A stretch of DNA of 64,000 nucleotides from an uncultured Gemmatimonadaceae bacterium (GTDB taxonomy: Bacteria; Gemmatimonadota; Gemmatimonadetes; Gemmatimonadales; Gemmatimonadaceae), in the NCBI GenBank assembly GCA_963790305.1, contig CAWBOC010000008.1, positions 64,001-128,000 on the forward strand. Direction: 5' to 3'. The notes below the pieces were generated by a model. The model was not told the origin of the DNA. It did no database searches and was given only the letters and a program-made list of their open reading frames with translations. Positions 1 to 64,000 of the stretch are shown here, in pieces. Made by a program: the position numbers and the translations under genes. Each line of letters starts with the position of its first letter. Position 1 is the first letter of the stretch.

Positions 1-175
1 AATCGGCGGCCGACGCGCTGGTCCTGGGCGAGCTCGTGCGCGTGCGCCGCTGCGCTGACGGGAGATGTCCCCGCGTGTTCTTTGATGGGACGAAGAACGG
101 CAGGAGGCGGTGGTGCGACATGGCGACGTGCGGGAATAGAGCAAAGGCGGCGCGACACCGCCAAAAGGTGATGAC
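1..175 (+). CDS. CGNR zinc-finger (ABATE-type) protein, C-terminal part, cut by the window edge
   Basis: Translation RRCADGRCPRVFFDGTKNGRRRWCDMATCGNRAKAARHR matches the CGNR zinc finger. The frame runs on antisense into the next gene, so the true stop (~170-190) is uncertain. Confidence 0.75.
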
Positions 176-192
176 GTCACGTTCTGAAGAAC

Positions 193-304
193 GGCAAATG
201 CGCAGATGCGGAATGCAGGATCAGAACTCAGAAACCCCGGGCAGCAGTGGGCGCTTGCCGGGGTTTTCGACTTCTATCCGTATTCCGACGTCTCCGCATT
301 CGCC
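193..304. terminator. Imperfect palindrome between convergent genes; probable bidirectional terminator
   Basis: Core GAAACCCCGG...CCGGGGTTTT with GGAATGC-like outer arms. Confidence 0.55.
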
Positions 305-305
305 T

Positions 306-959
306 TTATCGCGCCTTCACGTATCCCATTTCAACGGCGTAGTCTACGAGTCTCTTCTGAAGAATCCGGCGGCCTCGAAAGAGCCGGGACTTCACCGTCC
401 CCTCCGGGATGCCGAGAATCTCCGCGATTTCCGCGTAGCGCAGTCCCTGGATATCGCTCAGCACGACGGCCGTTCGGTAGTCCTCGGGCAGCTTGTCGAT
501 CTCGCCCGTCACTTCCTCGTCGATGAACGAGTCGTAGAACTTCCCCTCGGGGTCGGACTCGCCAACGGCCTCGTAGGCCGACCAGCCCTCCGGCTCCTCT
601 GGCAGCTGGACCTCGCGCGCGTCGATGCGCCGCTTCCGGCTCACGAACGTGTGGTAGAGAATCGTGAACAGCCACGCACGGACGTTGGTCCCGAGCTGAT
701 ACTGCTCCCAGCGGTCGAACGCGCGGAGCACCGTATCCGAGACGAGATCCTCGGCGTCATCACGAGCGCGCGTCAGCTTGAGCGCGAAGCTGTAGAGCGC
801 GTCGAGATGGACGAGCGCCTCTCGCTCGAACTGAGCGCGACGATCGGCGCGACTGAGCGAGGCCGTCATGTCGGCGACAGGGGAAGCGCCCCCTTCAATA
901 GACGACACGGGGCTCAGGGGCTCGAGTGCACGTGTCTTCGTCCGTTCCAACGTCATCAT
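306..959 (-). CDS. ECF sigma-70 factor
   Basis: Region 2 DAEDLVSDT...WLFTI and region 4 YAEIAEILGIPEGTVKSRLFRGR; start approximate. Confidence 0.92.
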   Translation of the reverse strand: MMTLERTKTRALEPLSPVSSIEGGASPVADMTASLSRADRRAQFEREALVHLDALYSFALKLTRARDDAEDLVSDTVLRAFDRWEQYQLGTNVRAWLFTILYHTFVSRKRRIDAREVQLPEEPEGWSAYEAVGESDPEGKFYDSFIDEEVTGEIDKLPEDYRTAVVLSDIQGLRYAEIAEILGIPEGTVKSRLFRGRRILQKRLVDYAVEMGYVKAR

Positions 960-1005
960 CTTCGTGTCTCCCGGATACCTCGCCCTCGCGAGGCGGACTC
1001 CTGCT

Positions 1006-1614
1006 TCAGGGAACAACGGACACCGCTGGTGTCTCTCGCCGCTGCGCGGCGATGAATCCTTTGAGGTCCCCAGCGATCGTTTCCATGTGCGTCACGTCAC
1101 GCGTGACGCGGGACATCATCAACGCACCCTCCAGCGTCGCGATAATGAAGCGCGCCATCCGCGCCGTATCGACGTCATCGCGCAGCTGCGGACGCGCTTC
1201 CCACAACACTGATTGGAGCTGCCCGGACCACCGCTCGAACACCGTCGCCAGCCGCTGGCGGAACCCCTCGTGCGCGTCTGCCATCTCGGTGACGAGATTG
1301 CCGAACGGGCACCCTCCACGACAATCCTGCTCCGCCTGGTCCGCCACTTCGGCGTCGATGAACCGGTCGAGTCGATCGAGCGGGTCGACCATGGGATCAC
1401 GCAGAATCGCCAAGCCCTCTTCCGCGAACTGCTCGAAGCGATGCTGGACGACCGCGTATCCCAGCTCCTCCTTCGACTTGAAGTAGTGATAGAAGTGAGC
1501 CTTTCCGCAGAGACCCGCCTCGCGTATCACATCGTCAACGGAGGTTTGCTGAAATCCGTTACGACAGATGAGGCCGGTGGCCGCTTCCAGGATTCGTGTG
1601 CGTCGATCGCTCAT
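1006..1614 (-). CDS. TetR/AcrR family regulator, NemR-like and Cys-rich
   Basis: N-terminal HTH ILEAA...GF..TSVDDV...FYHYFKSKEEL; GGCPFGNL motif. Confidence 0.9.
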   Translation of the reverse strand: MSDRRTRILEAATGLICRNGFQQTSVDDVIREAGLCGKAHFYHYFKSKEELGYAVVQHRFEQFAEEGLAILRDPMVDPLDRLDRFIDAEVADQAEQDCRGGCPFGNLVTEMADAHEGFRQRLATVFERWSGQLQSVLWEARPQLRDDVDTARMARFIIATLEGALMMSRVTRDVTHMETIAGDLKGFIAAQRRETPAVSVVP

Positions 1615-1622
1615 GATCAGCA

Positions 1623-1651
1623 ACTATAGGACTGATCGGTCTTAACGTCAA
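1623..1651 (-). promoter_or_regulatory. Sigma70 promoter of the TetR gene with an overlapping palindromic operator
   Basis: Minus strand reads TTGACG-17 nt-TATAGT. The near-palindrome TAAGACCGATCAGTCCTA (1627-1644) fills the spacer. Confidence 0.75.
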
Positions 1652-1865
1652 GCCTTGTACGAATGTTTATGTAAGTGTCGTGCAAGGAATGAGTTACAGA
1701 ACTGCTTCATTCTCCCTGCTCTGGCGTAACTCCCGATGTTACTACGCGTTATTGGACTGGCCGGTTTCGCCCCTCGGCGAACCGGCAACGCGTACCGGCT
1801 TCTGACATTGGCGTCCGATGTTTTCGCGGTTCATCGAGATGTGAGTAGAATCCCTCCGCACCAAC

Positions 1866-2420
1866 ATGCCCACGATCCCTGTCACGCGAACGTACCTCGA
1901 GATGAGCCGCCCCGACGCGCTCCGCTCGTATTACGCGGACGATGCCAACGTCCGCTTCGAGCACGTGCACGCCTGTCCCATCTCCTTCTTCCGCTACCTC
2001 TACCGCGAGGTGGGCCGCGCGCACCACTGGGTCGACCGGCTCGCGTGGAGCGACGAGCAGGTGACCGACCGGTTGGCCGACCCGAACGTCACGCTGTGGG
2101 TGATGTACGTCGATGGGGCGCCGGCGGGATACGCCGAGCTCGAGCGACACACAGATGGATCGATCGAGATCGCGTACTTCGGATTGCTTCCTGAATTCAC
2201 CCGGCGCGGGCTGGGCAAGCTCATGCTCACCGCGGCGGTCGAGCGCGCGTGGGAGCAAGGCACATCGCGGGTCTGGCTGCACACCTGCACCCTCGACGAT
2301 CCCGCGGCACTGCCTAACTACATCAAGCGGGGCTTCGCGCCGTTCAAGGAGGAAGTCTACAGCGTGGAGATCGACGAGACCGAGCTGGCGACGCTGCGAT
2401 CAGCGACGCCGGCGGCGTGA
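1866..2420 (+). CDS. GNAT family N-acetyltransferase
   Basis: EIAYFGLLPEFTRRGLGK acetyl-CoA motif; WLHTCTLD. Confidence 0.9.
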   Translation: MPTIPVTRTYLEMSRPDALRSYYADDANVRFEHVHACPISFFRYLYREVGRAHHWVDRLAWSDEQVTDRLADPNVTLWVMYVDGAPAGYAELERHTDGSIEIAYFGLLPEFTRRGLGKLMLTAAVERAWEQGTSRVWLHTCTLDDPAALPNYIKRGFAPFKEEVYSVEIDETELATLRSATPAA

Positions 2421-5051
2421 GCGCCCGCCACCGCGCTCCTGTCGCGGCCGGCCGCGATCGGACGGGGAGCGTCCGCGTCGAGCGTGCCGCTCGCCCCCGC
2501 GATGGCCGCGCTGGCGCTCTGGCTCGTCCTCATCCGGTGACCACGGCCGATCGAGCAGATCCTGAAGCTCGTCCAGGGTCGAGGCGCGCACCGCACCTCG
2601 CTGGCCTCGCGTCACAATGAATCGGGCCGGACGGTCGAGCTGGGGCAGCTCCGCATCGACGAGCGTCCGCGCCATCTTCTCCGGCAATCGCAGTCGCGCG
2701 ATACCACCGACCCCATCCTCCACGCCGTACTCGATAGGCACTTCGCGATCGCGGATCGTCACCGTATCGGGGAGCGCCATCCAGCGCGCACGCTCCGCTG
2801 GCGGCACCAGGGCATCGATGTCGACCGTCAGGGGAGCGGCCCGGAACTCCTCGTACGACCTGATGCGGCGCAGCTGCTCGGCGAACAACGCGCCGAGCTC
2901 CTTGGTGCCGAGCTTTGCCGTGCGTCCGCCGCTGCGGCGCCAGACCTCGCGCACCTCTTCGACACGCGGCCGCAGCTCCTTCAACGAGCGGTGGCGCGCC
3001 TCGAACCGCGCCGCGGCGTCGGCCAGCTTCGCCCTCGCGATGTCGGCCACGTCGTCTGGAAACACGTCATCGATCGGCTCGATGTCGCGCTCGAGAACGA
3101 ACCCGTAGTACTCGACGGCACGGCGGACGACGAGTGGAGCTCGCTTCCGCTCGGGGTCGAATGCGATCTCCGCCTCACCTCGCGTGGAATACTTTCGGAT
3201 GAGACCGAGTGGGATCTGCGTCCCTTCGATGGCCGCGCGCGGCGTGCCCGAGCGATCGGCGAAGTAGCGCAGCTCCCCCGCGATCGCGCCCCAGCTTCCG
3301 GCGACGCTCGTCTTGGAGACGCGCGCTTCCTGGCCATCGGCGGTCATCTCATCGATCACGAGATCGAAGGGCATGATCCGCGCGAGCAGCTCCTGGAACG
3401 AGCGCATCGTCGCGTCGGTGGCGAGCGGCATCTCGTGTGGCAGCGGCATCTCGAGATTGCGATAGACGCTCGCCATGCCAAGCGCGGCGTCCTCGATCGC
3501 CTTCACCAGCACGCCGCGACGCTCGGCCCACTCGTCGATGCCATCGTCGAACAGATGGCGCGGCAGGCCGTAGACGGCGCCGACTCGCCCGTATTTCCGG
3601 TATGCCTCGGCGTACACGTTGTAGGCCGTGAGGTGATCGCTGCCCGCGATCACCAGACCCTCGAGATAGCGATCCTCGCGCGTCATTCGGTGCAGCGATT
3701 CCACCGAGCTCATCACCGCGAGGTACGGGACCAGCGCATCGTCGGCATGCGCGATCAGCTCGCCCCACGGGCGATCGACCGGAAGCGCCTCGACGGTCTT
3801 GCCGTACTGCGACAGGCGGCCGCGCTCATCGATGATGCCGCGCGAGACCAGGCGCGCGAGCGCCTCACGATACGCCACCCGATCGAGGGGCACGGGCAGG
3901 TCGAGCTCATCGGCGCGGACGCCGAGGTCGGCGCAGGTGATCGCGACGCGCTCCGAATCTCCCGCCAGCTGGAACTCGGGCTCGGTCGGGCGCAGCTGGG
4001 CGAAGACGATGTCGCGATCGGACAGGATGAATACGCGCCCGCCCTCGACGCGGCCGTGAACGCGGCCGGCCATCTGAAGGATTTCGTTGGCGCCGAGGTG
4101 CGTGCGGGTGAGCACGTTCTTCCCGCCCTCGATGATGTTGGTGAACCGCGTGTCGTCGATGATGACGGTGTCCAGGCCCCGCACGTTGAGCGCGCTCTGT
4201 CCCGCGGCGGTCATCGAGAGGAGATATGGTTTGCGAACCTCTCCCTCGAGAAAGGGCCGAATCACGCGAATCGGCTCGCCGCCGTGGTAAAACGCCGTCT
4301 CGATGCGCGGCGAGCGCGCGGCGACATCCTCGGCGACTTCCTCGACGCCGGCGCGCGTCGGAAGGAAGACGCCCACGCCGCGCTTCTCCTTCTGGAGGCG
4401 CTGAAGAAAGCGATCGTCGAGAAACTGGACGGGCTGCTTGTTCACCACCGCGACCTTGGCCGCCCGCGCCGGATCGAACGCGTAGGACTCGATGACGGAC
4501 GAGGAGTTCAGGTAGCGGGCGTAGAACGTCGGATCGACGGTGGCCGAGAGCCAGATGAACCGGTTCCCGACCCGCTTGCCTAACGCCAGGCAGAGCTCCA
4601 GCTCCGCCGATGTCTGGTGGATCTCATCGACGATGAGCGTGTCGTGCGGAAGGATGTCGCCGTCCTGGAACCACCGGCGCGCGATCCCCGTCGTTACGAT
4701 CACGACGTTCCAGGAGGGCGTATCCGGCGTGGCTTCGCGCTCACGGTTGACGACGCCGACCTTCAGCTCGCTGGTACGGAGGATCGCCTCGGCGATGGGA
4801 CGAATCGCGAGCGTCTTCCCGGTGCCGGTGCCGGCCACGATCCCGAATCCCTGCCCGCTGCGTGCGAGCTCGCGAACTTCCTCGCCATGCTCGCGCTCGA
4901 GGACGGTCTCGAGGTGAAGTCCGAGGGCGAGCTCGATCGTCTCGCACGCCGCACGCGTGGGGGCGATGACGATGACGCGGCCAGTCGGTGGCTCGGCCGC
5001 GACGAACGCGGCTCGGTCTGGCGGGAGATAATGATCCCGGACCTGTCTCAT
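2400..5051 (-). CDS. DEAH/RHA-like (HrpA/HrpB-related) helicase
   Basis: AGTGTGKT, DEIH, SAT and QMAGR motifs; start placed at MRQVRDH. Confidence 0.8.
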   Translation of the reverse strand: MRQVRDHYLPPDRAAFVAAEPPTGRVIVIAPTRAACETIELALGLHLETVLEREHGEEVRELARSGQGFGIVAGTGTGKTLAIRPIAEAILRTSELKVGVVNREREATPDTPSWNVVIVTTGIARRWFQDGDILPHDTLIVDEIHQTSAELELCLALGKRVGNRFIWLSATVDPTFYARYLNSSSVIESYAFDPARAAKVAVVNKQPVQFLDDRFLQRLQKEKRGVGVFLPTRAGVEEVAEDVAARSPRIETAFYHGGEPIRVIRPFLEGEVRKPYLLSMTAAGQSALNVRGLDTVIIDDTRFTNIIEGGKNVLTRTHLGANEILQMAGRVHGRVEGGRVFILSDRDIVFAQLRPTEPEFQLAGDSERVAITCADLGVRADELDLPVPLDRVAYREALARLVSRGIIDERGRLSQYGKTVEALPVDRPWGELIAHADDALVPYLAVMSSVESLHRMTREDRYLEGLVIAGSDHLTAYNVYAEAYRKYGRVGAVYGLPRHLFDDGIDEWAERRGVLVKAIEDAALGMASVYRNLEMPLPHEMPLATDATMRSFQELLARIMPFDLVIDEMTADGQEARVSKTSVAGSWGAIAGELRYFADRSGTPRAAIEGTQIPLGLIRKYSTRGEAEIAFDPERKRAPLVVRRAVEYYGFVLERDIEPIDDVFPDDVADIARAKLADAAARFEARHRSLKELRPRVEEVREVWRRSGGRTAKLGTKELGALFAEQLRRIRSYEEFRAAPLTVDIDALVPPAERARWMALPDTVTIRDREVPIEYGVEDGVGGIARLRLPEKMARTLVDAELPQLDRPARFIVTRGQRGAVRASTLDELQDLLDRPWSPDEDEPERQRGHRGGERHARRGRSPSDRGRPRQERGGGRSRRRRR

Positions 5052-5143
5052 GCCGCCCCCGGTGTGCAAGGAAGGTTCCGGGATTTCACTCGGAGCAAGC
5101 CGACAGATCTCGCGATTGCAGAATCCAACGCTTGCATTCGAGC

Positions 5144-5342
5144 ATCCAGGTTCAAAGGGGGGACGCGGATGCGGCGGATGCAGCGGATCAGGCGGATCGT
5201 TCCTGGCGCAGTGAACTCTCCTCGCGCAGGAGCAAAAAGCAACCGCTTTTTGCTCCTGTGAAGGAGAGATCGCGGTGCCAGGAGCGATCCGCCTGCATCC
5301 GCTGCATTCCGCCGAATCCGCGTCCCCCCTTTGAACCTGGAT
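5144..5342. repeat. ~200-bp imperfect palindrome with GCGGATGCA-type tandem arms
   Basis: ATCCAGGTTCAAAGGGGGGACGCGGAT...ATCCGCGTCCCCCCTTTGAACCTGGAT, with inner core GGAGCAAAAAGC-AACC-GCTTTTTGCTCC. Confidence 0.9.
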
Positions 5343-5436
5343 GCCAGTAGCGCCTGCCAGCCCGGTAAAAAAAAATTCAGGGAGCCAACTCATGGCTCCC
5401 CGAGGTCGTTCTGAATTCGTTGCCGTCCACCCGAAT

Positions 5437-6090
5437 CTATTTCTCGTAGACGCGCATCAGCTTCCCATCGCGATACAGCCGGATCATATCCGCAATGCCA
5501 TCGCGATCCGCATCGACCCACTCCTGCACCAGCTCTCCCCCGCGGTCGTACCAGCTTGCGCGCTCTGGGCGTCCATTGCGATCGCGATCCTCGTAGCGCA
5601 CCGTCGCGGCCACGTTGCCGAGCCAGCGGCGCACGTCATCAGTGCGACTGCCGCGCGCGAGCGCGACGGCAGCAGCCATCTGCGGCCACGTGCCCGTTCT
5701 GCGAACGATCTCGTCGCAATCCTCGCCCGACTGGATGGTCGCACAACGGTCCTCGTCACGACGTCCGCGACGATCGTCGTCGGCGAATCCCTTCGCGACC
5801 TTCGGCTTCTTGCCACCACGATCATCGCCGCCCTTTTCGCGGTCGTCGTCATCAGACCGCCGGTCGCCGAAGATGACGCGCGCGCCGGCAGGCCGCTCGC
5901 GCACCGCGGTCGCGCAATCGGTCGGCTCGGGCTGCTGTCCCGGCGGCACTCCATCGATCCAGATCCGGCACATGCCCGGTGGTGGACGATGGCCGGGGGG
6001 CACCTGGTCGGGCCCACGATCGCGCGACTGCGCAGACGCGGGGACCGCGATGCCAATGGAAAGGAGCAGAATTGGGATGAATCGGGACAT
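5437..6090 (-). CDS. Secreted hypothetical protein
   Basis: Signal peptide MSRFIPILLLSIGIAVPASA; VPPGHRPPPGMCRIW motif; DxDxDG-like repeats. Confidence 0.7.
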   Translation of the reverse strand: MSRFIPILLLSIGIAVPASAQSRDRGPDQVPPGHRPPPGMCRIWIDGVPPGQQPEPTDCATAVRERPAGARVIFGDRRSDDDDREKGGDDRGGKKPKVAKGFADDDRRGRRDEDRCATIQSGEDCDEIVRRTGTWPQMAAAVALARGSRTDDVRRWLGNVAATVRYEDRDRNGRPERASWYDRGGELVQEWVDADRDGIADMIRLYRDGKLMRVYEK

Positions 6091-6343
6091 TTCTATAGAC
6101 CTCACTCGTACGTAGTTCGCGACCTCCGACAGTCACCCTCGGTAAGGCACGAGGGGTGCCAACTTCGCCTCCTGGAAGGCGGTTTGCAACATATTGGGGT
6201 GCTTGGACATGCGTTCCCAGCCACGCGGGCTCTGGGCGGGCTGTCCCACGTGCAGGACGGCTCGCGGGGGACACCTGCGGATCTGGTCGTCGCCGAGGTC
6301 CTTCCTCGTTGCCCCCTCCTCCCGAGACGCGTCCTCTAATGAA

Positions 6344-7378
6344 ATGATCTCCAAGCCCGGCGCCCCGCCCGCGTTCGCCCCGCCCGATGCTTCGGTGAGC
6401 CAACGCTACACGGCGCACCTCGCAGCCATTCGCCGACTCGCGTCGCAGCTCGCGCACTCCGGCGCGCCCGATGAGCTCGCGCGCGTTCTCGTCGAGGAGC
6501 TTCACCGCACGCTCGGTGCCTCGTGGGTTGCTCTCTATCGCGCTGATCCCGCCGGCTCTTTCTCGCGTCGCGCACTCGCCGGCGATCCAGGCGCTCGTCT
6601 TCCCGCCACCATCTCCGGCGGGGACGCCGTCGCGCTTCGCCGACCCACTACGCCGCTCGATGAGCGCGTCCTCTCGAGCGACGCGTTGACGGTGTTTGGC
6701 GGCGCCGCGACCGCCATGGCACTCGAGGACGCGGAGACCCGCCTCGGATGGCTCGTGAGCGGGAGCCGGCTCGATGGCGTTCCCTTCGACCGTCTGGACG
6801 CCGACCTGATCGCCGTCATGTGCGACATCGCCGCACCCCGCCTCGCGGCGGCGGAGTTCGATGCGCAGTTCGCGCGCAGCGCCCTCACCGATCAGCTGAC
6901 GGGCCTCGGCAATCGCCGGGCTTTCAATGAGCGCCTCGAGGAAGAGATCGCACGCACCAACCGCAGCAACAGCGCGATCTCCCTGCTGCTCGTGGACATC
7001 GACAAATTCGCCGCGTTCAACTCTACCCATGGGCGCGACGCGGGCGATCGCGCGCTGGGCGCGGTAGCGGTCGCGGTACGGTCGGCGATTCGACTGTCGG
7101 ATTCCGCGTTTCGATACGGCGGCGGACAGCTCGCATTGCTGCTGCCAGGCGCCGCGGCACTCGGGGCGTTCGTCGCGGCGGAACGCATTCGCAGCGCCGT
7201 CGCCGGACTCGACGCGGGGGAAGTGCCCGCACCCATTAGCGTGAGCATCGGCATCGGCTCGCTGCGCGAAGGGTCGCACGCCCCAATCTCCCTTGCCTCG
7301 CTCGCGCTCGTCCGCAAGGCGGACGAAGCGCTGTATCAGGCGAAGCAGAGCGGACGGAACAGAACCGTCATCGGGTAA
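6344..7378 (+). CDS. GAF + GGDEF-domain protein with degenerate active site (GGGQL)
   Basis: DQLTGLGNRRAF, DIDKF, RLSD I-site, FRYGGGQL, ADEALYQAKQSGRN. Confidence 0.85.
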   Translation: MISKPGAPPAFAPPDASVSQRYTAHLAAIRRLASQLAHSGAPDELARVLVEELHRTLGASWVALYRADPAGSFSRRALAGDPGARLPATISGGDAVALRRPTTPLDERVLSSDALTVFGGAATAMALEDAETRLGWLVSGSRLDGVPFDRLDADLIAVMCDIAAPRLAAAEFDAQFARSALTDQLTGLGNRRAFNERLEEEIARTNRSNSAISLLLVDIDKFAAFNSTHGRDAGDRALGAVAVAVRSAIRLSDSAFRYGGGQLALLLPGAAALGAFVAAERIRSAVAGLDAGEVPAPISVSIGIGSLREGSHAPISLASLALVRKADEALYQAKQSGRNRTVIG

Positions 7379-7403
7379 GTCGGGCGCGGTCCGCCGCGCG
7401 ACG

Positions 7404-8483
7404 TCAGTCCCCGAACGAAATGCCGACGGCGCGCGCCGTCAGCATGAGATCGTGCGAGAGATCGACGCGCTTGGTTTCCTTGAGCGCTTCGGTGATCGGG
7501 ATCGTCACGATGTGCGGCGACTGCAGCGCCACCATCTTTCCCCATTCCTCATCGGCGATGGCGCGCACTGCGGCGCCGCCAAAGCGGGTCGCGAGCAGCC
7601 GGTCGTAGCCCGTTGGTGATCCGCCGCGCTGCAGGTGACCCAGGATCAGCGACCGCGTTTCCTTGCCGGTGAGGTCCTGAATCTCCGTGGCGATCTTCTC
7701 GGCCAGCCCGCCCAGACGCTTTGCCTGACCTGGCAGCGACGCGCCCAGCTGCGACTCGGCGCCGCCTAACGGCATCGCGCCTTCCGCCACCACGACGATC
7801 GAGAAGTGACGACCCGCCTTGTCGCGCGCCTGAATCTTCTCGGCGACGCGGCGAATGTCGTACGGAATCTCCGGGATGAGAATGACGTCAGCCGTCCCAG
7901 CCGCGCCCGCGTGCAACGCGATGAACCCGGCGTGCCGCCCCATCACCTCCATCACGATCACGCGATCATGACTCTCCGCCGTCGTGTGGAGCTTGTCGAT
8001 GGCTTCCATCGCGGTGTTGACGGCGGTGTCGAAGCCGAACGTCGTGATAGTTCCGCTCACATCGTTGTCGATCGTCTTCGGCACGCAGACGATCCGCATA
8101 CCTTTCTCGACCAGCTTTTGCGCGATGGCGAGGGAGCCGTCGCCACCGATCGAGATCATCGCGTCGATACCGAGCTGCCGGGCACGCTCGATGAGCTCGC
8201 CCGAGCGGTCGATCTCCTGGTACGTCCCATCCGGCTGCAGGATGGGATAATGAAAGGGATTCCCGCGATTCGTCGTTCGCAGGATGGTTCCGCCGAGGTG
8301 CGCGATTCCGCGAACCGACTCGCGGGTGAGCGGGACCACTTCGTCCTCGCCGAGTAGTCCGGCGTACCCGCGCTTGATGCCGAGGACGTCCCAGCCGCGG
8401 TTGATGGCGGAGAGGACGGCAGCTCGAATGACGGCGTTGAGTCCGGGCGCGTCCCCGCCCCCGGTGGAGATGGCAATGCGCAT
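7404..8483 (-). CDS. pfkA: 6-phosphofructokinase, group III, probably ATP-dependent
   Basis: TGGGDAPGLN, GGDGS, PKTIDND, MGRHAG, LGHLQRGG. Confidence 0.95.
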   Translation of the reverse strand: MRIAISTGGGDAPGLNAVIRAAVLSAINRGWDVLGIKRGYAGLLGEDEVVPLTRESVRGIAHLGGTILRTTNRGNPFHYPILQPDGTYQEIDRSGELIERARQLGIDAMISIGGDGSLAIAQKLVEKGMRIVCVPKTIDNDVSGTITTFGFDTAVNTAMEAIDKLHTTAESHDRVIVMEVMGRHAGFIALHAGAAGTADVILIPEIPYDIRRVAEKIQARDKAGRHFSIVVVAEGAMPLGGAESQLGASLPGQAKRLGGLAEKIATEIQDLTGKETRSLILGHLQRGGSPTGYDRLLATRFGGAAVRAIADEEWGKMVALQSPHIVTIPITEALKETKRVDLSHDLMLTARAVGISFGD

Positions 8484-8494
8484 TTCGATGAAGG

Positions 8495-8725
8495 CTACAC
8501 CGATTGCGATGTGAGCAGGTGGATGACCTCGCCCGGCTGAGCGTGGCGTCCGAGCTTCGATTTCTGGAAGACCGGCTTGCCGTCGCGCGCGACCTCGAAT
8601 CGCCCGCCGCTCGACGGAATCATCTCGATCTCGGCGGTCGGGAACCGCTCACGAATCGCGGCCGCCAAACTGACGGCCCGGGGCTCGTAGTTTCATATCG
8701 TGCAGTATTCGATCGTTATCCGCAT
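8495..8725 (-). CDS. SelW/SelT/SelH (Rdx family) selenoprotein, 76 aa, in-frame UGA read as Sec
   Basis: Reading through TGA at 8693-8695 gives MRITIEYCTI(U)NYEPRAVSLAAAIRERFPTAEIEMIPSSGGRFEVARDGKPVFQKSKLGRHAQPGEVIHLLTSQSV, with CxxU and the GxFEV Rdx motif. Confidence 0.88.
8660..8678 (-). promoter_or_regulatory. Putative bacterial SECIS hairpin
   Basis: GGCCGUCA-GUU-UGGCGGCC stem-loop starting 14 nt after the UGA, with G first in the loop. Confidence 0.7.
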
Positions 8726-8757
8726 CGTCGCTCGGGTGAAAGGGTCGTGTGAGCCAA

Positions 8758-8858
8758 GGTAGTCGAGGTGGTCGAGGTCGTCGAGGTGATCGAGGAGGGC
8801 AACGACACTCCCTCGATCACCTCGACCACCTCGACCACCTCGACCACCTCGACTACCT
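8758..8858. repeat. Palindrome of tandem 9-mers (GTCGAGGTG)n/(CACCTCGAC)n
   Basis: Read directly; same family at 39836-39942 and degenerate at 50320-50378. Confidence 0.9.
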
Positions 8859-9095
8859 CTGAGCCAATCCCGCCATTGCAGCAAGCCTCCGAACCATCGT
8901 GTCCTGACGAGCCATCTGCTCGCGCAGTGAATCCACCTGTGCCTGAAGCATGGCCGTCTCCTCGCGGACCGCCACGAGCGCATCGCTCATGTCGATCACC
9001 GTTTCCGCTAACGTCGTGTCACCAGTCGTCAGCGGCCCACTGCACGCGGCGACCGCGGCGAGCCCGGCCACAACGATGCCTCGCAACATGCGCAT
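8853..9095 (-). CDS. Small lipoprotein with coiled coil
   Basis: Lipobox VAAC after a hydrophobic N-terminus. Confidence 0.65.
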   Translation of the reverse strand: MRMLRGIVVAGLAAVAACSGPLTTGDTTLAETVIDMSDALVAVREETAMLQAQVDSLREQMARQDTMVRRLAAMAGLAQR

Positions 9096-9112
9096 GCAAG
9101 CTCCTCCAAGAG

Positions 9113-11647
9113 TCAGCTGCCCAGGCGACGAATGGCCTGATCGAGTGCGTTACGCACGCGCGCTTCCTGCTCCGTCGCACGACGCGCTTGCAGTCTCGCG
9201 ATCGTCGAAGCGTCGCCGAGACGTCCGAGCGCGCCGGCGGCCGCGGCTCTGACGAACGGATCCTCGTCATCCAGGAGGGGATCGAGCTCCCGCACACTGG
9301 CGGTGTCGCCTCGGCTCCCATGCGCCGCGAGTGCATTGATCGCTGCAACCCGCCCAGGCCGCGCTCCCTCGCCGAGGTGCGCGACGATCAGCGCACGCGA
9401 CTCGGCGGAGCGAATGCGGGCCAGTCCTTCCAGGGCAGCCACCCGCGGAAGGTCTCGCCACTCCTCGCGACGAAGCATATCGCGCGCGATGTCGAGCGCC
9501 ATCGCGGAATCGACGCCGACGATCGCTCGCATCGCCGCGGCGCGAACCCACCACGAGCGGTCTCCCGTCGCGAGGGCGCGCAGCCGGTTCGCCGCGTCCC
9601 CATCCCCGGTCGCCTGAGCGAGCGCGAGCGCCGCCGCCTCGCGAACGCGCGTATCAGAATCTCGAGTGGCGGCCACCACGGTGGTGCGAGCCGAGTCCTG
9701 CTTCACGATCGCGCCGAGCGCTCCGACGGCACGGGCGCGAACCATCCACAGGGAATCCTCGCTCGCCGCGAGCGCGACCGCATTTCGCGCCTCCGCTTCG
9801 CGCTCCAGTCGCGGCGCCAATCCGTCGATCGCCTCGATGCGGCCGGTTACATCCGCATCGTGCGCGAGCTGCCAGGCGAGCATGGACGTCGGCCGCGGAA
9901 AGTCGGCGAGATCGAGCAGCCAATCGCCGGCATCCCATCGAATCGACCGTGGCGGCGCCGGAACAGGAATGACGACCGCGGTCGTCTGGCCGCGCACGGC
10001 CGCGACCTGCCTCACGATCCCACTGTCAGTGAGCACCTCGACGTCGACATCGGCGTGAAAGAGTCCGGTGAGCGTGTCGCGCGGCTGCACCTGCACGGCG
10101 GTCAGCGCGACTTCGTTTCGCGCGCTGTCGAACGCCCACGAGACTCGGAACGCCGGAACTCCCGCTCCATAGACCCATTGCGCGAAGAAGCGCGAGAGGT
10201 CGAGGCCGGACGATTCCTCGAGGGCACGTCGCAGATCGGCGCTGGTCACGCTCTGATAGGGATGCGCCCGGAGATAGCGATGGATGCCAGCCCGCAACGT
10301 GGAGTCGCCAAGAACGCGACGCAGCATCTGTAACACCGAGGCGCCGCGCGGGTAAATGTGGCCGCTGAAATACACCTCCGCCGGATCCGCGACCCAGCGC
10401 CCGTAGACGAGCGGGCGGCGATTCCGACGATCGGCGGCGATCGTTGCTTCGTGCGCGTCGCGCCGCTCGATTGCGCCCGCTGCCGTCCCGTGCGCTCGCT
10501 CAGTGAACAGCGCCTCCATGAAGACAGCGAATCCTTCCGAGAGCCATGCGTCGTCCCAATGACGCATCGTCACGTAATCGCCGAACCACATGTGCGCGAG
10601 CTCGTGCGCGACGAGCCCGTCGGAATTGGACCGAGGCTCCGCCCACGCGGGATGCAGGATCGCATCATCCGACATCGTGACGGCGGTGACGTTCTCCATG
10701 CCACCAAACACGAAATCGGGCGCGACGGACTGGTCGTACTTGGACCACGGGTAATGCAGCCCGGTCCACTGGCTGAAGAACTCGAGCGCCCGCGGGGTTC
10801 GACCGAAGCCGCGCCACGTCGCCTCGATCGAGTCTCGATAGGTCCAGTAGCCGAGCGAGACGTCGCGCCACCGATCGCGAAGCACGACATAGTCGCCGGT
10901 GACGACCGACATGAGGTACGTCGACGCTGGCTGATCGAGCCGCCAGTGCCATTCCATATCCCCGCCGGGCAGGCGACGCGTCCCGACGAGTCTGCCGTTC
11001 GAAAGGGCGCGCTCCTTCGCCGGGACGCGCACGAAGAATTCCCAGGTGGTCTTGTCGTAGAGACGATCGACCGTGGGAATCCAGTAGCGGGTGTCTTCCG
11101 CGAACCCTTGCGCCCACACGACGTGCCGGCGGTCGATGAAGTAGGCGCCCCGGGCGGGACGCACCGTCTCATAATCGACGGTGACTTCGACGAGGGTGTC
11201 CGCGGCGAGGGGCTCGGTGAGCCGAATACGGAGCACGGAGCCCTGGTGCGTGAAGCCTAACGCGCGGTCTCGATGCGTCACGCGCTGAATTCGCAGGTCG
11301 ACGGCGTCGAGTGTGATCTCGCTCAGCCGTCCCCGGCCGGGCGCCGCCGCGACCCGCAACGTCGTCGAGCCGACGACGGCACGACGCGTCCAGTCGAACT
11401 GCAAACGGACGATCTGATGCCGCAGATCCTGGGTGAGCTCGGGAACGACTGCCCGAAGCTCACCCGGCGGCGCTGCGCCCCATGTGATGAGCGGGAGCGG
11501 TTGAAAGGACGGCGGCTCGGGCGCCCGCGGCGCCACGGCAACGGTGTCGACGCGCGGCGACGGCGTGACGGGAACCGGAGCCGGCGACGGAGGTGGGCTC
11601 GCGCACGCCGTGACAACCACGGCCACGAATGGAACGGATCGACGCAT
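9113..11647 (-). CDS. M1 family aminopeptidase with C-terminal HEAT repeats, probable lipoprotein
   Basis: GGMEN exopeptidase motif, HELAH...E zinc motif, HEAT-like C-terminus. Confidence 0.92.
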   Translation of the reverse strand: MRRSVPFVAVVVTACASPPPSPAPVPVTPSPRVDTVAVAPRAPEPPSFQPLPLITWGAAPPGELRAVVPELTQDLRHQIVRLQFDWTRRAVVGSTTLRVAAAPGRGRLSEITLDAVDLRIQRVTHRDRALGFTHQGSVLRIRLTEPLAADTLVEVTVDYETVRPARGAYFIDRRHVVWAQGFAEDTRYWIPTVDRLYDKTTWEFFVRVPAKERALSNGRLVGTRRLPGGDMEWHWRLDQPASTYLMSVVTGDYVVLRDRWRDVSLGYWTYRDSIEATWRGFGRTPRALEFFSQWTGLHYPWSKYDQSVAPDFVFGGMENVTAVTMSDDAILHPAWAEPRSNSDGLVAHELAHMWFGDYVTMRHWDDAWLSEGFAVFMEALFTERAHGTAAGAIERRDAHEATIAADRRNRRPLVYGRWVADPAEVYFSGHIYPRGASVLQMLRRVLGDSTLRAGIHRYLRAHPYQSVTSADLRRALEESSGLDLSRFFAQWVYGAGVPAFRVSWAFDSARNEVALTAVQVQPRDTLTGLFHADVDVEVLTDSGIVRQVAAVRGQTTAVVIPVPAPPRSIRWDAGDWLLDLADFPRPTSMLAWQLAHDADVTGRIEAIDGLAPRLEREAEARNAVALAASEDSLWMVRARAVGALGAIVKQDSARTTVVAATRDSDTRVREAAALALAQATGDGDAANRLRALATGDRSWWVRAAAMRAIVGVDSAMALDIARDMLRREEWRDLPRVAALEGLARIRSAESRALIVAHLGEGARPGRVAAINALAAHGSRGDTASVRELDPLLDDEDPFVRAAAAGALGRLGDASTIARLQARRATEQEARVRNALDQAIRRLGS

Positions 11648-11744
11648 GCTCAGCGGGTCGCGAAGAAACGCGCGCGAGCGCGCGCAATTGATGCGGCCCG
11701 CGGCGCGGGCTGGTGGTATATACCGCGCGACTCGGGCCAGGGGA

Positions 11745-12168
11745 ATGATGCGACAGGGAATGACACTCGATCGAGACCGTGGTCGTGCTCTCGATCATCG
11801 CGATGGTGATGGCCACCGCGGTGCCGACACTCGCGCGAATGCGTGATGGCATCGCGGTGCGGAACGCGGCGGCCGAAGCGGTGTCGGCATTCGCCATCGC
11901 TCGCCGCTCCGCCATCCTCCGGGAAGCCACCGCCGCACTCGGCGTCGACCGACCGCCGGGATTCATTACGGTGACCGCGGCCGGCGAGCTGCTCCTGCAA
12001 CGCAACCTGGAAGGAAGCTACGGCGTCACGCTCTCATCGACGCGCGACTCCACCGCCTACTCTCCGCTGGGTCACGGCTTCGGCGCAGCCAACCTGAGCC
12101 TCGTGATCGCGCGGGGCGCGGTGGCCGAGACGATCTTTGTGTCGCGGGAAGGGAGGGTGCGGAGGTAG
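11745..12168 (+). CDS. Prepilin-type (GspH/FimT-like) protein, +1 frameshift near 11769
   Basis: Removing one base gives the prepilin cleavage motif MRQG|MTLIETVVVLSII. Confidence 0.7.
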
Positions 12169-12175
12169 CGGGCCG

Positions 12176-12281
12176 AACGGCAGAACCACGGAGGCACAGA
12201 GGGCACTGAGGAACGGCGAACTGCTGAGCGAGCAGTTCGCCGTTTCCTCAGTGCCCTCTGTGCCTCTGTGGTTCGCCGTTG
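12176..12281. repeat. Palindrome with GCACAGAGG-type arms between convergent genes
   Basis: AACCACGGAGGCACAGAGGGCACTGAGG...CCTCAGTGCCCTCTGTGCCTCTGTGGTT; related to 20420-20525. Confidence 0.85.
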
Positions 12282-12294
12282 TTTCCTGCGCTAC

Positions 12295-13456
12295 TTAATC
12301 GGCCGCGACAGTCCCGAAATCGTACCCCGGCACCGAAATTCTCGGAATCGGCGTGCCGAGCACGCGCTCGATCGTTCGCACCATCCCGATCTCGTCGGGC
12401 GACATGAACGTGAACGCGTCGCCCGTCGCCGCGGCGCGGCCGGTGCGGCCGATGCGGTGCACGTAGTCCTCCGGACGCTGCGGCACGTCGTAGTTGATGA
12501 CGTGTGAGATCCCGGCGATGTCGAGCCCGCGCTGCGCGATGTCGGTCGCGACGAGCACGCGGATCTTTCCTTCCCTGAAGCCCTCGAGCGCCTGCATGCG
12601 CTGCGACTGAGCTCTTGTCGGCGTGCATGGCCGATGCGTCGATTCCCGCGCGCTCGAGATGGCGCACCAGTCGGTCGGCGCCATGCTTCGTCCGCGTGAA
12701 GACGAGCACCGAGTCCATCTCCGGCCGCTTCAGCAGCTCGGCGAGGAGTGCGCTCTTCCGCTCGCGCGGCACGGGATAGACCGCGTGCGTCACCGTGTCG
12801 ACCGCCTGCGTGCGGAGACCGACCTGAACGACGAGCGGCTTGCGAAGATATTTGCGGGCGAGCGCTTCGACTTCGGGAGGCATCGTCGCGCTGAAGAGCA
12901 GCGTCTGACGGTAGGGCGGAACGTCGCGCACGATCTGGTTGATCTGCGGCGCGAATCCCATGTCGAGCATCCGGTCGGCCTCGTCGAGGACCAGCACTTC
13001 GAGATCGTCGAACACCAGGTTCTGTCGCTCGAGGTGGTCGATCAGGCGGCCTGGCGTCGCGACTACGACGTCGACCCCGCGGCGAAGCGCCGTCTCCTGG
13101 GGTCCAAGCGCGACGCCACCGAAGATCTCCGCGACCCGGAGGCCGCTGTGGCGTCCATACTTCTCGAAGCTCTCGCGAACCTGGGCCGCGAGCTCGCGCG
13201 TTGGGGTGAGAATGAGGGCCCTAAGTCGCCGGGGGCCGCCAAGAAGGCGTTGGACGATCGGGAGCGTGAATGCGGCGGTCTTGCCGGTACCTGTCTGGGC
13301 CAGCCCGATCAGGTCTCGCCCCTTGAGGGCGAGGGGGATCGCCTGCGCCTGAATTGGCGTCGGGTCCCGGTACCCCGCGTCGCGAATGGCGTCGATCAGC
13401 TCTGGCGCGAGGCCGAGCAGCTCGAATGCGGGGAGCGTTTCAATTGTCGTTTGCAT
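12295..13456 (-). CDS. rhlE: DEAD-box RNA helicase, RhlE-like; frameshift near 12610
   Basis: Q motif, AQTGTGKT, DEAD and SAT in one frame; YVHRIGRTGRA in the second. Confidence 0.85.
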
Positions 13457-13740
13457 GTCACCTACTGCGCCGGGTCCGCTCGACTCCGGGGTGCGTGCCC
13501 CGGGACCGGCGCGCCTTCAGCCGCGCCATGCTGGCGCGCACCGGAGGTGGAAATTTTCGGAAGGGCAGCGAAATGTGCGGCTCTTCAGCGAGCCAATGTC
13601 CCGAGCGGCTGGAATCGGCTCCACGGCAACGCTCAGGGCGCCCCGTGCATCAAATGTAAGTACATCAATGATCTAGCGCCACCGACCCCGCGACTCTAAT
13701 GTGAGCCTCTGGTCGAAACCTGCGGGGCGAGGTTACGGTA

Positions 13741-14319
13741 GTGCTACCGGAACCCAGCGTTTGTGTGGAGGACGACGTGCAATTCGAATACGTCATATTG
13801 ATCGAGCAGCAGACCGCTGCCGAAGCGAGAGCGCAAGCACGCGCGGAGGCTCAGGAGGCCGCCGCGCAGGCGCGAGCCGAGGCACAGGCCGCCGCAGCGG
13901 AAGCGAGGGAGCAAGCGCGTATCGCCGTGGAGCAGGTGCAGCGGGATGTCCAGCGGCAGATCCAGGACCAGGTTCAGCAGCGGATCCACGTGGAGCAGGG
14001 GCAAGGTCCAGACATTGTCGTCGGGCGGGGCTTCCCACCACCCTGGGAGCGCAATGACATCCCGCCGCGCGTGGTCGACGTGATCACGCTGTTCGTCGTG
14101 GCGATGGTGATCTGCATCGTCGGTCTCCCCATCGCGCGTGCCGTGGGTCGCTGGATCGATCGACGCGGCTCGCCGCCCGCGGTGAGTGCGGAGCTCGCTG
14201 CCCAGATGACTCGCATCGAGCAGGCGGTCGATACGATGTCGGTGGAGGTGGAGCGGATCTCGGAGGCGCAGCGGTTCCAGGCGAAGCTGCTCTCGGATCG
14301 GGAGAAGGTGAGAGCCTAA
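13741..14319 (+). CDS. Hypothetical single-pass membrane protein with coiled coils
   Basis: Ala/Gln/Glu-rich helix, one TM segment, C-terminal coil; start uncertain. Confidence 0.65.
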   Translation: MLPEPSVCVEDDVQFEYVILIEQQTAAEARAQARAEAQEAAAQARAEAQAAAAEAREQARIAVEQVQRDVQRQIQDQVQQRIHVEQGQGPDIVVGRGFPPPWERNDIPPRVVDVITLFVVAMVICIVGLPIARAVGRWIDRRGSPPAVSAELAAQMTRIEQAVDTMSVEVERISEAQRFQAKLLSDREKVRA

Positions 14320-14326
14320 CGACGAA

Positions 14327-14451
14327 GCGCTAGAGGCGCTAGAGGCGCTAGAGGCGCTGATGAACAACAGGGCTGCCACCGATCGCAGCCAGCGCTTCTT
14401 TTTTCAGCGCCTCTAGCGCCTCCAGCGCCTCTAGCGCCTTTAGCGCCTCTA
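14327..14451. repeat. Palindrome of tandem 9-mers (GCGCTAGAG)n/(CTCTAGCGC)n
   Basis: Read directly; same family at 58071-58164. Confidence 0.9.
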
Positions 14452-14667
14452 CTTCCACGCCCCCGTTTCACGCAGCTGCGGAATCGACTGACGCGGAATC
14501 GAGACCATGCCGTCACACTCCATGCACACGTCGACCAGGACGTTCGGGACACGGAGCCGCGTGCCGGGCATGTGCACGGTGCGGACTTCATAGCGAGTGC
14601 GCACGATCTTGCGGCACGCGCGACACGAGCTGGACGACACGTCCCCAGCCTGGAACAGCGCTTTCAC
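14449..14667 (-). CDS. Small zinc-finger protein, YgiT/MqsA-N-type
   Basis: CRAC...VPNVLVDVCMECD; GTG start after AGAGG. Confidence 0.6.
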   Translation of the reverse strand: MKALFQAGDVSSSSCRACRKIVRTRYEVRTVHMPGTRLRVPNVLVDVCMECDGMVSIPRQSIPQLRETGAWK

Positions 14668-14827
14668 GGAGCACCTCTCTGTTAGTGAAGACGGAATGAA
14701 CCGAACGACATCATTCTGCGTTTCCGTCTGTATGACACTACGAGAGACGCGCGGGGTTTGTGTCAGCAACGCGACTTCACCAAACCAATACAGTTGCGAC
14801 TAAAACGCTGACGTATGGCGGCCTAAC

Positions 14828-14960
14828 GAGGGGTCAGGAGTCAGGGGTCAGGAATCAGGGGGGCTCAGGGAAGAGGTGCCAGGGGAGCAACGCTGTTCAT
14901 CTCCTACAACCCATTCCCCGACACCCCCTGATCCCTGATCCCTGACTCCTGATACCTCGT
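14828..14960. repeat. Palindrome of 7-mer tandem arms (GGGGTCA/GGAGTCA)n
   Basis: Same arm type as 16913-17065 and 54108-54259. Confidence 0.85.
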
Positions 14961-16136
14961 TCAAACGATATTGATCTGGCGCCCGGCAAAACGTCCAATG
15001 AGCCCAAGCCGGAACGTCACGTCGCTCCATCGCTCTTCGCCGGCGTGCTGCGATTCGAGCGGAAACGATGGCCACACGAGCGCATTGGTCGAGCGCGGCA
15101 TCGCCAGGCCCTTGTGGGGATGCCAGACGCCGTGCTCATCGCGGTCGTCGAGGAACCGGTCGTAGAGCTTCGCCCACCCCTCGTGCCGTCGCAGATATCC
15201 CATGCGGCTCGCGATCTCGAGCCAGGTGAGCGCCCACGGGACATCGGCGTCCGCCGCGTTCCGGTGCGGGAGGGGATCGCCCATCAGCAGATGCGGCTGG
15301 GGGACGATCTTTTCGCCGAAGAGCCGAGCCGGCGTCTGGCGGGGCATCGGCTGGGAGAGGAACTGGAAGAGGCGCTCCATCACATCATAGTGCTCGCTCC
15401 GGAACAGCGGCATGAAGGCCAGCATGACCAGGGTGTGGAAGGACGGCGGCAAGGCCTCGGGGGCGAGCACCTGCTGGTTGCCCGCGCGCACCCATGGCTT
15501 CTGCGCGAATGGCGACCGGAGGTACAGGTAGAGGCGATCGACGATCCGCCGCGCGGCCCCGCGGAGCCGCGGGTCCGACTCGTACCCTGCCTGGGCGAGG
15601 GCGGAGGCGGCGGCTTCGCGGAGCGTCGTGCGCCCGGTGCGGATCACTTGGGGATCGGCCCGACCCTTCGCAGGCGCCAACTCGAACAAAAACGCCGGAT
15701 CCTCGTCCTCGGCAAGCAGTCGAAACAGGATCCGGCGGGCGCGCATGAGCGGGGGGGATTCCTTCTCCCACCCGTACTCGAGCAACCTTCGCGTGGCGGT
15801 AATGGTGCCTACGCCCTCGAATCCATGGGCGCGCCCCGATGGGATCTCGAGCATGGACCCGCCCCACGTCCCGTCGAGCTGCTGAGCGAGCGCGAGCGAG
15901 AGCGCCGGGACGTAGGTATATGGAAGGGTTCCGATCCGGCGAATTTCCTGCGCAGGTAGCCGCGCTACGTCGATGGTGGCGCGATACTGTATTGGTGCAC
16001 TCGCGTGATCGAGCAGCCAGCCGAGTGGGAAGTCGACCGCTGCTCCGATGGGGAGCAGCGATGGCGGCAACGGCGTCTGAGACGGGGGAGGAGCGGGCGG
16101 CGGTTCTGGCAGGCCAGGCGTGATCGGATCGGTCAC
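14961..16136 (-). CDS. Hypothetical protein, possibly a terpene-cyclase/prenyltransferase-like alpha barrel
   Basis: 391-aa ORF with QQLDGTW and RDEHGVW repeats resembling QW motifs. Confidence 0.6.
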   Translation of the reverse strand: MTDPITPGLPEPPPAPPPSQTPLPPSLLPIGAAVDFPLGWLLDHASAPIQYRATIDVARLPAQEIRRIGTLPYTYVPALSLALAQQLDGTWGGSMLEIPSGRAHGFEGVGTITATRRLLEYGWEKESPPLMRARRILFRLLAEDEDPAFLFELAPAKGRADPQVIRTGRTTLREAAASALAQAGYESDPRLRGAARRIVDRLYLYLRSPFAQKPWVRAGNQQVLAPEALPPSFHTLVMLAFMPLFRSEHYDVMERLFQFLSQPMPRQTPARLFGEKIVPQPHLLMGDPLPHRNAADADVPWALTWLEIASRMGYLRRHEGWAKLYDRFLDDRDEHGVWHPHKGLAMPRSTNALVWPSFPLESQHAGEERWSDVTFRLGLIGRFAGRQINIV

Positions 16137-16367
16137 GGGCGGCGCTCATCAATCAAGTCGTTGTCAGACAACGCGGTGGAACTCGGGCGGTAAGGATAGC
16201 ACTTTTCCGGCCGCGCGCTAGGACATGCGCGCGGACGAGGGCCGCCAGACAAACCCGTTGACCCCCGCCAGAAGGGCCTGCCTGGCTTCTTAACGTTCGG
16301 GCGGGGTCGGCGTCTACCATTCGCAACGGGGCCTCGGAGGAAAGTCGGCCCACTCACCAATGGAGGA

Positions 16368-16910
16368 GTGAAGTCCATGATTCGAAAGCACATTGTCGTT
16401 CTCGGAGCCGCCATTGCAATGTTCGCGGCGAGTGAGGCGACTGCTCAGGCACCGGCGCAGACGGATTCGGCGCGCCGGCAGGGCGAGCTCCGCCGCGGCG
16501 ACCGTGCCCGCGGAGACCGCGGCAAGATGCGCCAGGCGGGAGCGCGCGGGCTCTTCCGCGGCATCGACCTGACGCAGGCGCAGCGCGACCAGATCAAGAC
16601 CGTCAACGAGAAGTATCACGCGCAGTTCCAGACGATTCGGGAGTCGCTGAAGCCCGATCTCAAGGCGGCGCAGGAAGCGCGTCAGCGTGGTGACACGGTG
16701 GCGGCGCGTGCGGCCTTCGAGCGCACCAAGCCTGCTCGCGACCGGATCGAGGCGCTGATGCAGCAGCAGCGCACGGAAGTGCGGGCGTTGCTCACGGCCG
16801 AGCAGCAGCAGACGTTCGACTCCAATGTTGCTCAGATGAAGGAGCGGATGGAGAAGCGCGGTGGCGATCGCCAGAAGGGCGAGGGCCGTAAAGGGCGTCG
16901 CGGCCGCTGA
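16368..16910 (+). CDS. Spy/CpxP family periplasmic chaperone
   Basis: Signal peptide; two LTxxQ motifs (LTQAQ, LTAEQ). Confidence 0.85.
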   Translation: MKSMIRKHIVVLGAAIAMFAASEATAQAPAQTDSARRQGELRRGDRARGDRGKMRQAGARGLFRGIDLTQAQRDQIKTVNEKYHAQFQTIRESLKPDLKAAQEARQRGDTVAARAAFERTKPARDRIEALMQQQRTEVRALLTAEQQQTFDSNVAQMKERMEKRGGDRQKGEGRKGRRGR

Positions 16911-16912
16911 AC

Positions 16913-17065
16913 TAGGGGTCAGGAGTCAGGAGTCAGGAATCAGGGGTGGAAGGGCAAACGGCCGCGCAGCGCGCGGCCGTTTGCTCATCTGATGAGGGCC
17001 GCACGCGCGAAGCGCGGCGGCCCCTTTCCTTCCCTGACCCCTGAGTCCTGACTCCTGACCCCTAG
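16913..17065. repeat. Multi-hairpin dispersed element, copy 1
   Basis: Close homolog of 54108-54259. Confidence 0.9.
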
Positions 17066-17111
17066 CAGGTGTTGCCCCTGCACCGCCGGCCCGGTCATCT
17101 TCCTGCGCAGA

Positions 17112-19173
17112 ATGATTCAGAGTCTGCTTACCCGCCCCGTCTCGAAAGTCCCCGACCGCGTCCGGTTCGACGGGCGTGTGCTGTTCCTTACCGAAGACCC
17201 TGCCCTTCTCCGGCGGCAGCTCGCTGGCGAAGACCTCCCGTTCGACCCGACTGCACCGGTAGGCTCGCGGCCGCACCCCAAGCTGCGCGACAATATCTCG
17301 ACCGACGAGATCACGCCGGCCTACATCTGCTACTACTTCGACGAGACCCTCGGCGACTTCCCGTACCTGGGGCTCAAGGCGGGCGAGGAGTTTCCGATCG
17401 TCCGCGGATCGGTCAAGTCGGGCGGATTCGTGTGCTCGGTGTCAGGGCAAGCGGCGCGGCAAAGGCTCGTCGCGTGAGCAGTCCCCGTACGCGGAGATGA
17501 TGGCGGGAATCCGGCTGGTGATCGCCGAGAACATCGAGCGGATCTACCGGGAGAATTGCCAGAACCTCGGCGTCTTCACGTCGACCGATCTCTCGCTCAT
17601 CGAGCGCGTCCGCCGCGGCGACGAGATCGCGCTCGAGGAGTTCACGCGCGGCGAAGGCGACATCTCGAGGGGCATCATCGAGTACGGCGGCCTGTTCAAC
17701 TACAACGTCGCGCGGCTGCAGGGAAAGGCGACGGTGCCGACCGTCACGACGAAGCCGCGCCCGATGACGATCGCCGAGAAGATCTTCGCCCGGCACTGGG
17801 TGGTCGATGCGGCGAAGGGGAAGACGGGAGTGCCCGCGGTGCAGGCCGGCGACCAGGGGTTCGTGCGCACCGACATTCGCTTCTCGCACGAGTACGTGAC
17901 GCCGATGGCGGCGATCTTCTTCGAGGAGCTGGTCGGGAAGGACGAGCCGGTGAACGATCCAGCATCGGTCTTTCTCTTCCGCGACCACCTCACGTTCCTC
18001 GACCAGGTGATGCGACCCGAGCACGTGGAGATGGGACTGCTCGACGTCGCCAATCAGCTCGAGAAGACGCAGCGGGAGTTCGCGGCGGCCAAGGGGATCA
18101 AGCTGTACGGGCAGCTCGATCAGCGCCTCAATCTGCATGGGGCGCTGTCCGCGGCGGGATCGGAGGCGATCTGCCACTCGAAGATTCTCGAGGCGCACGC
18201 GCTTCCCGGGCACATCATCATCGGCAGCGACTCCCACACTCCGCACGCGGGTGCGGTCGGCTGCGTCGCATTCGGCGTGGGCACGACGGCGATCTTCAAC
18301 TCGTGGATCACGAAGGACGTGCGCGTGGAGGTACCGCGCTCGTTCAAGGTGATCGTCCGCGGCGAGAAGCCGGAGAACGTGACGGCGAAGGATTTCATGC
18401 TCGAGATCCTGCGCCACCCGTACATCAAGGATGGTCACGCGATCGGCCAGATCATCGAGTACGCCGGTGAGGCCGTCGAATCGCTCTCGGTCGACGAGCG
18501 CGCGACGATGACCAACATGGCGGCCGAAGTGGGCGCCTTCACCGGAATCATCGCGCCCGACGAGAAGACGGTCGAGTATCTGGTGGGACAACGCGGAATG
18601 CGGAGTGTGGAAGTCCGTGAATTGATGAAGGGCCTGACATCCGATCCGGGTGCCGATTACGTGAAGATCATCGAGATCGACGCCTCGTCGCTCAAGCCGA
18701 TGATCGCGCTCCCCGGAGATCCCGGGAACGGGCTGTACGTCGAGGAGCTCGGGCGGGAGGTGCCGGTCGACATCGCGTATGCCGGCTCGTGCACCGCGGG
18801 CAAGAAGGAGGACATGGACATGTACGCTCGTGTCTTCCAGGAAGCGCTCGACCGCGGGGAGACGGTCAAGGTTCGCACGTACATTCAGTGCGGCTCGCGC
18901 GAGGTCTTCGAGTACTGCCAGGAGCGCGGCTACGACGAGGTGTTCGCCAACGTCGGCGCCATCTTCGTGGAGCCGTCGTGCGGCGCCTGCATCAACGCCG
19001 GCCCCGGCGTCTCGCGCACGCGCGACGAAGTCACCATCTCGGCGATCAACCGCAACTTTCCGGGACGGTCTGGTCCCGGCCAGCTGTACCTCGCGTCCCC
19101 GTTTACGGTGGCGGCGTCGGCCGTGGCTGGAAAGATCGTCGAGTGGCGGCCCGCAGTAATGGCTGGAAAGTAG
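17112..19173 (+). CDS. Aconitase-family hydratase with N-terminal swivel domain fused to the large subunit; frameshift near 17450
   Basis: NISTDEI and GSSRE-like swivel motifs; DSHT, GSCT, SCGAC and NRNFPGR. Confidence 0.85.
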
Positions 19174-19236
19174 GAATGCGGAATACGGAATGCGGATTCA
19201 GCTTTGCGCAGCATCCGCATTGCGCATTCCGCATTC
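19174..19236. repeat. Palindrome of (GGAATGC)n 7-mers right after a stop codon
   Basis: GAATGCGGAATACGGAATGCGGAT...ATCCGCATTGCGCATTCCGCATTC. Confidence 0.8.
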
Positions 19237-19255
19237 TGACAATGGACCTCACCTC

Positions 19256-20077
19256 GTGAGAGGAGAGTTCCTCGATCTCTCCGGCGCCCGCCTCTACTAC
19301 TACGCCGCGGGATCGCGCGGCGACGGGGATCCCGTTCTCTTCCTGCACGGGTTTCCCACGTCATCGCATCTCTGGCAGGACGTCGTCCCCCACGTGCCAC
19401 CCGGGCACCGTGTCGTCGTCGTCGATCTTCTCGGCTTCGGGCGCAGTGATTTTCCGCGCAGCCGGGACGTCAGCATCCGCGGGCACGCGGAGCGAGTTCT
19501 GCAGATGCTCGACGCGCTGCGCATCGAGCGCGCGGCCATCGTCGGTCATGACGTGGGAGGTGGGATCGCACAGTATCTCGCGATCCGCCATCCGACGCGG
19601 GTCACCCGGCTCGCGCTCATCGATTCGGTGGCGTTCGATGATTGGCTCACGCGCGACGTGAAGTTGGCGAAGGCCTCCTTGCCGCTCACGCGTTATTTGC
19701 CGGCGACGTGGATTCTTTCCGTCGTTCAGCGGGATTTGCTGCGCGGCTACACCGAGCACGAGCGCGGCCACATGTCGGTCGAGAAGTATCTGCGCCCCTT
19801 CGCGACGCCCGATGGCCGTGACGCATTCGTGGAGCACCTGCTGGCGCTCGACGTCAGTGAGACTGCCGCGCTTGCTCCGCGGTTAAGCAGTGTGGTCGCA
19901 CCGACCGCGATCATCTGGGGCGCGCACGATCCCTTCCTGCCCACCGAGCTCGGCCGGCGCCTACAGGCGGCGATACCGCACGCCACGCTGGATGTGCTGC
20001 CCGACGTCAGGCATTTCGCGCCGGAAGAAGCGCCGGAAACAGTCGGTCGTGTGCTCGCTGGCTGGCTTGCCCGATAA
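19256..20077 (+). CDS. Alpha/beta hydrolase, epoxide hydrolase/dehalogenase-like
   Basis: HGFP, GHDVGG (Asp nucleophile), C-terminal RHFAPEE. Confidence 0.88.
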   Translation: MRGEFLDLSGARLYYYAAGSRGDGDPVLFLHGFPTSSHLWQDVVPHVPPGHRVVVVDLLGFGRSDFPRSRDVSIRGHAERVLQMLDALRIERAAIVGHDVGGGIAQYLAIRHPTRVTRLALIDSVAFDDWLTRDVKLAKASLPLTRYLPATWILSVVQRDLLRGYTEHERGHMSVEKYLRPFATPDGRDAFVEHLLALDVSETAALAPRLSSVVAPTAIIWGAHDPFLPTELGRRLQAAIPHATLDVLPDVRHFAPEEAPETVGRVLAGWLAR

Positions 20078-20095
20078 ACGACCTCTCTCCTGACC

Positions 20096-20407
20096 ATGCC
20101 TTCAAAACTCGAGACGTTTCGTGCCATGGTGGCGAAGGACCCTGCCAACGCCCTCGCGCACTTCGGGCTCGCCAACGAGGCGATGAAGGAGGGATTCTGG
20201 GAGGAGGCGCGAGAGCATTACGAGCGCTATCTCGCGGGCCACGACGACGAGGGCAACGCCTACGGTCGGCTTGCCGAGGCGTACGAGCGGCTCGGGCGGA
20301 ACGACGAGGCGCGGGCAATGCTGTACAAGGGCATCGACGCGGCGAAGCGGTTCGGGCACCCGGGGATGGCGGAGGAGCTCGAGATGAGGTTGGACGAACT
20401 CGCTTAG
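20096..20407 (+). CDS. TPR-repeat protein
   Basis: Two TPR-like helical repeats. Confidence 0.75.
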   Translation: MPSKLETFRAMVAKDPANALAHFGLANEAMKEGFWEEAREHYERYLAGHDDEGNAYGRLAEAYERLGRNDEARAMLYKGIDAAKRFGHPGMAEELEMRLDELA

Positions 20408-20419
20408 GCACGAGCCGGA

Positions 20420-20525
20420 ACTGCATCACCACAGAGACACAGAGAGGCACGGAGAAACAGCCAACTGCAAAGGCTTTTGCAGTTGGCTGTTCTCCGTGTC
20501 CTCTGTGCCTCTGTGGTGATGCAGT
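20420..20525. repeat. Palindrome between convergent genes
   Basis: ACTGCATCACCACAGAG...CTCTGTGGTGATGCAGT. Confidence 0.88.
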
Positions 20526-20542
20526 CGGGCTCGTTGGGACCA

Positions 20543-21179
20543 TCAACGCCGCTCGAGCAGCGCCAACCGCACCCCCAGCCCAATGAACAAAACGCCAGTC
20601 ACGCGCCTCAACAGGGGCGACTCGCCGAAGCGGCTCCGCGACCAGGCGCCGGCACGGCTCGCCAGTACCGCCACCAGAATGTTGACCAGCGTTCCCGACG
20701 TATTGAACAGCAGCCCTAACGAGAATGATCTGGAGCGCCACGGGACCGCGCTCGGGATCGACGAACTGCGGCAGGAACGCCAGGAAGAAGAGCGCGACCT
20801 TGGGATTGAGCACGTTCGTCAGCATTCCCTGGCCGAACACCGCGCGCATGGAGGCTGGCGTCACCGCCACCTGATCAGCCGGTCCCGCCCGACTTCGCAG
20901 CGCACGGATCCCAAGCCAGATGAGATAGGCGGCGCCGACCCACTTCACGATCTCGAAGGCGATCGGCACGGCGCGCAGCAGACCGGCGAGGCCAAGCGCA
21001 ACCGCCAGCGTGTGCACGAGGCTGCCCGCGGCGATGCCGAGCGAGGAGATGACGCCGGCCGCACGCCCCTCGCCGACGCTGCGCGCGACGACGTAGAGCA
21101 TGTCGGGACCGGGCGTGACGTTGAGGGCGAGCGCCGCCGTCATGAACAGCAGCAGGGTATTCGTGTCCGGAAGGCTCAT
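20543..21179 (-). CDS. LysE/RhtB family exporter; frameshift near 20720
   Basis: TPGPDM, GAAYLIWLG, LNPKVALFFLAFLPQF. Confidence 0.88.
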
Positions 21180-21186
21180 GCGCCGC

Positions 21187-22570
21187 TCACTCCGAGATGA
21201 CCTTCACGTCGCCGAGGTCGCTTTCGCGCACCGCCGAGTCGTGGCCGAGCACCGTGCGCACGAAGTCGTTCCACCACAACGCCTGCGGCTCGCGATCGCG
21301 ATAGCGATCGAGCTCGGCCCAGGTGCGCTCGTGGATCGCCTTCGTCCGCTCGATCGCATCCGACGGCTCGATCCCTTCGCGCCGCACCCAGCGACGCCCG
21401 ATGTGCGCGTGAAGCACCTCGTCAGCCCAATCGTAATCGTGAAAGTGCGCCGACAGCGCGTCGCCTGACGACTCCGCCGTCTCTTTCTCGAACCGCTTGC
21501 CCGTGTCGGCGGGCATGAGGCTCTGCTCGATACCGTAGAGCATCGTCTGTCGCTCGAGCGGCGTGGCGTGGAGGTTGAGCCGCAGCGCGAAGCTGACGTT
21601 GAGGGGGATGCGCGACCAGTCGATGCCGCGCGCCTCGAACGCGACCGTCCCCATCATCGCGTGACGCGCCTCGTCCCACAGCTGGCGTGAGTAGTCGACG
21701 TAGAACTCCCACGGCTGGTCGGCTCGCTCGACGACGAAGGACGCCATCATCTCCGGCACGTCCATCTCCGAGTGTCCGCTTGCAGAGGAGCGCGAGGTTG
21801 CGCTCATCGGCGGGCACGCCCGGCATGTTGTAGACGAGATGCGGTGGGAAGTTGAAGTTGTACTGCCCGCGGAAACGACCATCGCGCCGTGGATGCATGT
21901 CCGGTGTGAATGGCTCTCGACTACGCGCAGGGGGAAGCGAGGTGCTCGTCGCATCGGTCGCGTCGCCGGCGATGCCGCCAGCCGCATCGAGAAACGCGCG
22001 CAGGTGACTCATCCACGTCTCGGCACGACGACGGGCCTCGGCGTCGCGAGCGCACGCGTCGAGCGCGTGCGCGCCCCAGGCGATCATCTCACCCTCGTCG
22101 GACAGCGCCTGCTTCAGAAGACGAACCGTCGGATGATCGACCAGCGGATTGGTCCGGTCGATGTGCGTGCGGTAGGCAGTCGCCAACGCCGGGTGAGCGA
22201 CGCCGTAGAGTCCCGCGAGCAGCTCGACCGTGTCGCGGGCACGGAGCAGCTCCTCGAGAAATGCATCGAGTGCCGCATCCGGTGCCGCATCCAGACGCGG
22301 TGCGGGATTGCGCATCTCGGTGATGCGCGCCCGAAAGGCGTTGGCATGGCCGACGTCGAGCCACTGATGGAGTGCGAGGCCGCACTTCACCTCCCACTCG
22401 GGCGCGGCGGGGAGGTGTGACACCGCGATCAGCATCAGACGTCGCTCGGCCCAGTGATAGCGAACGAGGCGCCTGACATTCTCCTCGACCGGAAAGCCGA
22501 CGCGCGCCGCGCCAGCGTACGACGCGATGCCGGCCAGCGGGGGGATACCTAACGACGGGATGGCGCTCAC
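21187..22570 (-). CDS. Ferritin-like di-metal carboxylate protein; frameshift near 21775
   Basis: WDEARHA and WADEVLHA ExxH motifs; helical N-terminal half in a second frame. Confidence 0.65.
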
Positions 22571-22583
22571 GGGACCTCCGGAC

Positions 22584-23303
22584 TCAGGGGTCGAACACCG
22601 ACCCCACGATGCGAAATGCCGGGAGCACGACGGCGTCCCAGTCGATATCGAGGATCTGTGTCGAGCGCTCGACGGTGGCGTCGGCCAGTATCGCGCTGCG
22701 CCCGGTCGTGCAGGTGAAGTCATCGGTGTCGGCGACCCCGGGGCACGCACCGCCGAACGCGCTGCCGCTCACGCTGGCGGTCGCCGTCGTCGCCACGTAC
22801 GGGTCCGGGACAGGCGCACCGGTCGAGAAGTCGATCCATCTGCCTTCGCTGGTACCGCTGGTGCCCGGAAGGTCTCCGTCCTCGACCCCTCCCGAGAAGA
22901 GCAACACGAGGACACGCTGAGCGCGGAGCTGGACGACATCGAGTCCTTCCCAGGCGAGCAGGAGATGGATGCGCGCCGGCCCTTCGTCCACTCGCAGGGT
23001 CATGCCGCGCATGTCGAGGTTGGCGACTGATCCGCCGCGAGGCTGTACGCGCACCGTCATGCGGCCCTGTTGGCCTTGGCGAGATACCAGCCCGCCGCCG
23101 ATCCGAATCCAGTCGGCGAGGAGCTGGTCGGCGGGACGGCGTGTACTGTCGAGCGCTCGCGCCGCCTTCTCGAGCGCCGATCCGATTGCGACCTGCTCCT
23201 CCACCGTCATGCGCTCCCCGGCGGTGATGCCGGTAGGGTCATCCTCGCCGCAGGCGACCCCAAGGAGAAGGAGGGTGAGCGCGAAGAGCGATCGGACAGT
23301 CAT
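22584..23303 (-). CDS. Hypothetical lipoprotein
   Basis: MTVRSLFALTLLLLGVAC lipobox. Confidence 0.65.
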   Translation of the reverse strand: MTVRSLFALTLLLLGVACGEDDPTGITAGERMTVEEQVAIGSALEKAARALDSTRRPADQLLADWIRIGGGLVSRQGQQGRMTVRVQPRGGSVANLDMRGMTLRVDEGPARIHLLLAWEGLDVVQLRAQRVLVLLFSGGVEDGDLPGTSGTSEGRWIDFSTGAPVPDPYVATTATASVSGSAFGGACPGVADTDDFTCTTGRSAILADATVERSTQILDIDWDAVVLPAFRIVGSVFDP

Positions 23304-23432
23304 GTGGCGTCCTGAGATGTGAAACGCATGGGCGGGCAGGAATATCCGCCCCCACGCCAGGCGGGACAACCTGGCCCGCCGGATGCATACTGGGTGGCCA
23401 CCAGGTTTGCTGGCCAACGATCGGAGGATGAC

Positions 23433-23893
23433 ATGCGCGTGACCACCGTGCTGTGCGCGATGGGATTGATCGGTTGTGCCTCACTCGGCGGCGGTACCGG
23501 TCGGGAGTCGGTCTCCCAGACCGTGGACGTTCCGGTCGATACCGCCGTGCGGATCGCGAGAACCCAGTTGGAGCTGCACAACTACAAGGTGGGAGCGACG
23601 GGTGGCAGCACGCTCATCACCGAGCCCCGAGCGGTTCCGGGCGAGGTGCGCGACGCGGCTGCCCGCCGGGAGGCCGAATACTGGGTGGTGAGGGTCGAAG
23701 TCGGGAGCAAGACGCTTGGCGGAACCGAGATCAAGGTTCGCGGGTTCCGACTTCCAGATGGACGTCCGACGACGCCGGGGGCTCAGGTGACGATGGTTCC
23801 GGTGACGGACGACGACCAGCGACTCTTCAACGAGCTCCAGGCGATCGCGGGCTGGATTGGGGACGCTGCCCGGCGGAAGGCGGGGGGAGCTAG
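23433..23893 (+). CDS. Hypothetical lipoprotein; 3' end uncertain
   Basis: MRVTTVLCAMGLIGC lipobox, RBS GGAGG; frame is open to 24176. Confidence 0.55.
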
Positions 23894-25073
23894 CCGCCTC
23901 GGCGGGACGAAGCGCGCCAAGCGTGTAGCGACTGCCCGGGTTCCACAGCATCCAGTCGTACACGCCATTGTCGTATCCGGCCTGCATTTGCGCGCGCACA
24001 TGCTCGGCGCCGTATCGCGGGGCGCCGAGCGTGAAATCCTGGTACCACGGGATGATCCGGGCGGCGTTGGCGACGCCCGCGCTCCGTCGCTTCGCGTCAC
24101 GCAGGGCGCGGTCGATGACCTTGTAGGGCGCGGCGTTCGGCCGCTGAAGTCCGTAGTTGCCGGGGGAGTAGTGTGACGGGTACGTCATCGGCAGCACGGC
24201 GTCCACGGCATCGATGAACTTCTCCCAGAGCTGACCAATGCCCATGTCCGTCGAGTCCGACGTGGTGAGACCGAACACGTCCGCGGTGACGGGAACGCCA
24301 TACGGCCTCAGGGATCCGCGCAGGAACCGGAGCTGATCGCGAATGACCGACGCGCGGTCGCGACCGCGCGCGAGGGGAAAGGTCGCCTCGGCCACGAGGC
24401 GCTTCTCGTCGGGAAAGCGCACGTAGTCGTACTGCACTTCGCTGAAGCCCAGATCGATCGCTTCACAGGCGAGGTCGACCGCGTACTGCCACGGGCCCCG
24501 GTGGTGTGGATCGAGCCACGGATTTCTGTTCTTGTCGAGCCATGGCTCTCCGTCGGCGGCGCGCTTGATCGACCAGTCGGGCCGCTTGCGCGCAAGCACC
24601 GGATCCTTCACGACGACGATACGCGCAATGGGATAGATGCCGTGCGCGCGCATGGTGTCGAGCACGGCGCGCATGCGCTCGGCGCGCATCGGCGCGACGG
24701 TGTCGGCACCGATCTCTCGAGCGAGCGGTACACGCGATCGATAGAGCACGTAGCCGCGATCATCCTTGACATCAATGACGAGAGCGTTGACCTCGGTGCG
24801 CTTCGCCACGTCGATGAGCTCCCACATCCTCTGGCCGACCGCGGCCCATCGAAGCACGTAGAGTCCGCGCAACGGCGAAGGCGTAGGAACGAGTGGCGCT
24901 GGCGGGATGAGAATGGAGTCGGCTGTCAGGGCGGCCGACGGGCGTGCCGCGCACGCCGCGGGTGAGTAGTCAGGCTCAGGTGCGCGAGCAGTCGTCGCGC
25001 GCACGGTGTCCTGCGCGAGCAACGCGGGCTGGATTGCGGCGAGCGCGATCATCGCGACCAGAGATCTCGGCAT
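23890..25073 (-). CDS. Putative secreted glycoside hydrolase (DUF4015-like); 3' end uncertain
   Basis: NALVIDVKDDRG, EVQYDYVRFP, PMTYPSHY, PWYQDF, WMLWNP. Confidence 0.75.
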
Positions 25074-25149
25074 GGCGCGCAATCTAAGCTGGGGATGGAA
25101 GACACAATCTCTCGACGATTCCTCCCAACCCTGATAACCCGGCGGGCCG

Positions 25150-25963
25150 CTACGGGACGTCCTCGTGAGATCGCACCGCGGCTGATGATCCCGGGAGAAG
25201 CAGGCTATCAACGGGCACGCTCGCGGAGCGTGCCCGAGCGCGTCGTATCAGGCGCGCGAGGAAAGGACGATCGACGCGCGTGGTGTCGTAGCCGGCACTA
25301 CTGAGCACCATCAGAGCGCGCGCTGCGGTGGGTCGATCCCGGCGATAGAAATCGCAATGGACGTACAGCCGCGCGTCGTTGATCTCGACCGTGACATAGA
25401 CGACCGCAATCGGCACGGGCTCGAGGAGCTGCACGGTGGTCGTCAGCGAGGAGTCCGCTTCGATGACGTCGAGCGTGTCCTCTGACAGCTCTCCGCCGGC
25501 GAGGCGATTCACCACTCGAGCAAGCGCAAGCGCGTCGGCGTCATGCATGCGCACACAGCCGTGCGAGGCGGCCTTGCCGATCGAGCTCTCGAGAGGTGTC
25601 CCGTGGAGAAAGTACAAGCTGCCGAACTGGAGCTTCACCGGCCCCATTGGATTGGCGGTTCCGGGTGGGTGAACCTTGTCCTTCCGCGCCCAGTCACTCG
25701 CCGGTGGATACCACCAGGGGTTCCAGGTGATGTGCGTGAGGGTGAACTCTCCCGCGGGCGTCGCATACCGCGGCTCGCCAACGGCGACCGGATACGAGGC
25801 GGTGACCACTTCCCGCCTGCAGGAGATCAAGCCGAAACGCGGGAATGTTGAGGCGCAGCGTGAGGTCGGCCTGACGAGCCGAACCGGCGATCAAGTCGCC
25901 GCCGCAGAGCGCGACGCCCGCGACGAGTAGCGAGAACATTTTCTTCCACCGCGTGCTCCGCAC
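25150..25963 (-). CDS. L,D-transpeptidase (YkuD family); frameshift near 25830
   Basis: LRLNIPAFRL, YPVAVG, NPWWYPP, HGT...SHGCVRM. Confidence 0.88.
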
Positions 25964-26038
25964 AACGCCTCCCTCGCCGATTCAGGGAAAGTGCCCGGGC
26001 GACGGCTGACTCGCAGTCAGCACTTCCGCGAGATCTGG

Positions 26039-26053
26039 TCGGTGAATCCCTGA
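26039..26053. promoter_or_regulatory. Putative regulon box TCGGTG-AAT-CCCTGA
   Basis: Matches TCAGGG-N3-CCCTGA in the divergent LDT/PRTase intergenic region. Confidence 0.55.
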
Positions 26054-26142
26054 TGCGGTGTTTTCCCGACAGGGCATCGGGACGCCGCCGACAGACGCGC
26101 GAGCCCAGTGGCCGCACCATAAGGGTTTCTCGGGGAGTGTGG

Positions 26143-26817
26143 ATGAGATATCGCGATCGCAGGGATGCCGGCAGACGCCTGGCGCTCGTTCTCGGCGCCT
26201 TCGAGGAACGTCTGGACGTCACGGTCCTCGGGTTGCCGCGCGGCGGAGTCCCGGTCGCCTACGAGGTAGCGCGCGCGCTGCACGTGGAGCTCGACATCGT
26301 CGCCGTTCGCAAGCTCGGGCTTCCGGGCCAGCCGGAATTCGCGATGGGCGCGATCGCGCTGGGTGGTATCGTGGTCCTCGACGAGGATCTCATCGCGATG
26401 ATGGGCGTCCCGCCGGCTGCGCTCGAGCGAGTGATCACGGTAGAGCGGGCCGAGGTCGCGCGCCGCGAGCGCTTGTACCGCGGATCCCGTCCACCGCTCG
26501 ACGTGCGGGGCCGCACTCTCATCCTCGTCGATGACGGTCTGGCGACAGGGGCGAGCGTGCAGGCTGCCGTCACCGCGCTCCGCCGTGGAAAGCCCGCGTC
26601 GATCGTGGTGGCCTCCCCCGTCGGCTCGAGGCAAGCCTGTCACGCGATCGCGGACTGTACCGACGGATGTCTGTGCCCCGAGATGCCGGAGCCGTTCTAC
26701 AGCGTCGGGTTGTGGTACGAGGACTTCAGCGACACGAGCGATGCCGGCGTGAAGGAGCTCCTCGCGCAGGCATGGGCGAATGGGAAAAGGCCCCACGCGC
26801 GAGCGGGTCATACCTGA
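26143..26817 (+). CDS. Phosphoribosyltransferase-family protein (Rv0571c/Rv2030c-like)
   Basis: YRDRRDAGRRLA, LPRGGVPVA, LVDDGLATG. Confidence 0.88.
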   Translation: MRYRDRRDAGRRLALVLGAFEERLDVTVLGLPRGGVPVAYEVARALHVELDIVAVRKLGLPGQPEFAMGAIALGGIVVLDEDLIAMMGVPPAALERVITVERAEVARRERLYRGSRPPLDVRGRTLILVDDGLATGASVQAAVTALRRGKPASIVVASPVGSRQACHAIADCTDGCLCPEMPEPFYSVGLWYEDFSDTSDAGVKELLAQAWANGKRPHARAGHT

Positions 26818-26893
26818 CAGACGAGGGCGCGAGTCCATCGCAGGTTGCCGCGAGGTTCTGAACTACTGCTCGAGCCCTGACCATGGAGGAGGC

Positions 26894-27325
26894 ATGCTCG
26901 CGTTCACGGAGCTGCATGAAGTCCAGCGCCGGTTGCAAAGCCGGAAGGTGCTCTCGGTGTTCGTCGACACCTCCGGCCCGGCGGACGGCCCGTCGTGGCG
27001 AGCAAAGCTCGACCGCGCCTTGGCCCGCCTGGACGGGAGCCCACCGCAGTTGCCGAGTGGAGAGCGCACCGCGCGCGAGCTGTGCGTGGCGCACCTTCGG
27101 ACGGCCCTCGAAAATCTTCGGGGCACTCCCGGAGAGCCGGGATGGGTGGCCTACGTGACGACGGACGACGTCGTCGCTGCCTGGCCGCTCTACACTCCTG
27201 TCGAGACCGCCGTGTTCTGGCGGACCGGAATCGTGACGGCGCAGCCGCCGTCGCAGCGACGCTTCGCCCTGCAGCGGTCGACGGTGGCACGCCCGCTCAT
27301 GCGGAATCACGCCTCGCCAGCCTGA
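26894..27325 (+). CDS. Hypothetical protein, possibly related to the N-terminus of eRF1-like (baeRF) proteins
   Basis: RBS GGAGGAGG; VLSVFVD motif; family assignment weak. Confidence 0.5.
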   Translation: MLAFTELHEVQRRLQSRKVLSVFVDTSGPADGPSWRAKLDRALARLDGSPPQLPSGERTARELCVAHLRTALENLRGTPGEPGWVAYVTTDDVVAAWPLYTPVETAVFWRTGIVTAQPPSQRRFALQRSTVARPLMRNHASPA

Positions 27326-27398
27326 GCACCTCCCATTGCGCTCTCGTTCGGGACCGAGGCGGTAGCTAGCTTCGGTAGCGGACCGAGGGCGCAACGGC

Positions 27399-30107
27399 AT
27401 GCCGCTTCAGGGGGATCACCACATAGCGTGGCACTCGCGCATGGCCAGCGCGGTGCTCGCCGAGCTCGAGTCGAGCCGGGACGGCCTGTCGGCGCAGGAG
27501 GCCGCCGCCCGGCTTCAGCGGTATGGAGCCAACCGGCTCGAGGTCACGCCGCCGGCGTCCGCGTGGTCGATCCTCGTCGCCCAGTTCCGAAGCGTGGTCG
27601 TGCTGCTGCTCGTCGTCGCGGCCGGCCTCGCTCTGGCGTTAGGCGACCCCGCCAATGCCATGGCCATCGCCGCCGTGCTGTTGATCAACGCGGCGCTCGG
27701 CTTCATCACCGAATTCCGGGCGCGTCGCGCAATGGACGCGCTGCGAGGCCTCGAGGTGCCTCGCGCCATCGTCGTACGCGAAGGGACGACACTCGAGATC
27801 AGCGCGCGCGACCTCGTGCCCGGTGACATCATCTCGCTCGAGAGTGGCCAGTCTGTTCCCGCCGACGCACGGTTGATCGACGCGATCAATGTCCGCGTCA
27901 CCGAGGCCCCACTCACCGGCGAATCGCTTCCGGTGGAGAAGCGCGCTGACGTCGCCCTCGCGGACGACACGGTACTCGCCGAGCGCATCAACATGGTCTA
28001 CCAGGCGACGGCGCTGGTCTCGGGATCGGCGCACGCCGTCGTCGCTGCGACGGCCGGCAATACCGAGGTCGGCCGCATCGGCGGCCTCACGAGCTCGCTC
28101 AAAGATGAGCGGACGCCCCTGGAGCATCGGCTCGATGGGCTCGGTCGTCGACTCGTCGTGGTCGCCCTCGTCGTGGCGGCGATCGTCGCGTTGCTCGGTC
28201 TTTGGCGCGGCATACCGTGGGGCCTGGTGGTGCAAACGGCTGTCGCGCTCGCGATCGCGGCGGTGCCGGAAGGATTGCCCGCCGTCACCACGATCACGCT
28301 CGCGGTCGGGGTGTCGCGCATGGCGCGGCGACAGGCGCTCATCCGCCGGCTGCCGGCCGTGGAGACGCTCGGGTCCGCAACCGTCGTCTGCACCGACAAG
28401 ACCGGGACGCTAACCGCGGGTGAGATGGCGGTGAGCGTCATCGTCGTGGATGGTCGCGAGATCGCGGTGACCGGTACGACCTACGAGCCAACGGGAGAGT
28501 TTCGTGACGGCGATCGAACGATCGGCGCGAGCGAGAACCCGGTTCTGCATGAAGCGCTTCGCATTGGTACGCTGGCGAATCGTGCCGAGCTCGTGCACGA
28601 CGAGGATCAATGGTACCCCGTGGGTGACCCAACCGAGGTCGCGTTGCTCGTGGCAGCAAGAAAGGCGGGGCTCGATCGCGACCGATTGCTCGAAGAGCTT
28701 CCGGAGGTCGCGGCGGTGCCATTCTCGAGCGAGCGACAGTGGATGGCGACGTTCCATCGCGCACGGGATGGCGGGTCGATCGTCTGCGTGAAGGGCGCCC
28801 CCGGGCGCATCATCGAGCGCAGTACACGCGAGCTCACTGCGTCCGGCGAGCGTGCACTGGACGCAGCGGGCCGACAGCGGCTGCTCGATCGCAACCGGGC
28901 CTTGGCCGCGCGCGGCTTGCGCGTCCTCGCGACGGCGCGGGGCACCGCGCGTGACGCGAATGACGACGCAGTCCGTGAGCTCACGTTCGTCGGGCTGGCC
29001 GGCATCTCCGATCCACCGGCGGCGGGTGTGGCTGAAACGATCCAGTCGTTCCGCGAAGCGGGCGTGCGCACGGTGATGATCACCGGCGACCAGCGACTCA
29101 CCGCCGTCGCCGTGGCGCAGCAGCTCGGGCTGGCCGAATCGGACGCAGGCGCGCTCGATGGCAAAGAGCTGGCGACCCTCGACAAGGCCACGCTCACGGC
29201 GAGACTGGAGCACACCGGAGTCTTCAATCGAGTGAGCCCGTCGGACAAGCTGCGCATCGTCGAGGCTCTCCAGGATCGCGGCGACATCGTGGCCATGCTC
29301 GGCGACGGTGTGAACGACGCCGCCGCGCTCAAGAAGGCGGACATCGGTGTCGCCATGGGACGCCGTGGGACCGACATCGCCAAGGAGGCGGCGGACGTCG
29401 TCCTGGCTGACGATCGCTTCTCGACGGTGGCCGCGGCAATCGAAGAAGGGCGGGTCATCTTCGACAACATCCGCAAGTTCGTCTTTTACCTGTTCTCCTG
29501 TAACCTCGCCGAAGTCATCGTTCTGCTCGCGGCAGGCCTAACGGGGCTTCCCCTCCCGCTCCTCCCCCTCCAGATCCTCTGGCTCAACATTGTGACCGAC
29601 ACCTTCCCCGCGCTGGCGCTGGCGATGGAGCCACGCGAAGGCGACGTCATGAGACGACCTCCCCGCGATCCCGATGAGGCGATTCTCTCGCGGCCGTTTC
29701 TTGGTCAGATCGGACTGTACGCCGCATTGATCGCGGCGGCGACGCTCGGAGCGTTCGTCATCGCGCTCGACCGTGGGCCGCAGGAGCGCGCGATAACCAT
29801 CGCGTTCGTGACGCTCGCGCTCGCCCAGGGATTCCACCTTGGCACGGCGCGCAGCGATGGCCCGGTGCTGTCGTGGGACCGCATTCGCGGGAATCCGTGG
29901 GCGTTAGGCGCGCTGGGGCTGGTCATCGCGCTCCAGCTCGCCGCGGTGTACATCCCTGTCCTCGCGTCTGTGCTTCGCACAGTGCCGTTGACGAGGGCCG
30001 ACTGGGCACTCGTGCTCCCGGCCGCGCTCATACCGGCGGTCGTCGGGCAGCTCTTGCGGCTACTTCGTACGAAGGCGCCGTCGCCGTTACTGACTACCGA
30101 TACCTGA
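27399..30107 (+). CDS. Type IIA cation-transporting P-type ATPase, CtpF-like
   Basis: TGES, PEGLP, DKTGTLT, KGAP, GDGVND. Confidence 0.95.
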   Translation: MPLQGDHHIAWHSRMASAVLAELESSRDGLSAQEAAARLQRYGANRLEVTPPASAWSILVAQFRSVVVLLLVVAAGLALALGDPANAMAIAAVLLINAALGFITEFRARRAMDALRGLEVPRAIVVREGTTLEISARDLVPGDIISLESGQSVPADARLIDAINVRVTEAPLTGESLPVEKRADVALADDTVLAERINMVYQATALVSGSAHAVVAATAGNTEVGRIGGLTSSLKDERTPLEHRLDGLGRRLVVVALVVAAIVALLGLWRGIPWGLVVQTAVALAIAAVPEGLPAVTTITLAVGVSRMARRQALIRRLPAVETLGSATVVCTDKTGTLTAGEMAVSVIVVDGREIAVTGTTYEPTGEFRDGDRTIGASENPVLHEALRIGTLANRAELVHDEDQWYPVGDPTEVALLVAARKAGLDRDRLLEELPEVAAVPFSSERQWMATFHRARDGGSIVCVKGAPGRIIERSTRELTASGERALDAAGRQRLLDRNRALAARGLRVLATARGTARDANDDAVRELTFVGLAGISDPPAAGVAETIQSFREAGVRTVMITGDQRLTAVAVAQQLGLAESDAGALDGKELATLDKATLTARLEHTGVFNRVSPSDKLRIVEALQDRGDIVAMLGDGVNDAAALKKADIGVAMGRRGTDIAKEAADVVLADDRFSTVAAAIEEGRVIFDNIRKFVFYLFSCNLAEVIVLLAAGLTGLPLPLLPLQILWLNIVTDTFPALALAMEPREGDVMRRPPRDPDEAILSRPFLGQIGLYAALIAAATLGAFVIALDRGPQERAITIAFVTLALAQGFHLGTARSDGPVLSWDRIRGNPWALGALGLVIALQLAAVYIPVLASVLRTVPLTRADWALVLPAALIPAVVGQLLRLLRTKAPSPLLTTDT

Positions 30108-30179
30108 AGTCACAAACCTGACGTCTGCAGAAGTTGATCTCTTTACCCTACATTACCGGCACCACTTCTCTCCAAGCCC

Positions 30180-31919
30180 GTGCTCGTCCCCAAGCTCGTC
30201 ACGACGCTCCGCGCGTACGACCGCACCCAGTTCTCTGCTGATCTGACCGCCGGCGTCATCGTCGGCATTGTCGCGCTCCCCCTCGCGATCGCGTTCGCCA
30301 TCGCCAGCGGCGTCACGCCCGAGCGCGGACTGTATACCGCCATCGTCGCCGGCTTCATCATCTCGGCGTTAGGTGGCTCGCGCGTCCAGATCGGCGGGCC
30401 AACCGGTGCGTTCATCGTCATCGTCTACGGCATCGTTCAGCAGTACGGCTATGGCGGACTCGCCATCGCGACGATCATGGCCGGACTGATGTTGATCGTG
30501 CTGGGCGTGGCGCGGCTGGGAACGGCCATCAAGTTCATTCCCTACCCGGTCATCACCGGATTCACGAGCGCGATCGCGCTCATCATCTTCTCCAGCCAGG
30601 TGAAGGATTTTCTCGGGCTTCGTATGGGCGACGTGCCCGCGGAGTTCGTCGACAAGTGGCGCGCCTTCGCTGAGGCGATCGCAACGGTCAATCCGTGGGC
30701 GCTCGTGCTCAGCAGCTTGGCGCTCGCGATCATCCTCCTCTGGCCCAAGGTCACGCAGCGCATCCCGGGTGCGTTCGTCGCCCTGATCGTCACGACCGTG
30801 TTGGCGCATCTTTTCAACCTGCCGGTGGAGACGATCGGGAGCCGGTTCGGCCAGATCCCCTCGGGGCTGCCCGTGCCGTCGATCCCCGACATGAATCCGG
30901 CGCAGATTGCGAGCCTCGTGGGCCCGGCGTTCACGATCGCGCTGCTGGCCGCGATCGAGTCACTGCTGTCCGCGGTCGTCGCGGATGGCATGATCGGCGG
31001 CCGGCATCGCTCGAACATGGAGCTGGTGGCGCAGGGGGTCGCGAACATCGCGTCGCCGCTGTTCGGGGGAATTCCGGCGACGGGCGCCATCGCGCGCACC
31101 GCGACCAACGTCAAGAACGGCGGACGGACACCGGTCGCCGGGATCGTGCACGCGATCACGCTGCTGCTCATCACGCTTTTCTTCGCCCGGTGGGCCGCGC
31201 TCATTCCCATGGCGGCGCTCGCGGCGATTCTCGTCGTCGTGGCGTATCACATGAGCGAGTGGCGGACCTTCCGCGCCGAGCTCCGCTCGCCGAAGAGCGA
31301 CGTGGCCGTTTTGCTCACGACGTTCTTCCTCACTGTGCTCGTCGACCTGACGGTGGCCATCGAGGTCGGCATCGTGCTCGCCGCCCTCCTGTTCATGCGC
31401 CGCATGGCCGAGGTGACGAACGTCAGCGTGATCACGCAAGAGCTCGACGACGAGGGAGATCTCTACTCGACCGATGCGAACGCGGTGCGCCGGCGCGCGA
31501 TTCCGAAGGGGGTCGAGGTCTACGAGATCAACGGTCCCTTCTTCTTCGGTGCGGCCGAGCAGTTCAAGGACACGCTCGGGCGTGTCGCGCGGAAGCCGAA
31601 GGTGCTGATCATCCGCATGCGCAACGTGCCGGCGATCGACTCCACAGGCATTCGCGCGCTCGCCGACGTCACCCGACGCACGCGGAAGGAGGGCACCCTC
31701 GTGCTGCTCTCGGACGTCCACGCGCAGCCGCTCGTCGCACTCGGCCGCTCGGATCTGCTCGACGAGATCGGCGACGACAACATCTTCGGCAACCTGGATG
31801 ACGCGCTCAATCGCGCGCGCGCGGAGGTGGGGGAGGCGCCGCTGCCGCCGCCGCCGGGCACGACACCGACGGTGAGGCGCGAGACACCGATCGGCGGGGT
31901 GCCTCAGGCGAACGAGTGA
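30180..31919 (+). CDS. sulP: SulP family anion permease with STAS domain
   Basis: [29 protein letters not shown]. Confidence 0.93.
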
Positions 31920-32059
31920 GCGTCGGCCAGCACCTGACACGCAGCCGGTCAGGGGTTTTCTACTCGCGAACCGGCATCGCGCCGACAGACTGTGGCGACC
32001 GTGCCGATGATCTTGCGAGCTGTCCGCGCGATAGTCGCGACGGCACCACGGAGGGCGTG

Positions 32060-32725
32060 ATGACGACACTCCGAATTCGCCAAGGCCAGATCCTCCTGAC
32101 GGCCGGTATTCTCTCTTCACTCCTGTACGCCGCCACCGATGTCCTCGGGGGAATGCGATACCCAGGGTACAGCTTCACCTCACAAGCGATCAGCGAGCTG
32201 ATGGCCGTCGGCGCTCCCTCGGAAGGCTTCGTCGATCCCCTGTTCATCCTCTATGGTCTGCTCGTCCTGGCGTTCGGCGCAGGCGTCGTTAGGGAAGGGG
32301 CCGGCCGAAATCGACGGTTGCGAATCGCGGGAGGCCTGCTGATCGGATATGCGGCGCTCGGCTTCACCGGGCCTACGCTCTTCGAGATGCAGCAACGCGG
32401 TGCCGGCACGCCGAATGGCGACACCCCGCACATCGTTCTCACGGCGATCCTCGTACTCCTCCAGCTCCTCGCCATTGGCTTCGCTGCCTTCGCGCTCGGC
32501 AAGCGATTTCGCGTCTATTCGTTCGCGACCCTCCTCATGCTCGTCGCGTTGGGCGTGATGTCCGCCCCCTACGGCGCCCGACTCGCCGCCGGGCAGCCCA
32601 CGCCAGGCTTCGGGATCGTCGAACGCATCCTTATTTACTCCTCGCTGCTGTGGGTGGCGGTGTTTGCGATCGCGCTGCTGCGGCGGCACACACGGCCTCC
32701 TATGCAGCAGGCGCGCTCAATTGAC
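32060..32725 (+). CDS. DUF998-like membrane protein; 3' end uncertain
   Basis: PGYSFTSQAISEL, several TM helices, GIVERI. Confidence 0.7.
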
Positions 32726-33292
32726 GTGGTGAGCCCTGTAGACGTAGCGCGGACCCTCGAGCATCCGCTGGGCGACCGCGCGCGCAATGTCCAGCGCGCT
32801 CACGATGCCGAGCAGACGGCCGCCGTCGATCACGAGGACGCGGTGGGCGTGCGCGCGCTGCATCGCGTCGGCCGCGGCGCGAGCATCGGCCGACGGCGGG
32901 AACGCCACCACGCCGCGGTTCATCGCATCGGCGACGGTGTGCACCGCCAGGAGATCCCACGCCGCGGTATTGACGTCGCTGAACCGCTCGGCGACGTCGG
33001 CGCCGGCGTCCGACCAGAAGTCGACGAAGTAGGCTGCTGACGTCTCCGCCGCACCGTCGAGCTCGCGGGGCTCCTCGTCTTCGCTGGTACCGGTGACGTC
33101 GGGGACGCCGGGTGTGGTCGCGAGGAACTCGATGATGTCCATCGCGGACAGCACTCCCACGACCTTGTCCGCCTCGACGACCGGTGCCCCGCTAATCTGC
33201 CGCGCGGTGAGAATCTCCAGCGCGTCGCGTAGCGACATCCGCGGATCGAGCGTCACGACCTCGCGCGTCATGATGTCTTGTAGCCTGAGCAT
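32717..33292 (-). CDS. CBS-pair protein
   Basis: DIMTREV, ISGAPVV, HRVLVID...GIVS. Confidence 0.88.
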   Translation of the reverse strand: MLRLQDIMTREVVTLDPRMSLRDALEILTARQISGAPVVEADKVVGVLSAMDIIEFLATTPGVPDVTGTSEDEEPRELDGAAETSAAYFVDFWSDAGADVAERFSDVNTAAWDLLAVHTVADAMNRGVVAFPPSADARAAADAMQRAHAHRVLVIDGGRLLGIVSALDIARAVAQRMLEGPRYVYRAHHVN

Positions 33293-33530
33293 GTGGATCT
33301 CCCGCTGTCGGTGAAGGAGCAGCTTCCACATCGCAAGCTAGACCCCGGGCGTCGTCCGTCTGTCGGCGAAAGGGCGCCGTGTCGTAGGGGAATGTCAGGC
33401 TCTACTCCGCGCGCGATGCCCGCATGTCAGCAGAACCCCGAGGCGTACTCCGGCAATCACTGATAACACCAGGCGATCAGCGAACGCATCGTGGCAGAGA
33501 ATGGCGACTGATCCCCCACCGGAGGCTCGT

Positions 33531-34022
33531 ATGAGAAGGATTTTCCTGTCACTCGCGGCGATGTCCACGCTGGCGTGCGTTACGCTCCCGCGTCCGATTT
33601 CCGTGGCGCACCGTCCGACCGACGTCCTCATGCTCGGGGGCGAATGGCGCGGTGACTTCACGAGCGAGGATGGGCAGCGGGGTGGCACCATTGCGTTCGT
33701 CCTCGAGGTGAACAACGACACCGCGCGTGGCCCGGCGGTTCTGAAGCCGGTGGCGTACCTGCCAGCACTGGCAGGGGCATCGGCTCCGATGCGCACGGAA
33801 GCGCGGACGATCGTCGAGAGCCCGATGCATTTCGTCAGTGTCACCGCCGGCGTCGTCGCCGGCGTCGTGCCCGCGTTCTTCGACGCCGATCGCCTCACGG
33901 TCGTGCAGATGACGTTCGTGGGACGGATGCGCAGCTGGGACATCCTGGAGGGAACGTACGTGACCCTGGGCACCAGCGCCCGCGTCGAGGAGCGCGGCAC
34001 GTGGCGTGTCGTGCGGCAGTAA
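33531..34022 (+). CDS. Hypothetical lipoprotein, paralog of 57592-58080
   Basis: Lipobox TLAC; GEWRGDF...DTARG...EGTYVT...GTWRV. Confidence 0.75.
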   Translation: MRRIFLSLAAMSTLACVTLPRPISVAHRPTDVLMLGGEWRGDFTSEDGQRGGTIAFVLEVNNDTARGPAVLKPVAYLPALAGASAPMRTEARTIVESPMHFVSVTAGVVAGVVPAFFDADRLTVVQMTFVGRMRSWDILEGTYVTLGTSARVEERGTWRVVRQ

Positions 34023-34041
34023 TCGAGACCGAGGAGGAAAC

Positions 34042-34539
34042 ATGAACGGCGTTCACATACATCTGCTGCTGAATCACATTCCGGTGATCGGCATTCTCAT
34101 TGGGTCGGTGGTGTTCGCGCTCGGTGTCTGGCGCCGGAATGATTCGTGGACACGGCTTGCGCTGGGCCTCTTCGTGGTCGTCGCTCTGGCGTCGTTGGCG
34201 ACGATGCTGACCGGCGAAGGCGCGGAGGAAGCGGTGGAGCGGCTGCCGGGCGTGACGGATGCGATCATCGAGCCGCACGAGGACGCGGCGAAGCTGGCCG
34301 CGATCGCCGCGTACGTGTTAGGCGCGGTCTCGCTGGCGAGCCTGATCTGGGTGCGTGGGCGAGTGCTGCCGCGCGCGCTCGCGGTAACGGTGGTGCCACT
34401 CGTCCTGCTCGTCACCGGGCTCATGGCGTACACGGCGAATCTGGGCGGGCAGATCCGCCACACGGAGATTCGCGCCGGCGCGGTCGGCGACGCGGCTGAC
34501 GACCGTGGCCGTCGCGAACGGGAGGACATCGAGCACTGA
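34042..34539 (+). CDS. DUF2231-like membrane protein with His motifs
   Basis: HIHLLLNHIP, HEDAA, GGQIRH. Confidence 0.7.
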   Translation: MNGVHIHLLLNHIPVIGILIGSVVFALGVWRRNDSWTRLALGLFVVVALASLATMLTGEGAEEAVERLPGVTDAIIEPHEDAAKLAAIAAYVLGAVSLASLIWVRGRVLPRALAVTVVPLVLLVTGLMAYTANLGGQIRHTEIRAGAVGDAADDRGRREREDIEH

Positions 34540-34606
34540 CGCAGAGCATGGCCACTGCACGGAGTTCCGGGAGAGACCCGGGTGGCGGGGCCACGGACAG
34601 CCGAAC

Positions 34607-34696
34607 TGCCGAATGACACGAATTGCACGAATAACACGAATACGGCAGCGCCTTTCAAAGGCGGTGCCGTATTCGTGTCATTCGTGTCATTCGGCA
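34607..34696. repeat. Palindrome of (CACGAATGA)-type 9-mers between convergent genes
   Basis: TGCCGAATGACACGAAT...ATTCGTGTCATTCGGCA. Confidence 0.85.
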
Positions 34697-34739
34697 TTTC
34701 AGCAGTCCGTGGCCCTGGCGGCTCGAAGCCGTGCGCCGT

Positions 34740-35393
34740 TCAAGTCACGTGGCGGTCGCGAGAAGTCGCTCCTCGCCTCGAGAACAGTATGATCGGCACC
34801 GCTATCATGGCGGCTGTGGTGAGGCCGAAATCCTGAGGCACTCCCAGCTGCACCGCGGCGACGGTGGCAATGGCCGACCAAAGCGCCGGGATAATCACAA
34901 CGGCCCTTGGCAGAGGGGGCTCGGCCCAGAGCAGCAGACCAAGGGTAAAGATGGTCGTCGGGCATGGTACGCCGAACGTCGGCGCCGCGGGATACCGATG
35001 GCCGGTGAAAAGCCCAACGACAGGGTAGAGCACGAACGCATAGAGGATGAGCAACGCACCGGTAGCTCCCACACCGTCGTATCGGACGCGGATCGTGACG
35101 TGCTTTGCGCGAGTGCCCAACCAGACGAAGAGCGCTGCCTGCACGCCAGACACAAGGGCAAACAGTGAGGCGGCGGGGTTGATGAGACGGAAGAAGGCAA
35201 AGTGGTACACCACGCCCATCCATACCCAGAGCAGCGCCGTGACGAGCATTGCGATCCGACCGGCATTTGGATGCGACCGGATTGCGAGTACCACCACGAC
35301 GAGGCCGGCAGCCACGAGTAGAAACTGAAGTGGCCACACGGCCTCGTTGTAGCGGCGGAATACGTCGAAGAACTCGGCCGCCGTGAATGGCAT
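34740..35393 (-). CDS. DUF6064-like membrane protein
   Basis: MPFTAAEFFDVFRRYNEAVWP, FGVPCPTTIFTLG. Confidence 0.75.
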   Translation of the reverse strand: MPFTAAEFFDVFRRYNEAVWPLQFLLVAAGLVVVVLAIRSHPNAGRIAMLVTALLWVWMGVVYHFAFFRLINPAASLFALVSGVQAALFVWLGTRAKHVTIRVRYDGVGATGALLILYAFVLYPVVGLFTGHRYPAAPTFGVPCPTTIFTLGLLLWAEPPLPRAVVIIPALWSAIATVAAVQLGVPQDFGLTTAAMIAVPIILFSRRGATSRDRHVT

Positions 35394-35402
35394 GGCCTAC
35401 CC

Positions 35403-35774
35403 TCAGACGAATCCCAGCTGGCGTCCCACGAGCAGCGTGGCAATCAGTACCGCGTTGACGGCAACGCCGATCCGTGACTCGGGCCACCAGATCAGGCTGA
35501 GCACGAGCGAGGAGACGGCCGTGGGCATCGCCATCGACACCCACCACTGCGTGTTCATCAGGGCCCCGGCAGCAACCAGGCCGAACGCCAGCGCGGCGAG
35601 CAGCCACAACACCCCGCCGAGGCGGATCCCCACGAAGCCAAGATTCAGACGGCCGCTCAGCACCGTGGTCTTGAAGGGCACGCTTTCCGTCGCGGCCAGC
35701 TGCCACGATTCGGCGAAACCGACGAGATGGGCCGCACCGTGCAGCACCATCGCGAGAGCGATTGCGATTCTCAT
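35403..35774 (-). CDS. Small membrane protein
   Basis: Four hydrophobic segments; HGAAHL. Confidence 0.7.
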   Translation of the reverse strand: MRIAIALAMVLHGAAHLVGFAESWQLAATESVPFKTTVLSGRLNLGFVGIRLGGVLWLLAALAFGLVAAGALMNTQWWVSMAMPTAVSSLVLSLIWWPESRIGVAVNAVLIATLLVGRQLGFV

Positions 35775-36492
35775 AGGCCCGCCTCCGCCATGGCAGTGTC
35801 GCGCGTGCCGCGCGCCCGTCGCTCGGCATCGGCCCTAACGAGCCGCATGCCCTCGAAGCGAATGAGACCGAACGCCGGGGGAGACGAAAGTCCAATACCG
35901 GCGGAAGCGTTCGCGCGCGTATCGGTCGGTCGTCACGACCCGCGTCTCCGTCCTCACCAGCGAGGTGCCGGCATCGATCGGGTCCGCCGCCAGGGTAAAC
36001 GCGATCTTGACGTAGCCCGGGCGATCGAACGCCGCGAACTCGTCGGCCGCGAGTCCCTGGAACTTGACGTTGGCCACCCAGGGCTGCGTCACTGCACCGA
36101 GGACGATCTCTCGGCCCGGCTCCTCCGCGAGCACGCGCCAGCCAAGCGCCTGCGTCTCCTCGAGCAACGGGCGAGGAGGCGATGCCGAGTCCGTCTCCAC
36201 CGAGCGCCAGCTGACGCGCGCGGAAAATCCCTTTGACGAGCGGCGAGCGGTTGATGTCCATGGCTCGTACGGCATCGTACGCGACGTCCAGCCGCGCCGC
36301 GACGCGAGTCTCGTTGTACTCACGCACCTCGTATGTCGGCATGAACCGATCGAGCAGCGCATCCGGTACGCCCTTCGTGGACACTTTCCCATAGCCGTAC
36401 CAGTTCTTCGCCAGGTACCCGACTCCGAGCAGCACGAGGGCGCCGGCGCCACCAGCAAGGATCCTCGCCGCTCTGTGTTTCGACGTCCGCAT
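35771..36492 (-). CDS. Hypothetical protein with frameshifts
   Basis: LLDRFMP...PGREIVLG...TETRV...FRRYW spread over two or more frames. Confidence 0.6.
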
Positions 36493-36503
36493 GACGACCT
36501 CCT

Positions 36504-37466
36504 TTACTGTGGCTCGCCGTGGTACGGAGGAATCACGAGCACCGGACAGCGCGCCGCGCGCAACAGCTTCGTCGTCACGCTCCCGATCAGCATCCGTTCG
36601 ACGAGTGTCCGACCGTGCGCACCAGTCACCAACAGATCCGCGCGGTGACTCGCGGCGAACGCGAGCAGCTCCTCGGCGGTCTTCCCCTCCAGAATGACCG
36701 GTCTCACTTCGAGCAGGTCCACCTTCTCGAGCCGCTCCTCGATCTTCTTGAACGCGGCAAGGAGGCCCTGCTTGTAGATCATCGTCGTGCCTTCGTACGC
36801 CTCGCTCGGGATCTCGAGCGGAGGCTTCACGTGCGCCAGCCAGACGTGACCGGGAGGCGTCGTCATGGTGACGGCGGCTCGAGCGGCCCGCACACTGGCG
36901 CGGGAGAAGTCCATCCCCACCACGGCGCGGCGCAGCGGGGCGGTTGCGTCAGACGGAACGGCCAGGATCGGGCACGTTGCGCGTCGCGCCACCTGGGCCG
37001 CGATCTCGTCGCCGAGCAGGCGATCGATCGGCCGGTGCTTTCCTAGACCGAGCACGATGAGTGATGCCTCGATCTCGGTCGCCACCTCCACGACCGACGC
37101 CGCGACCTGACCGACTTTCACCTGAACCTTCCAGGAGTCGGCAGTCCGAAGCGTCTTGCGGACGCGGTCGTGCACCTCCCTCCATCGCATCTCGGTCCGC
37201 GCTACGTCGCTGATCGTCGGCGGAAGGGTCACCATCAACCCGTCTACCGGTGCGTACATGCTTGCAAGCGGCTCGAGCACCGAGATGACGTGCATCGAGA
37301 GCCCATGATCCCTGGCGATCGCTTCGGCGACGCGCAACGGTGCGTTGCTCGTCTCCTGCCCGTCGGTCGCGACGAGAATCGGTCCGGTAAGAACCCAGGG
37401 ATACACCCGCGTCGATGGCTCAGCAGTGACTTCCGATTGCACAAGCTCCGTCGTATTGGTCGTCAT
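36504..37466 (-). CDS. Tandem-domain universal stress protein
   Basis: ILVATDG, VVGMDFS, GAHGRT...IGSVT, CPVLVIP. Confidence 0.92.
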   Translation of the reverse strand: MTTNTTELVQSEVTAEPSTRVYPWVLTGPILVATDGQETSNAPLRVAEAIARDHGLSMHVISVLEPLASMYAPVDGLMVTLPPTISDVARTEMRWREVHDRVRKTLRTADSWKVQVKVGQVAASVVEVATEIEASLIVLGLGKHRPIDRLLGDEIAAQVARRATCPILAVPSDATAPLRRAVVGMDFSRASVRAARAAVTMTTPPGHVWLAHVKPPLEIPSEAYEGTTMIYKQGLLAAFKKIEERLEKVDLLEVRPVILEGKTAEELLAFAASHRADLLVTGAHGRTLVERMLIGSVTTKLLRAARCPVLVIPPYHGEPQ

Positions 37467-37544
37467 GGCACGCTCCGAAAAGGACCTGTGTTCACGGTAT
37501 GGCCGTGGCGACCGCAGATCAGTCAGCCAATGTGCCGAGATCCG

Positions 37545-37559
37545 TAAGACAATCCCTGA
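37545..37559. promoter_or_regulatory. Putative regulon box TAAGAC-AAT-CCCTGA
   Basis: In the divergent USP/PAS-kinase intergenic region. Confidence 0.45.
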
Positions 37560-37596
37560 CGATTGACGCGCATCGCTTACCGCACATGTTTCTGGA

Positions 37597-38796
37597 ATGC
37601 ACACTCCAATTGGTGGCTTTCCCGACGGGCGGGACATCACCGAGCACCGCGCGGCGATGGAGGCGTTGCGCACCTCGGAGTTTCGCTTCGCGTCGATCGT
37701 CGACATTGCCGCCGACGCCATCGTCTCGGTGGACGATGAGCAGGTGATCACCCTCTTCAATCAGGGCGCGGAACGGATTTTCGGGTACACCGCGGCGGAG
37801 GTCATCGGGAAACCGCTCGACCTGCTGCTTCCGACCGACGTGCACGAGATCCATCGCGAGCACATCCGACAGTTCTCGCGAACGGGCGAATCGGCTCGCC
37901 GCATGGGTGAGCGGAGCGAAGTGCGCGGGCGCCGAAAGAACGGCGAGATCTTTCCCGCCGAAGCCTCGATCTCGAAGTTCGATCTCGGTGACCGGCGCGT
38001 GTTCACCGCGGTCTTGCGCGACATCACCGATCGCCGCGCGGCCGAGCAGGAACGCGCTCGCCTGCTCGACGCCGAGCGTTCAGCGCGGGCGGCCGCGGAG
38101 GTGGCGCTGCGTACCCGCGACGAGGTGCTGGCGGTGGTGTCGCACGACCTGCGCAACCCGCTCAGCGTGATCGACATGTGCGCGGCATCGTTGTCGGACA
38201 AGCTCCCGCCTGACGACGCCGCCGCGCACGGCCTCGTCAGGACGATCGAGAGCTCGACCGCCTGGATGAACCGTCTCATCGAGGACCTGCTGGATGTGGC
38301 GCGCGTGGAGGCGGGCCGGCTCGCGCTCGAGCGGAATCCCCAGGACCTGGTGCGGGTGATCAGTGAAGCGACGGTGATGCTCGAGCCACTCATCGCCGAA
38401 AAGTCGCTCACCCTGCGCGAACATCTGCCCGAGTATCTGCCTCGCGCGTACGTCGACGCACGCCGCATCGTCCAGGTCCTCGAGAACCTCGTGTCGAATG
38501 CGGTGAAGCACACCGCTGCCGGCGGTGAAATTCACATTCGCGCCGCGGCCGCTGATGGCGAGGTGCACATCACGGTGCGCGATACCGGGGCCGGCATTCC
38601 GGCGGAAAATCTCCCGCATCTGTTCGACCGATTCTGGCAAGCGCGCGGGGCTCGGCGTGGCGGCGCCGGACTGGGCCTCGCGATCGCGAAGGGAATCGTC
38701 GAAGCCCATGGTGGCCGCATCTGGGTCGAGAGCGAAGTCGGGCTGGGGAGCACGTTCGCCTTCTCCCTTCCGATCGAGAGACGCGGAGACGCATAG
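37597..38796 (+). CDS. PAS-domain sensor histidine kinase with FixL-like PAS
   Basis: FNQGAERIFGY...H...GRRKNGEIFP; SHDLRNP; DTGAGI; GLGLAI. Confidence 0.92.
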   Translation: MHTPIGGFPDGRDITEHRAAMEALRTSEFRFASIVDIAADAIVSVDDEQVITLFNQGAERIFGYTAAEVIGKPLDLLLPTDVHEIHREHIRQFSRTGESARRMGERSEVRGRRKNGEIFPAEASISKFDLGDRRVFTAVLRDITDRRAAEQERARLLDAERSARAAAEVALRTRDEVLAVVSHDLRNPLSVIDMCAASLSDKLPPDDAAAHGLVRTIESSTAWMNRLIEDLLDVARVEAGRLALERNPQDLVRVISEATVMLEPLIAEKSLTLREHLPEYLPRAYVDARRIVQVLENLVSNAVKHTAAGGEIHIRAAAADGEVHITVRDTGAGIPAENLPHLFDRFWQARGARRGGAGLGLAIAKGIVEAHGGRIWVESEVGLGSTFAFSLPIERRGDA

Positions 38797-38938
38797 GCCA
38801 CTGGGCGCACGTCCGGCTTTCGCCGACAAGAGCGCGGCGCCTCCCCGATATTCGGCCGTCTGCTGACGGGCTAGCCTGAGAGCCGAGAGCGGCGAAGTCC
38901 TCGTTTTACGCTGCTCGGTCCCTCGCAGGAGCACCCCA

Positions 38939-39839
38939 ATGCGCGAAATCCTCGACTTGCCGACCGGCGCGTCACCACTAGATGAAAGAGCGTCCTTCAC
39001 CGGCCGCGAACGCGCTGGTCTCCTCATCGCCACTGACGGCCGGCCAGCCGCCGATGGGGCGATCATTGTCGGCCGCTCGATCGCCAACCGCGACGGTGAG
39101 GTGCAGGAGCTCGTGGCGGTCGAGGCACTCGAGCGGCTTCGCGAAGTTGCCGGGCGAGACGATCGTCCAGACCGACCTCCCGCTGCGACTCGCACAGCAG
39201 CGAGCCCGCACGACCAACGTCGGGCGCGACAGCTGGCCGCTGTCGATCGCCTATGGATCACCGAGCAATACCATCGCGGAGCTGGCGGATCACACGCAGC
39301 GACGACTCATCGTCATGGGACTGCATGTTCATCCCCGACGCGATCGGTGGCTGGGACGCGAAACGGCTCTCCAGGTAATGCGGCGGGCCAACTGCCCGGT
39401 GCTCGCGGTGGACAGCAACCGTCGCACGATTCCCCGGCGCACGCTCCTCGCGATCGACTTCAGCCCGTCGAGCATCGCAGCGGCGGCCGAGGCGCTCCGT
39501 GTGATCGGCGATACCGGTCCGGTGTATTTCGCGCACGTCGTTCCGCGCACCGCCGTGCCGTTCGACGCTGGCCCGCAACCCATGTACGAGCCTGCTGTCC
39601 AACTGCGGCTCGCTTTCGTCGAACGCGGTCTCGAAATCCCGCCACACGTTGAAACGCGCATCGTGGTACTGCGCGGCGATCCCGCGACCGAGCTGCTGGC
39701 GTTCGCCGAGCAGGAGGGTATCGAGCTGATCGCGACTGGCAGTCATGGTGTGAGCGCGTTCCGCGGTTCGGTGATCGGGAGTGTGCCCACCGTGTTGGTG
39801 CGGGCGGCTCGGTGCTCGGTGCTGGTGGTGCCGACGTAG
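38939..39839 (+). CDS. Universal stress protein; frameshift near 39130
   Basis: LIATDG in one frame; LAIDFS, GSHG and IGSV in the second. Confidence 0.8.
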
Positions 39840-39942
39840 TCGAGGTGGTCGAGGTCATCGAGGTGATCGAGGTGATCGAGGTGATCGAGGAACGTCGGTT
39901 GCTCTCGATCACCTCGACGTCCTTGCCCACCTCGATCACCTC
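39836..39942. repeat. Palindrome of (GTCGAGGTG)n 9-mers
   Basis: Same family as 8758-8858. Confidence 0.88.
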
Positions 39943-39950
39943 TCTTCCAG

Positions 39951-39965
39951 TCAGGGAAACCCTGA
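39951..39965. promoter_or_regulatory. Regulon box TCAGGG-AAA-CCCTGA upstream of nosZ
   Basis: Perfect 6-3-6 inverted repeat ~90 nt before the nosZ ATG. Confidence 0.7.
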
Positions 39966-40054
39966 GCACAATCGAGGGTCAGTCCCGACTGCTACCGGAT
40001 GCCGAGCCCACGATACTGCCGGCACTCCTTTGTCGACTCTCTCGTGAGGTATCC

Positions 40055-42102
40055 ATGAACGCCAACGTCAGGACGGTCGTGCTCACCGCGGGGATCGCGG
40101 CGCTCGTGGCCGGATTCGCCTTTGCCTGCCGGCCGACCGGTCGCCAGGTGCTCTCTGCCGGCAATGCCGCAGGAAAGGTGTATGTCCCACCGGGGCAGTA
40201 CGATGAGTACTACGCCTTTCTCTCCGGTGGGTTTACCGGACAGATCGGTGTCTACGGGATCCCCTCCGGGCGTTTGCTGAAGGTCATTCCCGTCTTTTCG
40301 CAGAACGCGGAGAACGGCTATGGCTACAACGACGAAACCAAGGCCGCTGCTCGAGACATCGTTCGGCGAGATCCCGTGGGACGACACGCACCATCCGTCT
40401 CTGTCACAAACGGGCGGCATGCACGACGGCCGGTGGCTCTTCATCAATGCCAACAACACGCCGCGGTTTGCGCGCATCGATCTGTCGAAGTTCGAGACAA
40501 TCGAAACGCTCGAGGTGCCGAACACCGGCGGGAACCATGGCGTCGCCGTTCGTCACGGAGAACACGGAGATACGTGATCGGCGCCACGCGGTTCTGGGTC
40601 CCGATCCCGCAGGCCGACGTCGCGATCGAGACGATTTCGAGAAGGAGTTCAAGGGCACCATTTCGTTTGTGAAGGCCAACGAGGCCGGCAAGATGGACAT
40701 CGCCTTCCAGCTTCTCGTGCCCGGCTTCAACTATGACCTCGGTCACGCCGGGCAAGGGCCCGTCCCATGGCTGGGTGTTCTTCACGTCGTATAACACCGA
40801 GCAGGCCTTCACTCGGCTCGAAGTCAACGCGTCGAAGAATGACAATGACTATCATCGCCGCGGTGAACTGGAAGCGGCTCGAGCGGTGCGTGGCGCGAGG
40901 GCAAGGCAAAATCGATGGCGCGCCAGACTACGCGCACAACTACGACGACGCCACGCATTCGCGCATGCGACGGAAATGAAGAAGACGAGCGTGAAGGTGC
41001 ATGGAGCCTGAGCGACTGTGAAGGCGAGCATCTACTATCTCCCGACCCCCAAGTCTCCGCACGGCGTCGACATCGATCCCGACCGGCGAATACATCGTCG
41101 GGGGTGGCAAGCTCGCCACGGTCATCCCGGTGCACTCCTTCTCGAAGATGCGAAGGCGATCGAGAACAAGGCGTTCGAGGAGAAGATCGAAGGGATTCAC
41201 GTGCTCAAGTACGACGCGATCGATGGCCGGCGAAGTGCAGAATCCCGGGCTCGGTCCGCTGCATAACGAGTTCGATGACAAGGGATGCGCCTACACATCG
41301 GTCTTCATTTCGCTCCGAGATCGTGAAATGGATGCTGGCACGTGGGATAGTCGTCGATCGCGTACCGACCTATTACTCGATCGGGCACCTGATGGTGCTG
41401 GGCGGCGACACGAAGAAGCCGTACGGCCGGTACATGCTGGCGCTGAACAAGATCACGAAGGATCGCTATCTGCCCACGGGTCCCGAGCTCGCGCAGTCGG
41501 CGCAGCTCTATCGACATCTCCGGTGCGAAGATGAAGTTGCTGCTCGACTTCCCGACGATCGGCGAGCCGCACTACGCACAGGCGCATTCATGCGACGCTG
41601 ATCCGGGACAAGCAGGTGCGGTTCTACTCAAGCTCGCCGAGAACAGTCACCCGTACGTCGTCAAAGAGCGAGAAAGGAGACCGGTATCTAGCGCAGTCGG
41701 GAAGAACGTGCATGTCAGGATGACCGCCATTCGCTCGCACTTCGCGCCGGACAACATCGAGGGCGTGCAGGTCGGCGACACCGTGCTGTTTCATGTCACG
41801 AACCTCGAGCAGGACTGGGATATGCTCCACGGCTTCGCCGTCGATGGGAGTGGAACGACGCCGAACTGCTGATGCATGCCGGGCGAGACGCGCACGCTGA
41901 AGTGGGTGCCGAAGCTACCCCGGTGTCTATCCGTTCTACTGCACGGACTTCTGCAGCGCGCTGCACCAGGAGATGTCAGGGATATGTCCGCGTCTCACCG
42001 GCAGGCTCACGCGTTCCGCTGGTGGCGAACGTGAGTCCGCGCGCCGCGACGCAAGCGGCACGCGCTCGCGAGCTGCCCACGGCACGGCCGGTGGAGCGAT
42101 AG
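40055..42102 (+). CDS. nosZ: Clade II (Sec-dependent) nitrous oxide reductase; many apparent frameshifts
   Basis: YYAFLSGG, PWDDTHHP, PKSPHGVD, LGPLHNEFD, GEPHYAQ and CuA FYCTDFCSALHQEM across frames; Sec/lipobox leader, no Tat motif. Confidence 0.92.
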
Positions 42103-42106
42103 GGCC

Positions 42107-44049
42107 GTGAAGCCTGCCACGAGCCTCTCGGATACTGGTCGCCGCGGCGGCGGTGCTCCTGCTCAGCGTCTTTGTCTTTCCGCTGTGGAGCATCTACCTC
42201 ACCGCGCCCCAGTATCCCGAGGGGATCGGGATGTACATCCGGGTCAACACCATTGTCGGCTTGACGGAGTTCGACCTCACCAAGATCAACAACCTCAACC
42301 ATTACATCGGGATGCGGGCGATCGAGCCCGACGCCATCCCCGAGCTGCGCTTCATGCCCTGGCTGGTCGGGGCACTCTCGGCGGCTGGGCTCGTCGTGGC
42401 GGCGCTCGGCCGGCGGCGTGGGCTGTACGCGTGGCTCGGCTCGTTCGCGCTGTTAGGCATCGCCGGGCTCGACCGATTTCTATCGGTGGGCGTACGACTA
42501 CGGGCACAACCTCGATGTCGAGACGGCGATCATCACCATTCCGGGGATGAGCTACCAGCCACCGCTCATCGGCACCAAGCAGCTGCTCAACTTCACGGCC
42601 ACGTCGTGGCCGGCGTTAGGTGGCTGGCTGGCCTTTGTGGCGCTCGGGCTGGGAGTTGTGGCGGCAGTAATCGCAGTCCGAGCCGGGCGGCGGCGCCGTG
42701 CGGCCCACCCTGTCACGGCGGCCGCGGCCGCCCTCGCCGTCGCCTGCGCCGGCCAGGGCACCGTTCCATCGGCGCATGATCAGCACGCGCATCGCCAGGC
42801 GCCCGCGGCGGTAGAGGCATCCCCGCCCACGCGCGTCTCCTCCTCAGGAAACAGAGAGGGCGTACAGCGCGTCACCGTCTCGCCAACGGGTGAAGTCCGC
42901 ACCGTCGCGGCCGCGATCGCACGCGTGCGCCCGGGGGGCGAGATCACCGTCGAGCCCGGCGTCTATCGCGAGCCCACCATTGTCGTCGACAAGCCGGTGA
43001 CGATCGTGGGCCTTGCTGGCGCCGTGCTCGATGGCGAACGCCAGCGCCCGATCATGACCATCACCGCCGATGACGTCACCGTGCGAGGGCTCGAGCTCCG
43101 CAACGTGGGCACGAGCTTTCTCGAGGATCACGCGGCCATTCGCGTCGCGAAGGCAAGCCGCTGCGTGATCGAGAACAATCGCATCGACGAAGCGTTCTTC
43201 GCCATCTACCTCGCCGGCGTGTCCGGCTGCCGCGTCGCCGGCAACATCATTCGCGCGACGCCACGCACCGAAGCCACATTGGGGAACGGCATTCACCTCT
43301 GGAGCACGAGCGACACCGAGATCTCGGGGAATCACATCAGCGGCCACCGCGATGGGATCTACTTCGAGTTCGTCCACAACACGACCGTGCGCCAGAACGT
43401 CAGCGAGCAGAACCTTCGCTACGGCCTCCACTTCATGTACTCCGACGACTGCGTCTACACGCAGAACAGGTTTCGGAAAAACATGGGCGGCGTTGCGGTC
43501 ATGTACACGAAGCGCGTCACGATGACGGGCAACCGCTTCGAGGACAACTGGGGCAGCGCGTCGTATGGCCTTCTTCTCAAAGAGATCTACGACTCGGAGA
43601 TCCACGGGAACCGCTTCGACCGCAACACCGTCGGCATCGTGGCCGACGGCGCCGTCCGCGCCGTCATCTCCGGAAACGACTTCGTGCGCAACGGGTGGGC
43701 GCTGCGGCTCCTCGGCAGCACCTACGACGGCCGCGTGGAGCAGAACAACTTCGTCGGCAACACGTTCGACCTGACGACCAATGGTGCCGGCGGAGCGGCG
43801 CTCGCCGGGAACTACTTCGACTCGTATCGCGGCTACGACCTCGATCGGGATGGGCTGGGCGATGTCCCGCACCACCCGGTCCGGCTGTTCTCGGTGATCG
43901 TCGAACACAACCCTCCAGCCATCGTCCTTCTTCGCGGGTTTTTCGTCGACGTGCTCGATGTCGCGGAGCGGGTGCTCCCTTCCCTCACGCCGGCAACACT
44001 CGTCGATGACCGGCCGGCCATGGGTCATCTGCCCCGGAGCGCGTCATGA
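42107..44049 (+). CDS. nosD: Clade II NosB-like membrane domain fused to NosD; frameshifts near 42125 and 42470
   Basis: PLWSIYLTAPQYPEG, NNLNHYIGM and YQPPLIGTKQLLNF, continuing in frame into NosD GNGIHLW, RDGIYFE, RYGLHFMYS. Confidence 0.85.
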
Positions 44050-44762
44050 TCGGCATTCGCGACCTGGGCAAACGGTTCGGCCGATCCGAGGTGCTCCGCG
44101 CGATCGACCTCGAGGTTCGTCGTGGCCGAGTGACGGCGATCGTCGGGCCTAACGCGGCGGGGAAGACGACGCTGCTCAAGATGATCCTCGGCCTCACCCG
44201 CCCCGACCGTGGAGAGCTCATCTTCGACGGCGTGCGGGTGAACGGCGATCCCGCCTATCGAAGCCGCATTGGGTACATGCCACAGAGCCCGCGCTTTCCC
44301 GATCACCTCACCGGCAACGAGCTGATCGCGCTCATGACCGATCTGCGCGCTCCGGCGACTCGCCCGCTCGACCGCGAGCTCATCGATCTGTTCGGCTTGC
44401 GACCCGAGCTCGACAAGCCATTGCGCACGCTCTCCGGCGGCACCCGGCAAAAGGTCAACGCCGTTCTCGCCTTTCTCTTCGATCCGGAGCTGCTGATTCT
44501 CGACGAGCCCACGGCGGGTCTCGATCCCGTCGCCAGCGGCGTCCTCAAGAGCAAGATCGCGCGCAGCCGCACGGCCGGGAAAACGTTCATCCTCACGTCG
44601 CACATCATGAGCGAGCTCGAGGAGCTCGCCGATGACGTCGCGTTCCTGCTCGATGGACGGGTCCAGTTCGTCGGCGCCCTGCACGATCTCAAGCTGCACA
44701 CTCGCGAATTCACGCTGGAGCGCGCCGTCGCCAGCATCATGACCTCCATGCAAGCGGCCTAG
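44046..44762 (+). CDS. nosF: ABC ATPase NosF
   Basis: GPNAAGKT, LSGG, DEPT; follows nosD. Confidence 0.88.
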   Translation: MIGIRDLGKRFGRSEVLRAIDLEVRRGRVTAIVGPNAAGKTTLLKMILGLTRPDRGELIFDGVRVNGDPAYRSRIGYMPQSPRFPDHLTGNELIALMTDLRAPATRPLDRELIDLFGLRPELDKPLRTLSGGTRQKVNAVLAFLFDPELLILDEPTAGLDPVASGVLKSKIARSRTAGKTFILTSHIMSELEELADDVAFLLDGRVQFVGALHDLKLHTREFTLERAVASIMTSMQAA

Positions 44763-44774
44763 CCGCCCAACGCG

Positions 44775-45575
44775 ATGACCGCACTCACGACCGCGATCAA
44801 AGTGGTGAAGTTCGAGCTGAGCGACCTGGCGCGAAGCCGCTGGCTGCTCGCCTACGTCATCAGTGTCGCGCTCGTCACCGACGCATTGCTCCGCTTCAAC
44901 GGGGCCGACCAGCGCGCCGTCCTCGGTCTGGTCAACGTCGTGCTCCTGATCGTCCCGCTCGTCGCCGTGACGTTCGGGACCATGCACCTGTACGCGCGAC
45001 GGGACTTCATCGAGCTCCTCCTCGCCCAACCGCTCCGCCGGCCACACATCTTCCTCGGCCTCTACCTCGGCCTAACGATTCCGGTGGGTCTGGGCATGGT
45101 CGTGGGCGTCGCGGTGCCCGCGGCGTGGCACGGGGCGTGGACGGCATTGCTCGCCGGAGCCCTCGTGACGCTCCTCGCGGTTGCGCTGGCGCTCACCGCG
45201 GTGTTCGTGGCGCTCGCGTTCTGCATTGCGGTCCGATGCGAGGACAAAGTGCGCGGGCTCGCCATTGCCATGGCGGTCTGGATGGCGTTCGCCGTGCTGT
45301 ACGACGGAGCGGTGCTGCTGCTGGTGTCGATCTTCGCCGATGCGCCGCTCGAGCGTCCGGTCCTCGCCGCGATGCTCGCGAATCCGGTCGACCTCGCTCG
45401 CGTGCTGCTCCTGCTGCAACTCGACATCTCGGCGCTCATGGGCTACACCGGCGCCGTTCTCAAGAACGCGTTCGGAAGCGTGCAGGGCGTGGTCCTCGCG
45501 ACCGCCGCCCTGTCGCTATGGGTCGCCGTGCCACTCTGGCTCGGCGGCAGATCGTTCGTCCGGAAGGACTTCTAA
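44775..45575 (+). CDS. nosY: ABC permease NosY
   Basis: Six TM segments; ELLLAQP, NPVDLAR, MGYTGA. Confidence 0.88.
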   Translation: MTALTTAIKVVKFELSDLARSRWLLAYVISVALVTDALLRFNGADQRAVLGLVNVVLLIVPLVAVTFGTMHLYARRDFIELLLAQPLRRPHIFLGLYLGLTIPVGLGMVVGVAVPAAWHGAWTALLAGALVTLLAVALALTAVFVALAFCIAVRCEDKVRGLAIAMAVWMAFAVLYDGAVLLLVSIFADAPLERPVLAAMLANPVDLARVLLLLQLDISALMGYTGAVLKNAFGSVQGVVLATAALSLWVAVPLWLGGRSFVRKDF

Positions 45576-45600
45576 CTCACGAAATGGAGACTGTGATCGT

Positions 45601-46053
45601 ATGAAGAGGCAATGGTGGTACGCGCTCGCCGCGGCTGGAACGGTGATGGTGACGGCTTGCGGCGGGGACCGCGCTCCAGCCGATGAGCCGGCCACATCTC
45701 AACCGGCCGGGAGCGTGACGTCGGCCAGCGGCCCCGCGAGCCCCGATGCCGGTGGCAAGATCATCCTCGTCGAGATGGAGACCGACGCGGCCGGCGTGAA
45801 CAAGTTCGAGCCGGCCAACTTCGAGGCCAAACGGGGCGACGTGATTCGGTTCACGCTGATCAGCGGCGTGCATAACGTGCATTTCCTGGCGGATTCCAAT
45901 CCCGGAAAGGCGGGACTTCCCACCGCCGGCCCGTTGCTCCAGCTCCCGCACAGACGTACGACGTCAAGGTCACGATGGGAGCCCGGCTCGTACTACTACC
46001 AATGCGATCCGCACGCCCTGCTTGGCATGACGGGACGGGTAACGGTGATGTAG
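45601..46053 (+). CDS. Plastocyanin/azurin-like blue copper lipoprotein; frameshift near 45950
   Basis: Lipobox VTAC; HNVHF and CDPHALLGM type-1 Cu ligands. Confidence 0.85.
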   Translation: MKRQWWYALAAAGTVMVTACGGDRAPADEPATSQPAGSVTSASGPASPDAGGKIILVEMETDAAGVNKFEPANFEAKRGDVIRFTLISGVHNVHFLADSNPGKAGLPTAGPLLQLPHRRTTSRSRWEPGSYYYQCDPHALLGMTGRVTVM

Positions 46054-46057
46054 GGCA

Positions 46058-46161
46058 GAGGTCGTCGAGGGTGCTCAGGGTGCTCAGGGTGCTCAGGTCA
46101 AAGCGGTTTCCCCCTGAGCACCCTGAGCACCCTGAGCACCCTGAGCACCCTCGACGACCTC
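46058..46161. repeat. Palindrome of (GGGTGCTCA)n 9-mers between convergent genes
   Basis: Read directly. Confidence 0.9.
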
Positions 46162-47285
46162 ACTCCACCACCAGAAACCCGATCGCGCCTTTCTGTCCGT
46201 GCCCGAAGCCGTGATTGACGAACGGGAATTCTCCGGGGATGTCGCAGACGAGCTCGAACACCATCCCCTCCACCGGCGGGCACGGCAAAGGTCTGCGCAC
46301 CTCGGATAGGCACCTCCGGCGGAGCACCCAGATACACCCGATCGAATTGCTCACCGACGACATGGAAGGCGCACTGATGCGTCGGCCCCGCGCTGATCAC
46401 GTACATCCGCACGCGATCGCCCACCTTCACGCGGATCGGCTCGGCCACGTACTGTGACGGTCGACCATTGAACGCCACGTAGTCGGGCATCGTCGACTAG
46501 CATCTCTGACGTAGTCGAAAGCCTGAACTCCGCCGGCCGCGGGACTGAGGTAGTACTCCGACTGCACGAGCACGAATTCCTTCGCCGGCGAGAGAGGCGT
46601 CGGCGGATCGACGATGATCGCGCCATACATGCCGCTGCCGATGTGCATCAGCACGGGCGCCGAGCCGCAGTGATACTTGAATGCGCCCGCGTATTTCGGC
46701 CGAAAGGTGAATGAGACGGATTCTCCGGGAACGACTGACCGAAACGCGGTCTTGGGATCGAGCTGCGCCGCGTGAAAGTCCATCGAGTGCGGGAGCTTTC
46801 CGCGATTCGTCAACGTGAACTCGACGGTGTCGCCAACGCGGCATTGCACCGTCGGGCCAGGGATGTCACTCTCGAACGTCCATGCGGCGACAACGACCTC
46901 GGGCGTGATATGGATGGGAACCTCCGTCGCACTCCAGGCAAGGCGGTGCGTGCGGCTCGACGAGGGCGGAGGCAGCACGGGATCCCAGCGACGATATGCG
47001 ATCGGTTGAACACCCGTGGCCGCGCCCTCGGCGGTGGACGTCGTGTGGCCGCGAACGTCGTGCGTATCGAGACGGCTGTTCGGGTTTTGCAGCGTGATGG
47101 TCGAGGGCTGTTGCGCGCCCGACGTGTCGGACCTCGTGCGATCCTCACCCTTATCACTGCACCCCGCGAGCGCCCCTGCGAGCCGGAATCACCAGCCCCA
47201 GCTTCGACGCGCGCGCCAGAAACGCCCGGCGATCGGTCGATTCGGAGACGACATCGGAGAGCAACGTCAGTGACTCGTTCGGCAT
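46160..47285 (-). CDS. nirK: Copper-containing nitrite reductase-like protein, Tat-exported; several frameshifts
   Basis: DRRAFL Tat motif; HSMDFHAA, YHCG...HIGSGM, FHVVGEQFD, FVNH. Confidence 0.72.
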
Positions 47286-47314
47286 GGGGCGCTCCTGAGT
47301 GGCGAGTGGCGGTG

Positions 47315-47329
47315 TGAGGGAAACCCCTA
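47315..47329. promoter_or_regulatory. Putative regulon box TGAGGG-AAA-CCCCTA
   Basis: In the divergent nirK/MCO intergenic region. Confidence 0.5.
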
Positions 47330-47445
47330 CAGCGATGTCACGCATCTGCCGCGCGGACGGCCCCCGTTACCCGACAGATGTGCGCGGATGCTCTCCATAG
47401 GTTGGGGCAGCAGGAAAACGCCACCGACCTCGAGAGAACAGCACC

Positions 47446-48543
47446 ATGTCGAATACAAAACCGACGATGACTTCCGACGCCGGCCGCACCCGCCGGGATT
47501 TTCTTCGCAAGAGCGTGATGACGGCCATCGCGGCGCCAGTGGCCGTGTCGGCACTGGCAAGCTGCAAAGACAGCGCCGCGCAACGCACCGCCACGGCGAG
47601 CGACAGCGACCATAGCGGTGGCGCCACGGCACCGCATCCGTCCACACCGGCCGCTGCGCCGGTCGATCCACGCGCGCGTGCCGATCAGATGGACGCAATG
47701 CACGAGAAGGGGATCAAGGCATTTCCCGCCAAGACCGAAGGCAAGGGGAATCAGCTTCTCACCCCCCGCGTCGTGAATGGCGTGAAGGTCTTCGACATCA
47801 CCTGCAAGGTCGTGCAATGGGAAGTCGAGCCCGGAAAGAAGGTCGAGGCCTGGACATTCAACGGCGTCGTCCCAGGGCCACAGATTCGCGTCACCGAAGG
47901 CGACCGGATCCGGATGATCGTGAAGAACGAGCTGCCGGAGTCCACGGCCGTCCACTTTCACGGCGTGGAGATGCCTAACGCCATGGATGGCGTACCGTTC
48001 ATCACCCAGCCGCCGATCAAGCCCGGTGAGACGTTCACCTACGAGTTCGTCGTTCCGAATGCCGGCTCGCACATGTACCACTCGCACCACAACGCCGCCA
48101 AACAGGTCGGCATGGGGATGCTCGGCGCCTTCATCGTCGCGCCGAAGCGGGCGCGCGCCATCGAAAAGGTGGACGTGGACTACGTGATGATTCTGAACGA
48201 TGGCTTCCACGGATACACGCTCAACGGCAAAGGCTTTCCCGCCACGGAGCCGGTCGTGGCGAAGCTCGGCCAGAAGGTGCGTCTCCGCTTCATGAACGAG
48301 GGGATGATGATTCACCCCATGCACCTTCATGGGATGCACATGACCGTCATCGACAAGGACGGCTGGGCGCAGCCTGCGCCGTGGAAGTGCGACACGCTCA
48401 ACATCGCGCCGGGCGAGCGGTGGGACGTCATCGTCCACTGCAACAATCCCGGCACCTGGGCCTTCCACTGCCACATCCTCCCGCACGCGGAGTCGGAGCA
48501 TGGGATGTTCGGGATGGTGACGGCGCTCGTGGTCCAGCCGTGA
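47446..48543 (+). CDS. Two-domain multicopper oxidase (small-laccase type B), Tat-exported
   Basis: RRDFLR; HFHG, YHSH, HPMHLH, HCHILPH. Confidence 0.88.
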   Translation: MSNTKPTMTSDAGRTRRDFLRKSVMTAIAAPVAVSALASCKDSAAQRTATASDSDHSGGATAPHPSTPAAAPVDPRARADQMDAMHEKGIKAFPAKTEGKGNQLLTPRVVNGVKVFDITCKVVQWEVEPGKKVEAWTFNGVVPGPQIRVTEGDRIRMIVKNELPESTAVHFHGVEMPNAMDGVPFITQPPIKPGETFTYEFVVPNAGSHMYHSHHNAAKQVGMGMLGAFIVAPKRARAIEKVDVDYVMILNDGFHGYTLNGKGFPATEPVVAKLGQKVRLRFMNEGMMIHPMHLHGMHMTVIDKDGWAQPAPWKCDTLNIAPGERWDVIVHCNNPGTWAFHCHILPHAESEHGMFGMVTALVVQP

Positions 48544-48548
48544 AGGCG

Positions 48549-49625
48549 ATGGGCATTCAGGGGATGACGCTGGTGCTGCCGGTGCGACGGACCACGAATG
48601 GGCGGCGCGCGGCGCACCTCCCACGGCCGGTCGTCGCGTTCCTGCGAGTTCCGCTCGTGCTCAAGCTGGTGGGAGCGAACCTCGTCATCGCGCTGGCGAC
48701 GGTGGTCGCGGCAATGCTGGCGTACGGGACGACACTCGCCGACAGCCGGGTCGTAACGCTCCTCATCGGGGCTTTGATCATCGCCCAGGTGGTCAATGCC
48801 GCGCTCGTGATCATCGCGCTCCGCCCCCTGCATGCTCTCGAGGATGCGGCTGAGCGGATCGTGTCGGGCGATACCAGGGCCCGCGTTCCCTACTCGCCCC
48901 TCGCCGATCGCGACATCGTGCGAACGGGCCGAGCTTTGAACCAGCTGCTCGACGAGCTCATGCAGGAGCGCGATCGTATCCGCGGCATGGCCACGAAGGT
49001 CATCCGGGCGCAGGATGAGGAGCGCGCACGCATCGCTCGCGAGCTGCACGACGCGACCGCCCAGACGATGGCCGCCGTGGTGCTACAGCTCAGCGTCGCC
49101 GAGAGCGCGTGTGATGACGAGGAGCTGGCGACGAAGCTGCACGAGACCCGCGACACGGCCACTGAGGCGCTCGAGGAGATTCGGACGCTGTCGCACACGA
49201 TTTATCCGCGCGTGCTCGAGGACCTCGGCTTGCGCGCCGCGCTCGATTGGCTGGCGCGACGGACGCGGGAGACGAGCAGCCTCGAGGTGGGCGTCACGCT
49301 GCGCGGCGCTGGCAGCGTTCCCGCCACCATCGCATCGGCGCTCTATCGGGTCGCGCAGGAAGCGCTGCTCAATGCGGTGCGACACGCGTCGGCGACGACG
49401 GTCGAGCTTCGGCTCGATGTGGAGCCGGAATACGTTTCGCTGGAGATCGAGGACAATGGCAACGGGTTCGTCGTGCGTGATGGAGAGGCCCGGCGACCCG
49501 GGATGGGTATATTTTCCATGCGGGAGCGCGTGGCACTGGTCGATGGCGTGCTGGACATTGATAGCGCGCCCGGGCGAGGCTGCTGCGTGCGCGCGCATAT
49601 TCCCCTGGACGAACAGAGGCTCTGA
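48549..49625 (+). CDS. Membrane sensor kinase, HisKA_3 (UhpB/NarX-like) with HAMP
   Basis: ERARIARELHD, QEALLN, DNGNGF, GMGIFSM. Confidence 0.9.
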   Translation: MGIQGMTLVLPVRRTTNGRRAAHLPRPVVAFLRVPLVLKLVGANLVIALATVVAAMLAYGTTLADSRVVTLLIGALIIAQVVNAALVIIALRPLHALEDAAERIVSGDTRARVPYSPLADRDIVRTGRALNQLLDELMQERDRIRGMATKVIRAQDEERARIARELHDATAQTMAAVVLQLSVAESACDDEELATKLHETRDTATEALEEIRTLSHTIYPRVLEDLGLRAALDWLARRTRETSSLEVGVTLRGAGSVPATIASALYRVAQEALLNAVRHASATTVELRLDVEPEYVSLEIEDNGNGFVVRDGEARRPGMGIFSMRERVALVDGVLDIDSAPGRGCCVRAHIPLDEQRL

Positions 49626-50320
49626 TGACTGGTGACCTGATTCGCGTCGTGCTCGCCGATGACCACACGATCGTCCGCGCCGGGCTCAAGGCAGTGCTCG
49701 GCAGCGCCAAGGACATCTCCGTCATCGGAGAGGCATCGAACGGCGTCGAGGCGATCGCGCTCGCCGAGCGATTTCATCCCGACGTCATCGTGATGGACCT
49801 GTCGATGGGCGAGATGGATGGGATCCAGGCAACCAAGGCGCTGGCGGCCAAGGGCCCGACCCCGCGCGTGCTCATCCTCACGATGCACGCCGAGGAGGAG
49901 TATCTCGTTCCGCTCCTCGAGGCCGGTGCCGCAGGCTATCTGGTGAAGAGCGCCGCCGATCGCGAGCTCGTGGATGCGGTGCGTGCCGTCGCGCGTGGCG
50001 ATCTGTACGTGCGTCCCGCCGCCGCCCGCGTCCTCGCCAGGGGAATCAAGAAAAAGGACGAGCACGCCGATGAGCGCACGCGCTTCGAGAAGCTGACCGA
50101 CCGCGAGCGTGACGTCCTGCGCCTGATCGCCGAAGGCTACACGGCGCCGGAAATCGGCGAGAAGCTCAACATCAGCCCGAAGACAGTCGACACCTACAAG
50201 CAGCGCATCAACGAGAAGCTGGGCCTGACGCACCGCGCCGACTACGTGAAGTTCGCGCTCAAGCTCGGCATTCTGCACAGCGACGACGCGCCGACGCGGC
50301 CGGCGGGGCCGAGCCACTGA
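49625..50320 (+). CDS. NarL/LuxR family response regulator
   Basis: ADDH, MDLSM receiver; LTDRERDVLRLIAEG...SPKTV HTH. Confidence 0.93.
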   Translation: MTGDLIRVVLADDHTIVRAGLKAVLGSAKDISVIGEASNGVEAIALAERFHPDVIVMDLSMGEMDGIQATKALAAKGPTPRVLILTMHAEEEYLVPLLEAGAAGYLVKSAADRELVDAVRAVARGDLYVRPAAARVLARGIKKKDEHADERTRFEKLTDRERDVLRLIAEGYTAPEIGEKLNISPKTVDTYKQRINEKLGLTHRADYVKFALKLGILHSDDAPTRPAGPSH

Positions 50321-50362
50321 GGACGGCGAGGTAATCGAGGTCGTCGAGGCTGTCGACATCGA

Positions 50363-51569
50363 TTACCTCGACGTACTCATCATCTGCGGCAGCCGAAGCG
50401 TGAACACGGCGCTCGGTTCCTTTACCCACGCCCTCGACCGTGATCTCCCCGCCCATGAGCCGCGCCAGCTGCCGCGCCACGGCGAGCTCGAAGCCAAACC
50501 CTCGACCGCGCGCATGCACCCCGACCGCGATCGGCGGATCGAACAACGACTCGACATCCGAGGCCGCCACCGACGGCCCGGCGTCTCGCACGCGCAACTC
50601 GGCGGCGCCGTTAGGTGCGGACGTCAGCTCCGCGGACACTTGCGACCGCTCGGGGCTCATCGCGATCGCATGAGCCAGGAGGTTGAGCAGAAGCTGTCGC
50701 GTGCATGCGCCATCGAGCTCGACGAACAGCGGCCCCTCGGCGAGCACATCGAGCGAGACGCCGCGCGCCCCTGACTCGGTCTGAAGATCGAGGGCCGACT
50801 TCCGCACGAGGTCGGCGAGATCCACGCGCTCGGCGTGAAGGACGATGCCCCCTTCCTGGATGCGGGTGAGCGTGACGAGATCTTCCACCAGGCGCGCCGA
50901 CTGCGCGGCGCTCCCGGCGATGTGCGTCACCCCCGCGATCCACTCCGCCTGCGACGAGGGGGGCGTGTGCAGCAGCGTCCCCGCCCAGAGCCGCACGCCC
51001 GCCAGCGCGTTTCCCAGCGCGTGGCTCGCGGCAGAGGTGAGACGCTCACTTCCCGCGCGCAATCGCGCCCGCTCGATGGCGACGGCTGCCTGCGTCGCCA
51101 GCACCTCCAGGAGCGCGAGGTCCTCCTCGCTGAACTCGTCGGCGCCGATCTTCTCGGTCACATAGAGATTTCCAAACACGCGCCCCTGCGCCATGACCGG
51201 AACGCCCATGAATGAGCGCATGCGCGGGTGATTGGGCGGCACGCCCGCGGACGCGGGATGCTGGCTGAGATCGCGAAGCCGCAGGGGACGCGCATCGGTG
51301 ATGAGAAGCCCAAGAATCCCCTTTCCCTTCGGAAGAGCGCCGATCCGCGCATGCAGCTCTTTGGGCATCCCCGACGTCAGGAAGTCGGAGAGCCCCGTTC
51401 CTTCGGCATTGATGACGCCGAGCGCCGCATAACGGGCGCCCACGATCTCGCGGGTAACGTCGACGAGGATCTGAAGCACCTGTCCGAGCGACAGCGCCGA
51501 GCCGAGCGCGAGGCCGGCCTCGATGAGCGCGCTTCGGAGGCGTGTGGGATCCTGATCGGCGGAGGGCAC
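50363..51569 (-). CDS. DosS-like GAF sensor kinase with degenerate kinase core; frameshift near 50410
   Basis: ARYAALGV, HPASAGVPPNHPRMRSFMGVPV, GNLYVTEK; H-box SHALGN. Confidence 0.8.
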
Positions 51570-51610
51570 GGCCGGGATTCTATGCGGTTGAGGACCGAAC
51601 GGCGAGACGT

Positions 51611-53434
51611 CTAACGACTGGCACGCAGGGCATTGAGAATGACGGCGACGTCGATCGCCTCCTGCAACAGCGCACCGATGGTGGGAGTAATCATTCCCAG
51701 CGCGGCAAAGACCATCGCGACAGCGCTGGCGCCGAGTCCCGCGATGATGCTCTGCCGCGCGATGCGCATGGTGCGCTTGCTGATGCGGATCGCGCGGGCG
51801 ACGTCGGCAATGTCGTCGCTGAGCAGCACGACATCGGCCGCTTCGGCTGTGACGCCCCCGTGGCGCGCCATGGCGATGCCGACGGTCGCGGCGGTGAGCG
51901 CGGGCGCGTCGTTCGTCCCATCACCGACCATCACGACCTGCGCCCCCGACTCCTCGAGCTCGGTGACGGCGGCGACCTTGCCCTCCGGCAGGAGATCGCC
52001 GCGCGCCTCGGTGATCCCCACCGCATCAGCGACGGTGCGCGTGGTGAGACTGTCGTCACCCGACAGGAGAATCACCCGCTGGATCCCGTCCCGCCGCAAA
52101 TCAGCGATCGTCCTGGGAGCTCCGCTCCGAACGCGGTCGGCGAACTCGATGACCCCGGCGTGCACACCGTCGATCGCGACATGCGCGGAGAGCATCCCCG
52201 TCGCCGGGGTCTTCCATCCGCTGCGCAACGCAGCGTAGCGATCCTCCAGGTACGCCCGTGAGCCGACGGCGACTTCCCGGCCACCCACCGTCCCGACGAC
52301 GCCACGGCCAGGCGTCTCGATGATTCCCTGGACGTCGGAGATGGGAAGCCCTCGCGCACGAGCCGCCGCGACGACGGAGCGGGCGAGGAGATGCCCCGAC
52401 CGCTCTTCGACCGCCGCTGCCAGCGCGAGCAGTGAGCTCGGATCGGTTCCGTTGACGGGCACCACCTCACTCACTTCGGGACGCCCGATCGTCAGCGTTC
52501 CGGTTTTGTCGAAGACGGCGGCGGTCGCATCAGCCAGCTGCTCGAGCGCGCCACCGTGCCTGACGATGATGCCCGAGCGCGCCGCGCGATTGATGCCCCC
52601 GATGATCGCGACCGGTGTCGCAATGATGAGCGGACACGGGGTCGCCACGACGAGAACCGCGAGCACCCTCGTCGCATCCCGCGTCAGGAGGTACGTGACG
52701 ATGCAGACGGCGATGGTAAGAGGCGTGAACCACACGGCGTAGCGATCGGCGAGCCGCTGGAGTGGCGCCTTGCTCGCCTGAGCGGTGCGTACCATCTCGA
52801 CGATGCGGGCGTATTGGCTCTCTCCGGCACGCGCCGTCGCTCGGATGTGGATGGCCCCCTCCTGATTGAAGCTTCCGCTCAGGAGCTCGACCCCCGGGAG
52901 CGCGGACAGCGGCACCGGCTCGCCGGTGATCGTCGATGCATCTACGTGCGAGTGGCCATCGACCACGACGCCGTCGCACGGCACCGTTTCGCCCGGCCGC
53001 ACGAGCAGCTCGTCGCCCACCGCGATCGCATCGACGGTCACGTCTTCGGTGTGGCCGTCGCGTACACGATGCGCGATGCGCGGCGCCGCATCCTCCAGCA
53101 TCCGCAGCGCCCTTGATGCGCGTCCCTCGGCGTACCGCTCGAGTGCTTCCCCGCCCGTCTGCATGAGCACGACGACCAGTCCCGCGATCGGCTGCTGCAG
53201 CGCGACGGCGGTTGCGACGGCCAGGGCGGCGACGATGTCGGCCGCGAACCGCCCGCGCAGCGCACCCACCGCGGTGCGGACGATGAGCGGGACGCCGGTC
53301 ACCACGAGTCCGGCGAACAGGATCCGGTGCGCCGTTGCCGGATCGCCGAACAGCGCGATCGCGCCGCCGACGGCCAGGACGAGCAGCGTCAGCGTCGGAA
53401 TCACGAGCCAGAGTCGGCGTGGAGTGTCGGGCAT
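51611..53434 (-). CDS. Heavy-metal P1B-type ATPase (TPCP motif, P1B-5-like)
   Basis: TGEP, ATPCP, DKTGT, GDGTND. Confidence 0.9.
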   Translation of the reverse strand: MPDTPRRLWLVIPTLTLLVLAVGGAIALFGDPATAHRILFAGLVVTGVPLIVRTAVGALRGRFAADIVAALAVATAVALQQPIAGLVVVLMQTGGEALERYAEGRASRALRMLEDAAPRIAHRVRDGHTEDVTVDAIAVGDELLVRPGETVPCDGVVVDGHSHVDASTITGEPVPLSALPGVELLSGSFNQEGAIHIRATARAGESQYARIVEMVRTAQASKAPLQRLADRYAVWFTPLTIAVCIVTYLLTRDATRVLAVLVVATPCPLIIATPVAIIGGINRAARSGIIVRHGGALEQLADATAAVFDKTGTLTIGRPEVSEVVPVNGTDPSSLLALAAAVEERSGHLLARSVVAAARARGLPISDVQGIIETPGRGVVGTVGGREVAVGSRAYLEDRYAALRSGWKTPATGMLSAHVAIDGVHAGVIEFADRVRSGAPRTIADLRRDGIQRVILLSGDDSLTTRTVADAVGITEARGDLLPEGKVAAVTELEESGAQVVMVGDGTNDAPALTAATVGIAMARHGGVTAEAADVVLLSDDIADVARAIRISKRTMRIARQSIIAGLGASAVAMVFAALGMITPTIGALLQEAIDVAVILNALRASR

Positions 53435-53491
53435 GCAATAACATCCCACTCGTGGTGCGCGACGACCAGTCGGCGCGCCTACGCTATCATA

Positions 53492-53506
53492 TCAGGGATT
53501 CCCTGA
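53492..53506. promoter_or_regulatory. Regulon box TCAGGGATTCCCTGA
   Basis: Perfect 7-1-7 palindrome in the divergent P1B/PPOx intergenic region. Confidence 0.72.
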
Positions 53507-53592
53507 CAAAAACTGCCGACCGTTCCGGTAGCACGGGCAAGGGCTCCGAGTACATGATGACAGCAGGCTCCTAACGCGATGAGGAGGACGTA

Positions 53593-54102
53593 ATGATGAA
53601 CCCGCCCGAGACCGCCCCTGGTTCGGAGATCGAGGTGCCGCTGAGCCCCACCAGATCCTCACGCGCGAGGCCGCCGCGCACGGTGGCGCTGTCGCGTGCA
53701 CAGTGCATGAAGCTGCTGGCGCGAAATCATGTCGGACGGCTCGCGTACACCTTTCGGGATGCGGTCGACATCGTGCCGCTCCACTATGCCTACGAGGATG
53801 AGTGGATCTACGTCCGCACCTCGGGCCCGAAGCTCGCCAAGCTGCGGCATCACCGCTGGGTAGCATTCGAGGTGGACGAGATCTTCGCCATGTACGACTG
53901 GAGCAGCGTCGTAGTGCATGGGGCCGTATATCTGCTCGATCGTTCCAGCGTCGTCACCGAGACGTGGGAGACCGCGGTACGAGTTCTTCAACGCCACTTC
54001 CCCGACGCGTTCACCGATCGGGATCCGGTTCCGTTCCGGACGGCGGTCTTTCGCATTCACGTGGACTCGGTGAGTGGGCGGAGGACGACGCCGGTGCGGT
54101 AG
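53593..54102 (+). CDS. Pyridoxamine 5'-phosphate oxidase-like FMN-binding protein
   Basis: CMKLLARNHVGRLA, VAFEVD, WSSVVVHG. Confidence 0.85.
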   Translation: MMNPPETAPGSEIEVPLSPTRSSRARPPRTVALSRAQCMKLLARNHVGRLAYTFRDAVDIVPLHYAYEDEWIYVRTSGPKLAKLRHHRWVAFEVDEIFAMYDWSSVVVHGAVYLLDRSSVVTETWETAVRVLQRHFPDAFTDRDPVPFRTAVFRIHVDSVSGRRTTPVR

Positions 54103-54107
54103 GAGGT

Positions 54108-54259
54108 AGGGGTCAGGAGTCAGGAGTCAGGGGTCAGGGGTGGTAATGCAAACGGCAGCGCGTAAGCGCTGCCGTTTGCTCATCTGATGAGGGGCCGCTC
54201 GCGCGAAGCGCGGCGGCCCCCTTTCCATCCCTGACCCCTGACTCCTGACTCCTGACCCC
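54108..54259. repeat. Multi-hairpin dispersed element, copy 2
   Basis: Close homolog of 16913-17065. Confidence 0.9.
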
Positions 54260-54263
54260 AAGT

Positions 54264-55652
54264 TCAGAAGCTCACGACGCCCTCGACGACGAACCCGTCG
54301 AACTTCCCGCCATTCCGGATATCAGTCGCCGGGAAGTCATGGTACTTCTGCGCCACCCACTCGCCCTTGAGCATGATGCCCGGCGTCAGGAACCAGCCGG
54401 CACTGAGCTGCCCACGGTGCGTCGTGACATCGGTCGCGATCCCCTGCAGACGGCCCGAGACCTCGTTCCACCGCGCGCCGACGAAGAGCTTGTCGTCCGC
54501 CAGGAAGCGATACACCACCTCGGCCGCATACTGATCGACGGTCCGGAGGGCCGTCTCGTTCGACGCACGACCCTTCGCCTTCTCGACCACGCCGAACAGC
54601 TCGACGTCGCCGTACTTGACGAACGGGTTGATCATGTACGACTTGACCTTGTCGGAGAAATTCGGGTTGATCATGCCCGACCGGAACTGCGCCGACTCCG
54701 TCGCTGTGCTGTTCTCGAGAACGTAGTAGTAGCGCGAGCCGGCGCGGTCGCCTGCATACAACGTGTTGCTGATCGCGCTCTTCTGTTGGAAGGTGGAGCC
54801 GGTGAGGCGCAGGCGCAGCTTGTCGGACATCTGCCGATCAAAGCCGAGCTTGCCAAGGAACGCGAGCGAGCGATCCTTGGGCCGCAGCACGTTGCCGCGC
54901 ACCTCCCCACCGGTGAGCCCGCCCATGGCCATCAGCGGCCCCATGCGGACGTACACCTCACCACCGATCTCCGTCGTGAACGCATCCATGATCAGGTTGC
55001 CGACGAAGGGATTGTACATCGCGTTTCCGTTGTCGGTGCGACGGAAGTGCGCATCCCCGTAGTTGACCTCGAAGTGACCGGCTTTGATGGTCACGAAGGC
55101 CATGAGGAGGTTGAGCAGGTCGTGGTCGATCGGCGACGCATCGATCAGGAGGTAGCCGTCCTTGACCCACGTCTCGTTATGGTGCCGCGACGAGAGATAC
55201 GACGTGAGTGACACGCGGATCCCCTTCGCCAGCTGCGCGTCGAGATACAGGTTGGCGTTGGCATTGTTGAAGCCGCCGCCGATCTCGATCAGCTGATTCT
55301 GGTTCACGCCGCCGACGATGGTCGGCGTGGCCGTGTTCTCGTGATCCAGGCCCTGGTACTGCTGCGTGAACGACGCGCCCCACATCAGCGCGAAGCCCTT
55401 GTAGACGGTGCCGTCATCCTTCGGCGCCTCGAACATGTTGATCCCGCGCTGGTCGACGGGGCGGTAGTTCTGCACCTCGATCTTCTTCTGGGTGCTCAAT
55501 ACCGACTTGAGTGTAGTCTTCTCGACGGTATCGGTCGCCTGTGCCTCCGGCGCCCCCGTCGTGTTGGCGTCGCCGCCGCCTGACTGTGCCATCGTCGGCG
55601 CAGACATGATCGCGAGCCCGAGCAGGGCGGAAAGTGACCGGACGGTTCTCAT
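54264..55652 (-). CDS. Putative outer-membrane beta-barrel protein
   Basis: Signal peptide, alternating beta strands, C-terminal Phe (VEGVVSF). Confidence 0.75.
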   Translation of the reverse strand: MRTVRSLSALLGLAIMSAPTMAQSGGGDANTTGAPEAQATDTVEKTTLKSVLSTQKKIEVQNYRPVDQRGINMFEAPKDDGTVYKGFALMWGASFTQQYQGLDHENTATPTIVGGVNQNQLIEIGGGFNNANANLYLDAQLAKGIRVSLTSYLSSRHHNETWVKDGYLLIDASPIDHDLLNLLMAFVTIKAGHFEVNYGDAHFRRTDNGNAMYNPFVGNLIMDAFTTEIGGEVYVRMGPLMAMGGLTGGEVRGNVLRPKDRSLAFLGKLGFDRQMSDKLRLRLTGSTFQQKSAISNTLYAGDRAGSRYYYVLENSTATESAQFRSGMINPNFSDKVKSYMINPFVKYGDVELFGVVEKAKGRASNETALRTVDQYAAEVVYRFLADDKLFVGARWNEVSGRLQGIATDVTTHRGQLSAGWFLTPGIMLKGEWVAQKYHDFPATDIRNGGKFDGFVVEGVVSF

Positions 55653-55726
55653 CGTGATATCTCCCGAGGTAGGCCGGCCGCGCACGCGGCCGGGATTGCT
55701 GACGCCACGGAACTGCGAGGCGGAGT

Positions 55727-56332
55727 TCATTCTTTGAGGAGCAGGTCGAAGTGGACCTGCACGACGTCACTCACCTTGAGCGTTCCCATCATCAGCGTCG
55801 GCGCCTTCAGGCCGTACTCGCTGAGCGTGATGTCCTTCGTGCCGGTCACCTTCAGCGCGCCGTCTTCGGCGGACGTCGCTTTGGCGTTCATCGTGATCGC
55901 CTTCTTGACGCCGCCGAGGGTGAGATCACCACTGAGCTTCACATTCACGCTTGCGGCAGCGGTCGCCAGCTCGTACGACGTCAGGTCGAACGCGATCTCC
56001 GGAAACTCTGGCCCTTTCAGTGCCTTGAGCATGTGGGAGTTCATCTTGCCGTTCTTGCAGTCGAGCTGTGCCGCCGGAACGCGGACGTTGACGCCGGTGA
56101 CACCCTTTTCCCCGGCGGCGACCAGCGCGACCGCGCCTGGAAGCGCGCTGACGTCGACGGTCAGTGACGTCGCGGTGCACTCGAAATCGCGAACGTTCGA
56201 TGTCCCGCTGACCCACAGCTTGCTCTCCGGCTGCAGCGTCAGCGTTCCCGCGATGGTAGTCCAGGCGATCGTCGCGGGCGCGAGCACCAGCGCGGCGACG
56301 AGAGCGGTGTACGAGGTCCTGCGCATAGTCAT
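55727..56332 (-). CDS. YceI family periplasmic lipid/quinone-binding protein
   Basis: SKLWVSGTSNV, FPEIAF, GDLTLGGV. Confidence 0.85.
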   Translation of the reverse strand: MTMRRTSYTALVAALVLAPATIAWTTIAGTLTLQPESKLWVSGTSNVRDFECTATSLTVDVSALPGAVALVAAGEKGVTGVNVRVPAAQLDCKNGKMNSHMLKALKGPEFPEIAFDLTSYELATAAASVNVKLSGDLTLGGVKKAITMNAKATSAEDGALKVTGTKDITLSEYGLKAPTLMMGTLKVSDVVQVHFDLLLKE

Positions 56333-56450
56333 TCTCCGGTGAGGTGCCAGCCGTCGCGTCTCTCGCGACGTTGACACACGATGCGTCGGGCGGTGCGTTC
56401 GATCAGTCGGAGGAGAGCCGAAGATTCGTGAGGAGGCCGGCCCGGTCTTG

Positions 56451-56465
56451 TGAGGGAAACGCTGA
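56451..56465. promoter_or_regulatory. Putative regulon box TGAGGG-AAA-CGCTGA
   Basis: Upstream of the YceI/beta-barrel pair. Confidence 0.55.
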
Positions 56466-56467
56466 CC

Positions 56468-56608
56468 GAGTAACGAGTGAGGAGTGGGGAGTGGGGAGTG
56501 GGGAGTGAGGAGCAATTCCTGCGGGTGGCTTTCAATTCCAACCGAAGTCCTCACCCCTCACTCCTCACTCCCCACTCCTCACTCCCACTCCCCACTCCTC
56601 ACTCGTTA
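56468..56608. repeat. Palindrome of (GGGGAGT)n 7-mers
   Basis: Read directly. Confidence 0.88.
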
Positions 56609-57363
56609 TAGCACCGCCCACGATCGTGGCTGTGCGACTCGAGCGTCAGCACGGTCGTTCCGAAGACAGGCATCGTGCTCTCGATGCGCACCGGGAGCCT
56701 GCACCGGTCATCGGTGAAGTGGATGCGAACGACTCCTTCGCCCTTGTAGCGACGCGGATCTTTCACGCGCATCTCGACCACGATCGTGGCGAACTCGCCG
56801 GCGTGGGTGGCGAGCCGCTCGCGTCCGACCACGCGCACCGTGGTCGGATTGCGCTCGACGTCGAAGTGTCGGTTGAACTCGAGGGTCGTGTCGCGGTCGA
56901 GCGAGAGCGTACGGAGGAAGTAGAGAAACGAGAGCTCATCGAGCGGCGCGTCGGTCGCGCTCTCGCCCGATCCTGCGCGCCCGGCGTCCCACCGCCGCTC
57001 ATCGGGAAAGAGCTCGACGACCTCGCGGTGGCTCGCCAAGGGGTGACGCTCCTGTTTCGCGTAGCGCAGAGACGTCAGGCGATCATGATCGAGCCATGAA
57101 TCGGTGCGGTCCGTTCCCTGAATGGGCCCGAGGCCCGCTTTCATGACGGAGCGCAGCAGATAGGTCGGTGTGCCGCGAACTACCACCGGTCCTTCGATCC
57201 ACATCGTGCCACGTCCGGATGCGCGCATCTGCGACATGCGAACCCGGTACGTGAGCCGCTCACCGACAGTGAATGGCAGGCCATCGTGGGACTGCGCCGC
57301 GGCCATCGGCGGACGGCCCAATGCGAGTGCCACCAATACGATTCCAGTCAACCCGTTCCGCAT
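56599..57363 (-). CDS. DUF3108-like secreted protein
   Basis: PFTVGERLTY, PLDELSFLY, RLPVRIES. Confidence 0.75.
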   Translation of the reverse strand: MRNGLTGIVLVALALGRPPMAAAQSHDGLPFTVGERLTYRVRMSQMRASGRGTMWIEGPVVVRGTPTYLLRSVMKAGLGPIQGTDRTDSWLDHDRLTSLRYAKQERHPLASHREVVELFPDERRWDAGRAGSGESATDAPLDELSFLYFLRTLSLDRDTTLEFNRHFDVERNPTTVRVVGRERLATHAGEFATIVVEMRVKDPRRYKGEGVVRIHFTDDRCRLPVRIESTMPVFGTTVLTLESHSHDRGRCYNE

Positions 57364-57470
57364 TCGCTACTCGGTATGAGGACGTGCGACTGCGATGAAG
57401 CTGATGAGCGCACGTGGCGACCGCGTGTCAGCGAGAGCCGGAATTTTCCAGGGGATTTCCGCGGGAGGCG

Positions 57471-57485
57471 TCGGGGGATGTCTGA
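57471..57485. promoter_or_regulatory. Putative regulon box TCGGGG-GAT-GTCTGA
   Basis: In the divergent DUF3108/lipoprotein intergenic region. Confidence 0.45.
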
Positions 57486-57591
57486 CAGCCACCGCGGTGT
57501 AAGGAGCCTGTACGGAACGCTTGCGATGCGCGGCCGCCGGTCCGCACGTTGTTGGACCGACTACGCCATTCGCCTACAACAGGGGGAGTTC

Positions 57592-58080
57592 ATGCCTCGC
57601 TGGACGTTTCTCGTTCTTCTCGCATCACTCGCCTGCGCATCGGCGCCGCCTGAAACCGTTCCCCTCGTGGGCAGCGCGAGCGATGTCTCGTCGCTGGTCG
57701 GCGAGTGGAGCGGCGACTATGACGGTGGCGCGAGCGGACGATCGGGAAGCATCGTCTTCGTGCTGCGCAGCGCCGCGGATACCGCTCGCGGCGACGTGAT
57801 GATGATTCCACGCGCACTGGGCGAGACGGCGACGGGCGACGCTCGCCGCGCGCCACTCGCGCTCCGCTCGAGTCAGGTGCTGCGCATCGCGTTCGTGCGC
57901 ATCGCCGGCGGGGCAGTCGCCGGGACGCTCGACCCGTATACCGACCCCGACTGCCAGTGCACGGTGCAGACGACGTTCACCGGCACGCTTCGCGGCAACA
58001 CGATCGAGGGGACGTTCGTGACGCGGGGGTCTCAGCTGCCGAGCGAGCAGACGGGACGGTGGAAGGTGCTGAGGCGCTAG
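57592..58080 (+). CDS. Hypothetical lipoprotein, paralog of 33531-34022
   Basis: Lipobox SLAC; GEWSGDY...DTARG...DPDCQC...EGTFVT...GRWKV. Confidence 0.78.
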   Translation: MPRWTFLVLLASLACASAPPETVPLVGSASDVSSLVGEWSGDYDGGASGRSGSIVFVLRSAADTARGDVMMIPRALGETATGDARRAPLALRSSQVLRIAFVRIAGGAVAGTLDPYTDPDCQCTVQTTFTGTLRGNTIEGTFVTRGSQLPSEQTGRWKVLRR

Positions 58081-58164
58081 AGGCGCTAGAGGCGCTAAAG
58101 GCGCTAGAGGCGCTAAAGGCGAGCCCCTTAGCGCCTTTAGCGCCTTTAGCGCCTCTAGCGCCTC
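58071..58164. repeat. Palindrome of (GCGCTAGAG)n 9-mers overlapping both convergent gene ends
   Basis: Same family as 14327-14451. Confidence 0.9.
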
Positions 58165-59540
58165 AAGACCACCTGCCCCTTCCTCGCGTAATCGATCGCG
58201 TGCCCTAACAAGCGCGCCGCTTCCTGCGGGGCGTGGAAGCCCATCGAGTTCTCCGCTTCCACGAAATCTGTCAGAAACTGCGCCTTGCGCTGGAAGTTGC
58301 GCGCAGTGGCGAGGCGCGGGCTCGCGCTGTCCGCGCGCGCCGCGGCGGCGATGTCACGCGTGAGCTCGAGCACGGCGTCCAGCGCGAGGTTGCGGAGCTC
58401 GAACGTGCGATCCTGAATGCGCTCGACGCGCGCGCGCATCTCGTCCTCGCTGAAGCGATGACAGGTCTGACAGGCGCGGTTGATGTTGAGCATCGGGCTG
58501 CGCACGTGATGGTCGCTGACCTTCATCGCCCCGGTGCGCGTGTACGGCATGTGGCAGTCCGCGCAGGCGACCCCCGCACGCGCATGAATGCCCTGATTGT
58601 ACGTCTCGAACTCGGGGTGCTGGGCCTTGAGCGTGGGCGCGCCGCTCGTCGCGTGCACCCAGTCGCGGTGCCCGTTCGCCTCGTAGTACGCGAGGATGCT
58701 GTCGCCGGTGAGCCCCTTCGCCCAGGGATAGACGAGACGTTTCTCCGGGCCCTGGAAGTAGTACTCGACGTGACACTGCCCACACACGAAGGTGCGCATC
58801 TCCTGGCGCGACGCATTCGTGTTGACATCGTAGTTGGGAATCCCCTCACTGGCGCGCAGGGCGCGGATTCCTTCCATGAACGCGGGACGTGTCACCCGCA
58901 GCTGCATGCTGCCGGGGTCATGACAATCGATACACGCGACGGGATGCTCGACCAGCTTTCGCGCTTCGGCGTACGGCATCGCGTTCACCCGCTGGAAACC
59001 CTGCACAATGTTGCCGCCACCCGTTCGCATGTACGCCGCGTACATCGACGCGTGACAGTTGAGACAGGTGCCCGGCTGCTTCGCGACGATCTGACGCTCG
59101 GTGTACGTCTGATCCTGGAGCATGTACGCGTGTCCGCGCTCTTCGCGGAAGTCGTGGGCGAACGCGTAGCCCGCCCAGAATTCACGCAGACGCGGATCTT
59201 CCTCGAGCCGCGACTGCGCCACCACCGTCCGCGGGTCCGCATCACTTGGCGTGCGCGGCAGGGCCTCGCTTCCCCCGTACCGCGTGCGCACCTGATCGAC
59301 GGTGCGACGGTAGGCATCGTACTGGATGGGAAAGTTCTTTCCCCATTCCGCCGGATCGGTCGTGCTGTCGGTGAGCGCGACAACACGATAGAAGGGATCC
59401 CGCGCTTCCTGCTTCCGCTCGAAGATGTTCGTCAGCAGCGCCGCGAGCCCAATCGTCACCGCGGCGGCGCCGAGGATGAGCGCTGCCCAGGTGAGCAGCC
59501 GGCTCCGGTTCCGTGGCGGCTCGCTCGAAGGCTCTGTCAT
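58155..59540 (-). CDS. nrfA: Ammonia-forming cytochrome c nitrite reductase, CxxCH first-heme variant
   Basis: ERGHAY; hemes CLNCH, CIDCH, CGQCHVEYYF, CADCH, CQTCH; KAQHPEFE; AENSMGFH. Confidence 0.93.
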   Translation of the reverse strand: MTEPSSEPPRNRSRLLTWAALILGAAAVTIGLAALLTNIFERKQEARDPFYRVVALTDSTTDPAEWGKNFPIQYDAYRRTVDQVRTRYGGSEALPRTPSDADPRTVVAQSRLEEDPRLREFWAGYAFAHDFREERGHAYMLQDQTYTERQIVAKQPGTCLNCHASMYAAYMRTGGGNIVQGFQRVNAMPYAEARKLVEHPVACIDCHDPGSMQLRVTRPAFMEGIRALRASEGIPNYDVNTNASRQEMRTFVCGQCHVEYYFQGPEKRLVYPWAKGLTGDSILAYYEANGHRDWVHATSGAPTLKAQHPEFETYNQGIHARAGVACADCHMPYTRTGAMKVSDHHVRSPMLNINRACQTCHRFSEDEMRARVERIQDRTFELRNLALDAVLELTRDIAAAARADSASPRLATARNFQRKAQFLTDFVEAENSMGFHAPQEAARLLGHAIDYARKGQVVLRR

Positions 59541-59572
59541 CGGGCAACCCTCCCTTCAGCGGAGATCATCGA

Positions 59573-60022
59573 TCACCTCACCCAGTGCCCAACGGTGGCG
59601 TGACAGCGAACGCACGACAACCGCTCCCGATCCTCGTCCGCGCCCCCGTGGTCGATCGATGCGACGATGTCTTCATGGCAGTAGCGACACGCGCCCTCCG
59701 TCACTTCATGATTGCCGGGCGTGATGCGCAACGGATCGGGATAGCGTCCGGTCGTGAAATAGAAGGAGTGCCAGAATCCGTTGCGCGCCTTCGTCGCATA
59801 CTTGCCGAAGAAGGTGTGTGGCGCATGACAGTCGTTGCACACCGCGGCCTGCCGGTGACTCGACTTCATCCATGCCGCGAAGTGCTCGCTCATGATGTGG
59901 CAATTCGCGCACGCGGCGGGATCGTTGGTGAGATACGACGCCCCCCGCGCGTAGCCAAACGTGAACAGCCCGAGGCCGAGCATGGCCCCGAAGAGAAGAG
60001 TGAACGCCGCTTTGGCGAGCAT
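59573..60022 (-). CDS. nrfH: Cytochrome c nitrite reductase small subunit
   Basis: N-terminal TM; CANCHIM, CNDCH, CRYCH, CVRCH. Confidence 0.93.
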   Translation of the reverse strand: MLAKAAFTLLFGAMLGLGLFTFGYARGASYLTNDPAACANCHIMSEHFAAWMKSSHRQAAVCNDCHAPHTFFGKYATKARNGFWHSFYFTTGRYPDPLRITPGNHEVTEGACRYCHEDIVASIDHGGADEDRERLSCVRCHATVGHWVR

Positions 60023-60093
60023 CGTCTTCGGGCGCGTGCGGATTTCGTGCCATTAGTCTGACGCGCCGATCTCGGCCGCAAATGACTGCAACT

Positions 60094-60202
60094 GCATTTT
60101 AGAACGCAGAGGGCGCAGAGGAACTACAACAGCAGGTGTTTTTTCAAGAGCCCATGCCGTTGCAGTCCTCCGCGCCCTCTGCGCCCTCTGCGTTCAAATG
60201 CA
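60094..60202. repeat. Palindrome with (CGCAGAGGG)n arms in the divergent nrfH/ccm region
   Basis: GCATTTTAGAACGCAGAGGGCGCAGAG...CTCTGCGCCCTCTGCGTTCAAATGC. Confidence 0.8.
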
Positions 60203-60274
60203 GTTCCAGTTGAAGTCGCTGTCATCGCGATGATCCGCTTCCCGCACCCGGCGCCGATGACGTAGATTCTTGCC

Positions 60275-61060
60275 GTGACCGCCACCCAAACCGCGACCTG
60301 CCCCGCCTGCGGCGCCTCCGCGAGCGGACGCTTCTGCTCCACGTGCGGCTACGCCCTCGAGGGCGCGCAATGCGCCGCGTGCAAGGGAGCGCTCGTCGCC
60401 GGTGCGCGGTTCTGCCATCGCTGCGGCTCCCCGACCGGCGCGGCGGTCGCTGGCGGGGTCGCGAGCGGTCGTCCATCGCAAGGCTCGCTCGTGCCGTGGG
60501 CCGTCGCCGGGTTTGCCTTCCTTGCATTGATTGCGCTGGTGCTCACGCGAAGCGCGCGCTCCGATGCGGGAACCAGCCAGGCAGTCGCGACCCCACTCGG
60601 CTCTCCAACCGGCGTGATGCGCGGGCCCGATCTCTCCACCATGTCGCCGCGCGAGCGCGCCGACCGTCTCTTCAACCGCGTGATGTCGTACCAGGAGCGC
60701 GGCGTCACCGACAGCGTCCAGTTCTTCGCCGACATGGGCATCCGCGCCTTTCAAATGCTTCCCTCGCTCGATCACGACGCCCGCTACGACATGGGCCGCA
60801 TCGCCGAAGCCGCCGGCAGCGCCTCGCTCGCCAAGGCGCAAGCCGACACGATCCTCCGCGAATCGCCCACGCACCTTCTCGGCCTCGCGCTTGCCGCCCG
60901 CGCGGCGCGCCTAACGAACGATCAGGCCTCGGCACGTACCTTCGATCGCCGGCTCGTCGCCGCGGAGGCCGCCGAGCGTCGCAAGAGCCTGCCGGAGTAC
61001 GAGCGTCACGCCACGGATATCGACGAGGCATTGCGCATCGCGCGGCGGCAGTCTCCGTAA
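60275..61060 (+). CDS. Double zinc-ribbon membrane protein with TPR-like C-terminus
   Basis: CPAC, CSTC, CAAC, CHRC; one TM; helical tail. Confidence 0.75.
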
Positions 61061-61076
61061 ACCCCTGAATCTCCCG

Positions 61077-61758
61077 GTGTCGTCCGCGTCCTCCGCCGTT
61101 GAGCTGACAGGCATCGCCCGGCGCTTCGGGAGCCGCTGGGTGCTCAGGGGTGCCGATCTGCTGGTTGGCCGGGGTGAAACGGTCGCCATCCTCGGGAGAA
61201 ATGGAAGTGGCAAGACGACGTTGCTGCGCATCGTCGCCACGCTGCTGCCGCTCGAGTCGTGGGACGGGCACCGTCTTCGGCCACGATCTCTCACGCGACG
61301 CGGACTCGGTGCGGAGTCGCATCGGCCTGCTCGGTCACAGCAACGCCGTCTACCCTGACCTGACCGCGGCGGAGAATCTGGGATTCACCCTGCGAATGCT
61401 CGGACGCCCATTCGATCCGCGCTCGGTCGACGCCACCCTCGATGCCGTCGGGCTGGGGCCGCAGGCAAACACCCGTACTCGCGGCTTCTCCGCGGGCATG
61501 CAGCGTCGCCTCGCGCTCGCGCGGCTCAGAGTCATCGGGCCCTAGCTGTTGCTCCTCGACGAGCCCTACTCGAGTCTCGATCCGGAAGGCGTTGACCTGA
61601 TCACCGCGCTGATCTCGGACACGAGGAGCGCGGGCGGAGCCGCGATCCTCATCACGCATGACATCTCGCGCGCCGCGAGCGATCGCGGACCGCGTGGTCG
61701 TGCTCGACGATGGACGAATCGCCCCCTGGATGCGACTGGCGACGGGGTGGCCGAGTGA
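61077..61758 (+). CDS. ccmA: Heme exporter ATPase CcmA; frameshifts and an in-frame TAG at 61543
   Basis: [22 protein letters not shown]; first gene of the ccm cluster. Confidence 0.82.
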
Positions 61759-62447
61759 GCATCCACCTCGCCTGTGCACTCTCGCGCGTGATGGCGGTCG
61801 CGTGGAAGGACCTAACGACCGAGCGTCGGAGCAAGGCCGGATTCAATGGCGTGGTCTTCATGGCGGCCATCACGCTTCTCATGTTCGGATTCGCGCTGGG
61901 GCCGGATCCCGCCGCGCTGCGGACGGCGGCGGCCGGTCTGCTGTGGCTCACCGTACTCTTGAGCGGCGTGCTGGCGTTCAACCGCTCGTACGAGCTCGAG
62001 ATCGAAGCTGGCGCGCTCGACGCGCTGTTGCTGTATCCCGGCGGCCGCTGGCCCATCTTCGCCGGGAAGCTGCTGGCCAACCTCGCGTTCGTCCTCCTGG
62101 TCGAGGTGATCACCGTCCCGATCGCGGGCGTACTGTACGACCTGCCATTGCTGACGCCACTCCCGGGGCTCGCCGGGGTATTGTTCCTTGGGACGCTCGG
62201 CTTCGTCACGCTCGGGACGTACTATGCGGCAATGGCCAGCCGCGTCCGTGCACGCGAGGTGCTGCTTCCACTGCTGCTCTTTCCCATGCTCGTCCCGCTC
62301 CTGGTGGCCGCCGTCGGCGCGACAAAAGCGGTGCTGGCGGGCGACCCCATGGGGTACGGCGGGGCGTGGATCAGGCTGCTGGCGGCTTTCGATATTGTTT
62401 TCCTGGCCGCAACGTTCATGACCTTCGACTACGTGATCGGCGAATGA
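61755..62447 (+). CDS. ccmB: Heme exporter permease CcmB
   Basis: WKDL..E.R; LLPLLLFP. Confidence 0.88.
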   Translation: MSIHLACALSRVMAVAWKDLTTERRSKAGFNGVVFMAAITLLMFGFALGPDPAALRTAAAGLLWLTVLLSGVLAFNRSYELEIEAGALDALLLYPGGRWPIFAGKLLANLAFVLLVEVITVPIAGVLYDLPLLTPLPGLAGVLFLGTLGFVTLGTYYAAMASRVRAREVLLPLLLFPMLVPLLVAAVGATKAVLAGDPMGYGGAWIRLLAAFDIVFLAATFMTFDYVIGE

Positions 62448-63184
62448 CGCACACGATGGAGCCGGGTGAGCACGGCCGACTGCGCCACGAGCGAAGGCAT
62501 CGACGGCGCTGATCGGCGCGCTCGTCGTGCTGGCAGCCGTCGCCGCGGCGCAGGCGTTCGGCGTCCTCACATCGCCGCCCGATCGCGACATGGGGCATCT
62601 GCAGAAGATCATGTACGTGCACGTGCCGGCGGCATGGAACGCCTTTCTCGCGTTCGTCGTCGTGCTCGTCGGGAGCGTGATGTATCTCTGGAAGCGCGAG
62701 GAGAAATGGGACCTGCTCGCCGCCTCCGCGGCCGAGGTGGCGGCCGTGCTCACCGCGCTGACGATCGCGCTCGGCTCGATCTGGGGACGCCCGACGTGGG
62801 GAGTGTGGTGGACGTGGGATCCGCGCCTGACGTCGACCGCCATTCTGCTCGTCATCATCGTCGGCTATCTCGCGTTGCGGAGCTTCGTCGATGAGCCGGA
62901 GCGCCGAGCGCGATGGAGCGCGGCGTTGGCATCCTCGGCGCGCTCAACGTTCCGATCGTGTACATGTCGGTGCGCTGGTGGCGAACGCTGCACCAGCCGC
63001 AGTCGTCGCCCGAGCACCGTCGATCCCGCCTATGCGTGGGGATTGCGACTCAATGCGATCGCGTTTCTCTTGGTGCATGATCTGGCTCGTGCGCACGCGG
63101 TACCGTGCCGCGCGCCTCGAGCGCGTTGCGGAGCTGGCCGCCGAGCGCGAGGCGCTCGGCGGGAGGAGTCATGCATGCGGCTGA
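62444..63184 (+). CDS. ccmC: Heme chaperone-loading protein CcmC; frameshifts
   Basis: YVHVP; WGRPTWGVWWTWDPRLT (WWD motif). Confidence 0.88.
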
Positions 63185-63313
63185 GCGGTACATCTACGCC
63201 GCCTACGGTCTCACCTGGGTGGTGCTGATCGTGTTCACCGTGGCGACGGTGCGTCGCGTGCGCCGCGCGCAGCGGGCGGCGCGCGCGGTCGCGCTGAGGG
63301 AGACGAGCTATGA
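63171..63313 (+). CDS. ccmD: CcmD-like small membrane protein
   Basis: YIYAAYGLTWVVL followed by a basic tail, between ccmC and ccmE; stop uncertain. Confidence 0.6.
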
Positions 63314-63766
63314 GCACGGCGCGGGCCGACGGGTCGGGCATGGCGATCGCGGCCGCGGCGATCCTCGGGAACGTTCGCCTATCTCGTGTACGGCGGGATC
63401 GGCGAGAACCTCGTGTATTTCCTCACCCCCGAGGAGCTCGTGGCGCGAGGCGACCGCGGCGTACGACGTCCCCGTGCGGCTCGGGGGACAGGTCGTCCCC
63501 GGGTCGGTGGTGTGGAATGCCGAGGCGGTGGACCTGCGATTCGCGATCAGCGACGGCGCGAAGACGGTGCCGGTGCACTCGAGCGGCGCGCCACCGCAGA
63601 TGTTCCGCGACGGCATCGGCGTCGTCGTCGAAGGGCGCTACCACCGCGCCGGCGTCTTCGAGTCGACGAGCGTGATGGTGAAGCACTCGAACGAGTATCG
63701 CGCGCCGAAGCCGGGGAGAAGCCGGCCGAGATGTACAAGAGCCTGACGACCGGGAGCGAGGAGTGA
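63310..63766 (+). CDS. ccmE: Heme chaperone CcmE; frameshifts
   Basis: NLVYFLTP, VRLGGQV, PPQMFRDG, VKHSNEY (HxxxY). Confidence 0.85.
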
Positions 63767-64000
63767 CGCGCATCCTCGGCGCAAGCGCGGTGATGGTCGC
63801 GTTCGGCGTCGCGCATCGCCGGGATGGTGATGGCGGTCGTCGGCACTCGCCTGCGGCGCGCCGGACATCGTGCGCGGGCGCGTACGCGGCCGCGTACGTC
63901 AACTTCGGCGCTGCTCGTGCTGGCCGCGCTGGCGATGGTGTGGGCGCTCGTCACGCACGACTTCAGCGTCTCGTACGTGGCGCAGGTCGGAAGCCGCTCG
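63763..64000 (+). CDS. ccmF: Cytochrome c maturation protein CcmF, N-terminal part
   Basis: ALVTHDFSVSYVAQVGS; follows ccmE; cut by the window edge. Confidence 0.8.
   Translation, partial: MTRILGASAVMVAFGVAHRRDGDGGRRHSPAARRTSCAGAYAAAYVNFGAARAGRAGDGVGARHARLQRLVRGAGRKPL

Follow-up and report, generated by a model that had tools for sequence, protein, structure and literature searches.

Within a 64-kb window (the whole stretch of DNA analysed) from a Gemmatimonadaceae assembly of 4.31 Mb and 94% completeness, the palindrome TCAGGG-N3-CCCTGA recurs between genes, one copy lying before a clade II N2O reductase gene (nosZ). A sequence-only reading took this 15-bp element for the operator of a hypoxia/N-oxide regulon read by a NarL/LuxR regulator. 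Is the palindrome an operator and, if so, which protein reads it, and in response to what signal?

The genomes compared here are relatives of one another, and counts drawn from them are not independent. On comparative evidence we judge that the palindrome is a true operator, common to the Gemmatimonadaceae and placed ahead of nosZ and low-oxygen survival genes; its likely reader is the NarL/LuxR regulator of a two-component system (49625-50320), and not an FNR-type protein. The whole reading, in which the box is this regulator's site, falling oxygen the signal, and nosZ with a set of persistence genes the output in the absence of FNR/DNR, we regard as probable.

Gemmatimonadota nosZ genes reportedly rank with the most abundant in soils, and N2O use is believed to carry cultured members of the phylum through temporary anoxia (PMC10581226). 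Few studies address how clade II nosZ is regulated, and so far they tie it to Crp/Fnr proteins (PMC11539149). No published description of the box or the system was found in a search of open-licence literature that did not take in key Gemmatimonas papers; PMC8510549 is silent on nosZ and Gemmatimonadota.

The palindrome in its own genome

Perfect copies stand at 39951 and 53492, as the sequence-only reading had it, and these are the only two in the genome. Hexamer frequencies lead one to expect 0.2 genome-wide and 0.003 per 64 kb, figures that overstate significance because the motif was picked after those copies had been seen. Counting mismatches does not, by itself, set the degenerate copies apart from chance: there are 35 matches with up to three mismatches, against 29.6 +/- 5.3 in shuffles, and 35 was reached in 18 of 100 shuffles.

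Sites were scored with a weight matrix (matrix 1) trained on 61 nosZ promoters from other genera. The true unit is longer than the 15 bp first proposed, spanning 17-19 bp and set in 22-bp-phased arrays; the 17-bp box is GTCRGGGAWTCCCYGAC, with the extended form TGTMRGGRWWWYCCYKACA from motif discovery in other genomes. Six of the seven degenerate copies proposed earlier (26039, 33427, 37545, 47315, 56451 and 57471, each one base into a box of Table 1) hold by this measure. The seventh, 31949, was rejected as a box, with 3.5 bits and more than three mismatches to the 15-bp motif, and two sites that had been overlooked, 38811 and 33448, were added. Six sites do lie in divergent regions (26039, 33427, 37545, 47315, 53492 and 57471), and the first 25 kb of the window hold no full copy, the top intergenic score there being 9.1 bits.

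Intergenic sites of at least 14 bits number six in 6,836 island bases, compared with five in 613,498 intergenic bases elsewhere. The site at 47315 is absent from these six because the gene caller placed it inside a spurious ORF; the caller is a crude dicodon model that miscalls frameshifted genes, an error carried by all intergenic-site counts. At a threshold of 10 bits the island has nine sites, against a mean of 0.76 and a maximum of 6 for column-shuffled matrices. The island also contains low-complexity intergenic repeats with TCAGG words, for example at 54110-54260.

Table 1. Boxes and genes of the island, in window coordinates; scores are from matrix 1.
Feature	Position	Strand	Sequence	Bits	Details
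Box between L,D-transpeptidase (-) and phosphoribosyltransferase-like gene (+)	26038..26054		GTCGGTGAATCCCTGAT	18.0	flanked by weaker boxes at 26016 (4.6 bits) and 25994 (2.1 bits)
Box pair, 22 bp apart (33426, 33448), between CBS-domain gene (-) and lipoprotein gene (+)	33426..33464			11.1 + 9.9	below 11 bits with second matrix
Universal stress protein (USP), predicted activated	36504..37466	-
Box between USP (-) and heme-PAS kinase (+)	37544..37560		GTAAGACAATCCCTGAC	17.1	-10 TACCGT 53 bp away on USP side; box identical in G077
FixL-like PAS kinase (HisKA type), proposed oxygen sensor	37597..38796	+			His86 aligns with FixL heme ligand
Box before second USP	38811..38827		GTCCGGCTTTCGCCGAC	13.5	-10 TAGCCT 53 bp on; 17 bits in G077
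Second USP, predicted activated	38982..39839	+
Box before nosZ	39950..39966		GTCAGGGAAACCCTGAG	18.2	perfect 15-bp core 39951-39965; weak second box at 39973; -10-like TACTGC 56 bp from centre; counterpart in G077 15 bits, hexamer TACTGT
Clade II nosZ	40055..41981 (last aligned base)	+			split into at least 5 frame segments in assembly
nirK-like gene, frameshifted	46098..47285	-			shares 47314 box, no phased -10 on its side
Box between nirK (-) and multicopper oxidase-kinase-regulator operon (+)	47314..47330		GTGAGGGAAACCCCTAC	18.3	weak boxes at 47337 and 47359; -10 TAGGTT 76 bp on; conserved in G077 (19 bits)
Two-domain multicopper oxidase, first gene of oxidase-kinase-regulator operon	47446..48543	+
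Partner kinase	48540..49625	+			two membrane helices, short loop, HAMP, HisKA_3
NarL/LuxR-family response regulator, proposed binder	49625..50320	+			Pfam REC+GerE
Kinase with DosS/DosT-like GAF domain	50259..51569	-			PNHPRM motif kept
Box between P1B ATPase (-) and pyridoxamine-oxidase-like gene (+)	53491..53507		ATCAGGGATTCCCTGAC	21.7	genome maximum; conserved in G077 (22 bits)
Pyridoxamine 5'-phosphate oxidase-like flavoprotein, predicted member	53593..54102	+
DUF3108, YceI, unnamed outer-membrane-type protein, predicted members	54264..57363	-
Box before YceI / outer-membrane protein operon (-)	56450..56466		GTGAGGGAAACGCTGAC	17.8	weak box at 56406 (3.3 bits)
Box before DUF3108 (-)	57470..57486		GTCGGGGGATGTCTGAC	14.3	weak boxes at 57448 (0.7 bits) and 57427 (5.2 bits)

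Conservation among relatives

When 62 non-redundant regions upstream of nosZ were searched de novo by EM, the palindrome emerged without any symmetry constraint, with a log-likelihood of 261 compared with 55-56 for two shuffles; a box of at least 10 bits is found in 43 of the 62 regions and in none of 62 coding controls. The same motif came out of a further de novo search, this one of 66 kinase-regulator promoters with the window's own genus excluded. The second matrix scores 40 of 65 family nosZ promoters, none of 65 coding controls and none of 48 nosZ promoters from other families, and in the window eight of its nine hits of at least 11 bits are island promoters. Motif discovery on related genomes, the check proposed with the sequence-only reading, arrives at one box from two separate promoter sets, and that box is not equally frequent in coding DNA. 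Across 151 family genomes the exact 15-bp pattern matches in 22, with a reversed control almost as frequent; the 15-bp consensus is therefore too narrow for a survey. Two degenerate IUPAC patterns (family and phylum) gave genome-wide averages of 7.9 per genome with the regulator versus 5.5 without it (4.8 versus 4.4 in a count by hand from an earlier pattern scan), and were not used as support, their background being high and inflated in other classes.

The regulator has a homolog in 127 of 151 family genomes, and is present in 72 of 74 that bear nosZ versus 54 of 76 that do not. Eighty regulator loci were fetched and 75 scored, five lying at contig edges; loci with 1.5-kb flanks mostly ended before the promoter. 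A box of at least 12 bits precedes the regulator's own operon at 53 of the 75, compared with 25 of 2042 control promoters. Among the 22 operons that miss this strict threshold, about eight have a box one gene further upstream; locus maps showed none in that position for regulator copies sitting after cydAB-type genes.

Boxes accompany 52 of 68 nos operons in the family versus 1 of 58 from other families. The top four scores outside the family (G228, G196, G294 and G277) all belong to the seven nos loci with a regulator homolog, and in G228 an 18-bit box lies between that homolog and a cytochrome c-nosZ operon. Where homologs outside the family carry the helix SPKTVDTYR, a box of 13-20 bits is found at or beside the operon in G295, G277 and G255, and for one of two copies in G174 and G229; none was found within the locus of G303, from another family. 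Gemmatirosa kalamazoonensis KBS708, which is in culture, has the kinase-regulator pair on its plasmid 1 (NZ_CP007129.1), where DUF3108, YceI, Rrf2 and nosZ follow immediately downstream and the boxes score 14.6, 17.1 and 17.2 bits.

The correspondence has exceptions. In G106 (95% complete) the nos/USP island bears eight or more boxes of at least 12 bits, in an assembly without regulator or partner kinase; the island reaches the contig end, which may or may not be the reason for the missing regulator. G065 (74% complete) has nosZ and no regulator. In G180, where the regulator is 66% identical, there is no box at nosZ and only boxes of 9-12 bits near the regulator, and G255 and G306 have regulator homologs, yet no box at nosZ. 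In favour of the correspondence, seven USP loci of the regulator-less G127, G008, G062 and G068 showed no intergenic box of at least 11 bits. Hits of 10-12 bits, all inside coding regions, were the only ones at a regulator locus of Rhodococcus and at plasmid-borne clade II nosZ loci of Hymenobacter and Deinococcus.

Turning to target genes, an upstream box precedes 8 of 8 homologs of DUF3108, 14 of 19 of YceI, 19 of 28 of the multicopper oxidase and 8 of 20 of the pyridoxamine 5'-phosphate oxidase-like protein. In G077 the nosZ homolog is intact and reaches 933 bits on TIGR04246; in the window nos accessory genes follow nosZ up to 45575, together with a cupredoxin. The comparative evidence argues that the box covers nosZ II and stress genes, much as first proposed. 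The proposed control of nirK and nrfHA was not borne out: at the 47314 box only the side facing the oxidase-kinase-regulator operon shows a phased -10, and the best score upstream of nrfH is 2.5 bits. The nirK-like homolog in G077 itself reaches 173 bits on TIGR02376, below the cut-off of 296.

Probable reader, promoter layout and possible signal

Second boxes peak at +22/23 and +44/45, giving arrays of up to three in 22-bp steps. For TAnnnT hexamers, drawn from 164 promoters, 62 of 100 stand at one of two distances from the box centre, 53-55 or 75-77 bp, where 8 are expected. Such spacing would place the boxes at about -44, -66 and -88 relative to the start, like activator sites, and the 47314 promoter of the oxidase-kinase-regulator operon would be autoregulatory.

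The proposed reader retains its phospho-Asp, and its gene is linked to box sites. Its recognition helix, from residue 184, is SPKTVDTYKQRI, and the helix end ISPKTVDTYKQRIN is found in 76 of 88 matched copies. It falls under every NCBIfam cut-off (best MctR, 170 bits, then UvrY/GacA, 166 bits), and among PDB hits VraR/LiaR-type proteins and NarL come ahead, with DevR only fifth. Frequencies of the box at the regulator's own operons, and its co-occurrence with the regulator at nos operons, make it likely that this protein is the binder, as the sequence-only reading supposed.

The partner kinase belongs to a cluster of 85 members adjoining 86 regulators. It has no PAS domain, no conserved heme or Fe-S ligands and three Cys, none invariant, and no oxygen-sensing domain was found in it; a search of the ESM Atlas with its N-terminus returned nothing beyond generic HAMP clusters. 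The PAS part of the kinase at 37597 matches heme-PAS domains of FixL or DosP in every named PDB hit (best 7e-18). Homologs of this kinase occur in 48 of 80 regulator loci, which suggests an oxygen input. In G277, G255 and two Burkholderiales plasmid loci, the gene immediately before the regulator encodes a HisKA_3 kinase with a FixL-like PAS fused to it. HisKA-type kinases seldom serve NarL-type regulators, FixLJ being an exception. A third kinase, at 50259-51569, has a GAF domain matching DosT/DevS GAF structures (E 3e-36 to 3e-33); it overlaps the regulator with its 3' end, is probably frameshifted, and has counterparts in only 2 of 80 regulator loci. Of the hypoxia/N-oxide label, the hypoxia part draws only on heme-type sensor domains and gene content, which point to it; N-oxide sensing finds no support in the kinases. 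Among sequencing runs, none of RNA was listed as containing this DNA, and its share was small in all DNA runs.

On the reading we favour, phosphorylated regulator dimers would occupy the strong distal box first (about -66 or -88) and next fill weaker boxes down to about -44, recruiting sigma-70 RNA polymerase. The kinase-regulator operon would boost its own expression, and a box, wherever it overlies the start of the divergent PAS-kinase gene, may repress that gene. Less firmly, falling oxygen may be sensed by the FixL-like heme-PAS kinase, whose signal might reach the regulator via, or jointly with, the membrane HisKA_3 kinase. The output would be N2O reductase and a DosR/lxa-like persistence kit (USPs, an Acg-like nitroreductase, a pyridoxamine-oxidase-like flavoprotein, a CBS protein, YceI and copper proteins), with no FNR/DNR step.

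A more elaborate version is tentative and, on balance, doubtful. An ancestral heme-PAS/HisKA_3 kinase, of which the fused forms in G277 and G255 would be survivors, may have split in the Gemmatimonadaceae into a free FixL-like oxygen sensor and a membrane kinase with no sensor, the two jointly controlling how far a single regulator is phosphorylated. Each promoter's oxygen threshold would be graded by how many 22-bp-phased boxes it has and how strong they are, and nosZ would have been captured into a persistence regulon, with the nos genes of the sister family under other regulators. If true, such capture would explain N2O reduction by obligate aerobes across oxic-anoxic transitions, and N2O respiration in Gemmatimonadetes would be run by a previously undescribed, multi-kinase oxygen circuit.

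It is unlikely that the same regulator binds while the signal is something other than oxygen, the membrane kinase sensing envelope, copper, quinone-redox or energy state in a growth-arrest or copper-enzyme programme. Such a signal would suit a co-transcribed kinase with two membrane helices, HAMP, an invariant intramembrane K42/N47 and no heme or Fe-S ligand, copper proteins or transporters among the targets (NosZ, multicopper oxidase, cupredoxin, P1B ATPase), and the expression of nosZ under O2 in G. aurantiaca T-27. It sits poorly with the frequency and fusions of the heme-type PAS kinase, the DosS-like GAF kinase in the window, the overlap of target families with hypoxia-induced lxa, DosR and OsdR sets, and a box at the P1B ATPase in only 3 of 17 cases.

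Less probable again is an unlinked factor (Rrf2, CRP/FNR-type or unknown) that reads the box, the two-component operon being merely one target. A box upstream of an operon marks a target and not a binder, G106 has boxes with no regulator in the assembly, genome-wide counts separate regulator presence weakly, and Rrf2 genes often adjoin nosZ. However, Rrf2 adjoins nosZ equally often in the sister family, from which the box is absent, and the sole Rrf2 gene of the window's own genome is split and on another contig; Rrf2 was rejected as binder on this distribution. Relatives also carry a separate AT-rich, NsrR-like box next to the GC-rich one, and the latter is unlike TTGA-N6-TCAA, resembles UvrY and FixJ sites and tracks the regulator into five other families. 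Finally, the idea that the sites arose by chance or belong to an intergenic repeat of no regulatory function is extremely improbable and largely refuted: degenerate 15-bp matches fall within the shuffle range and TCAGG-bearing repeats exist in the island, but the box is conserved at unalignable ortholog promoters in dozens of genera, is absent from coding controls and sister-family promoters, and keeps a fixed spacing to the -10.

For the N2O sink, the regulator-box reading would put a name to the regulator, define a consensus for its site, predict where promoters lie and offer a candidate sensor, in a system open to test in KBS708; the matrix predicts from sequence which nos clusters of soil metagenomes follow the box signal.

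Relation to known regulatory systems

Membership in the FNR/DNR/Anr group, the lxa motif included, was rejected. With the FNR consensus TTGAT-N4-ATCAA, no box with up to one mismatch was found in the window beyond position 25000, and no FNR-type protein with an N-terminal Cys cluster was seen among four CRP-family genes. This agrees with the sequence-only reading, which had left FNR aside.

Clade II nosZ, the same target enzyme class, is under the control of one-component Crp/Fnr (Nss-type) proteins through TTGA-N6-TCAA in Wolinella and Nitrosophilus (PMC11539149); such boxes were not found at the promoters of the island. The lxa locus of Burkholderia cenocepacia holds USPs, a nitroreductase, a sulphate transporter, a cation ATPase and two-component pairs, and has an Anr/FNR-like motif, TGA-N6-TCA (PMC3721108). 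Among plasmids, the regulator's nearest homologs (45-46%) sit in islands of lxa type; two Burkholderiales loci have five and two FNR boxes, and no box of Gemmatimonadaceae type of at least 10 bits. NreBC of staphylococci offers FNR-independent, NarL-type control of anaerobic N-oxide respiration through a GC-rich palindrome (PMC8139620). NreB, however, is an Fe-S PAS kinase, which no kinase here appears to be.

In sequence, the sites of UvrY and FixJ come nearer to the box than the DosR site does. UvrY/SirA/GacA is the second-best family model, and the UvrY box, TGTAAG-N6-CTTACA, 18 bp long (PMC4682653), has the outer half-site TGT(A/C)(A/G)G in common with ours. The systems differ in that the model score of 166 bits lies below the cut-off of 280, the spacer is 7 instead of 6, there is no BarA-type hybrid partner and the targets here are protein genes; csrA, a gene of the Csr/Rsm output, was not found in the 94%-complete genome. 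The S. meliloti FixJ site, TAAGTAATTTCCCTTA, shares a TAAG...TTTCCC...CTTA pattern with the box (PMC4999443), TAAG and CTTA being 7 apart in the box and 8 in the FixJ site. FixLJ of rhizobia and Caulobacter pairs a heme-PAS kinase (here with the proximal His recognised in the protein sequence) with a LuxR-type regulator. The regulator scores 80 bits on the FixJ model against a cut-off of 255 and its operon partner is of HisKA_3 type, so it is not a FixJ ortholog with FixL; it also appears to act on nosZ directly, whereas FixLJ goes through FixK.

The likeness to the DosR box that had been noticed earlier is superficial: GGG-N3-CCC stands against GGG-N8-CCC (GGGAC...GTCCC / AGGGCCGATCGGCCCT) in the DosR/DevR/OsdR group, and the contact residues K182 and N183 of DosR (K179-T180-x-K182-N183-Y184) are D and T here (K-T-V-D-T-Y), the first K only being kept. 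The OsdR consensus has the GGG-N8-CCC form (PMC5069765), and at hspX the DosR binding region lies around -43.5 (PMC13486717). In organisation there is a resemblance to the DosR/DevR and OsdR dormancy regulons of Mycobacterium and Streptomyces coelicolor (PMC13486717, PMC5069765, PMC10034137): all have a NarL-type, autoregulated regulator, USPs, an Acg-like nitroreductase and a pyridoxamine-oxidase-like gene. The partner of DosR/DevR is a heme-GAF HisKA_3 kinase, whereas here it is a membrane HAMP-HisKA_3 kinase, and the regulon described here differs from theirs in including N2O reductase. The Gemmatimonadaceae system would work like DosR without being a member of its group.

The palindrome and its recovery from related genomes

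The window covers G000:C8:64001-128000. A sequence-only reading of the window had proposed that a 15-bp palindrome, TCAGGG-N3-CCCTGA, recurs at nine sites as a candidate operator. The two perfect copies are present, and are the sole perfect copies in the whole genome (4.31 Mb, GC 66%); the degenerate copies, judged by mismatch count alone, are within chance (35 observed, 29.6 +/- 5.3 expected). Because such counts leave these copies at chance level, an independent model was built. The nosZ loci of other Gemmatimonadaceae genomes (70 loci, giving 65 upstream regions, 62 non-redundant) were subjected to unconstrained EM, which returned GTCRGGGATTCCCYGA with a log-likelihood of 261, compared to 55-56 in two shuffles; symmetrised, the motif is GTCRGGGAWTCCCYGAC (14 bits). 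The resulting matrix finds a match of at least 10 bits in 43 of the 62 promoters and in none of 62 coding stretches.

Applied to the window after removal of the same-genus row, the matrix confirmed eight of the nine sites, rejected one and added two (see table). Intergenic sites scoring at least 14 bits number six in the 6.8 kb of intergenic sequence of the island, and five in 613 kb elsewhere. As a guard against circularity, EM was repeated on 66 kinase-regulator operon promoters only, own genus excluded. The motif obtained, TGTCGGGGTTTCCCCTACA, reaches 10 bits or more in 40 of 65 family nosZ promoters, in 0 of 65 coding controls and in 0 of 48 nosZ promoters of other families; eight of its nine window matches of at least 11 bits are island promoters. 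Motif discovery in related genomes recovers the box de novo, conserved upstream of nosZ and absent from coding controls. We conclude that the box is almost certainly a genuine operator.

Low-complexity repeats in four intergenic stretches contain GAGGTGATC, GGAGTCA/TGACTCC flanking a hairpin, GAGTGGG/CTCACTC and GAGGCGCTA; TCAGG words occur in some, all scoring below 7 bits. Gap openings between the genome and its same-genus relative (G077) number 59 in 5.6 kb at frameshifted genes versus 3 in 2.4 kb at the two-component genes; the frameshifts in nosZ and nirK may stem from assembly error or from gene decay.

Features of the island and of related loci (window positions unless a contig or locus is named)
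Feature	Position	Observation
Island, first part	from ~26,000	phosphoribosyltransferase-like gene, cation P-type ATPase, SulP, CBS protein, two universal stress proteins (USPs), PAS kinase, clade II nos cluster
Island, middle part		cupredoxin, nirK-like gene, multicopper oxidase, membrane kinase, NarL/LuxR regulator, GAF kinase, P1B ATPase
Island, last part (to ~60,000)		pyridoxamine-oxidase-like gene, YceI, DUF3108, nrfHA; ccm genes come next
nosZ	40055-41981	frameshifted; intact in G077
nirK	46098-47285	frameshifted; intact in G077
ccm genes	61000-64000	frameshifted in this assembly
PAS kinase	37597	FixL-like
Regulator	49625-50320	NarL/LuxR type
GAF kinase	50259	DosS/DosT-like GAF domain
Box	26038	phasing direction ambiguous
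Rejected site	31949	
Box	33426	in phase: CAnnnT only
Box	33448	new with the matrix
Box	37544	phased TAnnnT towards USP; kept in G077
Box	38811	new with the matrix; phased TAnnnT towards second USP; kept in G077
Box	39950	TACTGC at 56 bp (TACTGT in G077); kept in G077
Box	47314	phased TAnnnT towards oxidase-kinase-regulator operon; kept in G077
Box	53491	in phase: CAnnnT only; kept in G077
Box	56450	in phase: CAnnnT only
Box	57470	in phase: CAnnnT only
Repeats	39830-39940, 54090-54260, 56475-56590, 58070-58160	low complexity, intergenic
Box	G000:C8:41627-41643	22 kb before the window; 20.8 bits; weak box 44 bp on
Box	G000:C8:130491	17.1 bits, ahead of ccmH-like gene; phased TAnnnT not found
Match	G000:C13:160158	20.0 bits, in short ORF 161 bp before tatA-like gene; phased TAnnnT not found
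Boxes	L383 (G106:C18:1-20000)	16 and 21 bits, before two cytochrome c oxidase II/I-like genes (ba3-type, by eye)
Paraburkholderia phytofirmans OLGA172 plasmid	L407:749-9387	lxa-like: USPs, nitroreductase or BON protein, PAS-HisKA_3 kinase, NarL-type regulator, FNR boxes
Cupriavidus metallidurans WXY105 plasmid	L408:3697-11491	lxa-like, as L407

The candidate binding protein

The genome has four genes with a GerE domain, only one of which is a REC-GerE gene of NarL type linked to the island. Its 80 closest loci are labelled as Gemmatimonadaceae, Gemmatimonadales or Gemmatimonadota. Homologs occur in 127 of 151 family genomes, in 72 of the 74 with nosZ and in 54 of 76 without it (three of the genomes tallied, G007, G034 and G134, are flagged unpublished and support no other claim). 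A box of at least 12 bits precedes the regulator operon in 53 of 75 scored loci, compared to 25 of 2042 control promoters of the genome under study. Sister family f2 provides a natural control: nosZ is found in 54 of its 97 genomes, a regulator homolog in five. Outside the family (59 of 63 nosZ loci fetched, 58 scorable) a single nosZ locus has a box of at least 12 bits, versus 52 of 68 inside, the latter being partly the training set of the matrix. In that single case (G228, family f9) the box lies between a 53%-identical regulator homolog and a cytochrome c-nosZ operon, and the four top outside-family scores all come from the seven genomes that carry the homolog. Homologs with the helix SPKTVDTYR in families f4, f6, f7 and f8 have boxes of 13-20 bits at or beside their operon in G295, G174, G255, G277 and G229, with no such box there in G303; with the helix STKTVDAYK (G193, G167) no operon-promoter box exceeds 10 bits.

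Three observations count against the regulator as binder. G106, an assembly 95% complete, has the full island and at least eight boxes, and neither regulator nor partner kinase was found in it, the island running to a contig edge. In G180 the regulator is present, but no box accompanies the nos cluster, which is of the f2 type and includes a Crp/Fnr-type gene. Finally, genome-wide pattern counts separate regulator-bearing from regulator-less genomes poorly (7.9 versus 5.5). Weighing both sides, we nonetheless consider it very probable, on comparative grounds, that the regulator binds the box.

In seven loci (L085, L086, L088, L092, L097, L057 and L132) the sequence directly upstream of the kinase-regulator pair scores only 0.3-6.7 bits; in L086, L088 and L097 the pair is 3' of cytochrome bd oxidase genes, and L085 and L088 are labelled Gemmatimonas aurantiaca MAGs. 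The nosZ upstream regions of L135, L160 and L167 contain AT-rich palindromes like GATGCA-N-TGCATC downstream of the GC-rich boxes, which, by the NsrR consensus, we take to be NsrR-like; L167 has a divergent Rrf2 gene whose best models, RirA and NsrR, are below cut-off. These palindromes are probably a second, NO-sensing layer on nosZ. Next to the f2 nos loci (L282-L340) one finds Rrf2, a DosS-like GAF kinase paired with an OmpR-like regulator, or a Crp/Fnr-type gene: the two families have the same nos cluster and different regulatory wiring. Control of clade II nosZ known so far is by Crp/Fnr proteins (PMC11539149).

Promoter architecture and predicted regulon

Secondary boxes cluster at +22/23 and +44/45 bp relative to the main box. 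Measured from the centre of the strongest box, the TAnnnT hexamers of 164 oriented promoters concentrate at 53-55 and 75-77 bp: 62 of 100 start there, where eight are expected, although these peaks were picked after the fact. Taking TAnnnT as the -10 element would place the centre of the strong box at about -66 or -88 and that of the last weak box at about -44. A site near -44 is where class II activators bind. For DosR, the binding region at hspX has its centre at -43.5 (PMC13486717). Judged by this spacing, phased boxes probably act in activation. One group of relatives has the box centred 12-15 bp ahead of the divergent PAS kinase's start codon (12 of the 41 kinase rows listed), which suggests repression there. 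Control of nirK, also proposed earlier, and of nrfHA is not supported: no phased hexamer points towards nirK, and upstream of nrfH no score exceeds 2.5 bits.

The regulon was surveyed at 80 regulator loci and 40 nosZ loci, 120 in all, counting boxes of at least 12 bits upstream. They precede the partner kinase (35/60 of those with an intergenic gap), nosZ (25/41), multicopper oxidase (19/28), YceI (14/19), DUF3108 (8/8), Acg-like nitroreductase (7/8), two USP groups (12/32 and 8/18), pyridoxamine-oxidase-like (8/20), MgtC/DUF4010 (7/13), PLP decarboxylase (6/7), Rrf2 (6/8), CBS (4/6), cupredoxin (5/17) and P1B ATPase (3/17) genes. In the same loci none precedes such neighbours as ubiE (0/10), aldehyde dehydrogenase (0/8), DUF255 (0/9) or nucleotidyltransferase (0/9). 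Where a nos operon is led by Rrf2, cupredoxin, cytochrome or oxidase, the box is found at that first gene.

Downstream of the box before the window are genes for a small protein with cysteines (FGIDACCGG) and for a membrane protein with relatives that adjoin nos clusters in other genomes; they are probably a further regulon member. Should the L383 genes be oxidase subunits, a terminal oxidase would join the regulon.

Signal and relation to known systems

In the co-transcribed partner kinase, HAMP and HisKA_3 domains accompany two membrane helices with a short loop; no conserved cofactor ligand was found in it. The PAS domain of the PAS kinase has the FixL and DosP heme-PAS domains as named PDB matches and keeps the proximal His; 48 of the 80 regulator loci carry homologs. 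A fusion of a FixL-like PAS with a HisKA_3 kinase lies immediately upstream of the regulator in G277 and G255, adjoining a membrane-kinase copy. The same kind of fusion accompanies regulators of 45% identity in plasmid loci of Paraburkholderia and Cupriavidus that are rich in USPs and whose promoters have FNR boxes and no box of the present type. Because the PAS kinase is FixL/DosP-like and often beside or fused in regulator loci, we infer with some confidence that low oxygen would be the likeliest signal. In G. aurantiaca T-27, nosZ is reported to be expressed under O2 and N2O reduction to speed up as O2 falls (PMC10100939), which fits a microoxic rather than an anoxic switch but also a non-oxygen signal. 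The GAF kinase neighbours the regulator in just 2 of 80 loci; its type is common beside nosZ in f2. An Hpt protein and a single-domain receiver come after the PAS kinase in L075, L077, L084, L090, L099 and L113 and may form a phosphorelay from sensor to regulator.

The kinase-regulator system is also present in a cultured strain (NZ_CP007129.1), which provides a test case; the record may duplicate a family locus and was kept out of independent counts.

The sites of UvrY, TGTAAG-N6-CTTACA (PMC4682653), and of S. meliloti FixJ, TAAGTAATTTCCCTTA (PMC4999443), have the same outer half-site as the box, whose spacer differs in being 7 bp; the box looks like a NarL/LuxR site. Persistence gene families are common to this predicted regulon and to DosR/OsdR (PMC10034137, PMC5069765) and the lxa locus (PMC3721108), but the system cannot be classed as either; a predicted heme-PAS input is shared with FixLJ, to which it likewise cannot be assigned. 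Searches of an open-licence literature library showed no description of box or system. The operator is new and the two-component system uncharacterised; together they are predicted to control N2O reductase in a major lineage of soil bacteria.
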